Shown here piece after piece: positions 1-64,000 of a DNA stretch of 64,000 bases. The first letter of the stretch is position 1. Every line of letters starts with the position of its first letter. The stretch lies in IMG/VR virus record IMGVR_UViG_2579778842_000017, positions 1-64,000 of that record; one strand, 5' to 3'. The translations under genes were made by a program, and so were the position numbers. The notes beneath the pieces are model-generated. The model was given only the letters and a program-made list of their open reading frames with translations, was not told where the DNA came from and did not search any database. The DNA comes from a virus (Duplodnaviria > Heunggongvirae > Uroviricota > Caudoviricetes).

Positions 1-933
1 ATGGACAACGACAAAATTGATCAACACAGCGACGAAATTGAAGTTGAGAGCGAAGAAAAAGAGCGCGGCAAAAAAATAGAAATAGATGAAGACCGACTCC
101 CCTCCCGGGCGATGGCAATTCATGAGCATATCCGCCAGGATGGTGAAAAAGAGCTGGAACGCGACGCAATGGCGCTACTGTGGTCAGCCATTGCGGCGGG
201 TCTGTCGATGGGCGCTTCGTTACTGGCAAAAGGGATATTTCATGTCGAACTGGAAGGTGTGCCGGGCAGCTTCTTGCTGGAGAATCTCGGTTATACCTTT
301 GGTTTTATTATCGTCATTATGGCCCGCCAGCAATTATTTACCGAAAATACCGTGACTGCGGTACTACCCGTCATGCAAAAACCGACAATGAGCAACGTCG
401 GCTTACTTATACGGTTATGGGGCGTCGTGCTGCTGGGTAATATTCTCGGGACAGGTATTGCGGCGTGGGCATTTGAATATATGCCTATCTTCAATGAAGA
501 AACTCGCGATGCATTTGTCAAAATCGGCATGGATGTGATGAAGAACACCCCCAGCGAGATGTTTGCCAACGCGATCATTTCCGGCTGGCTGATCGCCACT
601 ATGGTTTGGATGTTTCCTGCAGCGGGTGCGGCAAAGATTGTGGTGATTATATTGATGACCTGGCTTATTGCCCTGGGTGACACCACCCATATCGTGGTCG
701 GTTCTGTTGAAATCCTCTATCTGGTGTTTAACGGTACGCTGCACTGGAGCGATTTCATCTGGCCCTTCGCACTACCTACTTTAGCGGGGAACATCTGCGG
801 CGGCACCTTTATCTTCGCGTTAATGAGTCATGCACAGATTCGTAACGACATGAGCAATAAGCGTAAAGCAGAAGCACGCCAAAAAGCAGAACGTGCGGAA
901 AACATTAAGAAAAATTATAAAAACCCGGCATAA
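1..933 (+). CDS. yfdC: FNT-family (formate/nitrite transporter-like) inner membrane protein, YfdC-like; host flank
   Basis: 310-aa ORF with multiple hydrophobic helices; lies directly upstream of an argW-type tRNA-Arg, as yfdC does in E. coli. Confidence 0.75.
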   Translation: MDNDKIDQHSDEIEVESEEKERGKKIEIDEDRLPSRAMAIHEHIRQDGEKELERDAMALLWSAIAAGLSMGASLLAKGIFHVELEGVPGSFLLENLGYTFGFIIVIMARQQLFTENTVTAVLPVMQKPTMSNVGLLIRLWGVVLLGNILGTGIAAWAFEYMPIFNEETRDAFVKIGMDVMKNTPSEMFANAIISGWLIATMVWMFPAAGAAKIVVIILMTWLIALGDTTHIVVGSVEILYLVFNGTLHWSDFIWPFALPTLAGNICGGTFIFALMSHAQIRNDMSNKRKAEARQKAERAENIKKNYKNPA

Positions 934-1008
934 ATGGCGAGGGTTTAAGCAATCGAGCGGCAGCGTACTTACCCCGCACTCCATTAGCGGGTATACTCAT
1001 GCCGCATT

Positions 1009-1083
1009 GTCCTCTTAGTTAAATGGATATAACGAGCCCCTCCTAAGGGCTAATTGCAGGTTCGATTCCTGCAGGGGACACCA
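1009..1083 (+). tRNA. argW: tRNA-Arg (anticodon CCU), argW-type; prophage integration target
   Basis: 75-nt sequence GTCCTCTTAGTT...GGGGACACCA with 7-bp acceptor stem, anticodon loop CTCCTAA, TPsiC arm GGTTCGATTCC, 3' CCA; integrase gene follows. Confidence 0.9.
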
Positions 1084-1244
1084 TTTATCAGTTCGCTCCC
1101 ATCCGTACCAGTCCGCAAAATCCCCTGAATATCAAGCCTTCCGTAGATTCACAGTTCGTAATGGTTCGCGTCAGATCGTTGACAGCCGCACTCCATGACG
1201 GGTAAAAAGTGGATAAAATAATTTTACCCACCGGATTTTTACCC

Positions 1245-2393
1245 ATGCTCACCGTTAAGCAGATTGAAGCAGCAAAGCCGAAAGAAAAACCATACCGCCT
1301 TCTCGATGGTAATGGCCTGTACCTTTATGTCCCTGTATCCGGGAAAAAGGTATGGCAGCTTCGCTACAAGATTGACGGTAAGGAGAAAATCCTTACCGTC
1401 GGAAAATATCCGCTTATGACTTTGCAGGAGGCAAGGGATAAAGCATGGACTGCGAGGAAAGACATCTCGGTTGGCATCGATCCGGTAAAAGCGAAAAAGG
1501 CTTCGTCTAACAACAACTCCTTTAGCGCCATTTACAAGGAATGGTACGAGCACAAGAAGCAAGTCTGGTCAGTAGGGTATGCGACTGAACTTGCAAAAAT
1601 GTTTGATGACGACATTTTACCTATCATCGGCGGCCTTGAAATTCAGGATATTGAGCCGATGCAACTGCTGGAAGTAATCCGCAGATTTGAAGATCGCGGT
1701 GCAATGGAGCGAGCAAATAAAGCCCGCAGAAGATGCGGTGAGGTTTTCCGTTACGCTATTGTCACTGGTAGGGCTAAATATAACCCGGCACCTGACCTTG
1801 CTGACGCCATGAAGGGATACCGCAAGAAGAACTTCCCGTTTCTTCCTGCAGACCAGATCCCGGCATTCAACAAAGCACTGGCTACATTTTCAGGAAGTAT
1901 CGTATCGCTCATTGCGACCAAAGTTTTACGCTACACAGCCCTCAGAACAAAAGAGCTTCGTTCCATGCAATGGAAGAACGTCGATTTTGAAAACAGGATT
2001 ATCACCATAGACGCCAATGTGATGAAGGGACGCAAGATTCATGTGGTTCCGATGTCGGACCAGGTAGTTGAACTTCTCACTACGCTAAGCTCCATCACTA
2101 AACCAGTATCAGAGTTTGTTTTTGCCGGACGCAACGATAAGAAGAAGCCAATCTGCGAGAACGCGGTATTGCTTGTGATCAAACAAATCGGCTATGAGGG
2201 TCTGGAAAGCGGTCACGGATTCAGGCATGAATTCAGCACGATTATGAACGAGCACGAATGGCCCGCTGATGCCATTGAGAAGCAACTGGCGCACGCTAAC
2301 AGCGGCTCCATTCGTGGGATATACAATCACGCTCAGTACATGGATAAGCGCCGGGAGATGATGCAGTGGTGGGCTGATTGGATTGATGAGTAG
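1245..2393 (+). CDS. int: P4-type tyrosine integrase (IntS-like)
   Basis: N-terminus MLTVKQIEAAKPKEKPYRLLDGNGLYLYV typical of tRNA-targeting P4-family integrases; ORF track starts at an upstream GTG (1209), ATG at 1245 more likely; adjacent to tRNA 3' end. Confidence 0.9.
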   Translation: MLTVKQIEAAKPKEKPYRLLDGNGLYLYVPVSGKKVWQLRYKIDGKEKILTVGKYPLMTLQEARDKAWTARKDISVGIDPVKAKKASSNNNSFSAIYKEWYEHKKQVWSVGYATELAKMFDDDILPIIGGLEIQDIEPMQLLEVIRRFEDRGAMERANKARRRCGEVFRYAIVTGRAKYNPAPDLADAMKGYRKKNFPFLPADQIPAFNKALATFSGSIVSLIATKVLRYTALRTKELRSMQWKNVDFENRIITIDANVMKGRKIHVVPMSDQVVELLTTLSSITKPVSEFVFAGRNDKKKPICENAVLLVIKQIGYEGLESGHGFRHEFSTIMNEHEWPADAIEKQLAHANSGSIRGIYNHAQYMDKRREMMQWWADWIDE

Positions 2394-2397
2394 ATTC

Positions 2398-4098
2398 TTA
2401 TACAACTTTCCATTGCGCATCGCCGATCAGCCACGCATCAAACAAGCTCATATATCGAGCTCGCAAACGACAGACCTTGTAATCTTCCCCTACACCATCC
2501 AATGAGATCGGTTTACCCAAAAATGTAAGAGAGGTTAAATTTCTTCCCCGTAATATCAACTCGATTTCCTGCCCGTCATAAGCCTGCCCCTGAGTGGTAA
2601 TGTTTGCCCCGTTGGTTACTGGGATGTAAAACGAACTATGGCCGCTTCTTACCGGAACTGGTGCTGGTAATGTAATTGTGCGAATGTCATTTTCCAGACC
2701 ACTCACTACAGCACCACTCACATCACCGATTAGGGCGGTTAGGCGGTCGCGCTTATGCTCAATTGTTAAGCCTGAGTTGCTGCTGTCTGCATCATAAAAG
2801 CCAGTTGAACGATCTCCGCGTAGGTTTACGTTCATCACACGGCAGCCTGATGTGTTTTTTGCTCTGATGCAAACAGTGCCGCTTGTAGATGAGTGATGAG
2901 AACTGCTTACTAAAGCTCCCCTGGATGATGATAGATTGATATCCGCAATTTTACATGCCTCGTAATATGTATTCCCCATTAGCTCTGTTCCTATGGCCCC
3001 GTGATCCATAGTTCCATATCGTTCACAGTTCTGTATAAAACCACCATCTAAAACTACCGCCGTAGTGTTAAACGTTGTCGAATTATCGACATCAATTCCA
3101 TTCAACCCGTTTCTTATCACTAGGCCATAGTCAGGGAGGACGCCGCCTGGGTCACTACTGTATAAATTGGGATTGAGGATCTTGCAGGCATTAGCGCCAT
3201 TCTGATAGATAAGCCTCGTAGATCCTGTCCCACCATTCATTATTTCTGGATTGTCATTTTTAAGCCCGTAGCAAAGCAAGCCAACTCTCATGCCAACGCA
3301 GTCCCGGCCTAACTGCATATCTACCCACAATCCAAAAATGCCCGAGTTATTACGGCATTTGATTAAATCAATTCCGACAACTCCAGCCTTTCCGTTAAAA
3401 TCAATTCGAGGGTTATGCACCTGTATATTTCTAATATAATCAGTGCCAGCAACAGCTGGATCAGCTTTAAATAGCGTAATATTGTCTCTATTTGCATAAA
3501 AAATAGCGTCTCTTGACTGATGGATCGTTGTATTCCCGTAATAGTAATATGTTGCATCTACCGGATAAATTCCTGGCATGAAATAAATATCTCCACCAGA
3601 GCTCAGTAGCGACTGAATATCCGAGTGAGAATAACTTGGCTCAATGATAACGGCAGGTCGGGTTAGTTTTTTTGGAGCGTAGTCATCATAGATGCTTTGC
3701 CCACCCCATGAACTCCCTACTAATTTGTCCCCTCCAGAAGATGCCAATCTCTTCTCAAACTGATCGGGGTCATACTTCAGCACATTTGGGAATTTGAACT
3801 GCTGCGCCCCATATGCATCATAAACAGCCATAGAATGGCCTTGCACAGTTACGAATTTGGCAATCTGTCCGTTATATACAGGGTAACCAGCGGCGTTAAT
3901 GATGATTGGTTGCGAAACAGGAACGTGAGAACCGTCTTCATTCTCTACATAAACCTGAATCTGGTTTTCAGGATTTACAGGGTCAGTGTCAATTTTACCG
4001 ATATAAATTTTGCCATTGGCAACCGCTTTAAAAGAACGAGCCATAGTGAAGAGTTGCGAAGGCATCGATACAATCACATTAGCTGTAATGTCTGTCAT
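2398..4098 (-). CDS. Tailspike protein, P22-like N-terminal head-binding domain with divergent receptor-binding C-terminus
   Basis: 566 aa; N-terminus [82 protein letters not shown] matches the P22 gp9 head-binding domain. Confidence 0.85.
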
Positions 4099-4156
4099 TT
4101 AATTTGCTCCAGATACAATGAATCGCCGCAGCATGGCTACGGTGAATTTTGGGCAT

Positions 4157-4180
4157 AAAAAAACCCAGCCGAAGCTGGGT
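4157..4180 (-). terminator. Rho-independent terminator downstream of ant
   Basis: hairpin CCCAGCCGAAGCTGGG followed by U-run on the minus-strand transcript. Confidence 0.6.
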
Positions 4181-4198
4181 CGTTGCGTTGGTTATCTG

Positions 4199-5100
4199 TC
4201 AGTAGTTATGTACTGAAGGAGGTAATTCTTTATTCTTAAGTCTCATCCATGCGGAAAGATTCGTTGGTCCGTCTGGCTCATTGATATCAACATCTCGTGT
4301 GTGGTTTATTAAAACGTCTCTCGCCATTCCGATAACATACGAGAATTCATGACCGTAGTCGTAGCATCTGCCGGAATAGTTCGATTGAATTTGTTTTAGC
4401 GCCGGATACAGTTCGCGGAATAATGCCTGTGAGCGGTTGGCATAATCCCATAACCATACAAGGCTGTTTGCTTCTTTTGCAGAAAGCTCGTTGGTTTTCT
4501 TCTCTTGTTTGCCAATGAACTCACCTTCAAGCACTACCCTGTGGATGTACTCTACTGCTTGTGGTATCTGAGATGCATCAAGCTCTTCAATACTTTCCAC
4601 ATTGAAACGCTGATGAATCATTGCATAAGCTTCTGGGTACATTAGATGCTTTTTGCTGACTAGCATATTTACAGCATCACGAAGCGGAGTCCTGTCATCA
4701 ACAGATGTTTTCTTCCGTGCATTTGCTGCCTCTCCCTTTGTCCAGTAGTCATGCAGCACAGTAAAGCATTCTTCCTGGTACTGAATCAGTTTATCGCGGA
4801 TGTCAGCACGAACTTTCTCAGGGTTGATGCTGAACAGCCATCCATTTAACTTCTTCAAAGGAAGGCAGAGTAGCTTACGAAGCTTACCATCAGCGGCAAC
4901 CATGTTCATATGAACACAGTTGAATTTGCTAATCTGCTTCATGAGTTTTGTTTGCTGCGTTGACCAGCTCATTCCGAGGTTTTCAACGATTGGCTTCATC
5001 GCAACATATGCAACTCCGGCAGCCATGGCGGTGATAATTTGCTGACCGTTGAATGGCACGTAAGAGGTGTTCACTGCTTCTAAAATTGCTATACTATTCA
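4199..5100 (-). CDS. ant: Antirepressor Ant (immI region)
   Basis: P22 Ant-like sequence starting [21 protein letters not shown]; position arc-ant-tailspike as in P22; ORF track extends to a GTG at 5167. Confidence 0.8.
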
Positions 5101-5333
5101 TGTTGGTTTTTCTCCACGGATTTACCGACAACCGAAGCCCTGACTGTTCCAGCAGTTGGGGCTTCACTGTTTTGATTTCTTTGCCGCATCAAGCATCACT
5201 TCTGAAAACGTGCGCTTGCCACTGAATACTCTTTCTCTTCTCAATTTTTCGTTCGTGCCAAATGATTCGCCATGAACAAAATTTGGTCTTAAAATGGTAA
5301 TCGCAATCTCTTTGACTACTGCATCCAAGCGAA

Positions 5334-5486
5334 TCACACCGTTACCCCCTCTCTCTTCAGGCTGTCTATCAGGCGCTTGATAACCTCTGAGTTAAACGAC
5401 CTGCACTCTTCCTTTGCCCTGCTACCGATAGCATCCTTTAACGACTGCGGCATCCTTACCAAAATCTTACTTATTTCTTTCTCCAT
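5334..5486 (-). CDS. arc: Arc-like ribbon-helix-helix repressor
   Basis: about 50 aa from internal Met (MEKEISKILVRMPQSLKDAIGSRAKEECRSFNSEVIKRLIDSLKREG), aligns with P22 Arc (GRSVNSEI motif); immediately upstream of ant. Confidence 0.75.
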   Translation of the reverse strand: MEKEISKILVRMPQSLKDAIGSRAKEECRSFNSEVIKRLIDSLKREGVTV

Positions 5487-5600
5487 GTTACCCTCCACGC
5501 AAACAACTCTTTTCGAATACAAAAGATAGCAAAGTGAGTATATCTAGTCAAAATTTTTTTGCATACACTTTGATATCAAATTGAATACCAAAGGTGTGAT
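5487..5600. promoter_or_regulatory. Divergent Pant / Pmnt promoter-operator region
   Basis: AT-rich 114-bp gap between divergently oriented arc and mnt, the position of the overlapping Pant/Pmnt promoters and Mnt/Arc operators in P22. Confidence 0.45.
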
Positions 5601-5849
5601 ATGGCAAAGGGTGTGTCAATTTCTCCAACTACGGTAAGAATCCCTGAATCTTTGCGCGAGGCTCTTGCTGTTAGAGCATCAAAAAATGGTCGCTCTGTTA
5701 ACTCCGAGATCGTCATGATTTTGCAAGCCGCGATTGATGAAGATAGGTCGCCAAAGTCAGTTGAGTCATTTGCTCAGCAAGAAGCTGACAAATTCAAAGA
5801 GGCGCTGCTGGAGACGCTGAAAACCATGTATGGTAAGGATGATAAATAA
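5601..5849 (+). CDS. mnt: Mnt-like repressor
   Basis: 82 aa; TVRIPESLREALAVRASKNGRSVNSEIVMILQAAI aligns with P22 Mnt N-terminal RHH domain; C-terminal LKTMYGK resembles Mnt. Confidence 0.8.
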   Translation: MAKGVSISPTTVRIPESLREALAVRASKNGRSVNSEIVMILQAAIDEDRSPKSVESFAQQEADKFKEALLETLKTMYGKDDK

Positions 5850-6385
5850 TGCTGCACACAATTCATTTCTTATGCCCCGTTAACACCGCCACTGTTGGGC
5901 AACTTCAGAACCACTGTCTCACCGCATTATCTCAAGGCGCAACTGAATTAAATATCCATATATCAAGTCAGGGAGGGGAAACTGCCGCTGGCTTTACTGC
6001 GTATAACTTTCTTAAGTCACTCCCTGTTACCGTTAGAACTCACAACATAAGCAATGTTGAATCCATAGCTAATATCGTTTTCCTGGCTGGCTCAGAACGT
6101 TTCGCAAACCCATTATCAAGATTCCTGTTACATCCTCTATTATGGGGCTTTGCCACCCCAGCCGCCGACCATGCCAGATTGAGAGAGTACGGGAAATGCC
6201 TCGATAACGATCTTGATCGCTTCGTTGAGACGTTCAATATCGACATCGGAACCCATATTAGGTGGGCATCCCTGATAGCAGACTCGACCATTTTGGATGC
6301 TAACAAGGCTCTTGAGCATGGCATAATTAATTCCATAAAAACTGCAAGGCTGGTATCCAATCAGGCAAACTGGTGGGTTGTTTGA
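5849..6385 (+). CDS. ClpP-like (S14-family) serine peptidase, translationally coupled to mnt
   Basis: 178 aa; by-eye alignment to E. coli ClpP across the core (HISSQGGETAAGFTAYNFL / THNISNVESIANIVFLAGSERFANPLSRFLLHP / ILDANKALEHGIINSI) with Ser, His and Asp of the catalytic triad at aligned positions; ATG overlaps mnt stop (TAATG). Confidence 0.7.
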   Translation: MLHTIHFLCPVNTATVGQLQNHCLTALSQGATELNIHISSQGGETAAGFTAYNFLKSLPVTVRTHNISNVESIANIVFLAGSERFANPLSRFLLHPLLWGFATPAADHARLREYGKCLDNDLDRFVETFNIDIGTHIRWASLIADSTILDANKALEHGIINSIKTARLVSNQANWWVV

Positions 6386-6410
6386 TGGGTAAATCATGAT
6401 TACTCCTTAT

Positions 6411-6438
6411 AAAAAACCCACCTGACGGTGGGTTTTAT
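6411..6438. terminator. Bidirectional Rho-independent terminator between convergent operons
   Basis: AAAAAACCCACCTGACGGTGGGTTTTATT: GC hairpin flanked by A-run and T-run. Confidence 0.7.
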
Positions 6439-6860
6439 TAGTGCTTGTATAGCTTGAACTCCCTGTCGAGCCATAAGACATAAAAAGTGGCTCCTATCTT
6501 ATAACCAACCATAGGTGCCTTAGAGCAAAATCTGAACGCAATGAAATCCACATCTTGAGTAACATGCTTAGGAATCGGAGCTTTTATCGCGTTTCTGGCA
6601 ATTTTTTCCGTCCCAAGCCCGTGTTTATCAGATTTTCGTATCTCATCCCATGACATCCGACTTAACCTGAACAGCCTATCTGCAAATGCTGCCTTTTCAT
6701 GCTTTTGGCAGCAATCTAGGCAATACCCCTTTTGTAGGTATCTAAGAGAAAATACAGGCGGACTTTTGTCTACATCATGAGATTCGTGATGGATAGAGAG
6801 GCCAACAGTAGCAGAGCTCTCTTTATCCCTCTGTTTTATTCTTCCCTTAACTCTAGACAT
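6438..6860 (-). CDS. Hypothetical protein, downstream partner of the Panacea-domain gene (candidate toxin/effector)
   Basis: 140 aa, basic, Cys cluster CLDCC; starts 5 bp after the stop of the upstream DUF4065 gene; no family recognised. Confidence 0.55.
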   Translation of the reverse strand: MSRVKGRIKQRDKESSATVGLSIHHESHDVDKSPPVFSLRYLQKGYCLDCCQKHEKAAFADRLFRLSRMSWDEIRKSDKHGLGTEKIARNAIKAPIPKHVTQDVDFIAFRFCSKAPMVGYKIGATFYVLWLDREFKLYKH

Positions 6861-6865
6861 ACACG

Positions 6866-7315
6866 TCAGTTAATTAACGTTTTGAAAAAACCTTTCATAG
6901 AATCAAGTGTGATTTCTTGGCTAACCGCACCCTCAATGTAAGCATCTTTCCATGGCTGCTCTTCGTGAGTCATATTGCGCAGTTTCCAGGCAGAAAACTG
7001 ACCATAAACTTTATACACCTCATCCAGCAATTCAATTTCATCTTCACTGAATTTTTTAGCGTCAAAGTTTTCTGGCGCAGGTAAAGCTCCGTTACCACAG
7101 TCCCTATATTTACGATACAATTCAGGAACTACTGGCCCATGCATCCAGGCTTCAATTTTCTCATTAAATAGCGGCTTACCCAGAAGAACCAGAGAAAACC
7201 CTTGGGCATAATACGTCAACTTCTGAATTTTTAGGTTAGAGATAATGTCGCCACTTTCTTCATCGCAATGCGCCAAGAAGTAGTCGGCGACATCAAAACA
7301 AGTGAGCATAAACAT
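6866..7315 (-). CDS. Panacea (DUF4065, SocA/GepA-like) domain protein, candidate antitoxin
   Basis: 149 aa; KIQKLTYYAQGFSLVLLGKPLFNEKIEAWMHGPVVPELY matches the DUF4065 core motif as I recall it. Confidence 0.65.
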   Translation of the reverse strand: MFMLTCFDVADYFLAHCDEESGDIISNLKIQKLTYYAQGFSLVLLGKPLFNEKIEAWMHGPVVPELYRKYRDCGNGALPAPENFDAKKFSEDEIELLDEVYKVYGQFSAWKLRNMTHEEQPWKDAYIEGAVSQEITLDSMKGFFKTLIN

Positions 7316-7445
7316 ACCTCCATCTTGATAGCCGCAGCTATGTATACAACTGTGTCAAGTTGCATTTAATACCATAACAAAGCTGTCATCAATCCTTCAG
7401 AGGCTAACTTACAACCACTTTATCGACACGTTTAAATCATTACAT

Positions 7446-7502
7446 TTCACATTTACTGCATTTTCGCCGAAGTTACCTATAAGGTAATGTCACATTTCCT
7501 GC
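7446..7502. repeat. Two direct copies of TCACATTT(A/C)CTGCA upstream of the Panacea operon
   Basis: copies at 7446-7459 and 7489-7502 in the AT-rich intergenic region; candidate operator sites. Confidence 0.4.
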
Positions 7503-7683
7503 AAGTTTCATGCAATGTTGAAAAGTGAGCTATTCACTTTTCTATGACACCAAACACCAAAAATAGCACTTTTTGCTAAATCATTCGCCCAAGTTGTGGA
7601 TGGTTTGTCGTTGACACGTTTTCACACACCACTCCACCAATAAAGTATCATCTGGTATCCTGCTCAAAACTAAGGAGGTTGGT

Positions 7684-7872
7684 GTGAAGAAAAAATTTGT
7701 AAACGTTGCAAAGTGCGCAATTTTTATATTTTTTATGACCTTTTACGGATTTAGTGCCGGAGAAGGTTTCGATCGTGATGCCAATGCATTCAGTTTCTTT
7801 TGTCTGTCTATAGTGGTCATAATTGTATGGGTGGAATTAAAGCAAACATTGTTTCATGTGCTAGGGAAATAA
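7684..7872 (+). CDS. Small hydrophobic protein (two predicted TM segments) at the sieA-equivalent position
   Basis: 62 aa, GTG start 3-4 nt after AAGGAGG; hydrophobic stretches CAIFIFFMTFYGF and FSFFCLSIVVIIVWV. Confidence 0.4.
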   Translation: MKKKFVNVAKCAIFIFFMTFYGFSAGEGFDRDANAFSFFCLSIVVIIVWVELKQTLFHVLGK

Positions 7873-7889
7873 CCATCCATGGCATTTAG

Positions 7890-9755
7890 TCACTGCTGTG
7901 TTGCCTCAGTGGCAAGCAGCGGTCTGATGGCATTTGCAGCGTTACTTAATGCTCTTTCATAGGCTGGCGTTCCTGCTTTGGTGTTTGCCAGACGTAAGAG
8001 CGCATTCCTGGCCATAGGGCTTTCATAAACCCTCGACATAAGGCCAATCCCTGTTTCCCCAGCCAATAGCGCGCCTCCGGTTTTTAGGTTACCAATAACC
8101 CTTACCAAAGGCGCGAGTGTCATGCCAGTCTTCGTCACAACATTAGCCTCAGATGCTCTTTTGGTAGCATCGAGAATAGATAACATCCCCTCTATCTCTT
8201 TTCCGTTCTTCCCACCAAATACAGTTTTAAACACCTGACCATTTGCTTGTTTTTGCAGCTTGCCAAGCTCGGTCATCATTTTCTGAGGGCTGTCACCTAC
8301 CTTGTCAGCTATTTTGCTGATATATGCCGCCCTTAGCATGTCTTTACCTTTTTGATCGAGTTTCCCGTACAATCGAGCTATATCTGACCCATATTGTCCA
8401 TACACAATGGTATTTACAGCCTCGGGAGTTAAATCTCCTTTGTTTAGAACGTTTTTAAGGCGCGTTTGAGTTGCATGTGTTGCCATTTTTGCATAATCAG
8501 CTTTTCCCGCTCTCCATGCTGAAGCATCTTTTGGGCTAAGTCCTTTCGCTATAGATTTACTAAGGCTATTGGTTAGCGAGTTATAGACCCTGTCGACCAT
8601 TGTTTGCGACATTGATGGCAGAACTGTACGATCGCCTTTTACGTCAATGCGGAACTGAGTTCTCAGCTTATCAAGTAACTCAAAGGCATCATCTCCATTT
8701 GTTATCTCCTGAATGGCATTCTTATAATCATTAAGCGCAGAAATGGTCTGGGTGTCAGAAACACCTTTAAGTTTCCCAAGTTCGTTTACTGCTCCGTCGA
8801 TAGCTCTTATGGCGCCACTTGTATCAACTGGCTTTCCAACCATTCTTCCTGACAGGCTGTTTAGTTTTGACTTGGCTAACGATTTTTCCCTTGCAACGCC
8901 TGACTTTAGACTATCAACGACTACAGATGGATCGTAGTCGCCGTATTTTTCGGTGAAGCGATTAACAAGCTTGGTTCTGGCATCCTGCTGTGCGGCTCTC
9001 ATTGGTCCAGTACCAGCTATGACTCCTTCTGAGTAACCCTGCAGTTGATTGCCAAGTTTTGTTTTTGGAGGAACTACATCCGATGTCATAACTGGTACAT
9101 CTGCCGCAGCGGCACGCTTGAGCAATTGCTGATCTGCTGGTGATATTTCGCCACGAACAGCAGTAATTCCACGCCCTATTCCCTTTGCTGCTGCGGAAAG
9201 AACCCCCTGAGCGGCAAGGTTAACTCCTGCATTTTTAGCTGCATTTTGTGCGAAATCGCCTTTCTGATTTGCGGCCTCTGCCAGTGATCCAATAGCCATG
9301 CTTCCTGCCGTTCCAACTCCTGGAACTAAATACCCGCCAATTGTTTCTCCAGCTTGCGCATAAGGGTCTGTTGGTCGATCTACTGGACGATAGACATCGT
9401 CCAAAACCTTGGGGCCACCAAGCCCCTGGCTGATTGCATTAATCAGGCTTGCGCCACCCTGCAATACGTCAAATGGTATGTTTACCAGACCACGACCAGC
9501 CTGCTCTGCAATTTGCCCTGCACTTTGACCACCAGTGAGCCAATCGCCAGCTTGTTGCATCAATGATGGTTCTTCTTTCTGCTGCTGAGGCGGAGGGTAT
9601 GCTGCATAAAACTGATCTCTTGCTTCAGCCCATTTGTCACCAGCCTTAGGGGCAACAACCTCATCAAAATATTGCGCTTGAGCCTGTGCTTTCTGTTCTT
9701 CAGTTAACGCCTGATACTGTGGAGAGGCGATAACATCTTTCCATGCTTTAGCCAT
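7890..9755 (-). CDS. Ejection (DNA-transfer) protein, P22 gp16-like
   Basis: 621 aa; size and position after gp20-like gene as in P22 order 14-7-20-16. Confidence 0.8.
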   Translation of the reverse strand: MAKAWKDVIASPQYQALTEEQKAQAQAQYFDEVVAPKAGDKWAEARDQFYAAYPPPQQQKEEPSLMQQAGDWLTGGQSAGQIAEQAGRGLVNIPFDVLQGGASLINAISQGLGGPKVLDDVYRPVDRPTDPYAQAGETIGGYLVPGVGTAGSMAIGSLAEAANQKGDFAQNAAKNAGVNLAAQGVLSAAAKGIGRGITAVRGEISPADQQLLKRAAAADVPVMTSDVVPPKTKLGNQLQGYSEGVIAGTGPMRAAQQDARTKLVNRFTEKYGDYDPSVVVDSLKSGVAREKSLAKSKLNSLSGRMVGKPVDTSGAIRAIDGAVNELGKLKGVSDTQTISALNDYKNAIQEITNGDDAFELLDKLRTQFRIDVKGDRTVLPSMSQTMVDRVYNSLTNSLSKSIAKGLSPKDASAWRAGKADYAKMATHATQTRLKNVLNKGDLTPEAVNTIVYGQYGSDIARLYGKLDQKGKDMLRAAYISKIADKVGDSPQKMMTELGKLQKQANGQVFKTVFGGKNGKEIEGMLSILDATKRASEANVVTKTGMTLAPLVRVIGNLKTGGALLAGETGIGLMSRVYESPMARNALLRLANTKAGTPAYERALSNAANAIRPLLATEATQQ

Positions 9756-11149
9756 TAATCACCCCATAGTGAAGAAAAGTTACTGCTGGCTGCTGGCTGT
9801 GATACCTGTGTAGGTTGAGATTGCTGCCGCTGAGATTTACCAACATTAACGTTATATTGTTGGTTGTAATTGTTGGTGTATTCCTGAATCTCACGAATCG
9901 ACTGCTGCATAGCCTCCGGGCTTGAATAGTCAACCTGCGGCATCCCCTGAAAATACATCTTCGCTTCTGCAACGGTGTTAATACCACTGGCACCCATATC
10001 CCTTGCTGCCGCCACACCCTGATTCTGCATTCTGCCCTGAATACGTTGTGCTGAGTTATATAACTGGCGCTGCTCTTTTCCTGTTAATCGGCTGCGAACA
10101 TCAGCACCAATTGCTGGATTACCTGCACCGCCTGTCATTCCTGTCATGAAATCGAGAGCAGAAGCGTCTGCATTTGCGATCGCGTCGATATCCTTCTTCA
10201 TGGCATAGTTTTGTGCTGATGCAGACGATGTTGCAGGCGCTGCGATTGAACTGGCAGGAACGCGAACCATATTCCCCTCGTTGTCGATGCCTTCGTAGAA
10301 CGCATTAGCCCCAGCGCCGTGAAGCTTCCCACCTACCGTTACAGTTCTGCCATCTGATAACTGAACTGTACGCTTATCATTCCCAGCGATTCCTCTTGTT
10401 GACGCTCGCTGCATTGCCAAATCCTGACCTCGTCGCGCAGTAGAAGCAGATAAGTCCTGACCGCGCATCGTGATGTTCTGACCTCGTGCTGTTAGCGCCT
10501 CTCCAGCCTGATTGCTGCGGATTGTCTCTGCCAGCCTGCCTCGGTCAATTTCACGACCAGCCATCTTGTCCTGAACATTGAAGTAATCAATCGGACCAAG
10601 AGCAGCCATTCCAAGGTGATCAACAAACTCTGTGAAACCTTGTGGATTTTGCTGATACATTTTCGCCACATCCAGAGGGTCTACTCCGGCACGAGTAAGC
10701 TCAGATGAGTTGTTCTGCAACCATGACATCATGGCTTCTGGAGATGAAGCTGCCAGTCTGGCACTTGCTGCCAGTGTGCCGACAGTGGAACGCTGGTCTT
10801 CATCGACAAATTTCATGCCGTTTCTTACAGCGTCAAACTGCTCAGGATACTGTGATGCCAGTTTTCGCATTGCATCGCGGTCACCAGATGTATATGCATC
10901 AGCATAAGCCTGCTGAAACTCTTGCTGTCGCTTCTGCTGATCCATCTGCTTATACATATCCATGACAGATGAAATGCCCTGCAAAGCCTGCAAGCCAACG
11001 TTATTACGTCCTGAACGCTCCATCTCGTTATTCTGTCGAATGTATGCAAGCGTGGCGTCTGCATCACTTGCTCTTGGAGCGTTGGAGTTCATGCCGCCTA
11101 ACCCGGCAAGAAGCGCGCCTGAATTACCAGCCTGTTGCCATGTAGCCAA
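9755..11149 (-). CDS. Ejection protein, P22 gp20-like
   Basis: 464 aa (P22 gp20 about 471), synteny. Confidence 0.8.
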
Positions 11150-11161
11150 GAGACACCTCCA

Positions 11162-11815
11162 TTAAAAAAGTGAACCAAGAAGACCGACGCCAGCACCAAT
11201 TGCTGTACCCCAACCAGGCATGATTGCAGTACCTGCAGCTGCACCTGCTGCCGCTCCACCCAAGGCGCTCTGAAATCCTGATGGTTTATTCGCATTAGCC
11301 GCAGATGCTGCCGCCTGCTGTTGATACAATTGGCTGACGTTGTTGGCATAGTTCTGCCCGGCGTTTGCCTGACCTGTAAGAGCGCCAAGGCCGATATTTG
11401 CCAGATTGTTGTAGTTGTTCATCTGACCTGACAGCCAGTTTTGACCGAGTGTAGGTGCGATTGCTGCTAACTGGTTTCCTGTTGCTGTAGAGCCTAATCC
11501 ACCCGTTGCCTCTGCTGCTGCCAGACTCTGGTAACGCGCCTGCCCTGCAAGGTCTTTGTACTGCTGGGAGTTGTAATACTGGTTAAGCGCCTGACCTTGC
11601 CCCTGAAGAGAGGAAAGATTTTGCAACTGTGATACGTACTGCTGAGCGAGTGGCGTGAACGGTGCAAGGTTCTGCATGTTCGTCTGCCACATTTCACGCT
11701 GCAGTTCGATACCTTTTTCAGTTGCGCGTGCCTGGGCTTTTGAACCGCCATCACTGCCACCTTTGCAGTAAACAGCTTTGCTGAGGTGCTTATTGGCAAT
11801 CTGGAAAATTAACAT
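11162..11815 (-). CDS. Ejection protein, P22 gp7-like
   Basis: 217 aa, Gly/Ala/Gln-rich with hydrophobic C-terminal region, synteny. Confidence 0.75.
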   Translation of the reverse strand: MLIFQIANKHLSKAVYCKGGSDGGSKAQARATEKGIELQREMWQTNMQNLAPFTPLAQQYVSQLQNLSSLQGQGQALNQYYNSQQYKDLAGQARYQSLAAAEATGGLGSTATGNQLAAIAPTLGQNWLSGQMNNYNNLANIGLGALTGQANAGQNYANNVSQLYQQQAAASAANANKPSGFQSALGGAAAGAAAGTAIMPGWGTAIGAGVGLLGSLF

Positions 11816-12272
11816 TCTTTAGCTCCTCGTATTTTGAGCGCGGTAACTGATAAATCGTGATGCCTACAGGCTTTCCATTGCTGGTATAAGCATCATCAAG
11901 GTGACCAACACGGGTAGCGCCAAGCAAACGGATAATTGCCCGTCCGTATTTCGTTGTGTCAGGAACCATGGTGATGCTGTTAAGGAATGGTGAGTTTTCG
12001 AGAAGCCATTTGCAGAATAATCGATGCCCTTGCAGTGCATATTCACCACGGAATCCGGGGTCGTACACCGCATGGCATTCAACAACGCTATGCCAGAAGT
12101 TACGCACTTCATGAACGCCAGCCAGCACTAATCCTTCGTAGATGCCGAGGTATACCGCATCAGGCTTGATGTAGTATTTATCTCCACTGTCTACGATATT
12201 TCCTGTGTTTGCCGGGTTGTTGAGGAATTCTGCAAGCTTCACCGGATTATCGATGAGCTTTATTTCCATCAC
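11790..12272 (-). CDS. P22 gp14-like virion protein
   Basis: 160 aa, between needle and gp7 genes as in P22. Confidence 0.7.
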
Positions 12273-13117
12273 TGCTCCGCAATGATTTTGATGGTTGTGG
12301 CAGTAAACGACGCACCATTCGACTGAATGGTTAACGTGCTGCCATTTGTGGCAAGAAAGCCGTCTTTATCAACGCTAAAGAACGTAGCTAACAGGATGTT
12401 ATCGGTTGTTGTCGCAGAGTTACGACTGCTTACCAGTGTGTCAGGAACAGAACCGGAAAATGTTAGCTGCATTGACCTGTTGGCGGTTCCGCTGGGCCAC
12501 GTCCCGACGATCGACAGCTTGAAGAACAAGGTTTTGTTCTCGTTGAACACAACCATCTTGTTGTTAACGGTGTCGAAGAATGGTGCCAACGTGCCGGATG
12601 ACGGCGTGAGAGTTTTCAGTAGGCTAACAAGGTTGGTCGGCGCTGTCGGGATGGTTACAGATACGCCAGAGTAAACAACCTCCGACTTCTTGCGAGTAGT
12701 GGCATACTCCAGAGCATCGATGCGCGTTTCATGGTCTGAAACCTGCGACTCCAGCGACTGAACTCTTGTGTCAAGCGACGAAATATCGCTTTCATTCTGA
12801 GCTATTCGTGTTTCATGGTCCTGAAGAGTTGATTCTGCCTGGCTGATTCGCTCCTCATGATTAACAAGCGTTGCTTCCGCAGCAGAAATTCGCTGCTCAT
12901 GGTCAGCGAGAATCACATCCTGCTCATCGTTCCTGACCTGTGCATCATAAGCGCCCTGTCCGGCCTCGTTGGCCTTGTTAGCCACGTTACCAACATCAGT
13001 GCCCTGTGCGATAACGTAAAGCAGATACGACTGCGAGAAGATATTGCGTGGAAGGATTGATGTATCGAGCCGCGTAGCCTGCACAATAACAGGGGTGTTG
13101 AGATTCGAATCAGCCAT
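12269..13117 (-). CDS. Tail needle (gp26-like) with extra C-terminal knob domain
   Basis: 282 aa; N-terminal [18 protein letters not shown] then heptad-rich coiled coil ([33 protein letters not shown]); longer than P22 gp26, as in Sf6/HK620-type needles. Confidence 0.8.
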
Positions 13118-14535
13118 TACTCGATCCTTATCTGGCAGCCTGACAGAGTGACAGGTGACTTAGTGATAACGCGCAATTTGAAGCCGACATTTTTCCTGAT
13201 GCGCCCGACACGCTTCCACAAAACACGTTTGTCGTAAATGAACGGTTCATTCTGCTCAATCATCTGCTCACGTCCGTAATTGATGCCGTCAGTGGTTGCA
13301 GAGAGAAAAAGGCGGTCAGCATACTGCGCAACGCCAGTTGACGACTCAACTTCAAGGTCGAAAACTCTGGCGTTATCCGCTTTGAACAGTGGAGTAAACA
13401 GCAGGTGTTCTTGCTGTAGCCCATACTGGCTGCTGATGTCGAACTGCAATTTGCCGGTAACCGATTCCAGCTTATCTCCGCACGTTATCTGATTGCCTTC
13501 GTAAATGAAGTCAATAGCGCGGTACACATCGTCATACAGGCCTGTTTTCAGCACACACCATTGCGGACCATTGGCGCTTGAAGATGCGTCGTACACGAGA
13601 ACATGGCGCGGAAGGTGGATAATCAGCAACTCATGCGCATCAAACCGCAGCGATTCCATCACGCCATCAGCCAGTTCATCAGCAGTGTAGGAGCGTAGTA
13701 TTTTCTCAATGCTCGCGCTGGCGATTGGTGATACCTGACCGGAGCCGATGATATACACAGACGGCGCACCTGTTGCCGGATTGCTGATAAACGCATAGGA
13801 ATCAGCAAACGGCGTTTTGCAGTAAGTTCCGGCGATGCCTTTTTGCACCATCAGCGATGGCTGTGCGACATATAAAGCGGCACCAACAGTGGTTGCGCCC
13901 GTCAGGGAGAAATATTCAATCGTCGATGAACCAAAGCAGACGATGAAGTCTCGCCATGTTCCGATGCCGATGATACCGTCCGGCTGCGATTCTGCGCGAT
14001 ATTGTGCGCTGTAACGGTCAGGATGTGATTCGTCTTCAAGGTCAGTGATAAACCATGAATCAGTTCCGTCTTTTGACCACGCATAACGCCCACGTAAGCG
14101 CGTAATGTCGCGAACTGAACCTAACTCATACTGCGTGAATCCGCTGTCCGCAGGCCAGTTTGAGACGGTTTTAACCGTGCCATCATAGCGATACTCGACC
14201 AGTTGACCATTAACGCCTACAGCCTGAGATGTCCGACCATGCGCCATTGATACACGACCACTTCCGGCAACATCACCGACTTCGCTTTCGCCTTTGTAGA
14301 GCTTTCCACCACACACGCGATAAACAGCATTCTGCGCCATGTTGTACTCGACGCCGCGCGATATACCGTTCACATCAGAACGTTTTGCAATGCCCGGGAA
14401 TGAGCGAAGATATCCGCTGCTGTTCAGGATTTCTTTGGGTGTAGCCAGCATATTCACTGGCAGATAGTCGATATAGTCGGCATTTCGGAAGTCTTTGCCG
14501 ACACCTTTCATAAGCGGAAGTTGCTGAATCGGCAT
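13117..14535 (-). CDS. Tail hub protein, P22 gp10-like
   Basis: 472 aa, same length as P22 gp10, synteny. Confidence 0.8.
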
Positions 14536-14544
14536 TTATTCACC

Positions 14545-15006
14545 TCACGTACTCGGATCATCTTTCTCGATGTAAAACCGATTCCACGTAAACGCGCTTT
14601 TGTTACCACTACCGCGAGGCATGTCATTTCGTCGCTCAAGTGGTGGTATTTTGGTTAAAGCGATACAGATTGTCTGATATGCACTGTCAGCAGCGGTCAG
14701 GAGAGCATCCGACGGCTGAATGACGTTATCCATGCACACTTGCACAGCGAGCTTCAAAGCGACGCCATCATTTGCCCATGCAGGGATACCTGAATCATCG
14801 TCAGGTAACGGCATGATGCCGTTTTCTGTATCCGCAAACTGATATCCAAGCTCGATACCTTTCGCCTGCCATGCTGCCATCATGTCTTCAAGGTCATTAA
14901 TGGCATCTTCAATTGCCTGAGGGTCAGCATCTGTCAACGTGGCATTGGAATACAGCCCGGCTTTTCGTAAAGCCTTTAGAACGAGATCACCCTTCGTTTT
15001 CGCCAT
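14545..15006 (-). CDS. Head-to-tail adaptor, P22 gp4-like
   Basis: 153 aa, position between coat and gp10. Confidence 0.75.
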   Translation of the reverse strand: MAKTKGDLVLKALRKAGLYSNATLTDADPQAIEDAINDLEDMMAAWQAKGIELGYQFADTENGIMPLPDDDSGIPAWANDGVALKLAVQVCMDNVIQPSDALLTAADSAYQTICIALTKIPPLERRNDMPRGSGNKSAFTWNRFYIEKDDPST

Positions 15007-15175
15007 CTTCTTCCGCCTTAGCCACTTTTTGCTTCGTTGCGGTTTCTTCAGGAGTTTTTACCCAGCCTTTTTTCAGGTGAGATTTAACTTCTTCGTCATC
15101 AACAATGATGTAATCGACAGCAAACTGACCACAGGTGATCATGTTGCCCGGCTTATAGAGCATTGTTCGTGCCAT
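14987..15175 (-). CDS. Small hypothetical protein between coat and gp4
   Basis: short ORF (probable start at MARTMLYKPG) with Lys/Glu-rich tail. Confidence 0.4.
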   Translation of the reverse strand: MARTMLYKPGNMITCGQFAVDYIIVDDEEVKSHLKKGWVKTPEETATKQKVAKAEEDGENEG

Positions 15176-15216
15176 TGTCTTCTCCCAATAAAAATGGGGC
15201 CGAAGCCCCACCAAAA

Positions 15217-16470
15217 TTACTGCCCAGCTATAACGATGCCCGTATATTCAGGAACAAGTACAGAGCAACCGTACAGAGTGGTGAAACGAGCAGTGGTTAC
15301 GCCTTTGATGTGGTCGAAGGCGTAAGACATGATCAGCGTAGCGCCCTGCTCGGTGGTTGCTGTCATTACCTGTGGACCCTGACCAGTCGGGAACGCTAGT
15401 TTGCCGTACATCAGCTCAACAGAACCATCAGCCCAGAACAGGTTAGCAGGTGCTGCGTTCTTGTTGAGAATGGTGATTGCTGCTGATTCTGCCGGTTTGG
15501 CATCGACGTTTGCATATGGACGACTCGCAACATCGGTATTTTCAACAGGGAGAATCTTTGGAGAGATTGTTACGGTAGTTCCGCTAACAGCCAGAACACG
15601 GAATACCTGCGGTTGCCCGGTGGTATCTTTTGTGATCTGGTGTACGGAATTCACACCGGCAATGGTGAACGCATCACCAACCTGCAAGCCAGATGCAGAT
15701 ACCGTAATAGTCCCCTGTCGGTTATCAACTGGCATACCATTTGAATCTTTCGCTTCAACCTTGTGTTCAGGTTGGCCTGATACTGTCAAGGATTCAGCGC
15801 TTCCTTTCGGTAATCGACCAGAAATATCGGTCTTGTAGCTATCAAAGGAAGCAACCGGAGGGATCTGCGCTTTTTCGTATGCTGTCAGGGTTGCGCCCTG
15901 AGCGTAGGCACGGTGACCAAGCTCGCCAGCAAGGTCTTTGTAGTTGAAGGGGTTCCAGAAAGAGCGACGGTTGATACCCTGCGGTACACCAATCGCCGTC
16001 ATGGTGGCATCAATACCTGCCGCACAGTTCCACAAATCACGGCCCTGTGTACCTGTGGTTGAGTCAGACATTGTGATCACGTTAGTAGCACGCTGCGTAA
16101 CCATGGAAATCAGGTCAGAGTCAATCTGTGCAGCAAGGCGCATACCTGCGGCGCGACCAGCTTCAGTTTTATGCTCAGGGTCACGCATTTCACGCGCATC
16201 CAGAGTGTACAGAATGTTTTTCGGCTCCTTGAACACAGAAGGAACAAGGCGCTGAACCAGTGCTGTAGGCGTTTTGCTGCTGAGATCGAGGCCTTCCTCA
16301 ATGTTCATGTGGTAATGCTGCGGACGATACAGAACATCACCTGCTCGCTGCATTGCTGTATCACCGGGACGGAATTTTTTAGCGTTACGGGAAACTACGC
16401 AGGCGGCCTCAAAGCCTTCAACGTAGTTTTCGAACATGATTTCAAGGTTTTTTGCTAATTGGTTAGCCAT
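15217..16470 (-). CDS. Major coat protein (P22 gp5-like)
   Basis: 417 aa, downstream of scaffold gene. Confidence 0.85.
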   Translation of the reverse strand: MANQLAKNLEIMFENYVEGFEAACVVSRNAKKFRPGDTAMQRAGDVLYRPQHYHMNIEEGLDLSSKTPTALVQRLVPSVFKEPKNILYTLDAREMRDPEHKTEAGRAAGMRLAAQIDSDLISMVTQRATNVITMSDSTTGTQGRDLWNCAAGIDATMTAIGVPQGINRRSFWNPFNYKDLAGELGHRAYAQGATLTAYEKAQIPPVASFDSYKTDISGRLPKGSAESLTVSGQPEHKVEAKDSNGMPVDNRQGTITVSASGLQVGDAFTIAGVNSVHQITKDTTGQPQVFRVLAVSGTTVTISPKILPVENTDVASRPYANVDAKPAESAAITILNKNAAPANLFWADGSVELMYGKLAFPTGQGPQVMTATTEQGATLIMSYAFDHIKGVTTARFTTLYGCSVLVPEYTGIVIAGQ

Positions 16471-16488
16471 GCTTAATGCTCCGATAGG

Positions 16489-17382
16489 TTATTTTTTTGC
16501 CTTTTTAGCGGCGAAATACGGCGTCCAGTCACCAGTTTCCAGCGCCCTGGCTTTCAATTTGTCGAGGTTGTTGATTACTGCGCCGTTGCTCCCCTTAACT
16601 GTCGGGGTTGTGGCTGCCGTGGTTTTTGCTTTTGGCATGATTCTGGCCTTCGATTCGATACGTTCCAGCAGACGACCAATTGCTACGGGGTTTGTAGCTT
16701 CTGCCAGTTGCTTGCGCAGTTCAGCGTTGCGGCCGAGTGCCAGAACAACGATTTCCGGCTTCTCTGACTCAAACAGGATCGCGTTTTGTGTCTCGATGGG
16801 AACTTCCTCGAGTACGGCCTGCTCAGCTTCCTGATAGCCAGGAACTTTGAGAGCCTTAACACGTTGCTGATATTTGGATAATCGCTCTTGATAGGCAGCC
16901 TGAAGCTCCTGCTCCTTCTGCTTGCGAGCCATCTCCTGTTGCTGGTACTTGCCGTTATCCTCTGCCCACTTAGCCATGCGTTGCTGGTAGATTTCTTCAT
17001 CGAAACCGATGTCCTCATCATCCAGTTTTGGCATTCGCGGTGGTTGAGTGATTACCGGCTGCTGCTCGACGGGTTTCTGAGACTGACGCATCAGCTCTTT
17101 CAGCTCGCGGTCTTTCTCTTTAATCGTCTTGCGCAGGTGTTTTACCAGTCCATGCTCTGCGCCATCTTCGCTGGTTGGCGAATCCAGCTTTTCGTCACCA
17201 AAGTAGAATTCCTGTTCTGATTCGTCGTCATCAGTTTCAGTAGCTTCCTCTGCATCATTGCCGGAGGACTCACTGCCATCTTCTGTTTCGACTTCTTCAG
17301 CCAGTTCGACATCATCAGGAATCTGCTCTGACGCGTCGGTTTCGATTTCAACTTCTGGTGTGTTTTCTGCCATCTGGTCCAT
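16489..17382 (-). CDS. Scaffolding protein (P22 gp8-like)
   Basis: 297 aa, acidic N-terminus, helical charged composition, between portal and coat. Confidence 0.8.
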   Translation of the reverse strand: MDQMAENTPEVEIETDASEQIPDDVELAEEVETEDGSESSGNDAEEATETDDDESEQEFYFGDEKLDSPTSEDGAEHGLVKHLRKTIKEKDRELKELMRQSQKPVEQQPVITQPPRMPKLDDEDIGFDEEIYQQRMAKWAEDNGKYQQQEMARKQKEQELQAAYQERLSKYQQRVKALKVPGYQEAEQAVLEEVPIETQNAILFESEKPEIVVLALGRNAELRKQLAEATNPVAIGRLLERIESKARIMPKAKTTAATTPTVKGSNGAVINNLDKLKARALETGDWTPYFAAKKAKK

Positions 17383-17472
17383 TTGTTACCCCTGTTTACT
17401 CGATGTTCAGCCCATCGGAAGGCAATAGGGTGCCAGGCCTCATAAAGACAGCCATTGCACGTTATGGGTTAA

Positions 17473-19689
17473 TTACTGCTGTGGTTGTTGCTGAGTTGAT
17501 TTTTGCAGGATGCTGCTGATGTCCATGCGCTGCGCATGGCCTTGCGCCTGACTTTTCAGGACAAGCTCTGCATCAGCACGGGCATTATCTCCTTGCTGTT
17601 GCTGGAACTGTCCGAGCAGTTTCAGCGCCTCACGGATATCAGATTTTTGCTGGCTATCGGCAGATGCGAGGATTTTCACAACATTTGCCGCTGCAACCTG
17701 AGCATCCGTCTGTGCCTGGAATGCTTTAACCTGAATGGCTGCCTGCTCGTTCTGCGCTTTCTGCAATTCAGCCTGACCAGCAAGAAGCTGACCTTGCGCT
17801 GCAACCATAGCCGGATCTGGCTGACTGGCCTGTTGTTGTTTCGCCTGTTCAACCATCTGCTGTTCTTCAGGCGTTCTCGGCTTGATAACGCCAGACAGAA
17901 GCAACTGATTGCGGTTGTATTCTTTCAGGTCGTCCATCCCTTCGCCGTCCATATTGTCGAGAATCATCGACGATACAAGGTCGTGCTTCGGCGTTCCTGG
18001 TGGGATAAGTGCCAGCATGGAAAGTAACGACTTAACCGTTGCGTCACGGCGAGTAGCGAACGACTGACCGACATCGACAGTCACTTCATAGTTACCCTGC
18101 GAAAGGTCGTTAAGCGCGATAACCTGCCCTGTCTGACGGTCAACCACTTCACCAGTCATCAGCGCCACGTCATCGCTGCCGTCCTCATTAACGATACGCA
18201 TCGGCGTATCGCTGCCATAGACTTCACGCGCCATAGAAAGCCACACAACGCCAGCGCGACGCATAGATTTAGCCATGTTGTCCATGTAGATATAGGACTG
18301 CGTGTCCATCCGGTTAAAAATGCTATCAACGGTATCAGTAGCGACGTTGCTCGGCATGTTCTCAAGCTGCGACGCACCTGTAATTTGCTGAATAGCCGTT
18401 CCGGTGTACTGCAATAGCCCGGCAAGAGCTGGAGGCATTTGTGTCGGAGGCGTATAACTGCTGACCTGAGCCTGCGCAGTAATATCTCCGTTTTTGTTTT
18501 TCAGACTGACCATCGGCAGGAACGCCGGGCGCTTTTTGTTGCGCTCCGCCCAATGAGTGGCGAGAGGACCAGGAATCATGTCAACATCAACTACAGGAAT
18601 GCCATCACCGCCAGCCTGAGTAGCGTTATCTGCAATCATGGAAACCATCAGGTTCTCAAGACGCTGTGCATCCATCGCTTTTGCTGCGTGTCCTTCAATT
18701 CGCTCCTGATTATCAACAAATGAGCGACGCCCATATACCGGGATGAGAGGAATATGTTCGCCCGGAATACGCTTCGGTTCTTCCAGCCATTCAGCGCCAG
18801 ACAGAAGACCGCAATAAACGCGGCGCTTCTTCACCGTTCGCTCGCCAATCAGTTCGAATGCACCATCGGTCAGTTCGTCGACAATATCTTTTATTTGCTC
18901 TTCATCATAGATTGCCGTTTCTCCGCTAACAGGGTTGCGCCACGCCGTGATCTTCACCTTCTCTATGCGAACTTCGTAGTAGCGTCCAACATAGATGGCA
19001 TCTGGCGTTGACCAGTCATATTGAGTGCCAGTGTTATCACGAGAAAGGCTTGCCGCGGTGGAATCAGGGTATTCAGCCTCGAACGCTTTGGGCGTCATGG
19101 AGAACATTTCCATAGCCCACATAGCATCAGAGCGGTCATATTGCTTGCTGTCCTGATCAAAGAAGACGCATGTCGCTGGGTCGTAAACAGGAAGAAGGCT
19201 GATGCGTCGCTGCTCGTTACTCGGATCCATTTCATCTTCGTAATCGGCACACATGCGGAAACAACCGAATCCGCCCGTTACAGCATCATCAAATGCGTTA
19301 TCACACGCTTCGCCACCGGATGTTTCCTGATAGTCAGCGCGGAATTTGCCGTTCATCTTTTCGGCTAACGCTTCCGATGCCTTATCGTCCTTAGGCCTGA
19401 ATTTAACGCTGATGCGATTCTGTCGATACTCGCCAATGATGCGATCACATTCACGGGCAATCTTATTCAGTTCAAAGCGCGGGTAATGCTCAAACCTGCC
19501 TTCATCAAATGAGTAACCAGCGTTTGTGCTGCCTTCCCACTGTGCGCCGGACACCCGGACGAAACGTTGAGCCTCAATAATCTGCTCACGCATATCCTTC
19601 GTTGCTGACCAGGCATTATCAAAGTTGCACAGCACCTTGCGATGCCAGTCAGTCATCTTTCTATCATCAGCCATCATCCAACTCCGCAA
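17473..19689 (-). CDS. Portal protein (P22 gp1-like)
   Basis: 738 aa with Gln-rich C-terminal barrel extension; follows TerL. Confidence 0.85.
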   Translation of the reverse strand: MRSWMMADDRKMTDWHRKVLCNFDNAWSATKDMREQIIEAQRFVRVSGAQWEGSTNAGYSFDEGRFEHYPRFELNKIARECDRIIGEYRQNRISVKFRPKDDKASEALAEKMNGKFRADYQETSGGEACDNAFDDAVTGGFGCFRMCADYEDEMDPSNEQRRISLLPVYDPATCVFFDQDSKQYDRSDAMWAMEMFSMTPKAFEAEYPDSTAASLSRDNTGTQYDWSTPDAIYVGRYYEVRIEKVKITAWRNPVSGETAIYDEEQIKDIVDELTDGAFELIGERTVKKRRVYCGLLSGAEWLEEPKRIPGEHIPLIPVYGRRSFVDNQERIEGHAAKAMDAQRLENLMVSMIADNATQAGGDGIPVVDVDMIPGPLATHWAERNKKRPAFLPMVSLKNKNGDITAQAQVSSYTPPTQMPPALAGLLQYTGTAIQQITGASQLENMPSNVATDTVDSIFNRMDTQSYIYMDNMAKSMRRAGVVWLSMAREVYGSDTPMRIVNEDGSDDVALMTGEVVDRQTGQVIALNDLSQGNYEVTVDVGQSFATRRDATVKSLLSMLALIPPGTPKHDLVSSMILDNMDGEGMDDLKEYNRNQLLLSGVIKPRTPEEQQMVEQAKQQQASQPDPAMVAAQGQLLAGQAELQKAQNEQAAIQVKAFQAQTDAQVAAANVVKILASADSQQKSDIREALKLLGQFQQQQGDNARADAELVLKSQAQGHAQRMDISSILQKSTQQQPQQ

Positions 19690-21170
19690 GGTATGTTGTA
19701 GCTTGAGTAATCAATCTCTTTAGGATCTTTGATGTCTCGCATCTGTATTGCAAAACGCCTCATCATGTAGCCATAGCGAACAGCAGAAAGGATGTCGTCA
19801 TTTAGCTTGACGATCTTCCCGTTCTCATCGCGGTGATACAGACGAAACTCTTCAAAGAATGGCTCGCAGGTGTTAAATACCTTGAAACGACCGTCGAGCA
19901 TCATGTCGCGTATCTCTGCTATCCCGGGTTCGACCGCATTACCTCCATCAGGCCATGTTGCATGATCTGGCAACATGTCGAACCCAGCTTCGGCGTATTG
20001 TTCCTTGAGCTGAGCGCCGCCTCCCTTTTCGTGCTGATGCCCGTCATGAGGCCAAGCCGTAGGGGTGTTTTTGCTCCATGCTTTAACAGCACTCCATGCC
20101 TCTGTCGCCTTCTTCTGTTTGGCCTTCCAGACGCGAGAAAGATAAATCACGTCCTCGTCTTTATCCCACCAAAGCTGGATATGTGCCTGTGGGTGATCCC
20201 ATCCGAAGTCCATTGCATTGATGACGTAGAAGTGATCAGGACACTCGAACGGCTGACACTTAATCGTCTCTTCCGGTATCTGGAAGATTCGACCGCTACC
20301 CATCGTAGGAATACCGCGAGCACGCGCCTCTCTCTCATGCTCGGGATAGGATGCGATGATTTGCTCTTTCTGTTCGTCTGTGTAGTGCTCAGCGTCATAG
20401 ATGGTCATGTTGACCACTTTCTGCGACTTGCTGGGATTCTTCAGGAACTTGGTAACAACGTCAGACATCCCCATCAGCGGGGTAAACGTCAGAATTGAGA
20501 ATTGCCCGTATTTGTTGGTACGGGTAAGACCTTCGCCATAAATGCTGTATGGTGGCTCTTCGTCAAACCACACGCCGTGGATTGTGTCACCCTGCCAGCG
20601 AGCGCGGCCTTGCGAGTATGGTTTGAAGTAGCAGATTGAAATGCCATCTTCAACGCCATCAGCCGTGTGATGCTTAACCAGAAGATGATCAACAAGGTTC
20701 GGAAAGAAAGGAGACTTCTTCCAGCTAATGATGTCTTCTTTAGGTATGGAACCGTAGCCTGGCTCATCATTCTCTTCGATACGACCACACAGGATGCGTT
20801 GAGTCGTTTTGGTTACAGTCTCGTTTGTCTCGCCGCCAATCCAGAAGACAACAGGCTCATAGAAACGCTTACCTTTCCACTCACCGCCATATTTACCATC
20901 AGCAGGATAGCCTTTTGTGCCCGGGTAACGCCCGGTAAGGTGAAACGCGACTTCAGCAGCACCAGTAAATGACTTACCAAGCTGGTTACCAGCCATAAAA
21001 CATCGCTCTGGATAGTCATGCCCGGCGTCGATGAACTCACGCTGTTTGCTGTATGGCGTAAATTCATATAGCAGGTGTGTGTTACGGTAGTTCTCTTCTT
21101 CTTCGAGTAGCTCGAGCAATTCGATTTGCTCTTCGTCGCTCAAGTTATCAAGAATCGCGTCCAGTTCCAC
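19674..21170 (-). CDS. Terminase large subunit (P22 gp2-like)
   Basis: 498 aa; N-terminus [30 protein letters not shown], Walker A-like GNQLGKS. Confidence 0.9.
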
Positions 21171-21636
21171 GGTTGAATAGCTCCTTGATACGAGAGCGCC
21201 GCTTATCGCGATCTCCCTTATCAGGTGTCACGTCTTCAACTTGCGACTGCTCTTTGAGGCCCAAATCACGGGCGATGATGTTAGCGTTGAGAAGGTCAGC
21301 GGCTGCGCCAGAGAATTTCTGGTCGTAGATGATGTCTTCCGCTCGTGATGTGACGTCAGAAAAACCTTCCATTGACCGGAAGGTTCCCCATGTTTGCCTG
21401 GTGATATCAAGGAAGGTACACAATCCTGAAATAGTCATGGCTCGCATCTTAGGGACATTAGCCTTAATTATTTCTCCCTGATATGAAAATACCTTACCCT
21501 CCCATAGCGGGTTATCATCAGCCCACTCGAAGTATTCACAACAAGCAGCCCACAGCGCCTCAGGCGATTCGAATTTAGGATTTCGCCCATGACTACTGCG
21601 GGCCTCCCAAAATCGGTTGCCCTTTGGTGCTGCCAT
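21148..21636 (-). CDS. Terminase small subunit (P22 gp3-like)
   Basis: 162 aa starting [29 protein letters not shown], recognised as P22 gp3-type. Confidence 0.85.
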
Positions 21637-21715
21637 ATTGATTATTTCCCTTCTGCTTGCTTATCCCATTCATCGCGGAATTTGGATGGGTTGTCGAAAC
21701 CTTGAGTTGCCATGT

Positions 21716-21958
21716 TTATGCTCCGGTAGTGAACAGGTCTAACGCTTCCTTCGATTTACGCACCGCTTCGATTGTGCGGGTCGTGATATCTGAATTAGCG
21801 CCGCCTGACTGGAAGTGAATTTTGAATAGCTCAAGCTTCAGCTCGTCAGTGCCAATGAACTGAAATGCTTCTTCTGCGGCTGCGTTCTGGTTCATGACCA
21901 GTTTGTAAATCTCTAGCTGGAATTTCTGTTCTTCAGTCATGGGAATAATCTCTGCCAT
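21716..21958 (-). CDS. Small hypothetical protein between lysis cassette and terS
   Basis: 80-aa ORF in late-operon orientation. Confidence 0.5.
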   Translation of the reverse strand: MAEIIPMTEEQKFQLEIYKLVMNQNAAAEEAFQFIGTDELKLELFKIHFQSGGANSDITTRTIEAVRKSKEALDLFTTGA

Positions 21959-22260
21959 TGTTGGCTCCGTTTATCCGTTAAAAGGGATATCAGTTAAGTT
22001 ATCCCGTGTAGGGTATAAGCCATTGTCGAGACCACTCATTGAATGGTCTCTGCAATAACCGATGTCTTTCCATCAGTCCGCCACCACAAAGAATCTTTTT
22101 TGCCATAAGGCAGGAGGTTCATCTTTCAGTGGCTGTCAGTGTTATTTCCCCACTTTCTGGCTTGGGTTGTTTCGCTGTACTGCCGTAACTGGTTACCCAG
22201 AATAAATTCCGGTTTCATTATAAAGCCCACCCGTAGATAGGCTTTGTAATGCCTACATGG

Positions 22261-22863
22261 TTAAATGATTTGCCAGTCTTCAGCCATCAGGTCGCCAATG
22301 GATGGAACCCATGTAGCAAGGCGGTTCTGTGAGTTTTTCAATACAAGCGTGTCATTGAAAGTTGACTCGCCAACATATTCGCCAAAGCCATAACCCAACG
22401 CAGACGCTAATTTTTCCCCTTTCACGAGATAAACAAACTGGTCTTTCCCATTCCATCCTGCCCGCTGCAAACTTTTGCCCTGTTTTAACGCTTCCATGGC
22501 AAGGCCGAAACTTAGTCCTGATACCGGACGATAAGCCTTTTCGAATACTTCTTTTGGACTCCAGCTAACGTAGCCATCAAAGCGATCGGTGTTAGGTTTT
22601 CCGCCATCCAGATATTCAACCAGATAGCCTTCGTCCTCGCCGTTTTCTCCGGCAGGAAGCTGCCAGCCACGAAAATCGTTATATGCCTGTCTCGTCATCG
22701 GAAAGGCGTTAATCAGTTTTACGCCAATATGCTGGGTCATAAAATTACCTATGCAGTTGGGAATAAAAAGCCCCGCAAATGCGAGGCTAAATCCTGGTAT
22801 TTGTAATGAACTGGCTCTTATCTCAACGCAGCCCCTTACCGCGCGCCAGATGCTCAATATCAA
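22261..22863 (-). CDS. Hypothetical protein with C-terminal DUF2829-like motif
   Basis: motifs AMEALKQGKSLQRAGWNGKDQFVYLV and WVPSIGDLMAEDWQII; likely real start MTQHIGVKL near 22740. Confidence 0.55.
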   Translation of the reverse strand: MILSIWRAVRGCVEIRASSLQIPGFSLAFAGLFIPNCIGNFMTQHIGVKLINAFPMTRQAYNDFRGWQLPAGENGEDEGYLVEYLDGGKPNTDRFDGYVSWSPKEVFEKAYRPVSGLSFGLAMEALKQGKSLQRAGWNGKDQFVYLVKGEKLASALGYGFGEYVGESTFNDTLVLKNSQNRLATWVPSIGDLMAEDWQII

Positions 22864-22962
22864 GCATCAGCAATGAGATGTTTAATCTGGATTCACTCCA
22901 GAAGTGATCATCACCCTGTCTACAGAGCCAGATGTGAAGGATGATGAGTAAAATTATCGCTA

Positions 22963-23400
22963 TCATCGAAGGCATTGCGTCCTGATGTACTCCTGCAGGT
23001 AGTTAACCTGCGCGGTTATCCTGTCGATTCCACTTCGGAGACGGTAATAATTGAGTTCAGCATCTGCTGTAAGTCTTGGGCTTTCTCCATCGCCCATGCT
23101 GCTGGCTCCGGTCGTTGACTTTGCACAGATGGCGGCGACTTGCAGGCGCTTACGACCAGCAGAAACATCAGCACGGAGACTTTCGATAGTCGCGTTAGCA
23201 TCAGCAAGCTCCTTTGTGTATCTGGCGTCAAGTTCTGCTACATCACGTTGACGCTTCTGCATGTCAGCGATTGTGGATGTGGCCTTATCGCGCTGCTCTT
23301 TATAGGCGATGGCGTTATCACGGTAATGATTAACAGCCCATGACAGGCAGACGATGATGCAGATAATCAGAGCGGAGATAATCGCGGTTACTCTGCTCAT
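22963..23400 (-). CDS. Rz: i-spanin Rz
   Basis: 145 aa, N-terminal TM anchor, coiled-coil; follows lambda R-type endolysin. Confidence 0.85.
23016..23201 (-). CDS. Rz1: o-spanin Rz1 lipoprotein, embedded in Rz in another frame
   Basis: [20 protein letters not shown] lipobox followed by Pro-rich mature region. Confidence 0.7.
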
Positions 23401-23873
23401 GCCTCAATCTCTCTTACCGTTCCGCCAGCTTCTTTGAATTTTGCAATCAGGCTGTCAGCCTTATGCTCGAACTGACCATAACCAGCGCCAGGCAGTGAAG
23501 CCCAGATATTGCTGCAACGGTCGATTGCCTGACGGATATCACCGCGATCAATCATGGGTAAAGCACCACGTTCTTTAATCTGCTGCAATGCCACAGCATC
23601 CTGGCTTTTGGGAGAGAAGTCTTTCAGGCCAAGCTGCTTGCGGTAGGCATCCCACCAACGGGAAAGAAGCTGGTAACGTCCTGCTGCTGTTGATTTGAGT
23701 TTGGGGTTTAGCGTGACAAGTTTGCGAGGGTGATCGGAGTAATCAGTGAATAGCTCTCCGCCAACAATGACGTCATAACCATGATTCCTGGTTTTCTGAC
23801 GTCCGTTATCAGTTCCCTCTGACCACGCCAGCATATCGAGGAACGCCTTACGTTGATTATTGATTTCCACCAT
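23397..23873 (-). CDS. R: Endolysin, lambda R-type lytic transglycosylase
   Basis: 158 aa; [39 protein letters not shown] essentially lambda R. Confidence 0.9.
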
Positions 23874-24180
23874 CTTCTACTCCGGCTTTTTTAGCAGCGA
23901 AGCGTTTGATAAGCGAACCAATCGAGTCAGTACCGATGTAGCCGATGAACACGCTCGTTATATAAGCGAGATTGCTACTTAGTCCGGCGAAGTCGAGAAG
24001 GTCACGAATGAACCAGGCGATAATGGCGCACATCGTTGCGTCGATTACTGTTTTTGTAAACGCACCGCCATTATATCTGCCGCGAAGGTACGCCATTGCA
24101 AACGCAAGGATTGCCCCGATGCCTTGTTCCTTTGCCGCGAGAATGGCGGCTAACAGGTCATGTTTTTCTGGCATCTTCAT
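23857..24180 (-). CDS. S: Holin, lambda S-type (dual start)
   Basis: 107 aa [39 protein letters not shown]. Confidence 0.9.
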
Positions 24181-24578
24181 GTCTTACCCCCAATAAGGGG
24201 ATTTGCTCTATTTAATTAGGAATAAGGTCGATTACTGATAGAACAAATCCAGGCTACTGTGTTTAGTAATCAGATTTGTTCGTGACCGATATGCACGGGC
24301 AAAACGGCAGGAGGTTGTTAGCGCGACCTCCTGTCACCCGCTTTCACGAAGATCATGTGTAGAAGGCCGCAGCGTAACTATCACTGATGAATTCAGGATA
24401 GCCAGTGGATACGGCTCAGTTTGGGTTGTGCTGTTGCTGGGCGGCGATGACGCCTGTACGCATTTGGTGATCCGGTTCTGCTTCCGGTATTCGCTTAATT
24501 CAGCACAACGGAAAGAGCACTCAATGCATTTAAACCAAGCCCCATAAAGGAGAATGCTCTTACCTGTTGCACAGATAT

Positions 24579-24635
24579 AAAAAATCCCGAAACCGTTATG
24601 CAGGCTCTAACTATTACCTGCGAACTGTTTCGGGA
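24579..24635 (-). terminator. tR'-like terminator (end of lambda-type 6S late leader RNA)
   Basis: minus-strand transcript forms AAUCCCGAAAC...GUUUCGGGAUUUUUUAU; matches lambda tR' region as I recall it. Confidence 0.6.
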
Positions 24636-24769
24636 TTGCATTTTGCAGACCTCTCAGCCTGCGATGGTTGGAGTTCCAGACGATACGTCGAAGTGACCAA
24701 CTAGGCGGAATCGGTAGTAAGCGCCGCCTCTTTTTATCTCACTACCACAACGAGCGAATTAACCCATCG

Positions 24770-24810
24770 TTGGGTCAAATTTACCCAACTTTATTCAAAA
24801 AGTCAATATC
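24770..24810 (-). promoter_or_regulatory. Late promoter pR' with qut region
   Basis: minus strand reads TTGACT-17 bp-TAAATT then CGATGGGTTAATTCGCTCGTTGTGG, matching the lambda pR'/qut arrangement; just downstream of Q. Confidence 0.6.
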
Positions 24811-24848
24811 ATGCCGTTAATATGTTGCCATCCGTGGCAATCATGCTG

Positions 24849-25472
24849 CTAACGTGTGACCGCATTCAAAATGTTGTCTGCGATTGACTCTTCTTTGTGG
24901 CATTGCACCACCAGAGCGTCATACAGCGGCTTAACAGTGCGTGACCAGGTGGGTTGGGTAAGATTTGGGATTAGCATCGTCACAGCGCGATATGCGGCGC
25001 TTGCTGGCATCCTTGAATAGCCGACACCTTTGCATCTTCCGCATTCTTTCTCAACAACTCTCCCCCACTGCTCTGTTTTTGCTATATCAACCGCACGGCC
25101 TGTACCGTGACAATCTCTGCATCTTGCGCCAGGCGTCGCGGCACTACGGCAATAATCCGCATAAGCGAATGTTGCGAGCACTTGCAGTACCTTTGCCTTA
25201 GTATTTCCTTCGAGCTTTGCCACACCACGGTATTTCCCCGATACCTTGTGTGCAAATTGCATCAGATAGTTGATAGCCTTTTGTTTGTCGTTCTGGCTGA
25301 GTTCGTGCTTACCACAGAATGCAGCCATTCCGAATCCGGCTTGTGATTGCGCCATCCCCATAGCAGCCATCACATCAGTACCGGAAAGAGAGTCAGAAGC
25401 CGTGGCCCGTGGTGAGTCACTCATCATCGGGCTTTTTGGCGAATGAAATTTAGCCACGCTTTCGAGTCTCAT
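24849..25472 (-). CDS. Q: Late antiterminator Q (lambda-type)
   Basis: 207 aa, Zn-finger Cys cluster (CRDCHGTG...CGRCKG); same length as lambda Q. Confidence 0.9.
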
Positions 25473-26134
25473 GCGCCTTCTCCCTGTACCTGAATCAATG
25501 TGAGATTTCCGCAGAACACTGCCCCAGTATCGATATACATCTGGTTGGCAAATTTGAGTGGTTTCACTGCTGGCGTATGACCAAAGATGAACGTGTCCGC
25601 GCCTTTGATTTCTTTCACGATCCCGTCTTGTGAGTTGCTGATTCGTTCGCGGTTCCAGATTACCTGCTGATGATCAACTGGCTTTCCAAACTCGTATTCG
25701 TCACAAGGATAATCGGCGTGGCAGATGACATATTTTTTATCTTTGCTCACCAGTTCGATGATTAACGGAAGTTCATCTGCTTTATGGGCAAGAGCTTTAG
25801 CCAGAATTTCTTTGTCGTAATCGAGATTAAAGAACCAGCCACCGCCATTAAGCATCCAGTGATTGACGTTTCCTCGCTCTGATAAGCCATCAATCATCAT
25901 TTGCTCATGGTTTCCACGTACAGCTCTGAACCAGGGGAATGTGATTAATTCCAGGCATTCGACGTTCTCTGTACCGCGATCGACCAAATCGCCAACCGAG
26001 ATAAGCAGGTCTTTTTTGGTGTCGAATCCTATCGTCTCCAGTTTTTTCATCAGGTTCGTGTAGCATCCGTGCAGATCGCCAACTACCCAAATATTTCGGT
26101 ATTTGCTGCCATCAATTCTTTCGTAATAGCGCAT
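25469..26134 (-). CDS. Ser/Thr protein phosphatase (lambda PPase / NinI-type)
   Basis: metallophosphatase motifs GDLHG, GDLVDRG, GNHE; start likely [10 protein letters not shown]. Confidence 0.85.
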
Positions 26135-26318
26135 CTCTTTCACTCCATCCGCGATGAACCATAAGAACGTCGTTGACGATGGCGTGCATTTTCCCGTCTT
26201 TATCATCAACGTATTTTCTGACCGTACAGCGACTACATTTCAGTCTGCGTGCTACTTCTGTCTGGTTTCCGTATGCTTCAACGAGCATGTCTGGAATGGT
26301 TTTTACTGAGAACGTCAT
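26112..26318 (-). CDS. ninH: NinH
   Basis: 68 aa [30 protein letters not shown]..., lambda NinH-like. Confidence 0.8.
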
Positions 26319-26929
26319 GCGGCCTCACTTCTGCTATTTCGCAGGTCTTTGAGTTTCTGTTGGTACTCTGCCTTGATCGCCTTGCACTCTTCGACAGTCC
26401 AGCGATGGCGGTTATGGTTTGATTCGATTTCGTCTACTGCTTCCTGCCCGATACGGCTAATCAGTTCGACGCGATACGGAACGAGATTTCCGCTTTTGTG
26501 CTGGTTGCACACCACGCATTGCTTGTGAATATTGCGTTCATCAAATCGGAGTTGAGGTGCCGCAGCAGTTGTCCGGTAATGTCCGGCATCCCACTGAGCA
26601 GACGTGATCGTTCCGCATGAGATACATGGTAAGTCGCGGTCTCTTTCTCTGATGAAGGCGTTTACGGCTTGTTGGACTTGTTTAATCCAGTAACTGCGGG
26701 GCTTTAAGGCGAGTTTTCGAATCTTAAGTTTATCTTTCTGTTTCTGCTCCTCTCGTCGTCGTTTCTTCTCTGCTGCTTTTTCCGCTTTTTCGCGTTCTTT
26801 GCTTCGTCGTTCGAGTGCTATCTTTGTTCCACACTCTGGAGAGCACCACCACTGATTAGCGAATGCAGGGTGAAACCATTCCCGACATTCTTCGTTTTTA
26901 CATCGTCTTCGCGCTGGTTTAGCCATCAT
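26315..26929 (-). CDS. ninG: NinG (Rap-like recombination endonuclease)
   Basis: Cys-rich NinG family; start likely [10 protein letters not shown]. Confidence 0.8.
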
Positions 26930-27095
26930 CTTCTTCCTCGTACATTGAGCTATTCGGATCACTCATAAGTTCTGCGCAACAGTGCTCACACACGTGAACT
27001 TCCAGTACATGCAGCTTCTGACCGCAGTTAGCACACGTTAAAGCTCGCTCGACGCTTTCTTTCTGGTATTGAAGGGATTGGGATGGGCTAAGCAT
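26919..27095 (-). CDS. ninF: NinF
   Basis: 58-aa [61 protein letters not shown] translated by hand; below the ORF-track size cut-off. Confidence 0.7.
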
Positions 27096-27456
27096 TATTG
27101 GCGTCCTGCATCATGAGAAAGACAATCATGGCGGCGCGGAGAACATTTTCATGCTCATGCTCCCAAATAGGGTTGGCAGAAGCACCGTGCAAACCGCTTT
27201 CGTTCCAGTCCCAGAGAATGTTAACTCTGTTATCATCAATAATCGGCCATGCGTCTGCTGGGTTTGCGCATGGGTTAAAGGATCCGCGCTCAACTTCTAC
27301 TTCAACTGCGTCTCCGTTTACAATGTCTCCCTCAAATGAGATAAACACCATCGCGCCATTCTCACCTTCTTTGTAATCCGGTGATCCGTTATGAATGGCT
27401 TCGAATACCGCCACGTTAATTTCAAAATCACTTAACTGTGAATAATCCATTGTCAT
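27088..27456 (-). CDS. Nin-region hypothetical protein (NinX / DUF2591-like), paralog of 41409-41762
   Basis: starts [14 protein letters not shown], ends [19 protein letters not shown]; start overlaps ninE stop (ATGA). Confidence 0.6.
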
Positions 27457-27629
27457 TTCCTCGCACGATTTCTTAGCCACCGGATATCCCACAGGTGAGC
27501 CGTGTAGTTGAAGGTTTTTACGTCAGATTCTTTTGGGATTGGCTTGCGTTTATTTCTGGAGCGTTTCGTTGGAAGGTATTTGCAGTTTTCGCAGATGATG
27601 TCGGTGAAACTTCGTCGCTGTCGCCTCAT
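27453..27629 (-). CDS. ninE: NinE
   Basis: [58 protein letters not shown], near-identical to lambda NinE. Confidence 0.75.
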
Positions 27630-28153
27630 GCCGCCCTCCTGACGCCCTGCCCGATCGCCATCAATGCCGCTTTGGATACGGTAGTAAACATCCGTCGAGG
27701 ACTGATGAACGGTCGCCAAATCAGCAGCATGGAGCCTTTGCTGTTTCCCTTCTTCTCCAGCCATGTCGATGGTTCGATAAAATTAATCCGTCCATCAGTG
27801 ATAATGCGAACTTCGTCGACACTCTCCAGAGCCTTGCTGAACCATCCGACTGACATATCCTCTGGCACAAGCATAACTACCGTCTGTCGCTGTTGTATGC
27901 ACTGCTCAGCGGCTTTTTCCACCCACGGCCTGATATTGCTGTACGGTGGGTTATTCCAGATTGCACCGTGGCTTACCCACTCAGAATTGAGCGCGTCGTC
28001 GGCCTCAGTTAGCCAGTGAGCACACAGAGCATTTTTGTCGCTCGCTGCCGAATCCAGCCAGAATCCAAACTCAATATCCAGTGCATCAAAAAGCCAAAGC
28101 GGCGTTTGCCAGCAGTCCTTGTCGTGTGCTGGCGTATTTGATTTGATAGTCAT
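27626..28153 (-). CDS. Phage orphan DNA N6-adenine methyltransferase
   Basis: NPPY motif ([12 protein letters not shown]), size about 175 aa from [18 protein letters not shown]. Confidence 0.8.
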
Positions 28154-28590
28154 GCAGCCCGATCTCCCCATCGCGCTTTCCACTCCAGAGCCAGTCGCGC
28201 TTCGTCTGACCACTTAACGCCACGCTCTGTACCGAATGCCTGTATAAGCTCTAATAACTCCGCAAATTCGCTTACACGCATCCTGCTGGTTGACTGGCCT
28301 ATTACCACAAAGCCATTCCCGGCAAGGTTAGGAACAACGTCCTGCTGCTTTAATGCTGCGGTAAACACACACTTCCAGCTTTCTGCATCCAGCCGGCGAC
28401 CATGCCATTCAACCTGACGCGAAACGTCACCAAGGCAAGCCCAAAGCTTCCGATTTTGGTCTAAGCTGCGGTTGTGCTCCTGAATGGTTACTACTATTGG
28501 TTTGGTTGGGTCTGGAAGGATTTGCTGTACTGCGTGAATAGCGTTTTGCTGATGTGCTGGAGATCGAATTTCAAAGGTTAGTTTTTTCAT
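28150..28590 (-). CDS. ninB: NinB (Orf-family recombination mediator)
   Basis: 146 aa MKKLTFEIRSPAHQQNAIHAVQQILPD..., lambda NinB-like. Confidence 0.85.
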   Translation of the reverse strand: MKKLTFEIRSPAHQQNAIHAVQQILPDPTKPIVVTIQEHNRSLDQNRKLWACLGDVSRQVEWHGRRLDAESWKCVFTAALKQQDVVPNLAGNGFVVIGQSTSRMRVSEFAELLELIQAFGTERGVKWSDEARLALEWKARWGDRAA

Positions 28591-28783
28591 GACTTCCCTC
28601 TCTAACAGATTTCAGGTTATTCCACTCCGTTACCGCACTGCGATAATTCGCGGCCGCCACAGCGGCGTGGTTAGCGCAGTAGATTTGGCACCCGTTCTCC
28701 ATGTCTAATATTGTCGGTGATTTTCCGCATTTACATTTTTTGGCACGCGGTGCGTCTGAACACATTCCGTTAACGGTGTTCAT
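28571..28783 (-). CDS. Small Cys-rich (zinc-ribbon-like) protein
   Basis: 70 aa with C-x-C ... C-x3-C; between helicase and ninB. Confidence 0.5.
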   Translation of the reverse strand: MNTVNGMCSDAPRAKKCKCGKSPTILDMENGCQIYCANHAAVAAANYRSAVTEWNNLKSVREGSHEKTNL

Positions 28784-28864
28784 CAGGATCCCCCTCGTTC
28801 TTAATCCAATAAAAAAGGGCTACTGTGTAAATAGCCCCTATTATTAGCTCAGTGATGTAGATGG

Positions 28865-31258
28865 TCATACGTCCGCCCCTTGTGCATATCGTCTGCCACG
28901 CGCAGCAGGCGCATTTGATGCTGTGCAAATCTGTCTGGCTTCATCCTGGTCACATGCAACAAAGTGTCCGTTGCAGAACCGCTGGTAAACCGTACCAAGT
29001 GAGCCAAAACGGTTTTTCGTCACGATGATTTCAGCAAATGGCGCGGCGCTACTGTTCTCGTCATATACCGCTTCCCGATAGAGCATGATGATTGAGTCTG
29101 CGTCCTGCTCAATGCTTCCTGAATCACGCAAATCTGCGTTTGTCGGGCGTTTGTTTGGTCGCTTCTCAACATCGCGCGAAAGCTGACTTAGGGAGATAAC
29201 AGGCGTTTTCAAGTCTTTCGCCATCGCCTTCAGGCTTCCTGAGATGTGAGCAATTGCGAGGTCGTTGCGGTCTGCTTTCGGCTTCTCAATCAGGCCAAGA
29301 TAATCCGCCATGATGAGTGAGAGGTTTGGATTTTCCTGTTTGTGCCGTTCTGCGATTGAGCGTATTTCTTCGACCGATAACCGCGAGGCATCGACTACCC
29401 ATACATCCAAATCCGCTAGCTGACTCATGCCGTTAGCAACACGTGCCCAGCCCTCGTCATCCATCGATGCAGGATTTCGCAGTACGCTAACCGACATCCT
29501 CCCGGCGTTGGCAATGCTTCGCTCTGCAATCTGCAATGCGCTCATTTCCATTGAGAAAATCAATACCCCGCGCCGGACGTCAGAACCAGGAATAACGCGG
29601 CTTGCAACGCCTTCGGCAATCTTCAGCGCCAGTTCCGTATTGTGCGTAACGATGTAATCCGTTGTCACATAGAGATGGCTAGGATGGCTTACCATGATGC
29701 AGAGACACTCTTCTGGCTCAACAACTTCAACCGATTTGATACCCACACCAAGGTCGCCAAGCCTGTTAATCCCGAGATTTTTGCGTAAACGTGGTGAGTG
29801 AATTTGCTCTATCAAAGATGATGGCAACTTCATGCTGACCATGTGTGCATCAAGTCCGTCGTGCTTCTCTCCTTTGTACGTGTAAACTATTCCCGTCCTG
29901 CTGGATTCTTTGGCGGTTCCACCTAAAGATCTAACAAGCCTTACTAATCCTTTAGCTAATTTCTGACTGGATGAACTAAAGCGGATGCATCCGGACTTCT
30001 CAACCCAGCCATCTGTCTCGAGAAGGCCAGTTAAAACACCGGTACGTATTTCTTTGCTAGCACTAAAAATTTCTGCTGGGATTTCCTTCTCGGACGCACC
30101 TTTCCCGATCACCCCAATGCCACGTAGTTTGTCCAATAGTGGGTTCTTCTGGCCTTTTTGGTTGCTTATCAAATAATCATTCTCTCCTACCTTAACCAGT
30201 CGCAATGGTGCAATTGCATCACTCATGCGGCTCAGGACATATTCTTCCGAGTTGGTGAATTTGATGCCTTTTATCAACGAACCGTCACCAAGTAGAGCCC
30301 CAATAACCCAACCATCAAGGGGAATATTTTTACCAAAGTCTCCGGTCAAGGATGGCACTCTTATTCTTCCCTGATAACGTGTTTTTTGTAGCATCCCAGC
30401 CAGCGCATCAGTATCAACAACGCGTTTACCAGTAAATCTTGATGATGAAATTTCCCATAAGTGGTTGTCGGCACATTTCACGCTACGTCCGTCTTCAAAG
30501 GTGACTAAATATGTGAATTTCTTCCCTTGTGGGAAGACGCCAATTACCTCCGAAGGAAGCCCGTCTATTGACGCGATGCGATCGCCAATTTTGACTTCTC
30601 CGTGAGTAGTCCAGGTGCCATCTGCAAGTAAAATCCCTTCGCTTAGCGCCATTGCTTTCCCCATACCAGGACGAGCAGCGATTATCACCAGGTCTTCCGC
30701 GTTCATCCCTCCGGTGATGGCATCAAGTTCTTCGATTCCGGTCTTCAGGGTATCGGACTCTTCTCCGTTCCTCAGACGCCTGTCAAGCGTGTCAGTGTAG
30801 TCAGTAATGATTTCCCCTAACCGTACAGGTTTTACCTCGTCACGGGGCTTTCTGATAGCTGAGAGACGTTTTACAAGTTCATCCATCGCCTGACTCGATG
30901 CGTCGATGGTTCCGCTCTGAATTGGTTCACGCATTTCATCCATGATTTCCAGCACCAGACGGCGGTGATAGTTATCCGCGACCATTCCGGCATATCCCTT
31001 CAGGTTTGCGGCACTCGGGCAGTTTTTGCTGGTCATCAGGATTGACGTGAAATGCTCCTCTCCGCACGCCTCGGCAACCATCAGCGCATCGATTAGGTTT
31101 CTGTTTCTCGCCTGCTTGCGGATAACCTCGAAGGCTTTCCGGTAGAGCGGAATTGAAAACGCTTCCGGCTCCAGCGTTGCCAGAACGTCGCTGGCGGTTG
31201 GTGTTAATCCACCAATCAGCAGGCCACCGATAACGCTCGCTTCGATATCCTGTCTCAT
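28865..31258 (-). CDS. Replicative DnaB-like helicase (P22 gene 12-type) interrupted by an in-frame intein
   Basis: 797 aa; Walker A AARPGMGK split from [10 protein letters not shown] by about 339 aa; C-terminal DnaB-like RecA fold. Confidence 0.85.
29639..30655 (-). mobile_element. Intein with LAGLIDADG-type homing endonuclease domain inside the helicase P-loop
   Basis: in-frame insert [13 protein letters not shown]...YIVTHN|T; motifs [13 protein letters not shown] and [11 protein letters not shown]; ends HN followed by Thr; begins with Ala. Confidence 0.65.
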
Positions 31259-32076
31259 GCAATCCCCCTGTCTGCAAACTTCCCTTCCCGTACTCCCGTT
31301 AACGAATCTTCCCTCAGCAGGTAATCAAAATCAGCTGTCCAGCCCGTGTCGTTGTCTCCGAAGTAAAACGGCTTGGCCTGATGCACAAACGCCCTGACAT
31401 ACGCTCTGAAACCGTCCACGTTTGGCGTTTTCAGTTGCGGGATGATTTTCTTCAGGCGGCGTTTGCGTTTCTCGTTGACCGCAACAGCGTGTGGCAGTCT
31501 GTCACCGACTTCGGTGTTGTAGGCGTTCAGGAAGGATTCGTAGTCGATTCGTTCTGCCTTGCGACGTTCAGGTTTAACCTGCCCATCGCCACCCCCGTTA
31601 GGGGGTAAGGGGGTATTTGTATTTATTGTCTTTTGTATATTGTCTTTTGTGTTTAGCTGACTTGGCTTATACCCATTAGCCGACTTGGCTAATGTTTTAT
31701 TAGCTGTTTTAGCTAATGTTAAGCTGTCCTGGCTAATCCACTGAGAAACCACCTTGTTCACTCCGATTTTCACGCCATCAGCAATGAGGAATTTACGCTC
31801 GATAAGCTGGCGCTTGGCAGCGCAAACATGAGTGTGATGAATACCTGTCATGGCTGCTATCTGCGTGTTTGTGAGTCGATCCATCGGCTTATTGAATCCG
31901 TATGTCTTGCGCATGATAGCGAGCATCACCTTCAACTGCCGGACGGTTAAATCAGCCATCAGCAGACTGTCGGTAATCTCGTTAGCAACGCGCATGAAAC
32001 CATCTTCGGTATCTGCCACGCGATGCTCCACGACCTCAAGTTGAGGCCTGTAATCAGCTAACTTAACGACGCCCAT
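31255..32076 (-). CDS. Replication initiation protein (P22 gene 18 / O-like)
   Basis: 273 aa, HTH-like N-terminal region, upstream of helicase. Confidence 0.8.
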
Positions 32077-32258
32077 GTTTCACTCCTGCTTTGGCTAGTC
32101 TGTAAACACCAACAAGGCGCTCTGCGAACGCCCTGTTATTTGCTGCGGCTACCACTAATCCCTCGGGTGAATCAGGGTGTCGAATATCTTCTTTTTCCTG
32201 GTATTTCTTACGACGTTTTGTCATAATTACTCCTGTGGATTGATCCAGTCTTTCTACA

Positions 32259-32537
32259 TCAGGCCTCGAAGAATTCGCCGTTCTTCGGGGCTTTTTCTTT
32301 TGTCAGCATTCTGGCTACTTTCTTAGCCAGTTCCGCCAACTCCTCGTCTTCAACACCCCATTCAAGAACAGCCAGAAGCATTCCCATTTTTGGGATGAAG
32401 CTGTCTTTCCATCGCGAAATTTGCGATTCATTAATCCCTAACGCGTCGGCAACCTTTCGCTGACCACGTACAGCAATTCGATTCAGGATGTTGCTTGTAA
32501 TTGCATTCGCTTTCTTGCGAGTACTTGTAAGTTGCAT
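32259..32537 (-). CDS. c1: CII-like transcriptional activator (P22 c1)
   Basis: 92 aa with HTH KVADALGINESQISRWK; downstream of cro. Confidence 0.75.
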   Translation of the reverse strand: MQLTSTRKKANAITSNILNRIAVRGQRKVADALGINESQISRWKDSFIPKMGMLLAVLEWGVEDEELAELAKKVARMLTKEKAPKNGEFFEA

Positions 32538-32596
32538 ATGTAAGTATTTCCTTAACTAATAAGAAGTTATGCGCATCAACTTATGCGCGTTGTATT

Positions 32597-32638
32597 CCCG
32601 CATTTCGGCGGGAATGAGGACCATGACTGTTAAAGAGC
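32597..32638 (-). promoter_or_regulatory. nutR (boxA + boxB)
   Basis: minus-strand transcript carries boxA-like TGCTCTTTAACA then hairpin CCCGCCGAAAUGCGGG; identical hairpin at nutL. Confidence 0.6.
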
Positions 32639-32645
32639 AATTTGC

Positions 32646-32831
32646 TTATGCCGCTTTGCGGTAAGCGCTTTCTTGATACTTCAGGGCGCCAGCTGTAACG
32701 ACTTCCAGTCGATAGGCGTCTTTCTCTGGGATGACTTCCTTCCACTGAGAGACTGCTGAATCGCTAATGCCTAACGCTTTAGCTACAGCACGCTGGGTTC
32801 CGAAGTGGTCGATAACATCTTTCTTGTACAT
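32646..32831 (-). CDS. cro: Cro repressor
   Basis: 61 aa HTH protein (RAVAKALGISDSAVSQWK) divergent from c2. Confidence 0.85.
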   Translation of the reverse strand: MYKKDVIDHFGTQRAVAKALGISDSAVSQWKEVIPEKDAYRLEVVTAGALKYQESAYRKAA

Positions 32832-32911
32832 AGACTCGCTCCGAAATTAAAGAACACTTAAATTATCCACTAAAGGAATCTTAAGTCAAGTTTATTTAAG
32901 ATGTCTTAACT
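32832..32911. promoter_or_regulatory. OR operators with PR/PRM (P22 immC type)
   Basis: palindromic operators ATTAAAGAACACTTAAAT and ATTTAAGATGTCTTAA between cro and c2. Confidence 0.7.
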
Positions 32912-33562
32912 ATGAAAACTCAATTGATGGGAGAGCGCATTCGCGCTCGGAGAAAAGAACTCAAGATCAGGCAGGCCGCACTTGGAAAGATGGTCGGCGT
33001 GTCTAATGTTGCCATATCTCAGTGGGAACGCTCTGAGACAGAGCCAAATGGAGAGAATCTTCTCGCCCTGGCTAATGCGTTGAAGTGTTCCCCTGACTAT
33101 CTGATGAAAGGAGAGGAAAGTCTTTCAAACATTGCCTATCACAGTAGGCATGATCCAAGAGGGTCATACCCTCTGATTAGCTGGGTGAGCGCAGGATGCT
33201 GGATGGAAGCTGTAGAACCATATCATAAGCGTGCAATAGATAACTGGTACGATACAACCGTAGACTGTTCAGAAGATTCGTTTTGGTTGGACGTGAAGGG
33301 AGACTCAATGACGGCTCCGGCCGGTCTCAGTATCCCTGAAGGAATGATAATACTCGTCGATCCTGAAGTAGAGCCGCGTAACGGGAAACTGGTAGTTGCA
33401 AAGCTCGAAGGAGAAAACGAGGCAACTTTCAAGAAGTTAGTTATTGATGCAGGCAGGAAGTTTCTAAAACCACTTAACCCACAATATCCGATGATCGAGA
33501 TCAACGGAAACTGCAAAATCATCGGCGTAGTTGTCGATGCAAAACTAGCAAACCTTCCATAA
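32912..33562 (+). CDS. c2: Prophage repressor C2 (P22 c2-type, LexA-like autocleavage domain)
   Basis: 216 aa MKTQLMGERIRARRKELKIRQAALGKMVGVSNVAISQWERSETEPNGENLLALANALKCSPDYL..., near-identical to P22 C2. Confidence 0.9.
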   Translation: MKTQLMGERIRARRKELKIRQAALGKMVGVSNVAISQWERSETEPNGENLLALANALKCSPDYLMKGEESLSNIAYHSRHDPRGSYPLISWVSAGCWMEAVEPYHKRAIDNWYDTTVDCSEDSFWLDVKGDSMTAPAGLSIPEGMIILVDPEVEPRNGKLVVAKLEGENEATFKKLVIDAGRKFLKPLNPQYPMIEINGNCKIIGVVVDAKLANLP

Positions 33563-33586
33563 GGGGGCATTCGCCCCTTTTTTTTA
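33563..33586 (+). terminator. Rho-independent terminator after c2
   Basis: GGGGCATTCGCCCC followed by T8. Confidence 0.65.
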
Positions 33587-33599
33587 TTTCCTTTAAAAA

Positions 33600-33700
33600 T
33601 CAAAGCCAAACTTAAGTTACGAAAGAAAATTTAAGTTTTCTTCAAAAATACTCTTGACCATTAATTAAAGAGATCTTAAATTTAAGCCATCAGCAGGACG
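33600..33700. promoter_or_regulatory. OL operators / PL promoter
   Basis: AAATTTAAGTTTTCTTCAAAAAT and TAATTAAAGAGATCTTAAATTTAAG operator-like palindromes, TTGACC -35-like. Confidence 0.6.
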
Positions 33701-33728
33701 CTGGTAGCCAAACGGAACAGATTGGCAG

Positions 33729-33768
33729 GCTCTTTAACATTGATGGGATTGTCCCGCCGAAATGCGGG
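33729..33768 (+). promoter_or_regulatory. nutL (boxA + boxB)
   Basis: GCTCTTTAACA then hairpin CCCGCCGAAATGCGGG upstream of the N-like gene. Confidence 0.6.
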
Positions 33769-33911
33769 AACCAAAGAGTAGTTGGCTTTGGGATTGGATG
33801 AATGCGCAGGCTGATGCGCGCAGGAGAGCTTCGGGAGAACAAGGTGCCTGTAAATAAGCCGGAGTTCAGCACCGGCCATCCAATCGCCAAAGTCAATCAT
33901 CGGAGGTCAAC

Positions 33912-34211
33912 ATGACAGTAGTCATTACATATCTGGCTGACGATAACGCCAGAAATCGCCGCAGAGCACGCAGACAGGCTCAACGTGAACAGGCAATGCA
34001 AGAGCAGCGATTGGCACGAAAAATTGCGCTAAAGCTCTCTGGTTGCGTCAGGGCAGATAAAGCAGCATCACTCGGAAGCCTTCGCTGCAAGAAGGTAGAA
34101 GAAGTCGAGAGTAAACAGAATCGTATTTACTACCGCAAGCCACGCAGTGAAATGGGTGTGACTTGTGTTGGTCGCCAGAAAATGAAATTAGGCAGCAAAC
34201 CACTTATTTGA
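33912..34211 (+). CDS. N-like antiterminator (P22 gene 24-type)
   Basis: 99 aa with N-terminal arginine-rich motif DDNARNRRRARRQAQREQ; first gene after PL/nutL. Confidence 0.7.
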   Translation: MTVVITYLADDNARNRRRARRQAQREQAMQEQRLARKIALKLSGCVRADKAASLGSLRCKKVEEVESKQNRIYYRKPRSEMGVTCVGRQKMKLGSKPLI

Positions 34212-34289
34212 GGTGAGATATGGAAGAAGAATTTGAAGAGTTCGAAGAGCATCCTCAGGATGTGATGGAACAATACCAGGACTATCCGT

Positions 34290-34490
34290 ATGACTACGAC
34301 TATTGATACAAATCAATGGTGTGGACAATTCAAGCGATGCAATGGGTGCAAGCTGCAATCGGAATGCATGGTTAAGCCTGAAGAAATGTTTCCTGTAATG
34401 GAAGATGGGAAATATGTCGATAAATGGGCAATACGAACGACGGCAATGATTGCCAGAGAACTTGGTAAACAGAACAACAAGGCTGCCTGA
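34290..34490 (+). CDS. Small Cys-rich hypothetical protein
   Basis: 66-aa ORF in early-left operon. Confidence 0.4.
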   Translation: MTTTIDTNQWCGQFKRCNGCKLQSECMVKPEEMFPVMEDGKYVDKWAIRTTAMIARELGKQNNKAA

Positions 34491-34529
34491 TGGTGGCCTT
34501 TATTTTTGACATAAACAACAGAGGTGAAC

Positions 34530-34820
34530 ATGGAATTTAAAGGTACTGAAGGTAAGTGGGAAATAATGATGGATGGCGATGAGATTAAAATCATCCAGGC
34601 AGACTCACTTGAAAATGGCGCAGGCTGGCGTTCGTATATTGCAATCTGTGAGGAAGTTCAATGCATTGAAGATGCCAATCTAATAGTGGCAGCACCTGAC
34701 CTTTTAAATGCCCTGAAAGCGATGCTAAACAAGGCATACAAGCAAAACTGGAATGACCATTATCCTGATGAAGTATCGAAAGCACAGTCAGCAATTAGCA
34801 AAGCTCTTGGAGATGAGTAA
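34530..34820 (+). CDS. Ead/Ea22-like protein
   Basis: GKWEIMMDG...ANLIVAAPDLLNALKAML motif typical of the Ead/Ea22 family. Confidence 0.55.
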   Translation: MEFKGTEGKWEIMMDGDEIKIIQADSLENGAGWRSYIAICEEVQCIEDANLIVAAPDLLNALKAMLNKAYKQNWNDHYPDEVSKAQSAISKALGDE

Positions 34821-35008
34821 TGAAAGTAAAAATAACTGCTTCTAATACCAGTTTTGTTAGTGTTGGTGATATTACAAAAATAATAACAAACCATGATGGA
34901 ACACAAGTTATGTGGTCTGATTTCTGTAAAAGATATGAGCGAGTTAGTTGGTGTAAACTCGTATGGGGCGTCGAATACGAAGAATTACCTGAAATGCATG
35001 ACGAATAA
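34820..35008 (+). CDS. Small hypothetical protein
   Basis: 62-aa ORF, start overlaps upstream stop (TAATG). Confidence 0.4.
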   Translation: MKVKITASNTSFVSVGDITKIITNHDGTQVMWSDFCKRYERVSWCKLVWGVEYEELPEMHDE

Positions 35009-35142
35009 GCACTGTGTATTCATTCCAACGAGTGAATACACGGAGCAATGTCGCTCGTAACTAAACAGGAGCCGACTTGTTCTGATTATTGGAAATCTTC
35101 TTTGCCCTCCAGTGTGAGGGCAGTTTTTTTGACGGAGGATAT

Positions 35143-36111
35143 ATGAGTGAAGTAACAGATTTAGTTGTTATTGAAAAAGCAAATGCAATGACTGTATTTC
35201 AGTCTGCCGACCAGATTGAAGAAATCCTTCAAAAGGTTGAACGTGAAGTTATGTCCTTTGTGCCTGATATCACAACGGCAAAGGGCAGAAAGGAGATCGC
35301 TTCTCTGGCGTATAAAGTTGCGCAGACGAAAACATATCTCGATGGTCTTGGCAAAGACCTTGTTGCTGAACTGAAGGAAATTCCAAAGCTAATTGATGCC
35401 AACCGCAAGACAGTGCGTGATCGCCTTGATGAACTGAAAGCCAAGGCGCGCCAGCCTCTTACTGATTATGAGGAAGAACAGGCGCGGATTAAAGCCGAAG
35501 AAGAAGCTAAGGCAGCAGCTGAAGCTCTCGCAAAGCAAATTGAGTCTGACCATGAAATAGCGATTTTGATGGATCGCGAATTTGACCGCCAAAGAGAAGA
35601 GGCAAGACTCAAAGCGGAGCAGGAAAAGCGAGAGCATGAAGAACGCTTAAAAAGAGAAGCTGAAGAGAGAGCCAGAGCAGAAGCCGAAGCAAAGGCAAAA
35701 GCCGAAATTGAAGCAGCAGCAAGGCGAGAAGCAGAAGCAAAGGCCGCAGCGGAACGTGCAGAGCGTGAACGCATTGAAGCCGAGCAACGAGCACAGCGCG
35801 AAGCAAAAGAGGCAGCAGAACGAGCTGAAAGAGAAAAGCAGGCGGCAATTGAAGCAGAACGCCGAAAAGCACAGGAAGAGGCTGAACGAATCCGGCGCGA
35901 GGCTGAAGCAAAAGAGCAAGCCAGAATAGCAGAAGAAAAAAGAATCAAGGACGAAGAAGAGCGTAGAGCAAAGGATAAAGCTCACCGGAAAGAAGTAAAT
36001 AACAAAATACTTGCTGACCTTATCAAGGTTGGCGCATCAGAAGATGTTGCTAAAAATATCATAACAGCCATCGTAAAAGGCGAAGTATTCGCAACAAAAA
36101 TAACCTACTAA
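35143..36111 (+). CDS. Coiled-coil protein with long Ala/Glu/Arg/Lys-rich repeats
   Basis: globular N- and C-terminal parts around about 150 aa of EAEAKAKAE/RREAEAK low-complexity helix; GGAGG RBS. Confidence 0.6.
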   Translation: MSEVTDLVVIEKANAMTVFQSADQIEEILQKVEREVMSFVPDITTAKGRKEIASLAYKVAQTKTYLDGLGKDLVAELKEIPKLIDANRKTVRDRLDELKAKARQPLTDYEEEQARIKAEEEAKAAAEALAKQIESDHEIAILMDREFDRQREEARLKAEQEKREHEERLKREAEERARAEAEAKAKAEIEAAARREAEAKAAAERAERERIEAEQRAQREAKEAAERAEREKQAAIEAERRKAQEEAERIRREAEAKEQARIAEEKRIKDEEERRAKDKAHRKEVNNKILADLIKVGASEDVAKNIITAIVKGEVFATKITY

Positions 36112-36581
36112 TAAAACCAACATAAGGAACCACCCATGATTTACGCAATCGCGGGAGGCGCTCGCATGGGTGCCTTCCAATTAAATGAATCTTTACTTGA
36201 ACGAATCACCCGTAAATTACGTGACGGATGGAAACGACTCATCGACGTACTTAATCAGCCAGGAGTTCCAAAAAATGGATAAAACACTTATGGCTATTCA
36301 GACTAAATTCACTATCGCCACTTTTATTGGCGATGAAAAGATGTTTCGTGAGGCCGTCGAAGCCTACAGAAAATGGAGGTCTAAATGATTCCGGTAGAGC
36401 TGGCGAAAACTCCAGAGTTAAGTCGATTAAAAAGAGAATATCACATTGCTGAGGCTCGTTACTGGCGTAAAGCGGGAGATAAATCAAAGAAACAACTTTG
36501 TTTATGGCAAGCACAAAGAGAGCGCATGAATGAGCGCGAATTTCTTTCCTCCCCATCCGAATTACCATTCTGAGGTGAATT

Positions 36582-37289
36582 ATGGATTTGAACAAATTCG
36601 ATGAGCCATTCAGCCCTGAAGATATCGAATGGCGAATACAGCAAAGCGGTAAAACACGCGATGGCAAGGTGTGGGCTATGGTGCTGGCTTATGTCACGAA
36701 CCGGGCAATCATGAAACGCCTGGACGATGTTTGCGGCAAAGCAGGATGGCGCAATGAATACCGCGATATTCCCAACAACGGCGGCGTTGAATGCGGCATA
36801 TCAATCAGGATTGATTCCGAATGGGTAACCAAATGGGATGCTGCTGAAAACACGCAGGTAGAAGCCGTCAAAGGTGGTCGTTCAGGTGCAATGAAGCGTG
36901 CTGCCGTTCAGTGGGGAATCGGTCGGTATCTGTATAACCTTGAGGAAGGTTTCGCACAAACATCTCTTGATAAAAAGCATGGGTGGCACAGGGCAAAACT
37001 GAAGGATGGAACAGGATTTTACTGGCTCCCTCCATCGCTGCCGGTATGGGCAATCCCAGCATCAGATAACAAACCATCACCAGAAAATACCAACCAGAAA
37101 TCTCCATCGGTTGACTGCGAACAAATCCTGAAAGACTTCAGCGATTATGCGTCAACAGAAACTGACAAGAAAAAACTCATCGAGCGTTATCAGCGTGACT
37201 GGCAATTAATGGCTGGCAACGAGGAGGCGCAGGCTAAATGCGTTCAGGTAATGAACATCAGAGTTAACGAACTAAAACAGGCGGCATAA
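36582..37289 (+). CDS. Rad52-like single-strand annealing protein (Sak/Erf-type recombinase)
   Basis: 235 aa with GISIRIDSEW ... AVQWGIGRYLY motif; directly upstream of ssb. Confidence 0.7.
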   Translation: MDLNKFDEPFSPEDIEWRIQQSGKTRDGKVWAMVLAYVTNRAIMKRLDDVCGKAGWRNEYRDIPNNGGVECGISIRIDSEWVTKWDAAENTQVEAVKGGRSGAMKRAAVQWGIGRYLYNLEEGFAQTSLDKKHGWHRAKLKDGTGFYWLPPSLPVWAIPASDNKPSPENTNQKSPSVDCEQILKDFSDYASTETDKKKLIERYQRDWQLMAGNEEAQAKCVQVMNIRVNELKQAA

Positions 37290-37763
37290 ATGGCAAGCAG
37301 AGGCGTAAATAAGGTGATCATTATTGGTCGCCTTGGGCATGATCCAGAAATCAGATATTCACCATCAGGAACGGCATTTGCAAACCTTACAGTTGCTACG
37401 TCAGAACAATGGCGTGATAAGCAAACTGGAGAGCAAAAGGAGCAGACGGAGTGGCACCGCGTGGTAATGAGCGGAAAACTGGCAGAAATTGCCGGCGAAT
37501 ATCTGCGAAAAGGCTCTGAGGTTTATCTTGAAGGAAAATTGCGGACAAGAAAATGGCAGGATCAAAGCGGACAGGAGCGGTTCACTACCGAAGTCATCGT
37601 GGGCGTTGGTGGAACCATGCAAATGCTTGGTGGCAAGCAAGGAGGCAATGAACAGTCTTCACCTCAGCGAAATAACGGTCAGCAACAAAGGCAGCAACCT
37701 CAGCAGCAGGGAAATCACAGCGAACCACCTATGAACTTCGACGATTCGGATATTCCGTTCTAG
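37290..37763 (+). CDS. ssb: Single-stranded DNA-binding protein
   Basis: OB-fold N-terminus [23 protein letters not shown], Gly/Gln-rich linker, acidic tail DDSDIPF. Confidence 0.9.
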
Positions 37764-37772
37764 GAGCTGAAT

Positions 37773-38252
37773 ATGAAAATCTGCTCAAGATGCCATCAAC
37801 AGAAGGAAGAAAGGGACTTTCAAATCAGAAGAGCATCCAGAGATGGATTAACTGCCGCTTGCCGGGCTTGCCTGGCTGAATACGACAAAGAGCGCGCGGG
37901 ATTGCCACATCGAGTATCAGCAAGGAGAGAATATCAATCATCGGAACGCGGCAGAGAACGGTGTAACGCAGCCAAAAAGCGGTTCATTCAGAGCAACCCA
38001 TGGAAAAGAAAAGCCCACATCATTGTGGGTAATTTTTTGCGCGACGGTAAGCTAATCCGACCACCACAATGTGAGTGCTGCGGATCAGAATGTAAACCAC
38101 AGGCGCACCACTGCGATTACAGTAAACCTCTTGAAGTGATGTGGCTATGCAAAGCATGTCATGTTGAATGGCACAAGCACAACAAGCCAATATATCCAGA
38201 CGAGGAACCAGTAACTCTCCCCTTCCCTCGTCACGCTATTCACGCAATTTAA
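37773..38252 (+). CDS. HNH endonuclease with N-terminal zinc ribbon
   Basis: CxxC ... AHHCDYSKPLEVMWLCKACHVEWH. Confidence 0.65.
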   Translation: MKICSRCHQQKEERDFQIRRASRDGLTAACRACLAEYDKERAGLPHRVSARREYQSSERGRERCNAAKKRFIQSNPWKRKAHIIVGNFLRDGKLIRPPQCECCGSECKPQAHHCDYSKPLEVMWLCKACHVEWHKHNKPIYPDEEPVTLPFPRHAIHAI

Positions 38253-38260
38253 GGACTTAC

Positions 38261-38809
38261 ATGAATCACTTGATGGTTGACCTTGAAACAATGGGCAACG
38301 GGCCATACGCGCCAGTTATTTCTATTGGGGCGGTGTTCTTTGACCCGAATACCGGAGAAACAGGAGAAGAGTTCTCGGTAAATATCTCGCTTGAGTCATC
38401 AATGCGATATCGGGCGCGTCCTGACGCTTCAACGATTTTATGGTGGATGGAACAGAGTGAAGAAGCCAGAAAATCGCTAACCAGCAACACTCAGGAGCTT
38501 TCAACGGCTCTTTCATGGTTATCTGAATTCATCATAAAGAACGCTAACCACAAATTCGTTCAGGTTTGGGGGAATGGAGCATCATTTGACTGCGTTATTC
38601 TCCGCAACAGTTATTCGCTGACAGGGCAGCCAGTTCCGTGGCAGTGGTGGAATGACCGCGACGTAAGAACAATCGTCGAGCTTGGAAAGGTAATAGGATT
38701 TGACCCTAAGCGAGATATGCCATTCAAAGGAACTCGCCACAACGCGCTTGATGATGCCATCCACCAAGCCAAATACGTTTCAGCAATCTGGAAAAAATTA
38801 GCTAAATAA
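38261..38809 (+). CDS. 3'-5' exonuclease (DnaQ-like DEDDh)
   Basis: MNHLMVDLETMG, later HNALDDA motif. Confidence 0.75.
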   Translation: MNHLMVDLETMGNGPYAPVISIGAVFFDPNTGETGEEFSVNISLESSMRYRARPDASTILWWMEQSEEARKSLTSNTQELSTALSWLSEFIIKNANHKFVQVWGNGASFDCVILRNSYSLTGQPVPWQWWNDRDVRTIVELGKVIGFDPKRDMPFKGTRHNALDDAIHQAKYVSAIWKKLAK

Positions 38810-38825
38810 TCAACAGGAGAAAAAC

Positions 38826-39122
38826 ATGCCAGCGCCTCTGTATGGTGCGGATGACCCGCGCCGCTGTTCCGGCAATTCCATATCGGAGGTGCTGGATAAA
38901 TTCAGAAAAAACTACGATCGGATAATGTCGCTACCGCAGGAAACGAAAGAGGAAAAGGAATTTCGCCACTGTATATGGCTTGCAGAGAAAGAAGAACACG
39001 AGCGAATTTACCAGACATCAATCCGACCATTCCGCAAAGCCACATATACCCACTTCCCTGAATATATCGACCCGCGCCTGCGTAATTACCGCTCACGCTA
39101 TGGCGCTATCAGTAATGACTGA
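38826..39122 (+). CDS. Hypothetical protein
   Basis: 98-aa ORF with RBS, early-left operon. Confidence 0.5.
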
Positions 39123-39132
39123 GGAATTTACC

Positions 39133-39300
39133 ATGAGAGGACTTGCATACAATCCCGGCATTCTTCCGGCAGAAATGATTATTCGCCAACGCGTAAAGCC
39201 AATGCCATCGAGAGAGGAATTGCTTAAGAGAAAGAGTTTCGGTTCTGTTAATGACAACAAATATCTGAATGCGATGTGGCGCAAAGGAGGCAACCAGTGA
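39133..39300 (+). CDS. Small hypothetical protein
   Basis: 55-aa [22 protein letters not shown] with GAGG RBS. Confidence 0.35.
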
Positions 39301-39551
39301 GTAATTCAGCACGACTACAGCTTGGTTTTTCACCGCTATCAAAAACTATCATGCTGGCAAAAATGCGCGATGTTGAAGGTGGACGTATGCGCGTTGGCAA
39401 TGATCCAGGTCGTGATGTTACCAATGAGGCTGCTCAATTGGTGTGGCGACTGGTCATGGCTGAAGGTGGTGAGATCGCGTGGGAGCTGGATGATGGTTCT
39501 CGCATGGTGTTGAAGGCAGAAAAGCAGGAGGCAACCAGTGAGCCAGATTGA
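39276..39551 (+). CDS. Hypothetical protein (start uncertain)
   Basis: 91-aa ORF, stop overlaps next gene. Confidence 0.35.
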
Positions 39552-40353
39552 TTATCAGGCACTGCGTGCTAAGGCAGAAAAAGCAACGTGTGGCGAGTGG
39601 TCGCTCGAATATGGAGAGGGCCGATTTGATGGTGATGATGCGCTAATTCATCGCGAGGCTGCTGGATATATTCCCATTTGCAGAATTGAAGGAGCGCATC
39701 CAGAAAGCGGTTTCGATGAAGATTTCCAAATGGAACAGCAGGCCAATGCTGAATTCATCGCCGCAGCCAATCCGGCTACCGTCTTGGCGCTGCTGGATGA
39801 GCTGGAAAGAAAACAGCAATACATCAAACGCCGTGACCAGGAGAACGAGGATATTGCTCTTACGGTTGGGAAGCTGAGAGTTGAGCTTGAGGAAGTAAAA
39901 CAACACGCTGAAGAATTATCCGAAACCAAGGCTGTTCGTAACCAATGGCGACCAGATATTTGCCCAATAACCGGACGTGCATTTTTCATGTGGATTGAGC
40001 ATCCAACATTGGGGAATGTGCCGACATATGGTGGCCCATTAGATAGTTACACCATTCCAACAAAGGACGGTGACGGTGAGTTTTCATGTGAGCGTTACGA
40101 TCATGATTTTGGCGGTTGGGTAGAAAGCGAATGTCTTGGGTTATATCTGATTGATGATAGAGAACAATGCAGGGTCTACGAACTGGAGGAACACGTTAAG
40201 GAACTGGATGCTCGGGAAATATCGCTCCCGGAACGTAGCAGCATGCTTCATCGAACAGATTTTCACGATGATTACCAAACGGTAATGGCATACAAAGTTT
40301 CTGAAGTCATCGCTGCAATCCGCGCCGCAGGCATTCGCATCAAAGGAGAGTGA
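39538..40353 (+). CDS. Ead/Ea22-like protein
   Basis: 271 aa; ALRAKAEKATCGEWSLEYG ... ANAEFIAAANPATVLALLDELE. Confidence 0.65.
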   Translation: MSQIDYQALRAKAEKATCGEWSLEYGEGRFDGDDALIHREAAGYIPICRIEGAHPESGFDEDFQMEQQANAEFIAAANPATVLALLDELERKQQYIKRRDQENEDIALTVGKLRVELEEVKQHAEELSETKAVRNQWRPDICPITGRAFFMWIEHPTLGNVPTYGGPLDSYTIPTKDGDGEFSCERYDHDFGGWVESECLGLYLIDDREQCRVYELEEHVKELDAREISLPERSSMLHRTDFHDDYQTVMAYKVSEVIAAIRAAGIRIKGE

Positions 40354-40357
40354 TGAT

Positions 40358-40873
40358 ATGGCGTTAACACACCGCGAACTCTGTCAGATTGCGTACAAGT
40401 TCCTTAAGCGCAACGGGTTCAAGGTTTGCTTTCATGACCGCTTTGTTGCTGTAACCAGTACCGGAGAACAGCCAGATGCTATGGGATTCAGAAATTCAGC
40501 ATCATGCCTGATAGAGGCGAAGTGTTCTCGTGCTGACTTGTTGGCAGATAGAAAAAAGCGTTTCCGTAAAAATCCCTCACTTGGCATGGGCGACTGGCGA
40601 TTCTTTATTAGTGAGCCGGGAATTATTTCAGTTGAGGATTTACCTCCCGGCTGGGGATTACTTCACGTTATTAACGGAAGAGTACGGAAAGTACATGGGT
40701 GGCCCAATGGTAATTGCTGTTGGGGTAATCCTGACGATAAGCCATTTACTGGAAATAAGCAGGTTGAATGCGATTACATGTTATCTGCATTAAGGCGCAT
40801 GGAGTTGAGAGGGCACCTTAATGAAATATATGACGGTGTAATTGTTAATAAGAAAGAAGGAAACGCGGCATGA
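40358..40873 (+). CDS. PD-(D/E)xK nuclease-fold protein (MmcB-like)
   Basis: GEQPDAMGFRNSASCLIEAKCSRADL contains PD ... EAK arrangement. Confidence 0.55.
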   Translation: MALTHRELCQIAYKFLKRNGFKVCFHDRFVAVTSTGEQPDAMGFRNSASCLIEAKCSRADLLADRKKRFRKNPSLGMGDWRFFISEPGIISVEDLPPGWGLLHVINGRVRKVHGWPNGNCCWGNPDDKPFTGNKQVECDYMLSALRRMELRGHLNEIYDGVIVNKKEGNAA

Positions 40874-41412
40874 CCACTATTACCAATAAGAAACAGTATC
40901 CCAGCGAGCAATATCTTAATGAGCTGATCACCAACATAGAGTTTGCTGCAAGGGCACCAGTTGAAGTCGTGAGAGCGATGGCAGCAGAGCTACAGAAGCG
41001 GCGCGAAGCTGATAGTGCAGAACCTGCAAGTAATCATGAAGAGTTGCCGCTTGATTATCTCCAAGGTCAAAAAGATGGTCTTGAATGGGCTGCGCAGCTT
41101 GCAGAAGCAAATCACCCACAAACTGGCGACTGGCTTTACGATGACCCGCTGGAGCTGGCTAAAGCTATCAGAAAAGGTCCTGACATGCCCGAGTTCGCTG
41201 GACCCCATCCGGTAACTCCGGATGGTTGGATAAGCTGTAGTGAGCGAATGCCCCCTCAAGATGATTGGATTTTAATTTATTCAAAGCACGGCGAGTATAT
41301 GGCAGGACAGGTACAAGGGGAATACGTGGAGTTGAGCGACGGCACTTTATCGTGGTTAGGGAACGCCTTGTACTGGATGCCGCTGCCAGAACCGCCGCAG
41401 GAGGCGAAATGA
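40870..41412 (+). CDS. DUF551-domain protein
   Basis: C-terminal WISCSERMPPQDDWILIYSKHGEYMAGQ ... YWMPLPEPP. Confidence 0.6.
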   Translation: MTTITNKKQYPSEQYLNELITNIEFAARAPVEVVRAMAAELQKRREADSAEPASNHEELPLDYLQGQKDGLEWAAQLAEANHPQTGDWLYDDPLELAKAIRKGPDMPEFAGPHPVTPDGWISCSERMPPQDDWILIYSKHGEYMAGQVQGEYVELSDGTLSWLGNALYWMPLPEPPQEAK

Positions 41413-41762
41413 TGGACTATTCACAGTTAAGTGATTTTGAAATTAACAGAATGGTAGGAGACATAATTTTTAAAGGCCTTTGGGCATGTAAACCGGAAAC
41501 ATCAGGGAATAACACCAACAAATGGTATTACGGAAATGCTGATACAACTTTTGAGCCATTAAACCCTTTACCTGACTACTGCAATAATCCATCGGATGCA
41601 TGGCCTATTATTGTTGATAATAAAATCAGTCTAACCTGCCACCAATCTCGCGGTGAGTGGTCAGCTGTTTTTAATGCCGAGAACATTTGCTTTCATGCGA
41701 ATAATCCACTCCGAGCCGCCATGATTGTATTTCTCATGATGCAGGAAAATCAGAATGGCTAA
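41409..41762 (+). CDS. NinX/DUF2591-like protein, paralog of 27088-27456
   Basis: [13 protein letters not shown] ... [19 protein letters not shown]; same termini as the nin-region copy. Confidence 0.6.
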   Translation: MMDYSQLSDFEINRMVGDIIFKGLWACKPETSGNNTNKWYYGNADTTFEPLNPLPDYCNNPSDAWPIIVDNKISLTCHQSRGEWSAVFNAENICFHANNPLRAAMIVFLMMQENQNG

Positions 41763-42093
41763 ATCAGCAGCAGAGCGCAAAGCCGCTCAGAGAGCCAGAC
41801 AAGCTGCATCTGGTGTGCGTAAGCTGGAGATTGTGCTTGATGCTCAGGAAATTGAAATGCTGGAGCGTAACTGTGCCACGCGTCGCCCCGGGCGTGCGCC
41901 TTACGAATTTGGTGAGTATATAGCGTTACTGATCCGCCAGGATGATGCACGCGTGCACGGGCGTATAAAATCGATCAGCAGAAAACGTTGCGGTAAGTGC
42001 GGCGAGAGAGTTCCTGTGAATTCATGCCCGTGTAATGGTGACTCGCAATGCTGGGTGACTAAAGGCTGGCATGAAACGAAATTAATAGTGTGA
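41755..42093 (+). CDS. Small basic protein with C-terminal Cys cluster (zinc-finger-like), last gene before the second terminase
   Basis: 112 aa; basic helical N-terminus, CGKCGERVPVNSCPCNGDSQC; stop codon lies inside the GTGACATGTCAC palindrome. Confidence 0.5.
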   Translation: MAKSAAERKAAQRARQAASGVRKLEIVLDAQEIEMLERNCATRRPGRAPYEFGEYIALLIRQDDARVHGRIKSISRKRCGKCGERVPVNSCPCNGDSQCWVTKGWHETKLIV

Positions 42094-42101
42094 CATGTCA
42101 C
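42090..42101. repeat. Palindrome GTGACATGTCAC (copy 1 of 3)
   Basis: perfect 12-bp palindrome at the junction between early-left operon and second virion module. Confidence 0.6.
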
Positions 42102-42142
42102 GAGTAGATTATGCATGATGAATTTGATGGGTTTTGAATACT

Positions 42143-42168
42143 GCCGCCAACTATGGCGGCTTTATTTT
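42143..42168 (+). terminator. Rho-independent terminator
   Basis: GCCGCCAACTATGGCGGC then TTTATTTT. Confidence 0.65.
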
Positions 42169-42211
42169 GCATGGTACTATTACCACAACGGTAACTATTA
42201 CCACGGTGGTT

Positions 42212-42808
42212 ATGATGCCTGCTGAACCTAAAACCTATAAACGCAAATCAACGCAATTTAAGCCACTAACAGCAATGCAGGAGGCTTATTGCCAGTCATA
42301 CATCAAAACGCCTGAAAACCAGACTCAGGCAGCGATTAACGCAGGATTCTCCCCAAATACAGCGGCAGTTAAAGCCAGTGTCATGATGCGCGATGAACGC
42401 ATTCAAAAACGGATTGCCGAGCTGATGGAGGAGCGCAACAAACGAATGCGCGTCAGTGCTGATTACGTTCTCATGCGCCTGGTGGAGATCGACCAGATGG
42501 ACGTGATTGATATCCTCAACGACGATGGGAGTCTTAAGCCAATCCGCGAGTGGCCGAAAATCTGGCGCACTACGCTTAGTGGCTTTGATCTGTCATCGAC
42601 CATCATGAACATGAACGAGGATTCGATAGAGACAATCCTCAAAAAAATTAAATGGCCTGACAAGATGAAGAACCTCGAACTGATTGGTAAGCACGTCGAC
42701 GTTAACGCGTTCAAAGAGCGCCTGGAGGTTTCCGGCACGGTCACCATCGCCGACCGCATGGCCGCCGCCCGGCGCCGCGTCATAGAGCAGGCTGGTGGTG
42801 AAGAATGA
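42212..42808 (+). CDS. Terminase small subunit (second virion module)
   Basis: about 200 aa from MMPAEPKTYKRK, directly upstream of and overlapping TerL; ORF track extends to a TTG at 42134. Confidence 0.7.
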   Translation: MMPAEPKTYKRKSTQFKPLTAMQEAYCQSYIKTPENQTQAAINAGFSPNTAAVKASVMMRDERIQKRIAELMEERNKRMRVSADYVLMRLVEIDQMDVIDILNDDGSLKPIREWPKIWRTTLSGFDLSSTIMNMNEDSIETILKKIKWPDKMKNLELIGKHVDVNAFKERLEVSGTVTIADRMAAARRRVIEQAGGEE

Positions 42809-44280
42809 CAGCCGCAGCCATGTCGCCGGAAGAGCAACTCGTCGAGGATATCGCCTCGTTCACGTATGACCCGCTGGGCTATGCGCTGTATGCGTTTCCG
42901 TGGGGCGAGGAAGGCACAGAGCTGGCGCACGCCACCGGTCCGCGTAAGTGGCAGGCAGACGCATTCCGCGAGATACGCGATCACCTGCAGAACCCGGCGA
43001 CGCGTCACCAGCCGTTGATGCTGGCCCGCGCATCCGGCCACGGCATCGGCAAGTCAGCTTTCATCTCAATGCTGATTAACTGGGGCATGTCCACTTGCGA
43101 GGATTGTAAGGTCGTGGTGACCGCCAACACCGACAACCAGCTACGAACGAAGACCTGGCCGGAAATTATCAAGTGGTCGAACCTTGCTATCACGAAAGAC
43201 TGGTTTACCTGTACCGCTACCGCGATGTACAGCAATGACCCTGGGCACGACAAGCGGTGGCGAGCTGACGCAATCCCCTGGTCTGAGCACAACACTGAGG
43301 CATTCGCCGGATTACACAATGAGCGCAAACGCATCATCGTGGTATTCGATGAAGCGTCGAACATTGCGGATCTGGTGTGGGAAGTTGCTGAGGGTGCGCT
43401 TACGGACGAAGACACTGAGATTATCTGGGTGGCGTTCGGAAACCCGACACGTAACACCGGGCGTTTCCGCGAATGTTTCCGCAAATATAAACACCGCTGG
43501 AAAACTGCACAGATTGACAGCCGGACGGTGGAAGGTACTAACAAGCAGCAATTACAGAAATGGGTTGATGACTACGGGGAAGACAGCGACTTCGTTAAAG
43601 TCCGTGTGCGCGGCATATTTCCTGATGCATCTGAATTGCAGTTTATCCCTACCGGTCTTACTGACGAGGCAATGAAACGGGTGGTAACTGCTGCGCAGGT
43701 GGCACATGCTCCGGTGATAATCGGCGTTGACCCGGCATACTCCGGCGTTGATGACGCTGTGATATACCTGCGGCAGGGGCTGCACAGTAAGGTGCTGTGG
43801 ACTGGCAACAAGACCACTGACGATCTGATAATGGCGAAGCGTATCGCTGACTTTGAAGACCAGTACCAGGCTGACGCAGTGTTCATCGACTTCGGTTACG
43901 GAACCGGTCTGAAATCAATCGGTGACGGATGGGGTCGTACATGGCAACTTGTTCCGTTCGGTGGCGCGTCTACTGACCCGCAGATGCTCAACAAGCGTGG
44001 GGAGATGTTCAACTCATGCAAGACATGGCTGAGGCTGGGCGGCATGCTGGATGACCAGGAAACAGCGGACGACCTGTCTGCGGCAGAGTACAAAGTTCGA
44101 GTGGACGGTAAAATCGTTATCGAACCGAAGGAAGATATCAAGGAGCGGCTTGGGCGTTCGCCTGGTAAAGGCGATGCGCTACTGCTGACGTTTGCTTTCC
44201 CGGTGTCAAAGCGCCTGCGACTTCCCGGGCAGCAGAACCAGCAAGGCAAGGCCATCACAGATTACGATCCCTATGCTTAA
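42805..44280 (+). CDS. Terminase large subunit (second virion module)
   Basis: 491 aa; Walker A-like ARASGHGIGKS, nuclease-like C-terminal half. Confidence 0.85.
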   Translation: MTAAAMSPEEQLVEDIASFTYDPLGYALYAFPWGEEGTELAHATGPRKWQADAFREIRDHLQNPATRHQPLMLARASGHGIGKSAFISMLINWGMSTCEDCKVVVTANTDNQLRTKTWPEIIKWSNLAITKDWFTCTATAMYSNDPGHDKRWRADAIPWSEHNTEAFAGLHNERKRIIVVFDEASNIADLVWEVAEGALTDEDTEIIWVAFGNPTRNTGRFRECFRKYKHRWKTAQIDSRTVEGTNKQQLQKWVDDYGEDSDFVKVRVRGIFPDASELQFIPTGLTDEAMKRVVTAAQVAHAPVIIGVDPAYSGVDDAVIYLRQGLHSKVLWTGNKTTDDLIMAKRIADFEDQYQADAVFIDFGYGTGLKSIGDGWGRTWQLVPFGGASTDPQMLNKRGEMFNSCKTWLRLGGMLDDQETADDLSAAEYKVRVDGKIVIEPKEDIKERLGRSPGKGDALLLTFAFPVSKRLRLPGQQNQQGKAITDYDPYA

Positions 44281-44330
44281 TCCGCTTGAGGGGATAATGT
44301 CGTTGATATCCTCTGATGAGGATAAAACAA

Positions 44331-44354
44331 AGCCAGCTCATAGGCTGGCTGTTT
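44331..44354 (+). terminator. Rho-independent terminator after TerL
   Basis: AGCCAGCTCATAGGCTGGCT followed by GTTTGTG. Confidence 0.5.
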
Positions 44355-44366
44355 GTGATATGTCAC
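44355..44366. repeat. Palindrome GTGATATGTCAC (copy 2, one mismatch)
   Basis: immediately after the TerL terminator. Confidence 0.5.
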
Positions 44367-44370
44367 GGTG

Positions 44371-44742
44371 TTATTGCTCGCTTAACTTCTGCTTCAGCAA
44401 GTAACCTTCAAGCATCCAGATTTTGTTTACAGCATTCTGTCGGGCAATCTTCCGACCAATTTCTGCATCAAAGTTTTCCGGGCTTGCACAGGCGCTCTCT
44501 CCGGTGACGGTGAAGCCGTTGCGCAGCACCAGGACGCAGAACGTCAGCAGAGAAAGTGATTCGTGCGGCTGGTAGTTTACCTCTCCGCCAGTATGTTTCG
44601 CTTTTATGGCTACGCCAAAGGCACCATCTTCTGCTGTGAAATATGCCTCCTGAGCAATAATGCTCTCGATATGGTCTGGCGTAACGCGCGGCGCGGCTAA
44701 ACCTTTAGCCTGAATTTCAGATTCAATGTCTTTGTCACTCAT
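44371..44742 (-). CDS. Hypothetical moron protein between terL and portal
   Basis: 123-aa minus-strand ORF inserted in an otherwise plus-strand virion operon. Confidence 0.6.
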   Translation of the reverse strand: MSDKDIESEIQAKGLAAPRVTPDHIESIIAQEAYFTAEDGAFGVAIKAKHTGGEVNYQPHESLSLLTFCVLVLRNGFTVTGESACASPENFDAEIGRKIARQNAVNKIWMLEGYLLKQKLSEQ

Positions 44743-44943
44743 AGTCTAATCTCACCTTAAAAATGCCCGGCGAACCGGGCGAACTGGAAGCAATGAGTTA
44801 TGCCTTCCGTGGCTGTACGGGTTTACAGCATGAAGTCATCGCAATGGCGTCCTGCTGTAAAAAGGGCGGTGATAGTCCTTCAAGGGAAACCATCACCGCC
44901 AAGCCCCTGGAACTTCTGGCATCACGGTCCTTAGGCGTGATTC

Positions 44944-45020
44944 TGGCGTGGCATGCAGGATTCGAACCTGCGACCAACCGCTTAGAAGGCGGTTGCTCTG
45001 TCCGACTGAGCTAATGCCAC
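44944..45020 (-). tRNA. Phage-borne tRNA-Arg (anticodon UCU)
   Basis: minus strand reads GTGGCATTAGCTCAGTCGGACAGAGCAACCGCCTTCTAAGCGGTTGGTCGCAGGTTCGAATCCTGCATGCCACGCCA: 7-bp acceptor stem, anticodon loop CTTCTAA, 3' CCA. Confidence 0.8.
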
Positions 45021-45447
45021 AACGCTGAGAGCACTTAGCCTGTTAAGGCACCACACTTTGTCGCGGCTCCATAAATGCTCTCATCGTTGTACCCTCGTCT
45101 CTTCCGAGGCGTCACACCGAATCGCCGGGATGGTGAATCCCCGTGCGCGGCATAAAACCGCTCGACTTGCACATTCCGGCTACCTGGTTCGTTTGCCCGA
45201 GCAAGGGAGGGTGCCCCTTAAACGTATCCAGACCGCTATCGGCGCATGTGCCATACGCCGTACTGCTCAAAATAAAAGCTCACTCCACCTGTTCAATTTA
45301 ACGACAAGCCAGTCAGGTTAATAACAGGAATGCACTCTATGCTTACCTGAAAGGTAATAATTCGTGCGTTAAATGTCAACTACCTACGATAAATAAATCA
45401 TATGTGGTTAAATTGGTAATAATTTAATTGCGTACGGAGTCATTGAT

Positions 45448-45654
45448 ATGTGCATGGGTAGCTCACCATCAGTGCCTGCAACACCAGAAGTTCAGGCAGC
45501 ACCACAGGAGCAGGATGCCGCCGTTGTTGATGCCCGCGACGAAGAAACTCGTCGCCGTCGCGCTGCTGCTGGTCGTAGTTCTACGCTGCTTACCGGTTCT
45601 CAGGGCGACACATCAACCGCTAATACCAGCGGTAAAACGCTGCTTGGTCAGTAA
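45448..45654 (+). CDS. Small hypothetical protein upstream of portal
   Basis: 68 aa; GGAGTCATTGA-ATG initiation region nearly identical to that of the portal gene. Confidence 0.4.
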   Translation: MCMGSSPSVPATPEVQAAPQEQDAAVVDARDEETRRRRAAAGRSSTLLTGSQGDTSTANTSGKTLLGQ

Positions 45655-45668
45655 CCGGAGTCATTGAA

Positions 45669-47348
45669 ATGGCGGAAACAACTAAAGAGCGATTGAACAA
45701 ACAGTTCGCACAACTTGAAAGCGAGCGTCAGTCGTTCGAGCCGCACTGGCGCGAGTTGAGTGATTACATCAACCCGCGTGGTTCCCGCTTTCTGACTTCT
45801 GAGGTCAACCGTAACGATCGACGCAATACACGCATTATTGATTCGACCGGGACTATGGCGGCGCGCACTCTCGCCAGCGGCATGATGTCAGGCATCACAA
45901 GCCCCGCGCGTCCGTGGTTTCGCCTGGCTACGCCAGATCCTGAAATGATGGATTATGGCCCTGTTAAGTTGTGGCTTGAGGCGGTGCAGAACCGCATGAA
46001 CGATATGTTCAATAAGTCGAATCTCTATCAGTCGCTGCCGCAGTTATACGGAAGCCTCGGCACATACAGCACTGGTGCAATGGCAGTGCTGGAGGATGAC
46101 GAGGACATCATTCGCACAATGCCATTCACGATAGGCAGTTACTACCTGGCTAACTCACCTCGTGGCAGTGTGGACACCTGTTTTCGCAAGTTCTCTATGA
46201 CTGTTCGTCAGCTTGTTCAGGAGTTCGGGCTAAATAACGTCAGCGAATCCGTAAAAAGCATGTGGGAAAGCGGCACCTACGAGAAGTGGATTGAAGTGAT
46301 GCATTCGGTTTACCCGAACATTGACCGCGATACATCGAAGCTGGATAGCAAGAACAAGCCATTCAAATCGGTTTATTACGAGGTTGGTGGCGATAACGAC
46401 AAGTTGTTGCGTGAGTCCGGATTCGATGAGTTTCCAATTATGGCTCCGCGCTGGGAAGTTAACGGCGAAGATGTTTATGGATCATCATGCCCGGGCATGC
46501 TGGCGCTTGGACCTGTTAAGGCATTGCAGCTTCTCCAGAAGCGCAAGTCGCAGTTGATTGATAAAGCCACCAATCCGCCGATGGTTGCTCCGATTTCCCT
46601 CAAGAATCAGCGTGCCTCCCTTCTTCCTGGCGACATCACGTATATCGATCAGATTACTGGTCAGGATGGTTTCAGGCCTGCTTATCTGGTTAACCCCAGT
46701 ACAGCAGATTTGGTGGCAGACATTCAGGACACTCGTCAAATCATTAACAGCGCCTACTTTGTCGATCTGTTCATGATGTTGCAGAACATCAATACCCGCT
46801 CGATGCCTGTTGAAGCGGTGATCGAAATGAAAGAAGAAAAACTTCTGATGTTGGGGCCGGTTCTGGAGCGTCTGAACGACGAATGTCTTAATCCTCTCAT
46901 TGACCGCGCTTTCTCGATGATGGTGCGTAAAAACATGTTGCCGCCACCGCCTGACGCGATGGAAGGCATGCCCCTGAAGGTCGAATACATTTCCGTCATG
47001 GCTCAGGCGCAGAAGTCTATCGGCCTGTCCAGTCTGGCGTCCACGGTTAACTTCATTGGTCAACTTGCGCAAGCGAAACCAGAAGCTCTCGACAAACTCA
47101 ACGTTGATCAGGCGATCGATGCATTCGCTGATATGTCCGGAGTGTCTCCAACCGTCATTGTTCCGCAGGAACAGGTTGAGCAGGCTCGCCAGCAACGGGC
47201 ACAGCAACAACAGCAGCAACAAATGATGGCCATGGGGATGGCGGCGGCACAGGGTGCCAAGACGCTAAGCGAAGCTAAAACTTCGGATCCGAGTGTTTTG
47301 TCAGCTATGGCGAATGCAGTTAGTGGTCAGGGTGGGCAATCACAATGA
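45669..47348 (+). CDS. Portal (head-tail connector) protein, T7-supergroup-like
   Basis: 559 aa; C-terminal QQQQQQMMAMGMAAAQGAKT...AMANAV resembles T7 gp8 C-terminus; follows TerL. Confidence 0.75.
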   Translation: MAETTKERLNKQFAQLESERQSFEPHWRELSDYINPRGSRFLTSEVNRNDRRNTRIIDSTGTMAARTLASGMMSGITSPARPWFRLATPDPEMMDYGPVKLWLEAVQNRMNDMFNKSNLYQSLPQLYGSLGTYSTGAMAVLEDDEDIIRTMPFTIGSYYLANSPRGSVDTCFRKFSMTVRQLVQEFGLNNVSESVKSMWESGTYEKWIEVMHSVYPNIDRDTSKLDSKNKPFKSVYYEVGGDNDKLLRESGFDEFPIMAPRWEVNGEDVYGSSCPGMLALGPVKALQLLQKRKSQLIDKATNPPMVAPISLKNQRASLLPGDITYIDQITGQDGFRPAYLVNPSTADLVADIQDTRQIINSAYFVDLFMMLQNINTRSMPVEAVIEMKEEKLLMLGPVLERLNDECLNPLIDRAFSMMVRKNMLPPPPDAMEGMPLKVEYISVMAQAQKSIGLSSLASTVNFIGQLAQAKPEALDKLNVDQAIDAFADMSGVSPTVIVPQEQVEQARQQRAQQQQQQQMMAMGMAAAQGAKTLSEAKTSDPSVLSAMANAVSGQGGQSQ

Positions 47349-47641
47349 CAGATTACGAAGACGATCAACTGAAAGAAGAAAACGCCCGTAAGCAACGTGA
47401 CATGGCACAGCGTGAAATTGATGACATTCGCTTTGTCATGAGCAGTGAACAGGGGCGTCGCGTTGTCTGGTCTGTGCTGGAGAAAGGCCGTGTGTTTTCC
47501 GCTATCTCTCCGATGGATGCTATGGCAATGGCATTTAATGAGGGGCAACGCAATCTGGCGCTGGAACTGTTTCAGCGCGTTATGGCGCATTGCCCTGAAC
47601 AGTATTTGAAGATGGCCAAAGAGGCCAGTGAACAGGAGTGA
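47345..47641 (+). CDS. Hypothetical head-module protein
   Basis: 98-aa ORF overlapping portal stop. Confidence 0.5.
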   Translation: MTDYEDDQLKEENARKQRDMAQREIDDIRFVMSSEQGRRVVWSVLEKGRVFSAISPMDAMAMAFNEGQRNLALELFQRVMAHCPEQYLKMAKEASEQE

Positions 47642-48339
47642 TCATGAATTTATTTGAGCGTTTGCTGTATCGCCGTCTTTGCAATGAGCAACCAGTCGAT
47701 GGTGGAGCAGCTCCGGCTGCGTCAGAACCATCAGCGCCTGCAGGTGATAACCATGCTCCAGTTGGTGATCCATCACAACAAGAAGGTGATAAGCCGCAAC
47801 CTGTTGCTGATGGCGATAAACCTGCTGATGACAAAAAGTCTGAAAGCGATAAGCAGGGTGAAAAAAAGGACGGCGATAAACCGGATGGTGCGCCGGAGAA
47901 GTACGAGTTTCAGGCTGCCGAAGGCGTAGAGCTGGATACAGAAGCGTTGAAGGAATTCGAGCCGGTGGCGCGAGAACTAAACCTGACCAACGAGCAAGCG
48001 CAAAAGCTGGTTGATGCTTATCCGAAGATTCTGGCAGGTGTTCAGCAGCGCCAGGCAGAAGCCTGGCAGAAAACAACCGAGCAGTGGGCTGCTGATGTAA
48101 AAGCTGACAAAGAAATCGGTGGCGACAAGTTGATTTCTAACCTTAGCGCCGCACAGCGTGCGCTTGACCAGTTCGGGACACCTGAACTCAAAGAATATCT
48201 GAACACCACCGGGCTGGGTAATCACCCTGATCTGGTCAAAACGTTCGTGAAAATCGGAAAGGCGATGTCTGAAGATGGCATGGTCACCGGTGGTAATGAA
48301 GGCCAGCGTAGTGCGGCCGAAGTGCTCTATGGCAAATAA
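47638..48339 (+). CDS. Putative scaffolding protein
   Basis: 233 aa, acidic Pro/Ala/Asp-rich N-terminal region then helical part; between portal and capsid. Confidence 0.55.
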   Translation: MIMNLFERLLYRRLCNEQPVDGGAAPAASEPSAPAGDNHAPVGDPSQQEGDKPQPVADGDKPADDKKSESDKQGEKKDGDKPDGAPEKYEFQAAEGVELDTEALKEFEPVARELNLTNEQAQKLVDAYPKILAGVQQRQAEAWQKTTEQWAADVKADKEIGGDKLISNLSAAQRALDQFGTPELKEYLNTTGLGNHPDLVKTFVKIGKAMSEDGMVTGGNEGQRSAAEVLYGK

Positions 48340-48347
48340 GAGAGGAA

Positions 48348-49340
48348 ATGACAATGGCTGTTAAAGGCTTAACTGCGCTAACGCTGGCTGACTGGGGTAA
48401 GCGCGTCGATCCAAACGGGAAAGTCGATAAGATTATCGAGCTTCTCGGTCAAACTAACCCGATCCTTCAGGATATGCCTTTTGTCGAAGGGAACCTTCCT
48501 ACCGGACACCGAACCACCATTCGTTCTGGTTTACCTTCAGCTACCTGGCGTTTGCTGAACTATGGCGTACAGCCAAGCAAATCAACCACAGTGCAGGTAA
48601 CCGATTCCGTTGGCATGCTGGAAACCTATGCTGAAGTCGATAAGTCACTGGCTGATCTGAACGGCAATACCGCCGAATTCCGCCTGTCTGAAGACCGCGC
48701 ATTTATTGAAGCGATGAATCAGCAGATGGCGCAGACGCTATTTTATGGTGATTCCAGCGTTAACCCTCAGCAGTTTATGGGACTGTCCTCCCGCTATTCC
48801 AGCCTGTCTGCGGGTAATGCTCAGAACATCATTGATGCTGGTGGCACGGGTACAGATAACACCTCCATCTGGTTAGTGGTGTGGGGCGAAAACACCGTGC
48901 ATGGCATCTTCCCGAAAGGGCAGAAGGCTGGCATTCAGATGGAAGATAAAGGCCAGGTGACACTGGAAGATGTTAATGGCGGCAAGTACGAAGGCTACCG
49001 TACCCATTACAAATGGGATAACGGACTTGCTCTGCGTGACTGGCGTTATGTTGTTCGCATTGCAAACATCGATGTCAGCAATCTTTCAGAACCTTCCTCT
49101 GCCGCAAATATTGCGAAGTTGATGGTTAAAGCACTGCATCGCATTCCAAATCGTGGCATGGGTCGCCCGGTGTTCTACATGAACCGCACTGTAGGCCAGG
49201 CTCTTGATCTGCAATCTCTGGAGAAAACATCTCTGGCGATCAGCGTAAAAGAGACAGAAGGCGAGTGGTGGACTTCATTCCGTGGTGTACCAATCCGTGA
49301 AACTGATGCGCTTCTGGAAACAGAAGCCCGCGTGGTGTAA
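48348..49340 (+). CDS. Major capsid protein (second virion module)
   Basis: 330 aa, strong RBS, position after scaffold. Confidence 0.7.
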   Translation: MTMAVKGLTALTLADWGKRVDPNGKVDKIIELLGQTNPILQDMPFVEGNLPTGHRTTIRSGLPSATWRLLNYGVQPSKSTTVQVTDSVGMLETYAEVDKSLADLNGNTAEFRLSEDRAFIEAMNQQMAQTLFYGDSSVNPQQFMGLSSRYSSLSAGNAQNIIDAGGTGTDNTSIWLVVWGENTVHGIFPKGQKAGIQMEDKGQVTLEDVNGGKYEGYRTHYKWDNGLALRDWRYVVRIANIDVSNLSEPSSAANIAKLMVKALHRIPNRGMGRPVFYMNRTVGQALDLQSLEKTSLAISVKETEGEWWTSFRGVPIRETDALLETEARVV

Positions 49341-49391
49341 CGCCTGTTATTAACCTGTGGGTCGTAACAGACCCACTAATGGAGAAAGAAG

Positions 49392-49829
49392 ATGATCACC
49401 GACAAACTGTTGATGTTCTCCGAAGCTCAGGCGGTTACGAATACCGCGGCTTCTACTGACGTAATCGATCTCGGTCCAATTGACGGAAAACGTCGTGATA
49501 TCGGCGTGGGTTACCCGCTTGAGTTTTGGGCGCTGGTTAACACAGCCGCCGCGGCAAGCGGTAATGCAACTGTAAACATCCAGTTGCAGACGAGTGAGAA
49601 TAACAGCTCATGGACCACTATTTATGATAGTGGCGCACTGGCAAAGACCGCCCTGACAGCAGGTAAACGAGTTGTTTCTGCAAAGGTGCCTGCCGGTGTT
49701 CAGCGATATCTGCGTGTTAACTACTCCGTCGCAACCGGCCCACTAACGGCTGGCGAATTCACTGCTGGTATCAGTCTTGATGTTGATGCCAATACGCCGT
49801 ATCCGATCCGCTCAAAAGTAACTGGTTAA
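49392..49829 (+). CDS. Putative capsid decoration / minor head protein
   Basis: 145 aa beta-rich, immediately after capsid gene. Confidence 0.45.
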   Translation: MITDKLLMFSEAQAVTNTAASTDVIDLGPIDGKRRDIGVGYPLEFWALVNTAAAASGNATVNIQLQTSENNSSWTTIYDSGALAKTALTAGKRVVSAKVPAGVQRYLRVNYSVATGPLTAGEFTAGISLDVDANTPYPIRSKVTG

Positions 49830-49830
49830 G

Positions 49831-50175
49831 GTGATATCGATGTCAGGTGAGAAACCAAGATACCGCGTTCTGCGCCTCTCTCATATCCATAACACTCTGT
49901 GGCCGGAGGGGGCAGAAATCGAATACGAAGGTGAGCCTGGTAGCGCACTGGAACCTGTTAACGATGCAGCCAGACAGGCAAAAGCAAAAGTTGCAGGAAA
50001 GGTGTCAATGGCAGCAACCAGCACCAAAATCATCAACGATGTGTCAGATGATGATGAACTGGATAAGCTCCGTGAAGAGTACGAATTGCTCTTTAACGAG
50101 AAGCCACACCATAACGCCAAAGCCGAAACGCTCCGCGAGAAGATCGCAGATAAGCGTAAAGAACTGGGCGTGTAA
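49831..50175 (+). CDS. Hypothetical virion-module protein
   Basis: 114-aa ORF, followed by terminator. Confidence 0.45.
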   Translation: MISMSGEKPRYRVLRLSHIHNTLWPEGAEIEYEGEPGSALEPVNDAARQAKAKVAGKVSMAATSTKIINDVSDDDELDKLREEYELLFNEKPHHNAKAETLREKIADKRKELGV

Positions 50176-50186
50176 GCCTCGCGAAT

Positions 50187-50212
50187 CAGACAAGGGGCTT
50201 CGGCCCCTTTAT
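50187..50212 (+). terminator. Rho-independent terminator
   Basis: AAGGGGCTTCGGCCCCTTTATTG. Confidence 0.65.
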
Positions 50213-50219
50213 TGCAGGA

Positions 50220-50549
50220 GTGTATATGGAACTCGTAAACCTCAAAACCGGCACTGACAGCTACCAGGATGAGAGCGGAGAAACCAGAACTCGCGATGAA
50301 TACCCGTGGGGGCTGTGCATCACTCTTAATAACGACACATTGAATAAGCTGAAGGCGCAACCTCAGGGCGTCGGAACAGAAGTGATGATAACTGCAAAGG
50401 CTGTTATTCGAGGCCTGTCTGCCAGAGAAACTGACGATGGTGTTAATCGCAGCGCCGATCTGCAGATCACTGATATGGCGATCGCTCCTGTTTCCAGGGA
50501 TGTAGAAAAATCAGCGGCTGAAACTCTGTACGGTAACGGAGGTGAGTGA
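50220..50549 (+). CDS. Hypothetical virion-module protein
   Basis: 109-aa ORF. Confidence 0.45.
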   Translation: MYMELVNLKTGTDSYQDESGETRTRDEYPWGLCITLNNDTLNKLKAQPQGVGTEVMITAKAVIRGLSARETDDGVNRSADLQITDMAIAPVSRDVEKSAAETLYGNGGE

Positions 50550-51154
50550 TGGCCTCTGTAGTAGAGATCTGTAATCGTGCGCTGTCCAATATTGGCAACA
50601 GCCGCAGTATTAACAGCCTGACGGAAGCCAGCAAGGAAGCGGGTGAATGTTCGCTGCACTTTGAGGCCTGCCGTGATGCTGTTCTTTCTGATTTTGACTG
50701 GAACTTTGCTACCAAACGCGTGGCGCTTGCAGATACGAGCAATCCACCGCCTGACTGGGAATATGCGTACCAGTACCCGTCCGATTGTCTGCGCATTACT
50801 GAAATTATGCTTCCTGGTGTACGCAATCCAACAGCAGCAATGCGCGTTCAGTACGAAGTTGGTGCAGACACCAACGGAACAGGAAAGTTGATCTACACAG
50901 ACCAGCCGCAGGCATGGCTCAAGTATGTCTCTCGCGTTTCAGATGTGAACATGTTTGATGCCATTTTTATGGAGGCGTTGGCCTGGCGTCTTGCGGCAGC
51001 TATTAACATGGCGCTGACTGGGAATGCAGACCTCGGTACGTTTGCCCTCAATATGTACAATCGCGTGATTCTTAGTGCTGGCTCGCATAGCCAGAATGAA
51101 TCACAGGAACCACAGCCACCGGTTGACGAGTTTACCATTGCGAGGTTGTCCTGA
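50546..51154 (+). CDS. Putative tail adaptor (T7 gp11-like position)
   Basis: 202 aa, precedes the large nozzle-like protein. Confidence 0.5.
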   Translation: MMASVVEICNRALSNIGNSRSINSLTEASKEAGECSLHFEACRDAVLSDFDWNFATKRVALADTSNPPPDWEYAYQYPSDCLRITEIMLPGVRNPTAAMRVQYEVGADTNGTGKLIYTDQPQAWLKYVSRVSDVNMFDAIFMEALAWRLAAAINMALTGNADLGTFALNMYNRVILSAGSHSQNESQEPQPPVDEFTIARLS

Positions 51155-53625
51155 TGGCTATCAGTTGGATCCAGCCCAGCTTTGCCGGTGGTGAGATTGG
51201 ACCGTCGTTGTACGGTCGTATCGACATGGCGAAGTACCAGGTGGCATTGCGCAAGTGCGATAACTTTATCGTGCGGCAGTATGGCGGCGTTGAGAATCGA
51301 CCTGGTACGCGTTTTGTCGGTGCCGCCAAATACCCAAATCGGAAATGCCGCCTAATCCCGTTCCAGTTCTCGACGGTTCAGACTTATGCTCTGGAGTTCG
51401 GACACCAGTACATGCGCGTTATCAAAGATGGTGCGTTGGTGCTGAACAGCAGCAATGTTATTTATGAAATTGCCACGCCATATACTGAAGCCGATCTGTT
51501 CCGAATTAAATTCACGCAAAGCGCAGACGTGCTTACGCTGGTTCATCCGGCATACCCGCCGAAAGAGTTGCGCCGCTATGCGCATGACAACTGGCAACTG
51601 GTTGATGTGGTAACGAAGAACGGGCCATTTGAAGATATCAATATTGACGAGTCAGTGACGGTTTATGCCAGCGCCAGCACCGGGACAATTACGTTAACGG
51701 CAAGCGCCTCAATTTTTGGCGCGGAGCAGGTAGGCAAATTGTTCTATCTGGAACAGCCTGCAGTGGATTCTGTGCCGGTATGGGAAACCAGTAAGAGTAC
51801 GTCGATTGGCGATATTCGCCGTGCAGACAGTAACTACTATCGCGCCGTTACAGCAGGCAAAACAGGCACTTTGCGCCCTTCGCATACAGAAGGCACATCA
51901 TGGGATGGCTGGGGCGGATCCGGTGATGATGATACCGGCATTGAGTGGGAGTATCTGCACAGTGGTTTTGGCATTGCCCGTATCTCTGCTGCAAATGGAA
52001 CTACTGCAACTGCCGAGGTGATTTCCTATATCCCTTCGCAGGTAGTTGGCGAGGATAATGCCAGCTATAAATGGGCTAAATATGCCTGGGACAGTATTAA
52101 CGGTTATCCTGGCACTGTTGTTTATTATCAACAACGCCTTTACTTCGCCGCATCGACTGCGTTCCCTCAGACTATCTGGGCCAGCCGTACCGGGGATTAT
52201 AAGGATTTTGGCAAAAGCAATCCTACGCAGGATGACGACAGAATTATCTACACCTATGCCGGGCGTCAGGTTAATGAGATCCGTCACCTGATTGATGTTG
52301 GTTCGCTGGTGGCGCTGACTTCCGGAGGTGAGTACGTCATCACTGGCGACCAGAACAAAGTGCTTGCCCCATCATCATTTGCATTCAGCTCTCAGGGATC
52401 AAATGGCTCGAGCAATGTCCCACCAATTGCCGTGGCGAATATTGCTCTGTTCGTCCAGGAGAAAGGCAGTGTTGTCCGTGATCTGGCCTACTCATTCGAT
52501 GTTGACGGCTATCAGGGGAACGACCTGACCATCCTTGCCAATCATCTTTTTCAGAAGCACAGCATTGTTGACTGGTGCTTCTCGATTGTCCCTTACTCCA
52601 GCGCCTTCTGCATTCGTGATGACGGTAAATTACTGGTGATGACCTATTTGCGTGATCAGCAGGTTTTTGCATGGGCACCACAATCCAGTACCGGAAAATA
52701 TGAAAGCACATGCAGTATCAGCGAAGGCAATGAAGATGCGGTGTATTTCGTCGTTAACCGAACCGTTAACGGGCAAACAGTGAGATACATCGAGCGGCTG
52801 TCCAGCCGTTTATTTACCAGCGATGAAGATGCTTTCTTTGTTGATTCTGGCCTTAGCTATGATGGAAGAAATACGTCTGACAGAACGATGACCATCACTG
52901 GTGGTTCTGGTGAATGGGATTACCGTGCGGAATATACAATCAGTGTTTCTGGTGGTGCGTACTTCACCAGTAGTGATGTCGGCGCGCAACTACAGTTCCC
53001 TTATACCGGAACTGATCCTGGTACTGGCGATGAAGTGTCAAAAGAATTACGTTGCGACATTATTTCTGTAACCAGCAATACCGCTGTAGTGGTTCGTGCT
53101 AACAGGAACGTCCCGCCATCCCTCAGGAATGTGGCCACCACGAACTGGCAGATGGCGCGCCGGACATTTGGAGGCCTGTCTCATCTTGAAGGCCAGACCG
53201 TAAACATTCTCTCTGATGCGAACGTGGAACCACAGAAAGTAGTTTCCGGAGGTGCCGTCACGCTGGAATCTCCGGGGGCTGTAGTGCACATCGGCCTGCC
53301 AATAACTGCTGAATTCGAAACACTGGATATCAACATTAACGGACAGGAAACGCTGCTGGACAAAAAACAGGTGATCCCGTCCGTTACTCTGGTTGTGAAT
53401 GCCAGCCGCGGCATCTGGGCGACTACGCCTGGCGGTAAATGGTACGAATATCCACAGCGTGAATTCGAGTTCTACGATGATCCTGTTGATGATGCTACCG
53501 GAAAAGTAGAAGTGAAACTGGACAGTAACTGGGGCAAAAACGGACGTGTAAAAATCCGTCAGCTTGACCCGTTGCCGCTGTCTGTTCTTGCCGTTATTCC
53601 TCGCCTTACTGTTGGGGGATTCTGA
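51154..53625 (+). CDS. Putative tail nozzle / tail tubular protein B
   Basis: 823 aa, translationally coupled to upstream gene; size and position as T7 gp12. Confidence 0.55.
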   Translation: MAISWIQPSFAGGEIGPSLYGRIDMAKYQVALRKCDNFIVRQYGGVENRPGTRFVGAAKYPNRKCRLIPFQFSTVQTYALEFGHQYMRVIKDGALVLNSSNVIYEIATPYTEADLFRIKFTQSADVLTLVHPAYPPKELRRYAHDNWQLVDVVTKNGPFEDINIDESVTVYASASTGTITLTASASIFGAEQVGKLFYLEQPAVDSVPVWETSKSTSIGDIRRADSNYYRAVTAGKTGTLRPSHTEGTSWDGWGGSGDDDTGIEWEYLHSGFGIARISAANGTTATAEVISYIPSQVVGEDNASYKWAKYAWDSINGYPGTVVYYQQRLYFAASTAFPQTIWASRTGDYKDFGKSNPTQDDDRIIYTYAGRQVNEIRHLIDVGSLVALTSGGEYVITGDQNKVLAPSSFAFSSQGSNGSSNVPPIAVANIALFVQEKGSVVRDLAYSFDVDGYQGNDLTILANHLFQKHSIVDWCFSIVPYSSAFCIRDDGKLLVMTYLRDQQVFAWAPQSSTGKYESTCSISEGNEDAVYFVVNRTVNGQTVRYIERLSSRLFTSDEDAFFVDSGLSYDGRNTSDRTMTITGGSGEWDYRAEYTISVSGGAYFTSSDVGAQLQFPYTGTDPGTGDEVSKELRCDIISVTSNTAVVVRANRNVPPSLRNVATTNWQMARRTFGGLSHLEGQTVNILSDANVEPQKVVSGGAVTLESPGAVVHIGLPITAEFETLDININGQETLLDKKQVIPSVTLVVNASRGIWATTPGGKWYEYPQREFEFYDDPVDDATGKVEVKLDSNWGKNGRVKIRQLDPLPLSVLAVIPRLTVGGF

Positions 53626-54089
53626 TGATCGATGTTCAAATTATTCCCGCAACCGAAGAGCATCTTCAGATGATTTTGCCGGATGTTCGTCAGGCTGATA
53701 TTGACGAACTGTATGCGGTATCACTGATGACTACCGAAGATGCGCTGCGTGTTGGTCTGCGTACTGCGACTATGGCCTGGTCAGGATTTGCGAACGGAGA
53801 ACTGGTAACCATGTTTGGCGTATCTCCGGCGTCAATGATCGGTGGCAATGGTACGCCCTGGCTGGTAGGAACCAGCCGTATTGAAAAATATCAGAAGACA
53901 TTTCTGCGCCACTGCCGCCCTGTATTGCAGCAGATGCTGGCAGTTTATCCGCGCCTGGAAAACTACGTCGACGAGCGAAACCATGTTGCCAAAGCATGGC
54001 TGCACTGGCTTGGATTCAGGCTTGAAGAAGCCGCGCCTTATGGTGCTCTTGGTCTTAATTTCCACAGATTTCACATGGAGAGAAAATAA
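53625..54089 (+). CDS. Hypothetical virion protein
   Basis: 154-aa ORF coupled to neighbours. Confidence 0.5.
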   Translation: MIDVQIIPATEEHLQMILPDVRQADIDELYAVSLMTTEDALRVGLRTATMAWSGFANGELVTMFGVSPASMIGGNGTPWLVGTSRIEKYQKTFLRHCRPVLQQMLAVYPRLENYVDERNHVAKAWLHWLGFRLEEAAPYGALGLNFHRFHMERK

Positions 54090-54634
54090 TGTGCGATCCG
54101 GTTATTGCTGGTGGCGCAATGCTCGCCATGAGTGGCATTCAGGCATACACCCAGTACCAACAGGGAAAGTATGTCTCGAAGGTTGCAGAAGCGAACGCAG
54201 ATATAGCCACAGCTCAGGCAAATGATGCAATAAACAGAGGTAACGCTGAAGCTGAGCAACGGCGCAGAGAGACCCGACAGCGGCTTGGTACACAGGCGGC
54301 GACAATGGGGGCTACCGGCGCTGATTTATCTACAGGTAACGCGCTGGATATATTTGGCGACACTGCCCAGTTTGGCGCTCTTGATTCGCTGACGACGGTG
54401 AATAACGCGCAACGCGAGGCTTACGGTTATCAGGTTCAGGCTGCCAACTATAAAGCAGAAGCCAGTTCAGCCCGTAAACAGGGGAATGTGGGAGCAGCAA
54501 CAACATTGCTCACCGCGCCTCTGAAGGCATACGGTGCGTACCAGATGTTTGGTGGGACGTGGAGTCCGTTTACTCAAAGCACTCCTGCGCCAATCGGGGC
54601 AGCAGCAGGAACCAGATTACCCGGAGGATTATAA
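54089..54634 (+). CDS. Putative internal virion protein (hydrophobic N-terminus)
   Basis: 181 aa; MCDPVIAGGAMLAMSGIQAY. Confidence 0.5.
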   Translation: MCDPVIAGGAMLAMSGIQAYTQYQQGKYVSKVAEANADIATAQANDAINRGNAEAEQRRRETRQRLGTQAATMGATGADLSTGNALDIFGDTAQFGALDSLTTVNNAQREAYGYQVQAANYKAEASSARKQGNVGAATTLLTAPLKAYGAYQMFGGTWSPFTQSTPAPIGAAAGTRLPGGL

Positions 54635-57147
54635 TGCCAGTCGTACCAACAGTATCCGGACGTCAGGTTGAGAGCCGTGGAGTTCAGTCAGCAGGCTTGC
54701 AGACGTTTTCTCAGCCAGGTATTGGTGATGCTTTTGTTCGGGCAGGGACAGAGGCAATTGATGTTTTGGGGCAGGCAAAACAGCGTGCCAATATCGCTCT
54801 GGCTCAGGAGGCATCTCTTAACCTCAGTCAGATAAGCAGCGATCTGCTGAATAATCCTGAAACAGGATTGCTTAACCTGAAAGGGAAAAATGCTATTGGA
54901 AAAGGCCATGAGTATACGCAGCAGTTTGATGCTCAGGTCGAACAACTGGCTATGTCGCTGCCGGATGAACAGGCTCGTAATGCTTTCATGCAGCAGGCGC
55001 AGCAGCAGCGCATTCAGTTCACTACGCAGGCCGGGCGACACGAGATAGGGCAAATTAATGCCTACGAAGAAGGCCAGTTTCAGGCGACACTGCTGAACAA
55101 TGGTAAAAATGCCGCAGCATTGTATGGCGACAACGCCGCATACGTATTGGCTAACAAGCAAACTTTCCAGCAAATTGAGGAGTACGGTGTTGCACATGGC
55201 TGGAGCAACGAGCAAATCCAGGCCAAGAAAATCGAGTTTAAAGAGAAGGTTGCTGATGCTGCATTGTCCCAGTGGTCGGCAAACAATGCGACCGCATTCA
55301 TCCAAAGTAATGGCGAGTTAAGTGATACTGCTGCTGGAGCTCGCCGTGCTGTAGCAGATAGTGACTCTTCCGAGCGTGCCCGTGGCATACGCAACAATAA
55401 CCCAGGAAATCTCGAATACAGCAAAACTAATCCGTGGGTAGGCCAGACCGGTGATGATGGTCGATTTGCTAAATTCGAAACACCTGAACACGGGATTCGT
55501 GCATTAGGGCGGAACCTGATGTCGTATCAGAGGCAGGGTATTGATACTGTCAGCGAGATAATTAATCGCTGGGCACCGCCTGCTGATAAAAATGACACTA
55601 TGTCGTATATCAAAGCAGTGTGCGAACAACTTGGCGTTTCTGCTGATGAGCCTCTCGATGCATCTAATCCTGATACCCTGAAGGCGCTTTGTGCAGCCAT
55701 TATCCATCATGAGAACGGTAGCCAGCCATACAGTGATCAGCAGTTAACTGCTGGTGTCAGTGCAGCACTTGGTTTATCAACAATTCCAACCAACACCAAA
55801 CGCTATACCGGTAATGCAGCATTCGATGCGGCATCTCCTGAGGCGCAGGCAAGTTTTATGCGACAGGCGGATCAACTGCGTCGGCAGCAGCAGGCTGAAT
55901 ATAAAACGATGATTGACAGCCAGGTTCGCGATGCGACAGCTGCGTATATGCGTGGCGTTGAATTTCCTAACCCACCTGGTGAGGCTGATTTTATTGCAGC
56001 TTATGGAGTAAGAGAAGGAAACCTGCGATATACCGAGTTCAGAAATACGCAAATCGCCGGACAGTATATAGGCTCTTTCCGCAACATGCCGACAAGCAGC
56101 ATTACAGCATATGTTGAGCAATTACGCCCGGATACTGGTGAGACAGGGGAGGGTTATGCGGCACGAGCCGCTCTTTATGACAACGTTGTGTCGGCTGCAA
56201 GTCAGGTGATAAAGCAGCGACAGGCTGATCCTGTACAGTTCTCTCTTGCCGCCGGACAGGCAAAGCCTATCGACATGAGCAATAAGGATAACTTTGGACA
56301 GAGCGTTGCCTTGCGTGCTGCTCAGGTCAGTGACCTTGCTAAGTCATATGGCACTCCACTGACGTTCTTTTCCAAAGACGAGGCCAATCAGATCGGTGTT
56401 TTCTTTCGTGATGCTCCAGTTTCCCAACAGGCAGCATATCTCGACACCATCAGGCAGAGCACTGGTGGTGGGCAGGTGTATATGTCAGCACTACAGCAGA
56501 TCAGTGCCAACGCTCCATCTGCTGCCGTTGCCGGGATACTGATGGATAAGCCTGGTGGTATTTTGGCAGAAAAAAACTGGTTTAATCCGGATGTTTCCGT
56601 GTCTCCTGAAACCGCTGCGCAGACAATTCTTGCTGGCGCGGCGGCTCGTAAAGGTACTGATGATGCGAAAGGTATTCCGATGCCTAAAGATGCTGATCTT
56701 CGCCTTGAGTTTTCTGACATGGTGAAGGATGCATTTGCTGGTGACGCTCATGGGGCATCAATGGCATACGAGATCGCAAAGGATTATTACGCTGGTGTGA
56801 TGGCGAAAAAAGGCGTGGTATCAGGAGAAATTGACAATGATGTCTGGAAACAGGCTGTTAACGTAGCTACAGGTGGCGTGCATGACTATAACGGAATGGG
56901 GAATGTCCTTTTGCCGTGGGGAATGTCTGCAGAGCAATTCGATAAGCAGGTTAATCAGGCTTGGAATGAACAAGTTGTCGGCTCCGGGATAAAAACACCG
57001 CCTGGTCAGTATGGTTTGCAAAGTTACGGCGATAGTCAGTACCTGGTGAAACTTGGTACTGGTTATCTGCTGAAAGATGATGGTTCTCCCGTTGTTCTTA
57101 ATCTGACACAGAAGCGTCAGAGATTCTCCGGAGATATTCCGCAATGA
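54634..57147 (+). CDS. Large internal virion / ejection protein
   Basis: about 837 aa from MPVVPTVSGRQ (TAATG coupling, GGAGGA RBS); GIRNNNPGNLEY motif. Confidence 0.6.
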   Translation: MPVVPTVSGRQVESRGVQSAGLQTFSQPGIGDAFVRAGTEAIDVLGQAKQRANIALAQEASLNLSQISSDLLNNPETGLLNLKGKNAIGKGHEYTQQFDAQVEQLAMSLPDEQARNAFMQQAQQQRIQFTTQAGRHEIGQINAYEEGQFQATLLNNGKNAAALYGDNAAYVLANKQTFQQIEEYGVAHGWSNEQIQAKKIEFKEKVADAALSQWSANNATAFIQSNGELSDTAAGARRAVADSDSSERARGIRNNNPGNLEYSKTNPWVGQTGDDGRFAKFETPEHGIRALGRNLMSYQRQGIDTVSEIINRWAPPADKNDTMSYIKAVCEQLGVSADEPLDASNPDTLKALCAAIIHHENGSQPYSDQQLTAGVSAALGLSTIPTNTKRYTGNAAFDAASPEAQASFMRQADQLRRQQQAEYKTMIDSQVRDATAAYMRGVEFPNPPGEADFIAAYGVREGNLRYTEFRNTQIAGQYIGSFRNMPTSSITAYVEQLRPDTGETGEGYAARAALYDNVVSAASQVIKQRQADPVQFSLAAGQAKPIDMSNKDNFGQSVALRAAQVSDLAKSYGTPLTFFSKDEANQIGVFFRDAPVSQQAAYLDTIRQSTGGGQVYMSALQQISANAPSAAVAGILMDKPGGILAEKNWFNPDVSVSPETAAQTILAGAAARKGTDDAKGIPMPKDADLRLEFSDMVKDAFAGDAHGASMAYEIAKDYYAGVMAKKGVVSGEIDNDVWKQAVNVATGGVHDYNGMGNVLLPWGMSAEQFDKQVNQAWNEQVVGSGIKTPPGQYGLQSYGDSQYLVKLGTGYLLKDDGSPVVLNLTQKRQRFSGDIPQ

Positions 57148-58946
57148 GTTACTTTGGCCTTAATCCAGTAAACCAGAATCAGCAGCTTGACGAAGCAGCA
57201 TCAAATCCAGCTGGCTTTAACAGCGATGTTGGTTTTTTCGACAATGCTGTAGGAGCGGCATTGTCTGGTTTGTACTCCGGGCTGGTGGCAAAGCCAGATC
57301 AGTTGCTATGGGCAGGGATGGATAAAATCGTATCCCCGATTGCTCAGTTTGTTAACGAAAACACCTCGCTCAATGACACTTCAGTTTCATACATTGCTGA
57401 GCAGAGAAAACTAGCAGAGCAGCAGGTTAAGCGGCTGACGCCTGATGCCGCGACAACCGGAACCGCCGGGCAGGTCCTTTATGGGTTGTTCGATATGGGC
57501 GGGCAGGCTGTTGTCGGTACAACGCTCGGTGGTCCGGTCGGAGGTGCTGCGGCGGTAACTTCGCTACAGGGTTTTTCTGAGTTTGAACGGCTGACAGCAC
57601 AGGGTGTTGATTTCAGGACGGCGCAGGAAGCGGGATTAGTGCAGGGTATTACTGCTGGTGCCGGAACACTGATCCCTATGAGCCTCGGGTTACGTGCTGG
57701 TGGTGCGCTGGCGGAAGGTGTGGCGGCTCAGCTTGCGCGGACGGGTGAAAGTTCAGTGCGACGCGCCGCAGCAACAGCAGTACGTGCAACGCCAGATATT
57801 GCCTATGCCGCAGGTACAAATATTGCGTTCGGTATGGCACAGCGTGGGCTTACTGCAAAAACGCTTCGTGATGGTGGCTATAGCGAAATGGCTAACCAGT
57901 ATGATGTGTTGGATCGACAGGCAATTGCTATTGATGCTGTTCTTGGGGTGGCGTTTGGTGGTGTCGGCAGATTTATTAACTCTCGCGGCGAGTCTACAAG
58001 CGCACCAAATTTTTCACCAGTTGATATTGATGCTGCACTGGCGGCGAATGCCGCTCATCATGCTGAAATTGATATTGCTCCCGGCGTTCCGATCAACGTG
58101 CTTTCGCGTAATTCGCACATTCAGGCTCTGCGAAAAGCCATGTCTGATGTTAGCCAGGGGAGACCTGTAGACGTTGCCAGCATTGTTGAGTCTGCATCTT
58201 TCAGTGAAATTCCTGGGCGCAAGAGTCTGCTGTCTCAGGCAGTTAATGAGGCTCTGTCATCTGTAGATGATGGAGTAACTGCGCGCGCTATAGAAAATCG
58301 GTTGCTTGAAGAACAGGCCGCGCAGCTTTTGTCGCGTGGCGATAGACAGGTTTACCAGTCTGAAATCGCTAATAGCCAACGAATTATTGAAAATCTCACT
58401 GAACAGCGCGCACAAATTCTTGCAGAAGAGCCAACCGGTAGCGGTAAGGCTTTATCTCGTGCTCGATCAGATAAACAGGCCAGACTTCGCGATATTGACC
58501 AACGAATCCGGCAGGCACAAGAACGCCTGGAATTTTCTCGTAACGCGTTGGCGCCGCACGAGCCTGGAGGTCAGTTTTTTGAAGCTCGAGCAGAACTGGC
58601 ACGACGACAGCAGGCAGAAAGTGAACTTAATGCTCAGGCTGTTTCATTCTATAAAACAGCAGAGGTCAGGACGCCAGACGAAGTAGCTCCTTTTGAGCCC
58701 GGTAAGATATTGCAACAGACAGAACAAAAAATGATGGCAGATCCGGCAGGAGATATTGATCTGCGTATAGCTGAAGACTCGCTGCTTGAATCTCCGGACA
58801 TGATAATCACCGTGCTGGATGATGATGGTAATCCACAATCGCGCAGTGCGCGTGAAGTACTGGATGAAGCGAACAGGGAAAGTGAGCAGGCAATACAGGA
58901 TTCCAGCCTGTTTGATGTCGCTGTGGCGTGTTTCTTGAGAGGTTAA
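57144..58946 (+). CDS. Large internal virion / ejection protein
   Basis: 600 aa, Ala/Gly-rich. Confidence 0.6.
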   Translation: MSYFGLNPVNQNQQLDEAASNPAGFNSDVGFFDNAVGAALSGLYSGLVAKPDQLLWAGMDKIVSPIAQFVNENTSLNDTSVSYIAEQRKLAEQQVKRLTPDAATTGTAGQVLYGLFDMGGQAVVGTTLGGPVGGAAAVTSLQGFSEFERLTAQGVDFRTAQEAGLVQGITAGAGTLIPMSLGLRAGGALAEGVAAQLARTGESSVRRAAATAVRATPDIAYAAGTNIAFGMAQRGLTAKTLRDGGYSEMANQYDVLDRQAIAIDAVLGVAFGGVGRFINSRGESTSAPNFSPVDIDAALAANAAHHAEIDIAPGVPINVLSRNSHIQALRKAMSDVSQGRPVDVASIVESASFSEIPGRKSLLSQAVNEALSSVDDGVTARAIENRLLEEQAAQLLSRGDRQVYQSEIANSQRIIENLTEQRAQILAEEPTGSGKALSRARSDKQARLRDIDQRIRQAQERLEFSRNALAPHEPGGQFFEARAELARRQQAESELNAQAVSFYKTAEVRTPDEVAPFEPGKILQQTEQKMMADPAGDIDLRIAEDSLLESPDMIITVLDDDGNPQSRSAREVLDEANRESEQAIQDSSLFDVAVACFLRG

Positions 58947-58951
58947 ATTAA

Positions 58952-61426
58952 ATGAGACAGGAATGTATACAAGCGGTCCAGCAGGCGGCGCAGCGCACGT
59001 TAACGGCGCGAGAAATACAGAACATTGAAGACCGCATTTATCGAAATATGCGCTCCATTGCTCGTGATGACCCGATGTCGTGGAGACAACTTTCCGAATC
59101 AGAGCGGCTATATCGTGCAGCACAATTGGCATCTGAAGAATTACAGCGAGAAGCGGCATTAAAGAAACGTCGTGTGGCCCTCACTATAGCCGCACGTCAG
59201 AGATTGGATAAATTTATCAATAGCTATCAAGGGGCTGATGGGAAACTTGGCGCTCTTAACCGTACTATTGCTTTTAATGCAGACGGTAAATCGAATTTCC
59301 TCTCTGTTGAATCCAGAACAAAAGCCACCCGTGATTATGCATTGAGTCAATTGCAGGAGGCATTCGAAGCAGTTGATCCTCGCTTTTTTGGTCTGTTTGA
59401 AGATGAAGCGGGCGTACGTGACCTGGTATATGAAATGCGGGGGCAAAATACTGGCAATGCTAAAGCAAGAAAAGGTGCTAAGGCGTGGAGAGAAGTGACA
59501 GAGCTACTGCGCCGCCGGTTTAATGATGCTGGTGGGGACATTGGCTATCTCGAAAACTGGGGGATCCCTCAACATCATTCTATGGAAAAGGTTGGGGCGG
59601 TATCAAAGGATAAGTGGGTTAGCGATGTTATAGGTAAGCTGGATCGCAAATATTATATCCGAGCCGATGGACAACTGATGAACGATGCCGAGTTGTCTGC
59701 ATTTCTTGGAGAGGCTTATAACACGATCGCTACTGGTGGGCTGAATAAGCTTACTGATACCGGAATGCGAATTTCCGGCGCACGTGCTAACCGTGGTAAT
59801 GCATCACGACAGATACATTTCAAAGATGCAGATTCCTATCTGCAATATCAGCAACTTTATGGCGATCGCTCTCTATGGGAAATCATGGTCGGTCACCTGG
59901 AAGGTATCAGTAAAGATATTGCACTGGTGGAAACATATGGTCCAAACCCCGATCATGTTTTCCGCTCCCTTCTTGATCAGGTTAAGGCAGAAACGGCAAC
60001 AGCTAACCCGAGTAAAACCGGTAAAGTCGAGCGGCTGGCGAACAAAACAGAGAACCTGTACAACTTTATTTCCGGAAAGACACAGCCTGTAGCGAATCCG
60101 CACATCGCGCGATGGTCTGACAATATCCGCAACTGGCTGGTTGCCAGCAGACTCGGATCCGCGTTGCTGTCATCGTTCTCTGATCTTGGAACCATGTATC
60201 TGTCTGCGAAGGTTACCAACCTTCCAATGAACCAGTTATTCCGCAACCAGCTTGAAGCTATGGACCCAACGAACCGTACAGAACTTGCGCGGGCGCGCCG
60301 CGCTGGTCTGGCGATGGAATCTCTACTTGGCAGCGTTAACCGCTGGGCGATGGATAATATGGGGCCGTCAGTGTCTCGTTGGGCGGCAACGGCGGTAATG
60401 CGTGCCAGTGGGCTTACAGCATGGTCAGATGCGCACAAGCGCGCCTATGGCGTAACCATGATGGGAAGCCTGGGAGAAGTAGTGTCACGGACACCAGACC
60501 TTCGTAGCCTCGATGACTATGATTTTCGTATCCTGAAAAGCAAAGGGATTACTGACACAGACTGGAGCGTATGGAAGCTGGCGCAACAGGAGGACTGGGG
60601 GAACGGTAATAATACGATGCTGACACCGGAAAGCATTATGCGTATCCCTGATTCAGCAGTTAAACATCTTGGTGAGCCTGAACGTGTGAAATTTGAGGCA
60701 ATGCGTAAACTGCTCGGTGCCGTAACTGAAGAAGTTGATATGGCTGTTATTACACCGGGCGCACGTGAACGGATGTTCGTAGGGTCTGGTCTTCAGCGTG
60801 GAACATGGAAAGGTGAATTAACGAGAAGTGTTTTCCTGTTTAAATCGTTCCCTATCTCGGTAGTTATGCGTCACTGGCATAGAGCTATGGGGATGCCGTC
60901 TGCTGGTGGGCGTGCGGCATATATAGCAACGTTTTTAGCAAGCACAACCATGCTTGGTGCTCTTTCCATGCAGATTACTGATCTTATTAATGGGAGAAAT
61001 CCAAAAGAAATGACCGGTGACAACATGGTTAAATTCTGGATAAATGCATTTTTAAAAGGTGGTGGGGCAGGGTTGTATGGTGATTTTCTTTTCTCTGACC
61101 ACACCAGGTACGGGAGCGGCGCACTAGCGTCGATGCTTGGCCCGGTAGCTGGTCTGGTTGATGACGTAGTGAAGATTGCTCAGGGCATACCGTTAAATGC
61201 TGTGGAAGGGAAGAATGAGCAGACTGGTGGTGATCTGGTTAAGCTTGGGAAAGGTTTGATGCCTGGTGCGAATCTCTGGTACTTGAAGGCGGCTCTCGAT
61301 CACATGATCTTTAATCAGATGCAGGAGTATTTTTCACCAGGCTATTTGCGTAAAATGGAGCAACGTTCGAAGAAAGAGTTTAACCAGACATACTGGTGGC
61401 GACCTCAGGATGTCACTCCGCAATAA
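58952..61426 (+). CDS. Large internal virion / ejection protein
   Basis: 824 aa, last large gene of the virion operon. Confidence 0.6.
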   Translation: MRQECIQAVQQAAQRTLTAREIQNIEDRIYRNMRSIARDDPMSWRQLSESERLYRAAQLASEELQREAALKKRRVALTIAARQRLDKFINSYQGADGKLGALNRTIAFNADGKSNFLSVESRTKATRDYALSQLQEAFEAVDPRFFGLFEDEAGVRDLVYEMRGQNTGNAKARKGAKAWREVTELLRRRFNDAGGDIGYLENWGIPQHHSMEKVGAVSKDKWVSDVIGKLDRKYYIRADGQLMNDAELSAFLGEAYNTIATGGLNKLTDTGMRISGARANRGNASRQIHFKDADSYLQYQQLYGDRSLWEIMVGHLEGISKDIALVETYGPNPDHVFRSLLDQVKAETATANPSKTGKVERLANKTENLYNFISGKTQPVANPHIARWSDNIRNWLVASRLGSALLSSFSDLGTMYLSAKVTNLPMNQLFRNQLEAMDPTNRTELARARRAGLAMESLLGSVNRWAMDNMGPSVSRWAATAVMRASGLTAWSDAHKRAYGVTMMGSLGEVVSRTPDLRSLDDYDFRILKSKGITDTDWSVWKLAQQEDWGNGNNTMLTPESIMRIPDSAVKHLGEPERVKFEAMRKLLGAVTEEVDMAVITPGARERMFVGSGLQRGTWKGELTRSVFLFKSFPISVVMRHWHRAMGMPSAGGRAAYIATFLASTTMLGALSMQITDLINGRNPKEMTGDNMVKFWINAFLKGGGAGLYGDFLFSDHTRYGSGALASMLGPVAGLVDDVVKIAQGIPLNAVEGKNEQTGGDLVKLGKGLMPGANLWYLKAALDHMIFNQMQEYFSPGYLRKMEQRSKKEFNQTYWWRPQDVTPQ

Positions 61427-61435
61427 GGAACAACA

Positions 61436-61849
61436 ATGAAGGAATTATTGCTGTTATCGGTATTTTTGATATCCGCTTGCTCGACATCCTATGATGTTTA
61501 TGACGGTGTTGATAAGGCATATTGCGACAAAGTTAAAATGGATTTTTCTCTTGCCAAGACGGCGAAGGATAGTTGTATTGATCACTACGTCAAGACTTAT
61601 ACCAAGCCAGCCTCATCGGCATCTGATATTGCTGAAGGTGCTGTGTTTGAGTGTAACAAGGTGATATCCATCGCAGCGAGTTCTTCATACGATGCTGCTG
61701 TATGTGCAATGGCTGAAAGAAACGGCATGTCAGTGCAAAAAATTAATAGCATGATAAGCAGTAATGACGAAGCCAAAATAAGAACTGATATCAGCTCGGT
61801 GAAAAAAGATGCCATGAACAGAGTTGTAAAATATCAGTCATCTTTATAA
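61436..61849 (+). CDS. Lipoprotein (candidate superinfection-exclusion protein)
   Basis: 137 aa, signal peptide with lipobox LISAC; lower GC than neighbours. Confidence 0.6.
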   Translation: MKELLLLSVFLISACSTSYDVYDGVDKAYCDKVKMDFSLAKTAKDSCIDHYVKTYTKPASSASDIAEGAVFECNKVISIAASSSYDAAVCAMAERNGMSVQKINSMISSNDEAKIRTDISSVKKDAMNRVVKYQSSL

Positions 61850-61852
61850 GTC

Positions 61853-61864
61853 GTGACATGTCAC
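61853..61864. repeat. Palindrome GTGACATGTCAC (copy 3)
   Basis: perfect copy right after the lipoprotein stop and before a terminator. Confidence 0.6.
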
Positions 61865-61890
61865 AGGCCGCTTTCGCGGCCTTGTTTTTA
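61865..61890 (+). terminator. Rho-independent terminator ending the virion operon
   Basis: AGGCCGCTTTCGCGGCCT then TGTTTTT. Confidence 0.7.
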
Positions 61891-62049
61891 ACGAATGCCA
61901 CCGCCACCCGGGCGGGAATCCGCAGAACGCCCACCGCAGCGGGAGCCGTCAGCAGCAGTGTCGCTGTCGTGCTGACAACGACCGGCAAAGGCCTGAGTTG
62001 AAGCTACCAGAGACAACAAAACGAACAGTGCAGCAAATGCTTTTTTCAT
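61888..62049 (-). CDS. Small secreted Gly/Arg-rich peptide
   Basis: 53 aa: Sec-type signal MKKAFAALFVLLSLVASTQAFA then 31-aa mature peptide with two Cys. Confidence 0.4.
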   Translation of the reverse strand: MKKAFAALFVLLSLVASTQAFAGRCQHDSDTAADGSRCGGRSADSRPGGGGIR

Positions 62050-62111
62050 TGTGAAATTTCCATCTATAAGCCACCTCAATGTGGCGTCAATGAGTGTTAG
62101 CACTGACTTTT

Positions 62112-62140
62112 GTTTCGTCCACAAAAAATCCCGCAGCGCG
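62112..62140 (-). terminator. Rho-independent terminator after the low-GC gene
   Basis: minus strand CCCGCGCTGCGGGATTTTTTG. Confidence 0.6.
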
Positions 62141-62143
62141 GGC

Positions 62144-62725
62144 TTATTCTTCTTCATCATTAAAAAGCGGATTGTTATTTCCATCTGATGAAAGGAAAGG
62201 TATGTGTTCTCTTGAAAATCCAACAATGACAATTTCATTATCATTTTTTGCATAATGAATGCATTCATTAGAATGCATTCCGCCAGGGTTGAAATTTAAG
62301 TTAATGGTATAATTCTTAAATGTGTTTGGATACCATGTTGGCCCACAATGATAATGCCAATAATTCTCTTGCTCATAATTGTCTGAGCCGGGAATTTTAT
62401 CATGGTTATCATCAACCCACGAGGGCTTGTTTTTTCCAACAAGCGCCCTTCCATTGGCAACATCCTCTAAAAAACTTTGTATGATTTTTATTTCATCATC
62501 AGTAAGGAAAGGTCCGTCTACAGCGAAAGGGGTGTTGCTTTCCCCATGTAGAAAACTATTAGATATTCTAATGTTAAACTTCAAGGAAAACTCCTGATGT
62601 GCTTCTATTTGGAGCGAAATGCCGCCTTGAAGTCGCTGAAAGATGTTCCTGTCTGGTAAACCATATCCTTGTCGCGCTCTTTGCTTGCGCGGCCAAGCAT
62701 AACTTTTCCAATGACATCCCAGCAT
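62144..62725 (-). CDS. Low-GC hypothetical protein (horizontally acquired moron)
   Basis: AT-rich codon usage unlike surroundings; possible alternative TTG start near 62584 after CAGGAG. Confidence 0.5.
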   Translation of the reverse strand: MLGCHWKSYAWPRKQRARQGYGLPDRNIFQRLQGGISLQIEAHQEFSLKFNIRISNSFLHGESNTPFAVDGPFLTDDEIKIIQSFLEDVANGRALVGKNKPSWVDDNHDKIPGSDNYEQENYWHYHCGPTWYPNTFKNYTINLNFNPGGMHSNECIHYAKNDNEIVIVGFSREHIPFLSSDGNNNPLFNDEEE

Positions 62726-62872
62726 TGCTTGGCTTGTTCATTGTGCTGAGTACGATTTTTCAACGCTGTCATATCGCGCCTCCTTTACCTTTAAGGTAAT
62801 AGTACGCTATTCACCCACAGTCTGCAATCTGTACAGAATTATTTAAAGGCACATCCCTGTGCCGCCGTTCTG

Positions 62873-63598
62873 TCAGAAGAACCCTGCCTTGTCGTTGATG
62901 TACTCCGCGTGCGTCTGGATATCACGCAGGCATTTGCTCACACCGACGATGTAGCAGAACATGGTGGTCAGCTCCGCCGCCGCGCCAGATACGTCGTGCC
63001 CGTCGTCCTGCAACTGGTTCAGCAGATTCATCAGCAGTGAGTTCTCCGTCAGGCCGAGAACACCAGACGGCGAGTGAATCAGGCTGCGGTAGCCGGGCTT
63101 CAGTGGGGCACTGTAGGTTTTGTTCTCTATCTTCATTGCCTGTATTACTGCTGACGCCGTGGCGTTGGCTACCTGGTCGGCAACCATCTTTATGCGTTCT
63201 TCCTGCGGGAGCGAGTCTTTAATGTAACTTCCGGTGCGGCGGATCTGAGGAAGAACCTCACCTGTAACCCATTTACGAAAGCGGTAGGGGATAGTGCCTG
63301 GTGTCACCGCATCGCGGCAGCGGAGGATCAGTGTGTAGAGGCCTGACTCGGAGATGATGTTGAGCTCTTTTACTCGGCTATCAAAAATTGCACGATGTTC
63401 ATGCCCTATGTTGAACATAGACCTTTCATCATCATCCAGTTTTTCAAGTGATTGGGTGACGTTTTGGATACGCAGCGCACTACAAACGTCTTGGGCTACA
63501 AACCATGGTTGGCCATCGATAATGATGGAACGGATAGGGTTAACAGATTCAAATTTGAAGATGGCAGTTTGAGCATTAGCCATGGTGGTTATCTCCAC
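62873..63598 (-). CDS. Bro-N domain protein (antirepressor-like)
   Basis: N-terminal FESVNPIRSIIIDGQPWFVAQDVCSAL ... LPQIRRTG matches the Bro-N domain; start likely MANAQTAIF. Confidence 0.65.
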   Translation of the reverse strand: MEITTMANAQTAIFKFESVNPIRSIIIDGQPWFVAQDVCSALRIQNVTQSLEKLDDDERSMFNIGHEHRAIFDSRVKELNIISESGLYTLILRCRDAVTPGTIPYRFRKWVTGEVLPQIRRTGSYIKDSLPQEERIKMVADQVANATASAVIQAMKIENKTYSAPLKPGYRSLIHSPSGVLGLTENSLLMNLLNQLQDDGHDVSGAAAELTTMFCYIVGVSKCLRDIQTHAEYINDKAGFF

Positions 63599-64000
63599 TT
63601 AGTGATTTTAATCACCACCGCAACGCCAATTACTGGTGGTGAACTGGACAAGGTTGGCGTACCGGCCTAAGTGGTACCGGCGTCCTTTCGGACCCCTGCC
63701 CAGCCCACCATAATTCGGATATGGCTGTGCTTAACGCATAAAAAAACCACGTCTGGCGTGGTATGCGCCACTTAGTAACTCGGGACGCCAATCCCGGCAC
63801 TGGATTTTTCCAGTGCCCGATTACTATGGCACAAGAGGAGTGCGATGTAAATTTACCGCAAAGGTAAATATAAGCACTCCACTTGGTAATTGCAAACCTT
63901 ATCTGGTTTGTTTTCGTAATTGTTCGGCACAATAGTCGAGATGTGTTTGCAGATCCCGCATAGACATCTGTGAGCTGGTGACGTAGTTAATCAGTGCAGT

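What the first reader, a model, noticed from the sequence alone, without database searches (positions are those of the whole stretch)
41755..42093. Small basic Cys-cluster protein immediately upstream of the second terminase: candidate late activator
Position (last gene before TerS, followed by a terminator), size and a C-terminal C-x2-C ... C-P-C ... C cluster are reminiscent of small zinc-finger late-gene activators (Ogr/Delta-like) rather than an excisionase. Its stop codon is embedded in the GTGACATGTCAC palindrome.
Basis: inference. Interest (0 to 1): 0.4.

Follow-up and report, generated by a model that had tools for sequence, protein, structure and literature searches.

The report
Phage DNA-binding regulator with its own palindrome
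The small cysteine-rich gene before the terminase is real and encodes a predicted ribbon-helix-helix DNA-binding protein with a zinc knuckle; the palindrome holding its stop codon is probably its own binding site, and the evidence points to a repressor or roadblock rather than an Ogr-like activator of late genes.

Summary
ORF 41755-42093 (+) encodes a 112-aa basic protein. Its TGA stop lies inside the perfect palindrome GTGACATGTCAC, and a terminator and then TerS follow.

The protein is phiV10 p55 / epsilon15 gp49 / N15 gp46 (PHROG 536, "transcriptional regulator"). It has no Pfam family. It is not Ogr/Delta and not Xis.

The predicted structure (pLDDT 91.5) is a basic N-terminal helix, a ribbon-helix-helix fold, then a four-Cys zinc knuckle and a C-terminal helix. 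The C-terminal part is weakly similar to the TraR/DksA zinc module.

The new result is that the palindrome travels with the gene. YGTGAC-NN-GTCACR overlaps or abuts the stop codon in homologues down to 35% identity. It recurs 1-3 times per carrier genome: 19 sites in 302 kb against 0.29 expected.

This window has copies after this gene, after TerL and after the last virion gene. Each lies next to a terminator hairpin.

Homologues coexist with true Q or Ogr genes and are not tied to TerS. In relatives, sites lie just downstream of or inside promoter-like sequences, or within early genes. TerS has its own conserved extended -10 overlapped by a repressor-operator motif.

The best reading is a delayed-early site-specific DNA binder that acts negatively. 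A late-activator role is unsupported but not excluded.

The parts
41755..42093 (+). Gene for the 112-aa ribbon-helix-helix plus zinc-knuckle protein (phiV10 p55 / epsilon15 gp49 / N15 gp46 family, PHROG 536).
42090..42101 (.). Site A: palindrome GTGACATGTCAC holding the gene's TGA stop. Probable cognate operator (14-bp form TGTGACATGTCACG, 42089-42102).
   Evidence: Conserved at or next to the stop in homologues of 35-100% identity, even where the stop lies outside it.
42143..42169 (+). Intrinsic-terminator-like hairpin plus T-run ending the upstream operon.
   Evidence: The hairpin is conserved, with sequence changes, in relatives. Annotated as a terminator in epsilon15 and phiV10.
42172..42180 (+). 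Conserved extended -10-like element, TGgTACTAT (TG-N-TA[C/T][T/G]AT in relatives). Candidate TerS-operon promoter.
   Evidence: Alignment of five TerS leaders. Inference from sequence; not detected by the -35-dependent scan.
42179..42195 (.). ATTACCACAACGGTAAC, which matches the ATTACC-N4/5-GGTAAT motif annotated as prophage-repressor binding sites in epsilon15. It overlaps the -10-like element.
   Evidence: epsilon15 annotation and site sequences. Conserved block in the alignment. Part of the direct repeat ACTATTACCAC x2 at 42176-42186 and 42194-42204.
42212..42808 (+). Terminase small subunit. The ATG at 42212 or 42215 is more likely than the TTG at 42134 that RefSeq uses.
   Evidence: Pfam Terminase_2 and PHROG 51. 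Start inferred by alignment with epsilon15.
44355..44366 (.). Site B: GTGATATGTCAC (1 mismatch), 75 bp after the TerL stop and 4 bp from a bidirectional terminator-like hairpin (44331-44350).
   Evidence: An exact copy sits at the same place in phiV10, epsilon15, L008 and L010, and in 56 of 80 IMG/VR relatives.
61853..61864 (.). Site C: exact GTGACATGTCAC, 3 bp after the last gene of the virion operon and directly abutting a terminator-like hairpin (61865-61882).
   Evidence: Equivalent copies lie in phiV10 (19493) and epsilon15 (19517, overlapping the gp18 stop).
47397..47408 (.). One-mismatch copy GTGACATGGCAC inside a coding region after the portal gene. Uncertain whether functional.
   Evidence: The same variant is in phiV10 at 5306.

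Best explanation
The gene encodes a delayed-early, sequence-specific DNA-binding protein.

Predicted architecture. It is predicted to be a ribbon-helix-helix protein, a fold that normally binds DNA as a dimer (established knowledge, not tested here). It has a basic N-terminal helix carrying the near-invariant R8 and R13. After the long second helix come a four-Cys zinc knuckle and a short C-terminal helix.

Probable operator. This is the 14-bp palindrome YGTGAC-NN-GTCACR. One copy is built into the 3' end of its own gene, and up to two more lie elsewhere in each carrier genome.

Site positions. In this phiV10-like prophage the three copies mark the ends of the three rightward transcription units, each next to an intrinsic terminator: the early operon and this gene, TerS-TerL, and the virion operon.

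Proposed action. By analogy with most ribbon-helix-helix proteins, and from the site positions in relatives, I propose that it acts negatively. It would work as an operator-bound repressor or transcriptional roadblock and insulator that limits transcription across these junctions once it has accumulated. It would not switch on the late operon.

Shown: the gene, the predicted fold, the Cys conservation, the gene-site linkage, and the site enrichment and positions.

Inferred: that this protein binds the palindrome, that it binds zinc, and the sign of regulation.

For: Zinc site. All 57 diverse members keep C79 and C82 and at least one Cys between them and position 99. C99 is present in 56 of 57.

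Gene-site linkage.
- The palindrome overlaps or abuts the stop codon in epsilon15-like loci, including two where the stop lies upstream of it.
- The same holds in ZF40, AH07, N15 and a P2-like Yersinia phage, and in a 39%-identical metagenomic homologue.
- 75 of 80 IMG/VR relatives have it at position -1 of the stop.

Enrichment.
- There are 19 GTGAC-NN-GTCAC sites in 302 kb of eight carrier genomes, against 0.29 expected.
- There are none in 70 kb of neighbouring non-carrier DNA.
- All 19 are flanked Y...R.

Co-variation. The divergent Aeromonas homologue goes with a variant 12-mer, GTGACCGGACAC, present three times.

Negative-regulator geometry in relatives.
- Two Aeromonas sites lie 14-16 nt downstream of -10-like hexamers. 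One of them is directly in front of the family gene.
- One N15 site fills the spacer of a promoter-like sequence upstream of the immA operon (operon described in PMC4488713).
- Other sites lie inside cII-like, repA and Q-like genes.
- The two intragenic ZF40 sites impose the same CDMSQ peptide on two different proteins, gp08 and the cII-like gp12, which show no evident similarity (not compared directly).

Against any need for an activator. The TerS leader has a conserved extended -10-like element overlapped by the motif annotated as the repressor operator in epsilon15.
Against: There is no binding, zinc or expression experiment. The protein-site pairing rests on co-occurrence.

Several homologue loci show no site within the DNA available (L009, L021, L105-107, L110, L111, L113), though many of these contigs are short.

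In this prophage none of the three sites overlaps a convincing promoter, so repression here would have to be by roadblock or some other mechanism.

A single dimer on 14 bp is expected to be a weak elongation block.

All three sites lie 0-41 bp from terminators. That could equally mean the protein modulates termination in either direction.

Some ribbon-helix-helix proteins are activators, for example AmrZ and TraY (own knowledge).
Confidence: 0.45

Rival explanations
1. Late-gene activator. The protein binds near the early/late junction and turns on a promoter for TerS and the downstream virion genes.
For: It is the last early gene before TerS in epsilon15-like phages. The phiV10-like prophage in E. 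coli UMNK88, which is collinear with window positions 39778-62899, has no annotated Q, Ogr or other late regulator. The TerS-leader -10-like element has no good -35. Vibrio phage K253 has a site 19 nt before the TerS ATG. Late activators encoded just upstream of terS are known in Gram-positive phages (RinA, PMC3152322).
Against: Homologues coexist with Q in N15, ZF40, AH07, L105 and L111, and with a true Ogr in a P2-like phage. They are usually far from terminase genes. The palindrome-to-promoter distance varies from 67 to 107 bp. The other two sites lie at the 3' ends of operons, not upstream of late operons at a fixed distance. Extended -10 promoters generally need no activator (established knowledge). 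The site 19 nt before an ATG in K253 is a repressor-type position.
Confidence: 0.12
2. Terminator modulator. The DNA-bound protein contacts RNA polymerase through its TraR-like zinc module. It changes the efficiency of the adjacent intrinsic terminators, either as antitermination that lets early transcription run into the late genes or as enhanced termination.
For: All three sites in this prophage lie 0-41 bp from terminator-like hairpins. The top PDB sequence hits of the family profile are TraR and YbiI (E 0.02-0.03). hhalign against a TraR alignment gives probability 66% and P 5.7e-5 over residues 47-105, with a shared CxxCGxx[ILV]P motif. phiV10 annotation shows several terminators inside the rightward early operon, with no annotated N or Q.
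Against: The TraR features needed for function are absent: a free N-terminal DxxDxA helix and a CxxC...CxxC finger (PMC9239242). Pfam zf-dskA_traR is not hit. Sites in N15, ZF40 and AH07 are not next to terminators. A site that is itself transcribed would be cleared of protein just before the polymerase reaches the terminator.
Confidence: 0.15
3. Architectural or bridging protein, working like MatP on matS. Dimers on the few dispersed palindromes pair through the C-terminal module and loop the phage DNA, for example isolating the TerS-TerL segment. This would serve replication, packaging or domain insulation.
Confidence: 0.13
4. The palindrome is bound by something else, such as a host factor, the terminase or a nuclease, or it is a recombination boundary sequence. 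The protein would then have an unrelated target.
For: There is no direct binding data. The sites lie at module boundaries where morons are inserted: after site A in L008 and L018, and after TerL. The half-sites resemble host MatP and SlmA motifs (PMC3116907).
Against: The site follows this gene into five unrelated phage types with different terminases and hosts. It changes sequence together with the protein in the Aeromonas phage. It is absent from 70 kb of adjacent non-carrier DNA.
Confidence: 0.1

Closest known systems
Ribbon-helix-helix regulators of phages and plasmids (P22 Arc and Mnt, CopG, type II antitoxins)
   Different: It has an extra basic N-terminal helix and a C-terminal four-Cys knuckle plus helix. 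The operator is embedded in the 3' end of its own gene rather than at its promoter in most phages. There is no significant sequence match to any RHH Pfam family.
TraR/DksA zinc-finger RNA polymerase-binding proteins (F TraR, lambda Orf73, P2 Orf82)
   Same: A helix / Cys-knuckle / helix layout over residues 47-110, with the motif CxxCGxx[ILV]P. Like the phage TraR homologues, it is encoded in a phage early operon (PMC9239242).
   Different: There is no free N-terminal DxxDxA helix. The fourth ligand is a Cys in the loop rather than a second CxxC. It is fused to a DNA-binding domain. Pfam PF01258 is not hit.
Ogr/Delta late activators of P2 and P4
   Same: A small phage protein with a Cys cluster.
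   Different: The family, fold and Cys spacing all differ. There is no TGT-N12-ACA in the TerS leader. It coexists with a true Ogr in a P2-like phage.
MatP-matS of E. coli
   Same: A ribbon-helix-helix DNA binder whose palindrome has the same GTGAC/GTCAC half-sites and occurs as a few dispersed copies.
   Different: The half-site spacing is 2 bp rather than 3 bp. There is no four-helix bundle or coiled coil. It is phage-encoded.
Lambda Q with its adjacent qut site, and RinA-type activators upstream of terS
   Same: A regulator gene placed next to its site of action at the early/late boundary, with a terminator just downstream.
   Different: There is no sequence or fold similarity. Homologues coexist with Q genes. 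The geometry relative to promoter and terminator is not conserved.

Membership tests
PHROG 536 (phage 'transcriptional regulator'; phiV10 p55, epsilon15 gp49, N15 gp46) | Full-length profile match. | tested here: met
   E 1.5e-54, residues 1-111 against profile positions 2-114 of 115. tblastn hits to phiV10, epsilon15, ZF40 and N15.
Ogr/Delta zinc-finger late activators | Match to Pfam PF04606 (N-terminal C-x2-C-x22-C-x4-C finger). | tested here: not met
   No hit at E<=1 for the protein, and none at E<=0.1 in 57 relatives. The positive control, Yersinia phage gp44, scores 1.8e-21. The Cys pattern here is C-terminal: C-x2-C-x8-C-x-C-x5-C.
Ogr/Delta zinc-finger late activators | TGT-N12-ACA activator site upstream of late promoters. 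| tested here: not met
   None between 42094 and 42211. The window has 11 matches against 16 expected.
Ogr/Delta zinc-finger late activators | Sole late regulator of its phage. | tested here: not met
   The family member and a true Ogr coexist in Yersinia phage vB_YenM_06.16-2.
Ribbon-helix-helix (CopG/Arc/MetJ) superfamily | Beta-strand / helix / helix fold. | tested here: met
Ribbon-helix-helix (CopG/Arc/MetJ) superfamily | Sequence-profile membership (an RHH Pfam family). | tested here: inconclusive
   Only sub-threshold hits in a few members: RHH_5 at 0.013, RepB-RCR_reg at 0.028 and RHH_1 at 0.071. NCBIfam YbfE at 0.051.
Ribbon-helix-helix (CopG/Arc/MetJ) superfamily | Dimer that inserts a two-stranded sheet into the major groove of a short repeat. 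| not testable with these tools
   A palindromic 14-bp candidate site was found. Binding was not measured.
TraR/DksA C4 zinc-finger family | C-x2-C-x17-C-x2-C finger (Pfam PF01258). | tested here: not met
   No PF01258 hit. The second CxxC is replaced: one Cys lies in the loop, plus C99.
TraR/DksA C4 zinc-finger family | N-terminal helix with a DxxDxA motif that reaches the active site (PMC9239242). | tested here: not met
   The aligned helix starts at residue 47, after the RHH strand and first helix, and reads RAPYEFGEY.
TraR/DksA C4 zinc-finger family | Detectable remote homology. | tested here: inconclusive
   Profile against PDB: TraR at E 0.02 and YbiI at E 0.029. hhalign probability 65.8%, P 5.7e-5.
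Excisionase (Xis/Cox) | Profile match to an excisionase family. | tested here: not met
   No such hit in Pfam, PHROGs or NCBIfam.
Lambdoid Q antiterminators | Match to a Q family profile; one per phage. | tested here: not met
   No Q-family hit. Homologues lie beside genuine Q genes in N15, ZF40, AH07, L105 and L111.
MatP | 13-bp matS site, with a four-helix bundle and coiled coil flanking the RHH. | tested here: not met
   Only the 12-bp spacing occurs. No N1, N3 or N4 spacing variants were found in the window or in phiV10, epsilon15, ZF40, N15 and the Yersinia phage. The model lacks both extra domains.

The most novel reading that the evidence does not exclude
The family is a fusion of a ribbon-helix-helix DNA-binding domain with a degenerate TraR/DksA-type RNA polymerase-binding zinc module. 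It would be a DNA-tethered polymerase modifier parked at the ends of transcription units. There it would decide whether polymerase terminates at the adjacent intrinsic terminators, making it a new, Q-unrelated way for epsilon15-like phages to gate early-to-late read-through. These phages have several terminators in their early operon and no annotated N or Q.
Probability: 0.1. Interest if true: 0.75.

Novelty: new variant of a known kind. Interest (0 to 1): 0.45.

Why it matters
epsilon15/phiV10-like phages are common prophages of E. coli, Salmonella, Citrobacter and Klebsiella. phiV10 is an E. coli O157:H7 phage, and identical proteins are found in the O157 typing phages 9 and 10. I found no description of how they time late gene expression.

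This gene is the only candidate DNA-binding regulator at their early/late junction. Its family is annotated only as "hypothetical" or as a generic regulator, and it has no Pfam family.

The analysis gives the family three concrete, cheaply testable properties:
- A fold.
- A conserved metal site.
- A precise 14-bp candidate operator, with a small and mappable set of sites in each phage. These include sites inside cII-like, repA and Q-like genes, and a site in front of the N15 anti-immunity operon.

If binding is confirmed, it would add a regulator to the circuits of several model temperate phages (N15, ZF40, epsilon15). It would also explain a conserved palindrome at operon boundaries.

Tried and rejected
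- phmmer of the protein against PDB sequences found nothing.
- Foldseek against PDB gave only a marginal hit to TTHA0139 (E about 1).
- Foldseek against BFVD matched only a 46-aa fragment of the same family, mislabelled "ubiquitin-binding zinc finger".
- The afdb50 library was not available.
- The search for related loci with the family alignment failed, because no stretch was conserved enough.
- The single-protein scan of IMG/VR returned only relatives of 97-100% identity. These served for counting, not for co-variation.
- The key papers on epsilon15 (PMC2698709) and on the SPC32H repressor (PMC3807360; PNAS 2016) are not held. The repressor-operator assignment therefore rests on the GenBank annotation of epsilon15 only.
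- A full-text search for the palindrome sequences found no relevant paper.
- A sigma-70 promoter using GTGACA as its -35 (GTGACA-18-CATGAT) was considered. A -10-like hexamer at the right spacing occurs in only some relatives (read by eye), and the transcript would run straight into the terminator. I left it as unresolved.
- Host-factor motifs were rejected for wrong spacing or central bases: CRP (own knowledge), SlmA (own knowledge; the identity of the four flanking base pairs is noted in PMC3116907) and MatP (PMC3116907).
- An RNA hairpin role for the palindrome was rejected, because five pairs with a two-base loop cannot form.

Full report
**1. The observation**

The ORF at 41755-42093 (+) is present exactly as described.
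- It encodes 112 aa with pI 9.64.
- Cysteines are at 40, 79, 82, 91, 93 and 99.
- Its ATG overlaps the stop of the upstream NinX-family gene.
- Its TGA (42091-42093) lies inside the perfect palindrome GTGACATGTCAC (42090-42101).
- A strong terminator-like hairpin with a T-run follows at 42143-42169.
- TerS (Terminase_2) follows, most likely starting at 42212 or 42215.

**2. Identity and context**

The protein is 100% identical over the aligned residues 20-112 to phiV10 p55 and about 76% identical to epsilon15 gp49.
- It matches PHROG 536 ("transcriptional regulator") over its full length, at E 1.5e-54.
- It has no Pfam or NCBIfam family.
- NCBI calls it hypothetical.
- The family is small: 152 clusters at 50% identity in 1.8 billion representatives.

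From 39778 onward the window is collinear with the phiV10-like prophage of E. coli UMNK88 and with phiV10 itself. Upstream it is a P22-like prophage on the other strand, joined inside an Ead/Ea22 gene.

In complete phiV10 and epsilon15, the gene is the last one of the rightward early operon, directly before TerS.

**3. Fold**

An alignment-based AlphaFold2 model is confident, with pLDDT 91.5.
- A basic helix precedes the ribbon. R8 and R13 are each present in 56 of 57 members.
- The C-terminal third is a Cys knuckle plus a helix.
- Across 57 diverse members, C79 and C82 are invariant and C99 is present in 56.
- Every member has at least one more Cys between C82 and C99. The "CPC" pair is a subgroup peculiarity.

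This pattern is what a structural C4 zinc site would look like. That is an inference.

The family profile's only PDB sequence hits below E 0.1 are TraR and YbiI. hhalign against a TraR alignment gives 66% probability and P 5.7e-5 over residues 47-105, with a shared CxxCGxx[ILV]P motif. The TraR features required for function are absent: the N-terminal DxxDxA helix and the second CxxC (PMC9239242). I therefore treat this only as a possible distant relationship of the zinc module.

**4. The palindrome is a selected DNA site that travels with the gene**

In 14 genomic loci with homologues of 54-86% identity, GTGACATGTCAC overlaps the stop or lies within 10 bp after it. This includes two loci where the stop codon is upstream of the palindrome, so it is not a by-product of coding.

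The same design appears in much more distant homologues:

| Phage or locus | Sequence at the stop |
|---|---|
| N15 gp46 | CGTGACTGGTCACG |
| P2-like Yersinia phage | TGTGACGCGTCACA |
| Pantoea AH07 | CGTGACCTGTCACG |
| ZF40 gp22 | exact copy, 3 bp after the stop |
| 39%-identical metagenomic homologue | TGTGACAGGTCACA |

Further counts:
- 75 of 80 IMG/VR relatives have the site at position -1 of the stop.
- Eight carrier genomes hold 19 GTGAC-NN-GTCAC sites in 302 kb, against 0.29 expected.
- All 19 sites are flanked Y...R.
- 70 kb of adjacent non-carrier DNA holds none.
- No other half-site spacing occurs in the window or in the five carrier genomes checked.
- A divergent Aeromonas homologue goes with a variant 12-mer, GTGACCGGACAC, present three times.

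This co-occurrence and co-variation is the basis for assigning the palindrome to this protein. Binding itself is not shown.

**5. Where the sites are**

In this window the sites are at 42090 (own stop), 44355 (one mismatch, after TerL) and 61853 (after the last virion gene). Each lies 0-41 bp from a terminator-like hairpin. The same three positions hold in phiV10 and epsilon15. The post-TerL copy is exact in 56 of 80 relatives.

Elsewhere the extra sites are placed as follows:
- ZF40: inside the cII-like gene and inside gp08, where both impose the peptide CDMSQ. The cII-like position is shared with Providencia prophages.
- N15: inside repA, and in the spacer of a promoter-like sequence upstream of the immA operon (PMC4488713).
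- AH07: inside the Q-like gene.
- K253: 19 nt before the start codons of TerS and one other gene.
- Aeromonas phage: 14-16 nt downstream of -10-like hexamers, once directly in front of the family gene.

These positions fit an operator or roadblock, not an upstream activator site.

**6. The late-activator idea**

Four results argue against it.
- Ogr/Delta membership fails on profile, Cys pattern and binding-site motif. A P2-like phage has both a true Ogr and a family member.
- The gene is next to TerS only in epsilon15-like phages. Elsewhere it lies in early operons of phages that have their own Q.
- Five TerS leaders share three conserved blocks: the palindrome, the terminator, and the block TG-N-TA(C/T)(T/G)AT overlapped by ATTACC-N5-GGTAA(T/C). 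The last block is an extended -10-like element under the motif that the epsilon15 record annotates as prophage-repressor sites. That motif is also annotated before the portal and tail-fibre operons.
- The spacer between the palindrome and these elements varies by 40 bp.

Late operons therefore look directly repressor-controlled, and a fixed-geometry activator at site A is unlikely. Activation cannot be excluded. The -35 is poor, and the UMNK88 phiV10-like prophage, which is collinear with this window from 39778, has no annotated late regulator.

**7. Verdict**

This is a real, conserved but uncharacterised phage regulator. It combines a ribbon-helix-helix DNA binder with a C-terminal zinc knuckle, and it has a candidate 14-bp operator built into its own 3' end and repeated at transcription-unit boundaries.

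The most likely action is negative: a repressor, roadblock or insulator acting after delayed-early expression (confidence about 0.45).

The rivals, with confidence about 0.1-0.15 each, are:
- A late activator.
- A terminator modulator using a TraR-like polymerase contact.
- A MatP-like bridging protein.
- A palindrome that belongs to another factor.

It is a new variant of a known kind. Interest is moderate.

Noticed in passing
window 1-39777 versus 39778-64000: The window is a composite. A P22-like prophage lies on the minus strand (tailspike 2398-4098, portal 17473-19689, TerL 19674-21170, primase/helicase 28865-31258). Its plus-strand early-left operon runs, through a junction inside an Ead/Ea22 gene at about 39778, into phiV10-like DNA. 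The phiV10-type integrase, immunity and replication genes are missing. This is either a recombinant or tandem prophage, or an assembly join.
   Followed up: partly
window 42134-42215: RefSeq and phiV10 annotations start TerS at the TTG at 42134, which overlaps the terminator hairpin. Alignment with epsilon15 and other relatives favours the ATG at 42212 or 42215, behind a GGTGG ribosome-binding site.
   Followed up: partly
window 42172-42204: The direct repeat ACTATTACCAC x2 contains the ATTACC/GGTAA half-sites that epsilon15's record annotates as prophage-repressor operators. The same motif is annotated before the portal and tail-fibre operons of epsilon15. This suggests the late operons are directly repressed in the lysogen.
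   Followed up: partly
window 44371-45021 (minus strand): A Gp49-family gene and a tRNA-Arg lie on the opposite strand between TerL and the portal gene, as a moron-like insert (RefSeq annotation of the identical UMNK88 prophage). Site B sits exactly at the convergent junction.
   Followed up: no
L022 (phiV10 NC_007804.2), record ends: The phiV10 record is opened inside the palindrome. It ends ...GTGTGA and begins CATGTTAC..., so this copy has one mismatch and is split across the ends. It is unclear whether this reflects a physical genome end or an arbitrary choice.
   Followed up: no
L024 (ZF40) 5125 and 7622; L016 138-149: Two different ZF40 proteins (gp08 and the cII-like gp12, with no evident similarity; not compared directly) both contain CDMSQ, encoded by the palindrome. 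A Providencia prophage has the palindrome at the homologous position of its cII-like gene (RDMSR).
   Followed up: partly
L116 (N15) 28550-28561: GTGACCAGTCAC fills the 17-bp spacer of a leftward promoter-like sequence (TGTGCA...TAAAAT), about 100 nt upstream of the annotated terminator that precedes the immA (antA-icd-antB) operon. This may be the promoter of the small CA RNA.
   Followed up: partly
L121 (Aeromonas phage 85AhydR10PP) 19904, 44302, 46954: The identical non-palindromic 12-mer GTGACCGGACAC (read on the minus strand) occurs three times, each 14-16 nt upstream of a start codon. Two copies lie just downstream of sigma-70-like promoters, one of which drives the family gene.
   Followed up: partly
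L118 (Vibrio phage K253) about 21290 and about 35895: The motif TTATACGCG is shared 30-41 nt upstream of two of the palindromes (before gene 0032 and before TerS). It may be a second regulatory element.
   Followed up: no
L108/L109 4975 and 4998: Two tandem GTGACGCGTCAC copies, 23 bp apart, lie between a Bro-N gene and a convergent HTH gene, 2.1 kb from the family gene. Here, as at site C of the window, the palindrome lies at the 3' end of a Bro-N (antirepressor-like) gene.
   Followed up: no

What the first reader, a model, noticed from the sequence alone, without database searches (positions are those of the whole stretch)
42090..61890. Second full virion module lacking integrase, lysis and immunity genes, colinear with the P22-like early-left operon
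After the early-left operon (which ends without a recognisable xis or att repeat) comes a complete, different podovirus morphogenesis set: TerS, TerL, portal with T7-like C-terminus, scaffold, capsid, adaptor, nozzle, three large internal proteins. No tailspike or fibre, lysis, replication or integrase genes are in the window. It may be a tandem prophage, a remnant, or a hybrid or satellite-like arrangement.
Basis: partly seen in the sequence, partly recalled or inferred. Interest (0 to 1): 0.65.

Follow-up and report, generated by a model that had tools for sequence, protein, structure and literature searches.

The report
phiV10-like prophage half fused to P22-like prophage
The "second virion module" is the ordinary late-gene half of a well-known phiV10/epsilon15-type E. 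coli prophage, joined in this draft contig to a P22-like prophage by one crossover inside a shared gene; the join is probably an assembly chimera, or otherwise a routine prophage-prophage inversion.

Summary
Window 42134-61849 carries a complete podovirus head, neck and core gene set with no integrase, lysis or immunity genes in the window.

It is not a new element. It is 97.4% identical and colinear to phage phiV10 (Uetakevirus). From 39778 to 64000 it is 99.6% identical to prophages that normally sit between guaA and yfgI. In those prophages the early-right operon runs straight into TerS, the integrase lies far to the left, and the tail fibre and lysis genes lie just past this window's end.

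The true boundary is inside the ead/Ea22 gene, not at 42090. Both phage types share a 577-bp segment (39778-40354) that differs at 17 SNPs. The window carries P22-like alleles at the first 12 and phiV10-like alleles at the last 5, so the crossover lies in 40015-40192.

The source is the 2014 MiSeq/DNAStar draft of porcine ETEC strain W25K. The chimeric Ead protein occurs on that one contig only, and 0 of 5426 complete E. coli genomes hold the junction. The predicted reciprocal chimera was not found, and intact parental versions of both prophages exist elsewhere.

My estimates: chimeric contig about 0.6, genuine ~180-kb argW-guaA inversion about 0.3, satellite or novel hybrid phage about 0.01. 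Low interest.

The parts
1009..1083 (+). argW tRNA-Arg(CCU). Its 3' end, 1069-1084 (CTGCAGGGGACACCAT), is the attL core of the P22-like prophage.
   Evidence: ARAGORN. The same 16-bp core is repeated at attR in the intact prophages L023 and UMNK88 L003. It occurs only once in the window.
1209..2393 (+). intS-type integrase of the P22-like prophage (called as 382 aa from 1245), converging on the tailspike gene.
   Evidence: Annotated intS in UMNK88 and others. Pfam Phage_integrase.
2398..32831 (-). Body of the P22-like (Sf6/HK620/IME10-type) prophage: tailspike, immI region, ejection proteins, coat, scaffold, portal, TerL/TerS, lysis, Q, nin, DnaB-intein, O, cII and cro.
   Evidence: 100% identical to the intact prophage contig JAJARH010000001.1 over window 1-14098, and 99.97% over 18865-40354.
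32912..39551 (+). cI repressor, N, and the P22-like early-left operon: Ral, TolA-like 322 aa, cIII, Kil, Rad52, SSB, HNH, exonuclease, Abc, DUF2737 and DUF7446.
   Evidence: Gene calls and Pfam. 0 mismatches to the parental-type locus L023 from 29297 to 40192.
39538..40353 (+). Chimeric ead/Ea22-like gene (271 aa). The 5' part is of P22-like type and the 3' end is of phiV10-like type.
   Evidence: allele switch. The exact protein is on one contig only among 153 billion gene positions.
39778..40354 (.). 577-bp segment shared by both parental prophage types, with 17 differing sites (97% identity).
   Evidence: the window carries P22-type alleles at 39783-40014 (12 sites) and phiV10-type alleles at 40193-40329 (5 sites).
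40015..40192 (.). Crossover interval: 178 bp identical in both parents.
40358..42093 (+). Tail of the phiV10-like early-right operon: 171-aa protein, DUF551 (40870-41412), NinX (41409-41762) and the p55-type transcriptional regulator (41755-42093).
   Evidence: 0 mismatches to guaA-type prophages L004, L002 and L006 from 40015 to 43000. phrog_536 transcriptional regulator. PhiV10p55 is 98.8% identical.
42134..61849 (+). phiV10/epsilon15-type virion (late) module: TerS, TerL, portal, protease, capsid, decoration proteins, tail adaptor, nozzle, internal core proteins and a 137-aa protein.
   Evidence: 97.4% identical and colinear to phiV10 bases 1-19338. PHROG and Pfam assignments.
44944..45020 (-). 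Phage-borne tRNA-Arg(UCU) between TerL and the portal gene.
   Evidence: Annotated at the same place in the UMNK88 and PF9285 prophages.
61888..64000 (-). Leftward accessory genes of the phiV10-like prophage (126/146/55-aa ORFs, BRO-N protein 62873-63583, and an 85-aa gene cut by the window end). These precede the tail-fibre gene.

Best explanation
Two ordinary, well-known E. coli prophages are joined in this contig.

The left part, up to about 40.1 kb, is a P22-like prophage integrated at argW. The right part, from about 40.1 kb to past the window end, is the distal half of a phiV10/epsilon15-type (Uetakevirus) prophage. That half comprises the end of the early-right operon, the p55 regulator, the late virion operon, and (beyond the window) the fibre, lysis genes and attR. 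Its normal home is between guaA and yfgI.

In that phage type the order is int, early-left, repressor, cro, replication, ead, DUF551, NinX, p55, TerS. A virion operon colinear with 'ea'-type early genes is therefore simply its standard layout.

The join is one crossover within a 178-bp identical stretch of a 577-bp, 97%-identical piece of the ead/Ea22 gene that both prophages carry. I think the join was most likely made by the assembler. The source is a 2014 MiSeq/DNAStar de novo draft of ETEC W25K. The assembler would have merged the two ead copies and exited into the wrong flank. On this reading, in the real chromosome the P22-like prophage ends ead-166aa-...-TorI-attR-dsdC, and the phiV10-like prophage is intact at guaA.

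Shown: the identity of both elements, the position of the crossover, and the uniqueness of the junction. Inferred: that the join is an artefact.
For: **Identity of the module**
- phiV10 is 97.4% identical over 19.3 kb and colinear.
- Window 39778-64000 is 99.6% identical to the guaA|yfgI prophage of UMNK88.
- All 24 contigs read that carry the parental Ead363 fall into three gene contexts, and the displayed representative of each shows the normal guaA-type layout: two run guaA-int-...-Ead363-171aa-DUF551-NinX-p55-TerS, and the third starts within the replication genes.

**The crossover**
- 17 diagnostic SNPs switch cleanly from P22-type (12 sites) to phiV10-type (5 sites).
- There are 0 mismatches to L023 on the left (29297-40192) and 0 mismatches to L004 on the right (40015-43000).

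**Intact parents exist**
- JAJARH010000001.1 and CAJHJK010000001.1 carry the same P22-like prophage (100% over 1-14098, 99.97% over 18865-40354). It ends Ead271-166aa-75-55, and CAJHJK010000001.1 (L023) continues TorI-dsdC.

**Uniqueness of the junction**
- 0 of 5426 complete E. coli genomes cover the junction.
- The chimeric Ead is on one contig only.
- The predicted reciprocal chimera is absent from 15 billion proteins.

**Source and assembly method**
- The source is a 153-contig Nextera XT/MiSeq draft assembled with DNAStar.
- Contig JANPYO010000003.1 is 100% identical to window 47144-64000, but it starts at window-equivalent 41,983, and the exact chimeric Ead is indexed only on the W25K draft contig, so not in that assembly.

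**Prior for a real inversion**
- Documented prophage-mediated inversions in E. coli O157 use repeats of at least 5 kb at 98% identity or more, straddling Ter (PMC8743559). Here the repeat is 577 bp and both loci lie about 180 kb apart.
Against: - No reads or long-read assembly of W25K could be examined. The complete genome CP091038.1 is not in the searchable collections.
- A clean allele switch is also exactly what true homologous recombination would give.
- The contig has no N or ambiguity codes.
- MiSeq reads are long enough to span the 178-bp core, so a careful assembler could have phased it correctly.
- That GCA_021534865.2 is W25K is only my inference, from accession proximity and 100% identity.
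- The right flank of the source contig itself beyond 64 kb was never seen directly.
Confidence: 0.6

Rival explanations
1. The join is real. RecA, or the phage Rad52/RecT recombinases, recombined the inverted ead copies of the two resident prophages and inverted the roughly 180 kb between argW and guaA.

This would create two hybrid prophages that are locked in place. The one seen here would be attL(argW)-intS-whole P22-like prophage minus xis/attR, followed by phiV10-like p55, late operon, lysis genes and attR(guaA). Its reciprocal would be guaA-int-phiV10 early and replication genes-ead'-166aa-TorI-attR(argW)-dsdC. Neither could excise, because each has mismatched att sites.
For: - In UMNK88, a related O149 porcine ETEC, the two prophages sit at argW (ead on +, 2.855 Mb) and guaA (ead on -, 3.033 Mb). 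They are inverted relative to each other, as an inversion requires.
- The allele switch is clean and lies within a 178-bp identical core.
- The ead 3' segment is a frequent natural mosaic joint: 53 IMG/VR proviruses carry it with at least 25 allele combinations, and there are 293 Ead clusters.
- Both prophages encode recombinases: Rad52, SSB, exonuclease and Abc here, and RecT in the guaA type.
- Prophage-bounded inversions are well documented (PMC8743559).
Against: - The junction is seen in one short-read draft only.
- The reciprocal chimera was not found, and the 90% cluster of Ead363 holds only two sequences.
- The homology is only 577 bp at 97%, against at least 5 kb in documented cases.
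- From my own knowledge of the E. coli map, argW and guaA lie on the same replichore, so the inversion would be asymmetric and probably costly.
- A 100%-identical second assembly lacks the chimeric protein.
Confidence: 0.3
2. Nested or tandem insertion. A circular phiV10-like genome integrated into the ead gene of the P22-like prophage by a single homologous crossover. The whole phiV10-like genome (fibre, lysis, attP, int, early genes, replication, ead') would then follow, and after it the P22-like right end.
For: It would produce the same left junction as seen. The contig is long enough, running 57 kb past the window.
Against: - The contig 100% identical to window 47144-64000 runs from the lysis genes into the attR core and yfgI, not into attP-int.
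- The reciprocal chimeric Ead that this model also needs is absent.
- All 24 Ead363 contigs read fall into three contexts, each with the ordinary guaA-type prophage layout and none nested in a P22-like prophage.
Confidence: 0.04
3. A phage satellite, or a genuinely new hybrid phage, that carries a virion module but depends on the P22-like prophage for regulation, replication and lysis.
For: Only the appearance of the window: the module is colinear with the PL operon, and the window holds no int, lysis or immunity genes for it.
Against: - The module is 97-100% identical to autonomous phiV10-type phages and prophages that have their own int, repressor, replication and lysis genes.
- The combined element, with two full virion sets spanning about 68 kb from attL(argW) to the inferred attR, exceeds either capsid's genome size (phiV10 is 39.1 kb; P22-likes are about 39-40 kb).
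- No satellite hallmark genes are present.
Confidence: 0.01

Closest known systems
Escherichia phage phiV10 (NC_007804; Uetakevirus) and the O157 typing phages 9/10, ZX5 and phiv142-3
   Same: 97.4% nucleotide identity and full colinearity from p55/TerS through the last core protein. The gene order is the same, including gp49-like, tRNA-Arg, portal, protease, gp7 capsid, tail proteins and core proteins.
   Different: The window lacks phiV10's fibre-oac-lysis-int-early-left-repressor-replication half. The accessory genes after the core proteins differ (137-aa protein, BRO-N variant).
phiV10-like prophage at guaA|yfgI of E. coli UMNK88 (NC_017641, 3,004,9xx-3,042,9xx) and about 288 other complete genomes
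   Same: 99.6% identical to window 39778-64000, with identical 171-aa, DUF551, NinX and p55 genes.
   Different: There the module is preceded by its own int, RecT/exonuclease, repressor, cro, DnaT-like/P replication genes and a 363-aa Ead. Here those are replaced by a P22-like prophage.
P22-like (Sf6/HK620/IME10/CUS-3 type) argW prophages, for example JAJARH010000001.1 and CAJHJK010000001.1
   Same: The left 40 kb of the window is 99.97-100% identical, including argW attL, intS, tailspike, DnaB-intein, cI and the early-left operon.
   Different: Intact copies continue Ead271-166aa-75-55-TorI-attR-dsdC. The window switches to phiV10-like sequence inside ead.
Prophage-bounded large chromosomal rearrangements in E. 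coli O157:H7 (Fitzgerald et al. 2021, PMC8743559)
   Same: If the join is real, the mechanism is the same: homologous recombination between inverted repeats in two prophages, inverting the interval and swapping prophage halves.
   Different: Those use repeats of at least 5 kb at 98% identity or more, flanking Ter, and are proven by long reads or optical maps. Here the repeat is 577 bp at 97%, the loci are about 180 kb apart, and there is no long-read support.

Membership tests
Uetakevirus (epsilon15/phiV10-like) late module | High nucleotide identity and colinearity with phiV10 across TerS through the core proteins | tested here: met
   97.4% over 19,341 aligned bases in a single block. Gene-by-gene match to the phiV10 annotation.
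Uetakevirus (epsilon15/phiV10-like) late module | Characteristic proteins: T7-type portal, gp7 capsid, gp10 staple, Bbp16 cement, T7_gp14-like core protein, large core proteins | tested here: met
   Pfam PF12236, PF20911, PF21628, PF21190 and PF24072. PHROGs.
Complete phiV10-like prophage | Own integrase next to guaA, and the 17-bp att core ATTGAGTGGGAATGATT at both ends | tested here: not met
   The core is absent from the window and there is no P4-type int. In normal copies both are present.
Complete phiV10-like prophage | Own repressor/cro and DnaT-like/P replication genes upstream of ead | tested here: not met
   These are replaced by P22-like sequence left of 40015.
Complete phiV10-like prophage | Tail fibre, holins, endolysin, spanin and attR downstream of the core proteins | tested here: inconclusive
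   They lie outside the window. They are present in a contig 100% identical to window 47144-64000, but the source contig itself was not seen beyond 64 kb.
P22-like argW prophage | attL at tRNA-Arg(CCU) with the 16-bp core and intS, plus a P22-type virion, lysis, nin, replication and immunity set | tested here: met
P22-like argW prophage | Right end with TorI/Xis and the attR core before dsdC | tested here: not met
   No second core in the window. Intact relatives have it.
Prophage-prophage recombination (inversion) junction | Junction inside a segment shared by both parents, with a single clean switch of parental alleles | tested here: met
   12 P22-type alleles followed by 5 phiV10-type alleles, with 0 mismatches to each parent on its own side.
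Prophage-prophage recombination (inversion) junction | Parental copies in inverted orientation at separate loci in a related genome | tested here: met
   UMNK88 has argW at 2.81-2.86 Mb (+) and guaA at 3.00-3.04 Mb (-).
Prophage-prophage recombination (inversion) junction | Reciprocal junction present in the same genome | tested here: inconclusive
   The predicted reciprocal Ead chimera is absent from the whole protein collection. However, assemblies cannot be queried by name, and a contig break would hide it.
Prophage-prophage recombination (inversion) junction | Support from long reads or an independent assembly | not testable with these tools
   CP091038.1 is not held. No other assembly carries the junction.
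Phage satellite (PICI/P4-like) | Small element with its own int and replication genes and capsid-redirecting genes, lacking a full virion set | tested here: not met
   The module is a full virion set at 97% identity to an autonomous phage, with no int or rep genes of its own.

The most novel reading that the evidence does not exclude
The junction is real in W25K. An inversion has produced two excision-dead hybrid prophages. In the one seen here, the N-antiterminated PL transcript of the P22-like prophage reads through ead-DUF551-NinX-p55 and past the hairpin at 42143-42160 into the Uetakevirus late operon. SOS induction would then express two unrelated podovirus virion sets from one locus. The locked P22-like pac system would package the chromosome in situ, in the manner of lateral transduction from argW.
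Probability: 0.08. Interest if true: 0.4.

Novelty: already known. Interest (0 to 1): 0.1.

Why it matters
It matters mainly as a caution. A striking "orphan virion module" in a draft genome turns out to be half of a common prophage, spliced to another prophage at a 577-bp shared gene segment.

If the join is an artefact, it shows how mosaic ea-type genes generate chimeric contigs that look like hybrid or satellite elements.

If it is real, it would be one more example of prophage-mediated inversion. It would be unusual only for the short homology and the same-replichore position, and it would create two locked prophages. That would be of modest interest for prophage domestication and lateral transduction.

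Tried and rejected
**Reaching the source contig beyond 64 kb.** I ran exact-protein look-ups with BRO-N, the 600-aa core protein, the 171-aa protein, DUF7446, DnaB-intein, the tailspike and Ead363. The source place was always merged with 'similar places', so its own right flank was never displayed. I relied instead on the 100%-identical contig L013.

**Looking for W25K's complete genome.** CP091038.1 and NZ_CP091038.1 are not in the E. coli collection. I found no paper linking JANPYO01 or GCA_021534865 to a strain.

**Looking for the reciprocal junction.** The predicted reciprocal Ead is not in the protein collection.

**Looking for the junction elsewhere.**
- None of the 5426 complete E. coli genomes holds it.
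- The IMG/VR scan with a 196-mer found 53 proviruses, none with the window's haplotype.

**Rejected readings.**
- Tandem prophage with its own int to the right, because of the layout of all relatives.
- Satellite.
- att-site duplication within the window.
- Internal repeats within the window as the cause: only 38-45-bp NinX similarities were found.

**Not used.** I did not run the genome-contig scan, because W25K is unlikely to be a species representative.

Full report
**What is in the window**

The window begins with yfdC and tRNA-Arg(CCU) (argW, 1009-1083), followed by an intS integrase. Next comes a complete P22-like prophage read on the minus strand, from tailspike 2398-4098 to cro 32646-32831. 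On the plus strand follow cI (32912-33562), N and an early-left operon.

- tail: tail adaptor and an 823-aa nozzle;
- core: two small and three large internal proteins (Pfam; PHROGs).

No integrase, lysis, repressor or replication gene of that second phage is in the window.

**What the module is**

The module is not a new element. Megablast gives 97.4% identity over one colinear 19.3-kb block to Escherichia phage phiV10 (Uetakevirus), and the same to the O157 typing phages 9/10, ZX5 and phiv142-3. At least 288 complete E. coli genomes carry it.

The phiV10 annotation and the UMNK88 prophage show the normal layout. The order is guaA, attL, int, early-left (RecT/exonuclease), repressor, cro, DnaT-like/P replication, ead/Ea22, DUF551, NinX, p55 regulator, TerS, virion genes, BRO region, tail fibre, holins, endolysin, spanin, attR, yfgI.

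Two consequences follow. First, a virion operon colinear with 'ea'-type early genes is the standard architecture of this phage type. Second, the integrase and immunity genes lie far upstream, while the fibre and lysis genes lie just downstream of where this window stops.

A contig 100% identical to window 47144-64000 (16,857 bp, 0 mismatches) continues with a 675-aa fibre, the lysis cassette, the 17-bp guaA-type att core at window-equivalent 68,525, and yfgI.

**Where the two prophages meet**

UMNK88-type guaA prophages match the window at 99.6% from 39778 to 64000.

An intact P22-like argW prophage is essentially identical to the window's left part. Locus L023 from CAJHJK010000001.1, and loci L029 and L038 from JAJARH010000001.1, give 100% identity over 1-14098 and 99.97% over 18865-40354. 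These prophages run on as Ead271, 166-aa and 75-aa genes, and L023 continues through a 55-aa gene, TorI, attR and dsdC.

The two parental types share only 39778-40354, which is the 3' two-thirds of ead. That is 577 bp with 17 differing sites. The window has the P22-type base at the first 12 sites (39783-40014) and the phiV10-type base at the last 5 (40193-40329). It has zero mismatches to each parent on its own side.

This is a single crossover within 40015-40192. As expected for a prophage that has lost its right end, the 16-bp argW att core occurs only at 1069-1084. The guaA-type core is absent from the window.

**Is the junction real?**

The window is 100% identical to contig JNBX01000102.1 of GCA_000696835.1. 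This is the 2014 draft of porcine ETEC O149:K88 strain W25K. It was made from Nextera XT/MiSeq reads at about 53x coverage and assembled de novo with DNAStar into 153 contigs (PMC4073109).

Several results argue that the junction is not reproduced anywhere else:
- The chimeric 271-aa Ead (KDP16889.1) is found on that one contig only. The parental Ead271 and Ead363 are on 44 and 91 contigs respectively.
- None of 5426 complete E. coli genomes spans the junction.
- The predicted reciprocal chimera is not in the 15-billion-protein collection, and the 90% cluster of Ead363 holds only two sequences.
- All 24 Ead363 contigs read fall into three contexts, each with the normal guaA-type layout.
- GCA_021534865.2 is 100% identical over 16.9 kb. 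It may be the later W25K assembly, but that is only my inference from accession proximity to CP091038. The exact chimeric Ead is not indexed in that assembly, and the matching contig starts at window-equivalent 41,983.

A clean allele switch cannot discriminate between the two readings. A greedy or collapsing assembler that merges two 97%-identical copies and leaves by the wrong flank produces the same pattern as RecA would.

Documented prophage-bounded inversions in E. coli O157 involve repeats of at least 5 kb at 98% identity or more, on either side of Ter (PMC8743559). Here the homology is 577 bp and the loci are about 180 kb apart. From my own knowledge of the E. coli map, argW and guaA lie on the same replichore.

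Other results favour a real event:
- In UMNK88 the two prophages are in the inverted relative orientation that an inversion needs.
- Both encode recombinases.
- The ead 3' segment is plainly a natural mosaic joint. 53 IMG/VR proviruses carry the same 196-mer with at least 25 allele combinations and mostly different flanks, and the Ead family splits into 293 clusters.

I put a chimeric contig at about 0.6 and a true inversion at about 0.3. Nested insertion of a whole phiV10-like genome by a single crossover gets about 0.04, because the identical contig runs into attR-yfgI rather than attP-int. A satellite or new hybrid phage gets about 0.01.

**How it would work if real**

This paragraph is inference. 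The inversion would leave two hybrids with mismatched att sites. The one in the window would also lack xis. Neither could excise.

No plus-strand terminator-like site lies between 38.8 kb and the hairpin at 42143-42160, just after p55. N-modified PL transcription from the P22-like prophage could therefore enter the Uetakevirus late operon. The locked P22-like pac system could package the chromosome in situ. None of this was tested.

**Comparison and novelty**

The module is a member of the phiV10/epsilon15 group by every sequence criterion tested. As a prophage it fails the completeness criteria (own int and att sites, immunity, replication) only because of the junction.

The arrangement corresponds either to a known artefact class or to a known mechanism, prophage-prophage homologous recombination. 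Nothing suggests a new kind of element, so interest is low.

**The decisive check**

The decisive check is simple but outside these tools. Compare window 38-44 kb with the PacBio-based W25K genome CP091038.1 (PMC9603048), or phase the reads across 40014-40193.

Noticed in passing
window 28865-31258 (-): The replicative DnaB helicase of the P22-like prophage is 797 aa. A LAGLIDADG-type insert sits between two DnaB_C matches, which indicates an intein-containing helicase. The exact protein is listed in 71 blocks of the collection, in several different lambdoid contexts.
   Followed up: partly
window 44944-45020 (-): A phage-borne tRNA-Arg(UCU) lies between TerL and the portal gene of the phiV10-like module. 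It overlaps an 83-aa ORF called on the opposite strand. It is conserved in the UMNK88 and PF9285 prophages and in the typing phages.
   Followed up: partly
window 5601-7315: The immI-like region of the P22-like prophage carries an Arc/Mnt-like 82-aa gene followed by a ClpP-family 178-aa gene (5849-6385, +). It also carries a SocA_Panacea-domain 149-aa gene (6866-7315, -) with a 140-aa ORF just downstream (6438-6860, -). The latter pair could be a Panacea-type toxin-antitoxin pair.
   Followed up: no
window 39778-40354; loci L043-L095: The 3' segment of ead/Ea22 is a general mosaic joint. 53 IMG/VR proviruses contain the same 196-mer with at least 25 different combinations of the 17 'parental' SNPs and mostly unrelated flanks. 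L046 has the reverse pattern, phiV10-type followed by P22-type, with the 166-aa gene to its right. Ead homologues with E <= 1e-60 fall into 293 clusters at 90% identity.
   Followed up: partly
L013 (JANPYO010000003.1), window-equivalent 41,983: A 352-kb contig 100% identical to window 47144-64000 starts inside the p55 gene, 1.8 kb to the right of the crossover. This suggests that another repeat ending near the p55|TerS boundary exists in that genome. The cause is unexplained.
   Followed up: no
window 42134-42215: A terminator-like hairpin (42143-42160, GCCGCC...GGCGGC followed by a T-run) lies inside the annotated TTG-start 5' end of TerS. Some gene calls use a shorter 197-aa TerS. The hairpin may be the late-operon terminator on which p55 or antitermination acts.
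   Followed up: no
window 44371-44742 (-) and UMNK88 locus L003 25438-25615: The Gp49/gp66-family gene between TerL and the tRNA in the phiV10-like module shares a 178-bp stretch at 91% identity with the gp49-like gene of UMNK88's P22-like argW prophage. This is another small module shared by the two phage types.
   Followed up: no
window 35089-36111 (+): The early-left operon contains a 322-340-aa highly charged coiled-coil protein rich in E/A/K/R repeats. It is annotated in relatives as 'cell envelope biogenesis protein TolA' or 'coiled-coil domain-containing protein', and has no Pfam hit.
   Followed up: no

What the first reader, a model, noticed from the sequence alone, without database searches (positions are those of the whole stretch)
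42090..61864. Three copies of a 12-bp palindrome GTGACATGTCAC placed next to terminators at operon boundaries
Copies at 42090-42101 (overlapping the stop codon of the last early gene), 44355-44366 (one mismatch, right after the TerL terminator) and 61853-61864 (right before the virion-operon terminator). All lie in short intergenic gaps and two of them flank the second virion module. This suggests a binding site for a dimeric regulator, a recombination or module-exchange signature, or a site-specific nuclease or methylase target. I did not scan all 64 kb exhaustively.
Basis: seen in the sequence. Interest (0 to 1): 0.5.

Follow-up and report, generated by a model that had tools for sequence, protein, structure and literature searches.

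The report
Phage regulator's conserved DNA-binding palindrome
The repeated 12-base palindrome is real and is very probably the DNA docking site of a small, uncharacterised phage DNA-binding protein encoded right next to the first copy; protein and site occur together in many unrelated phages, and the site has the same half-sites as the bacterial chromosome-organising site matS.

Summary
GTGACATGTCAC is exact at 42090 and 61853 and has one mismatch at 44355; chance expects 0.00 exact copies. The window holds the late half of an epsilon15/phiV10-like phage joined to a P22-like prophage.

The motif generalises to GTGAC-NN-GTCAC. It occurs together with one protein family: window 41755-42093, epsilon15 gp49, N15 gp46, PHROG 536. 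I found the pair in about 8 phage lineages with unrelated backbones. In five of those lineages the site overlaps, or lies 3 nt after, the gene's own stop codon.

Pooled over family-bearing DNA there are 42 sites against 0.37 expected. Only the 2-bp spacer is enriched. Lambda, P22, P2 and the co-resident P22-like prophage have none.

The protein model (pLDDT 91.5) has a ribbon-helix-helix (RHH) fold plus a Cys4 knuckle. So the palindrome is most likely this protein's operator.

The sites lie at operon ends, often beside terminators. I infer, without having shown it, that the bound protein blocks or insulates transcription there.

The half-sites are identical to E. coli matS (13 bp, GTGACRNYGTCAC). 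The spacer is 1 bp shorter, and homology to MatP is not supported.

I found no prior description of either the motif or the protein family's function.

The parts
41755..42093 (+). Gene for the 112-aa ribbon-helix-helix + Cys4-knuckle protein (epsilon15 gp49 / phiV10 p55 / N15 gp46 family, PHROG 536). It is the proposed binder of the palindrome and the last gene of the plus-strand early operon before terS.
42090..42101 (.). Site A: GTGACATGTCAC, overlapping the TGA stop of the RHH gene.
   Evidence: Present at the same place in 7 of 7 epsilon15-like genomes. The site overlaps, or lies 3 nt after, the family gene's stop in N15, phiKO2, Kpn74, the Yersinia P2-like phage, Vibrio 10N, L097 and ZF40.
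42143..42170 (+). Intrinsic terminator (GCCGCC-AACTAT-GGCGGC + T-run), 41 nt downstream of site A and before terS.
   Evidence: The homologous terminators are annotated in epsilon15 and phiV10.
44331..44350 (.). Bidirectional terminator hairpin between terL (+) and gene 44371-44742 (-). The good T-tract is on the minus-strand side.
44355..44366 (.). Site B: GTGATATGTCAC (1 mismatch), at the convergent junction terL(+) / Phage_gp49_66-family gene(-).
   Evidence: Conserved in 6 of 7 epsilon15-like genomes, exact in most.
61853..61864 (.). Site C: GTGACATGTCAC, at the end of the virion operon. This is a convergent junction with the minus-strand genes that lead back to the Ant antirepressor.
   Evidence: In the alignment of 6 genomes, the only invariant blocks are the 12-mer and the terminator stem.
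61866..61889 (+). Intrinsic terminator GGCCGC-TTTC-GCGGCC + TTGTTTTT, starting 1 nt after site C.
47397..47408 (.). Possible weak or accidental fourth site, GTGACATGGCAC (1 mismatch), inside ORF 47345-47641.
   Evidence: Conserved in phiV10 and ZX5, but it is coding sequence, so the conservation is uninformative.

Best explanation
The palindrome is the cognate DNA-binding site (operator) of the 112-aa protein encoded at 41755-42093. That protein belongs to an uncharacterised phage family with a basic N-terminal arm, a ribbon-helix-helix domain and a C-terminal Cys4 zinc knuckle. The general site is GTGAC-NN-GTCAC.

Shown here:
- The site and the protein family occur together across unrelated phage backbones.
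- The site is usually placed on or next to the gene's own stop codon.
- The arms are invariant and only the 2-bp spacer is enriched.
- The predicted fold is that of dimeric, sequence-specific DNA binders.

Inferred:
- The protein is made as the last product of the early operon. It binds as an RHH dimer, or as two dimers 7 bp apart as the omega repressor does on its heptads.
- The conserved R-K-x-x-Q-R-x-R arm and the beta-ribbon read the half-sites.
- In this phage the bound protein sits at three operon ends: the early/packaging boundary and two convergent junctions. There it acts independently of promoters, as a transcription roadblock or insulator that limits read-through between modules and reinforces the adjacent intrinsic terminators. 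At junctions B and C the site lies on the side of the hairpin that lacks a good T-tract.

I put the site-protein pairing at about 0.8 and the roadblock/insulator function at about 0.35.
For: Statistics:
- 0.00 exact copies expected, 2 found.
- Pooled over 18 family-bearing stretches (557 kb): 42 GTGAC-NN-GTCAC sites against 0.37 expected.
- Spacer control over 295 kb: 22 sites with n=2 against 0-2 for each other spacer from 0 to 6.

Co-occurrence:
- ZF40, a myovirus that shares little with epsilon15 beyond the 66%-identical homologue: 3 exact copies, one of them 3 nt after the gene's stop.
- Yersinia P2-like phage, phiKO2, N15, Kpn74, Vibrio 10N and L097: the site overlaps the homologue's stop codon.
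- Vibrio K303, PhiPS02 and L094: 3 sites each at equivalent places.
- Aeromonas phage: 3 copies of the variant GTGACCGGACAC next to the gene.
- Controls without the family (lambda, P22, P2): 0 sites in 124 kb. The P22-like prophage in the same window also has none.

Footprint: sites A, B and C are retained in 7/7, 6/7 and 6/7 epsilon15-like genomes while the flanks diverge.

Protein:
- AF2 pLDDT 91.5.
- The conserved basic arm and Cys cluster appear in the alignments.

DNA level rather than RNA level:
- The hairpin is worth only -1.2 kcal/mol.
- The arms never show compensatory changes.
- The centre is often asymmetric.

Promoter-independent placement: sites lie at gene ends, at convergent junctions, 12-23 nt upstream of start codons and inside genes, with no fixed distance to promoters.
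Against: There is no binding experiment; the pairing rests on co-occurrence and fold.

- Two family members have no site at their own stop codon (L092, L095), and the Klebsiella phage lacks sites B and C.
- A roadblock function is not demonstrated. Sites next to efficient intrinsic terminators might be redundant.
- In the Klebsiella and Enterobacter relatives, site A sits just upstream of a promoter, which would also suit a classical activator or repressor.
- The lineages are not fully independent samples, so the pooled P-value overstates significance.
Confidence: 0.65

Rival explanations
1. The site is a classical promoter-proximal operator. The RHH protein represses or activates initiation at specific nearby promoters (for example the packaging-operon promoter downstream of site A, or antirepressor-side promoters) rather than blocking elongation.
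For: - RHH proteins are mostly promoter-binding repressors (established knowledge: Arc, Mnt, CopG, omega, antitoxins).
- In the Klebsiella and Enterobacter relatives, site A ends 6 nt before a TTGACT...TATACT promoter with a LexA box.
- In N15, one site lies 24 nt upstream of a TTGACG-18-TAGAGT element facing gene 32.
- In Vibrio phages, sites lie about 20 nt upstream of terS.
Against: - Site-to-promoter distances are inconsistent (centre at about -47 versus about -65).
- Sites B and C lie at 3' ends of convergent operons with no promoter nearby.
- Several sites are inside genes (ZF40, N15 repA).
- The promoter scan around site A finds only one weak match.
Confidence: 0.15
2. The sites are structural or organisational DNA sites (MatP/matS-like or centromere-like). 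The protein bridges, condenses or positions phage DNA, or interferes with host MatP/MukBEF, and transcription is not the target.
For: - The half-sites are identical to matS, GTGACRNYGTCAC.
- All hosts of the family found here are Enterobacterales, Vibrio or Aeromonas. From my own knowledge, that is the clade that has MatP.
- There are few, dispersed sites per genome with no promoter geometry.
- Several carriers are phage-plasmids or encode ParA-like proteins.
Against: - The spacer is strictly 2 bp, not 3. The few 3-bp hits are ordinary terminator hairpins.
- hhalign against MatP gives probability 0.4%, and no family member hits the MatP Pfam domains.
- The protein lacks MatP's four-helix bundle and coiled coil.
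- The integrating epsilon15-like, ZF40 and P2-like phages need no partition system.
Confidence: 0.1
3. The element is a recombination or mobility signature. The gene and its flanking palindrome form a mobile cassette, or the conserved 12-mer plus terminator acts as a homology patch for module exchange, or the protein nicks or cuts there.
For: - The gene and the site at its stop codon travel together into unrelated backbones.
- Mosaic breakpoints abut site C: window and ZX5/phiV10 similarity ends at 61426-61429 and resumes at 62830-62872, while the 12-mer plus terminator are kept.
Against: - The additional sites are far from the gene, in different contexts.
- The sites are intact, not disrupted.
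- There is no nuclease or recombinase fold.
- Similarity to phiV10 runs straight through sites A and B.
- Selection for binding explains the footprint equally well.
Confidence: 0.05
4. The motif acts at the RNA level, as a short hairpin in 3' UTRs that serves as a processing, stability or antitermination (nut/boxB-like) signal. Alternatively, it is a packaging (pac/cos) signal next to terS.
For: - In epsilon15-like phages every copy is transcribed and lies next to a terminator.
- Site A, and the Vibrio sites, are immediately upstream of terS.
- The phiV10 record is linearised inside the site.
Against: - The hairpin is worth -1.2 kcal/mol, with a 4-bp stem.
- The arm sequence is invariant, without covariation, and the C/G at arm positions 5 and 8 would lie in the loop.
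- Three or more copies per genome are incompatible with a unique cos or pac cut.
- N15 and the P2-like phage have their cos sites elsewhere.
- The phiV10 origin simply follows the last stop codon.
Confidence: 0.04

Closest known systems
MatP / matS (E. coli Ter macrodomain organiser)
   Same: Both have a palindromic site with the same 5-bp arms, GTGAC...GTCAC. Both binders use a ribbon-helix-helix domain preceded by a basic helix. Both have a few dispersed sites rather than promoter-linked operators. The host range coincides with MatP-bearing gamma-proteobacteria.
   Different: matS is 13 bp (spacer RNY), whereas the phage site is 12 bp (spacer NN) and the 3-bp spacer is not enriched. No sequence homology was detected. 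The phage protein lacks the four-helix bundle and coiled coil and has a Cys4 knuckle instead. The sites are on phage DNA at operon ends. True matS is reported absent from 500 prophages (PMC3603311).
Omega repressor (pSM19035), ParG and CopG: RHH proteins with flexible N-terminal arms that bind short 7-bp repeats
   Same: Both are small RHH dimers with basic N-terminal arms. From my own knowledge, omega binds heptads WATCACW in direct or inverted arrangement, one dimer per heptad. The phage site can be read as two inverted heptads, nGTGACA|TGTCACn, with the same TCAC core and a 7-bp register.
   Different: Omega operators have many heptads and lie at promoters. Omega, ParG and CopG have no zinc knuckle and no site at the gene's own stop codon. 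The stoichiometry on the phage site is unknown and was not tested here.
P22 Arc and Mnt (phage RHH repressors)
   Same: They are phage-encoded RHH proteins that bind palindromic operators and control a secondary regulatory circuit (the antirepressor). In this phage, site C lies on the antirepressor side of the virion operon.
   Different: The Arc and Mnt operators are 21 and 17 bp, lie at Pant, and are unrelated in sequence. The two groups of proteins are not detectably homologous.
TraR/DksA-type C4 zinc-finger proteins
   Same: The C-terminal two-thirds of the protein (helix, then CxxCG..LP...C...C) gives weak profile hits to TraR and YbiI (E about 0.02). Such proteins are common in phage early operons (for example P2 Orf82).
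   Different: The match is below significance, there is no Pfam PF01258 hit, and the cysteine spacing differs. The long helix is used as RHH helix B. Binding to RNA polymerase is untested.
Lambda Q and its DNA site: a late regulator gene placed directly upstream of its own site of action
   Same: In both cases the regulator is the last early gene and its DNA site immediately follows the gene at the early/late boundary, next to a terminator.
   Different: Q binds within a promoter and modifies RNA polymerase so that it reads through terminators. Here no promoter surrounds the site. ZF40, N15 and phiKO2 carry a separate Q-like gene as well as this family.

Membership tests
Ribbon-helix-helix (Arc/MetJ/CopG) DNA-binding superfamily | A beta-alpha-alpha fold of about 45-50 residues | tested here: met
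Ribbon-helix-helix (Arc/MetJ/CopG) DNA-binding superfamily | Sequence match to curated RHH models | tested here: not met
   Pfam gives no hit for the window protein. Among 57 members there are only stray hits (RHH_5 in 2 members at E=0.013, RHH_1 in 1 member at E=0.07).
Ribbon-helix-helix (Arc/MetJ/CopG) DNA-binding superfamily | A homodimer that inserts a two-stranded antiparallel sheet into the major groove of a repeated or palindromic site | not testable with these tools
   Only a monomer could be modelled. The palindromic site and its co-occurrence with the protein are consistent with this feature but do not demonstrate it.
MatP/matS system | A 13-bp site, GTGACRNYGTCAC | tested here: not met
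   All phage sites have a 2-bp spacer. There are 0 sites with a 3-bp spacer in the window and 2 in 295 kb, both of them terminator hairpins. The arms are identical to matS.
MatP/matS system | Homology to MatP (Pfam PF06303 MatP N-terminal domain plus PF17414 MatP C-terminal domain) | tested here: not met
MatP/matS system | Tripartite architecture: four-helix bundle, RHH, coiled coil | tested here: not met
   The model has one N-terminal helix, the RHH domain, a Cys knuckle and a short C-terminal helix.
DksA/TraR C4 zinc-finger family | A long helix followed by a CxxC-x17-CxxC zinc finger that matches PF01258 | tested here: inconclusive
   A PDB profile search gives TraR at E=0.02 and YbiI at E=0.03 over query residues 49-112. 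There is no Pfam hit. The family's cysteine pattern is CxxC-x7-9-C-x6-8-C.
nut/boxB-like or other RNA hairpin signal | A stable stem-loop, with pairing preserved by compensatory changes | tested here: not met
   The minimum free energy is -1.2 kcal/mol for every variant. The arms are invariant in about 40 sites, so there is no covariation. The central NN is often asymmetric.
epsilon15-type prophage repressor (Rep) operator | The ATTACC-N5-GGTAAT motif annotated as 'repressor' sites in epsilon15 | tested here: not met
   This is a different motif. It occurs separately in the window at 42179, 42197, 45342 and 62784.

The most novel reading that the evidence does not exclude
The phage family is a MatP-like system of its own. 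A minimal RHH protein reads matS-type half-sites set 1 bp closer together, which keeps phage sites distinct from host matS (a motif that prophages otherwise avoid). The protein either (a) acts as a DNA-bound, site-specific transcription terminator or insulator at operon ends, a mechanism not described for phages, or (b) manipulates host chromosome-organising machinery (MatP/MukBEF) on phage DNA.
Probability: 0.12. Interest if true: 0.85.

Novelty: new variant of a known kind. Interest (0 to 1): 0.6.

Why it matters
It assigns a concrete, testable function (sequence-specific DNA binding) and a precise target (GTGAC-NN-GTCAC) to a protein family that is annotated "hypothetical" in hundreds of enterobacterial, Vibrio and Aeromonas prophages and phage-plasmids, including epsilon15, phiV10, N15, phiKO2 and ZF40.

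The placement of the sites is unusual for an operator: on the regulator's own stop codon, at convergent operon junctions, and beside terminators. This points to promoter-independent control of transcript boundaries in compact phage genomes.

The half-sites are identical to matS. This raises a directly testable question: do phage and host RHH proteins discriminate between sites by a single base pair of spacing, or is there cross-talk with Ter-macrodomain organisation?

A few simple experiments would settle all of this: EMSA with 12-mer versus 13-mer sites, ChIP, and read-through reporters.

Tried and rejected
- **Chance:** rejected by shuffles, Markov expectation and the spacer control.
- **Same as the epsilon15 'repressor' operators annotated by the depositors:** rejected. 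Those are ATTACC-N5-GGTAAT.
- **Q-type antiterminator site:** rejected. There is no surrounding promoter, and ZF40, N15 and phiKO2 have separate Q-like genes.
- **True matS:** rejected on spacer length.
- **MatP homology:** tested and not supported. The MatP homologue search returned only near-identical sequences, so I could not build a diverse MatP profile.
- **RNA hairpin:** rejected on energy and lack of covariation.
- **cos/pac site:** rejected because there are several copies per genome and cos lies elsewhere in N15 and P2-like phages.
- **Methylase or restriction target:** rejected because the centre varies and each arm alone (GTSAC) is not enriched in the window (38 and 47 copies against 62 expected).
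- **Literature:** searches for the motif, for matS-like sites in phages and for epsilon15-group late regulation found nothing relevant.

Dead ends:
- The search for related loci with the family alignment failed because no block was conserved enough.
- The MatP-matS structure paper is not held.
- The afdb50 fold library is unavailable.
- The first viral-contig scan returned only near-identical relatives.


Full report
**1. Observation.** GTGACATGTCAC is exact at 42090-42101 and 61853-61864 (0.00 expected in shuffles). At one mismatch it also occurs at 44355-44366 (GTGATATGTCAC) and 47397-47408 (GTGACATGGCAC, inside a coding region) (0.15 expected). It is the only 12-bp palindrome repeated in the window.

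- Copy 1 contains the TGA stop of ORF 41755-42093 and lies 41 nt before an intrinsic terminator (42143-42170) that precedes terS.
- Copy 2 lies between the bidirectional terminator hairpin after terL (44331-44350) and the stop of the minus-strand gene 44371-44742.
- Copy 3 lies 3 nt after the stop of ORF 61436-61849 and 1 nt before the hairpin GGCCGC-TTTC-GCGGCC plus T-run.

**2. What the window is.** From 41372 to 61426, and again from 62830, the window is colinear at 84-97% identity with epsilon15-like podoviruses (Uetakevirus: ZX5, phiV10).

To the left (about 1.05-41.37 kb) lies a P22-like prophage resembling CUS-3 and phiv205-1, next to tRNA-Arg(CCT). It has the integrase at 1209-2393. 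Its virion genes, Q, NinG and replication genes are on the minus strand. The repressor is at 32912-33562, and Erf, SSB and an exonuclease are on the plus strand.

The two are joined inside the ea/ninX region, just upstream of the 112-aa gene. The P22-like part contains no copy of the motif.

**3. Conservation.** Epsilon15, SPN1S, phiV10, ZX5, 66FD and BUCT554 carry the motif at the same three junctions, A, B and C. The phiV10 record is linearised inside site A. Site A is present in 7 of 7 epsilon15-like genomes; sites B and C are each present in 6 of 7.

In an alignment of junction C from six genomes, the only invariant blocks are the 12-mer and the terminator stem. The upstream gene ends are unrelated. 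In 80 close relatives, sites A and B are usually exact.

**4. The motif goes with a protein, not with a virion module.** ORF 41755-42093 (epsilon15 gp49, phiV10 p55) matches PHROG 536, labelled 'transcriptional regulator', and has no Pfam or NCBIfam match. Its homologues occur in unrelated backbones:
- **Pectobacterium myovirus ZF40** (66% identity): three exact GTGACATGTCAC, one of them 3 nt after the homologue's stop.
- **A Yersinia P2-like phage** (42% identity): GTGACGCGTCAC over the stop codon.
- **phiKO2, N15 and Kpn74:** GTGACTGGTCAC over the stop, plus further copies.
- **Vibrio 10N and contig L097:** GTGACAGGTCAC over the stop.
- **Vibrio K303, PhiPS02 and L094:** three sites each at equivalent places, one about 20 nt upstream of terS.
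- **L095/L096:** two tandem sites at a convergent junction.
- **An Aeromonas phage:** three copies of the variant GTGACCGGACAC next to the gene.

So the general site is GTGAC-NN-GTCAC. Pooled, there are 42 sites against 0.37 expected in 557 kb. Only the 2-bp spacer is enriched: 22 sites against 0-2 for each other spacer from 0 to 6. Lambda, P22 and P2 lack the family by tblastn and have none in 124 kb, while N15 has three.

**5. The protein.** The family is small, with 152 clusters at 50% identity among 1.8 billion representatives. The alignment shows:
- a conserved basic arm, R-K-x-x-Q-R-x-R;
- a beta-strand and two helices;
- a C-terminal CxxCG..LP..C...C cluster.

RHH proteins bind short palindromic or repeated sites as dimers (established knowledge). 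Together with the co-occurrence, this makes the palindrome the likely operator of this protein.

Three points argue for recognition of double-stranded DNA rather than an RNA hairpin:
- The arms are invariant, with no compensatory changes.
- The centre is variable and often asymmetric.
- The hairpin energy is only -1.2 kcal/mol.

The beta-strand residues vary between lineages, as does the central dinucleotide, while the N-terminal arm is constant like the half-sites. This is suggestive and not proof.

**6. Function (inferred).** The family gene is typically the last or near-last gene of an early operon, before the lysis and packaging genes. The sites have no fixed geometry relative to promoters. 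They lie in five kinds of position:
- on the gene's own stop codon;
- 12-23 nt upstream of the next start codon;
- at convergent junctions;
- between operons (N15 28550);
- inside genes (ZF40, N15 repA).

A promoter-independent mechanism fits this best. I propose that the bound protein is a roadblock or insulator for elongating RNA polymerase at operon ends.

In the epsilon15-like phages the order is [site]-[hairpin]-[T-tract] at junctions B and C. So the site lies on the side where the opposing transcript meets a hairpin without a good T-tract. Junction C faces the minus-strand genes that include an Ant-type antirepressor (62873-63598).

I give this function about 0.35. Classical promoter control and a structural role remain open.

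However, homology is not supported:
- hhalign probability is 0.4%.
- No member hits the MatP Pfam domains.
- The domain architecture differs.
- The 3-bp spacer is not enriched.

Bobay et al. found no matS in 500 prophages. The 12-mer escapes that definition. All hosts of the family in the phage collection belong to Enterobacterales, Vibrio or Aeromonas. Whether this reflects convergence, distant common ancestry or functional cross-talk cannot be decided here.

From my own knowledge, a second structural analogy is the omega repressor, which binds 7-bp heptads WATCACW in inverted or direct pairs. The phage site can be read as two inverted heptads with the same TCAC core.

**8. Novelty.** I found no paper that mentions the motif or the function of this family. 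The kind of system, an RHH regulator plus a palindromic operator, is well known. Four things are new:
- the family itself, with its zinc knuckle;
- the matS-type half-sites;
- the recurrent placement on the regulator's own stop codon;
- the placement at operon ends.

**9. Verdict.** The finding is real and non-random. The link to terminators is lineage-specific, and the nuclease/methylase idea is not supported.

Noticed in passing
window 1-41372 versus 41372-64000: The window holds a complete-looking P22-like (CUS-3/phiv205-1-like) prophage next to tRNA-Arg(CCT) (1009-1083). It is fused inside the ea/ninX region to the late half of an epsilon15-like phage, which begins at 41372. No epsilon15-type integrase, Rep repressor or replication genes lie upstream. 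This is either a chimera or a recombined tandem prophage with two virion modules.
   Followed up: partly
window 42179-42195, 42197-42213, 45342-45358, 62784-62800 (and 7472-7488): There are five 1-mismatch copies of the epsilon15-type Rep operator ATTACC-N5-GGTAAT (0.11 expected). They lie upstream of terS, upstream of the gp3-like gene and beside the antirepressor region, exactly where epsilon15 has annotated repressor sites. No epsilon15-type Rep gene is visible in the window, so the late operons may be orphaned from their repressor.
   Followed up: partly
window 42997-43008; epsilon15 832; SPN1S 858; BUCT554 (L103) 21567; Klebsiella phage (L102) 21465: A near-site, GCGAC(A/G)CGTCAC (one arm mismatch), is conserved inside the N-terminal coding part of terL in all epsilon15-like genomes. 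It could be a weak site, or it could be conserved only because it is coding sequence.
   Followed up: no
SPN1S (L084) 26722; epsilon15 (L002) 26618: A degenerate fourth site (GTGACATGTCAT in SPN1S, GTGACATGGCAT in epsilon15) lies right after the Rz stop codon, at the end of the lysis operon and before int. This is another operon end. The corresponding region lies beyond the window.
   Followed up: partly
L102 20279-20340 and L103 20279-20340 (Klebsiella ST512-KPC3phi13.3, Enterobacter BUCT554): In these relatives the terminator after site A is replaced by a promoter-like TTGACT...TATACT overlapping a near-perfect LexA box (TACTGTTTAAATATACAGTA). In BUCT554 the gene that follows is UmuD-like; in the Klebsiella phage it is an unknown 85-aa gene.
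   Followed up: partly
N15 (L101) 28550, 33237, 39269; Kpn74 (L089) 8227, 11522, 15732, 20267; L092 5092: N15-like phage-plasmids keep one site inside the repA coding region. Another lies between the end of the repA operon and a promoter-like TTGACG-18-TAGAGT that faces the antirepressor-side genes 32-30.
   Followed up: partly
window 44944-45020 (-): A phage-borne tRNA-Arg(TCT) lies between the gp49_66-family gene and the gp3-like gene. It is also annotated in related phages (O157 typing phages, SPN9TCW).
   Followed up: no
window 61430-62829: This is a variable island between the conserved 824-aa virion protein gene and the antirepressor. The window has a 137-aa ORF (61436-61849, PHROG 8691) and two minus-strand moron-like ORFs (61888-62268, 62144-62725) where phiV10 and ZX5 have other genes. 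Site C and its terminator are the only conserved sequence inside the island.
   Followed up: partly
K303 (L087) 6769; PhiPS02 (L091) 8818: GTGAC-NNN-GTCAC (matS-length) hits in the Vibrio phages are the stems of ordinary intrinsic terminators (GGGTGAC...GTCACCC followed by a T-run) that overlap a gene's stop codon. They are not matS-type sites.
   Followed up: yes
phiV10 record NC_007804.2 (L001), positions 39104/1: The deposited linear phiV10 sequence starts and ends inside site A (…GTGA | CATGTTAC…), directly after the last stop codon. The site there carries one mismatch. This probably reflects the depositors' choice of origin rather than a physical genome end.
   Followed up: no
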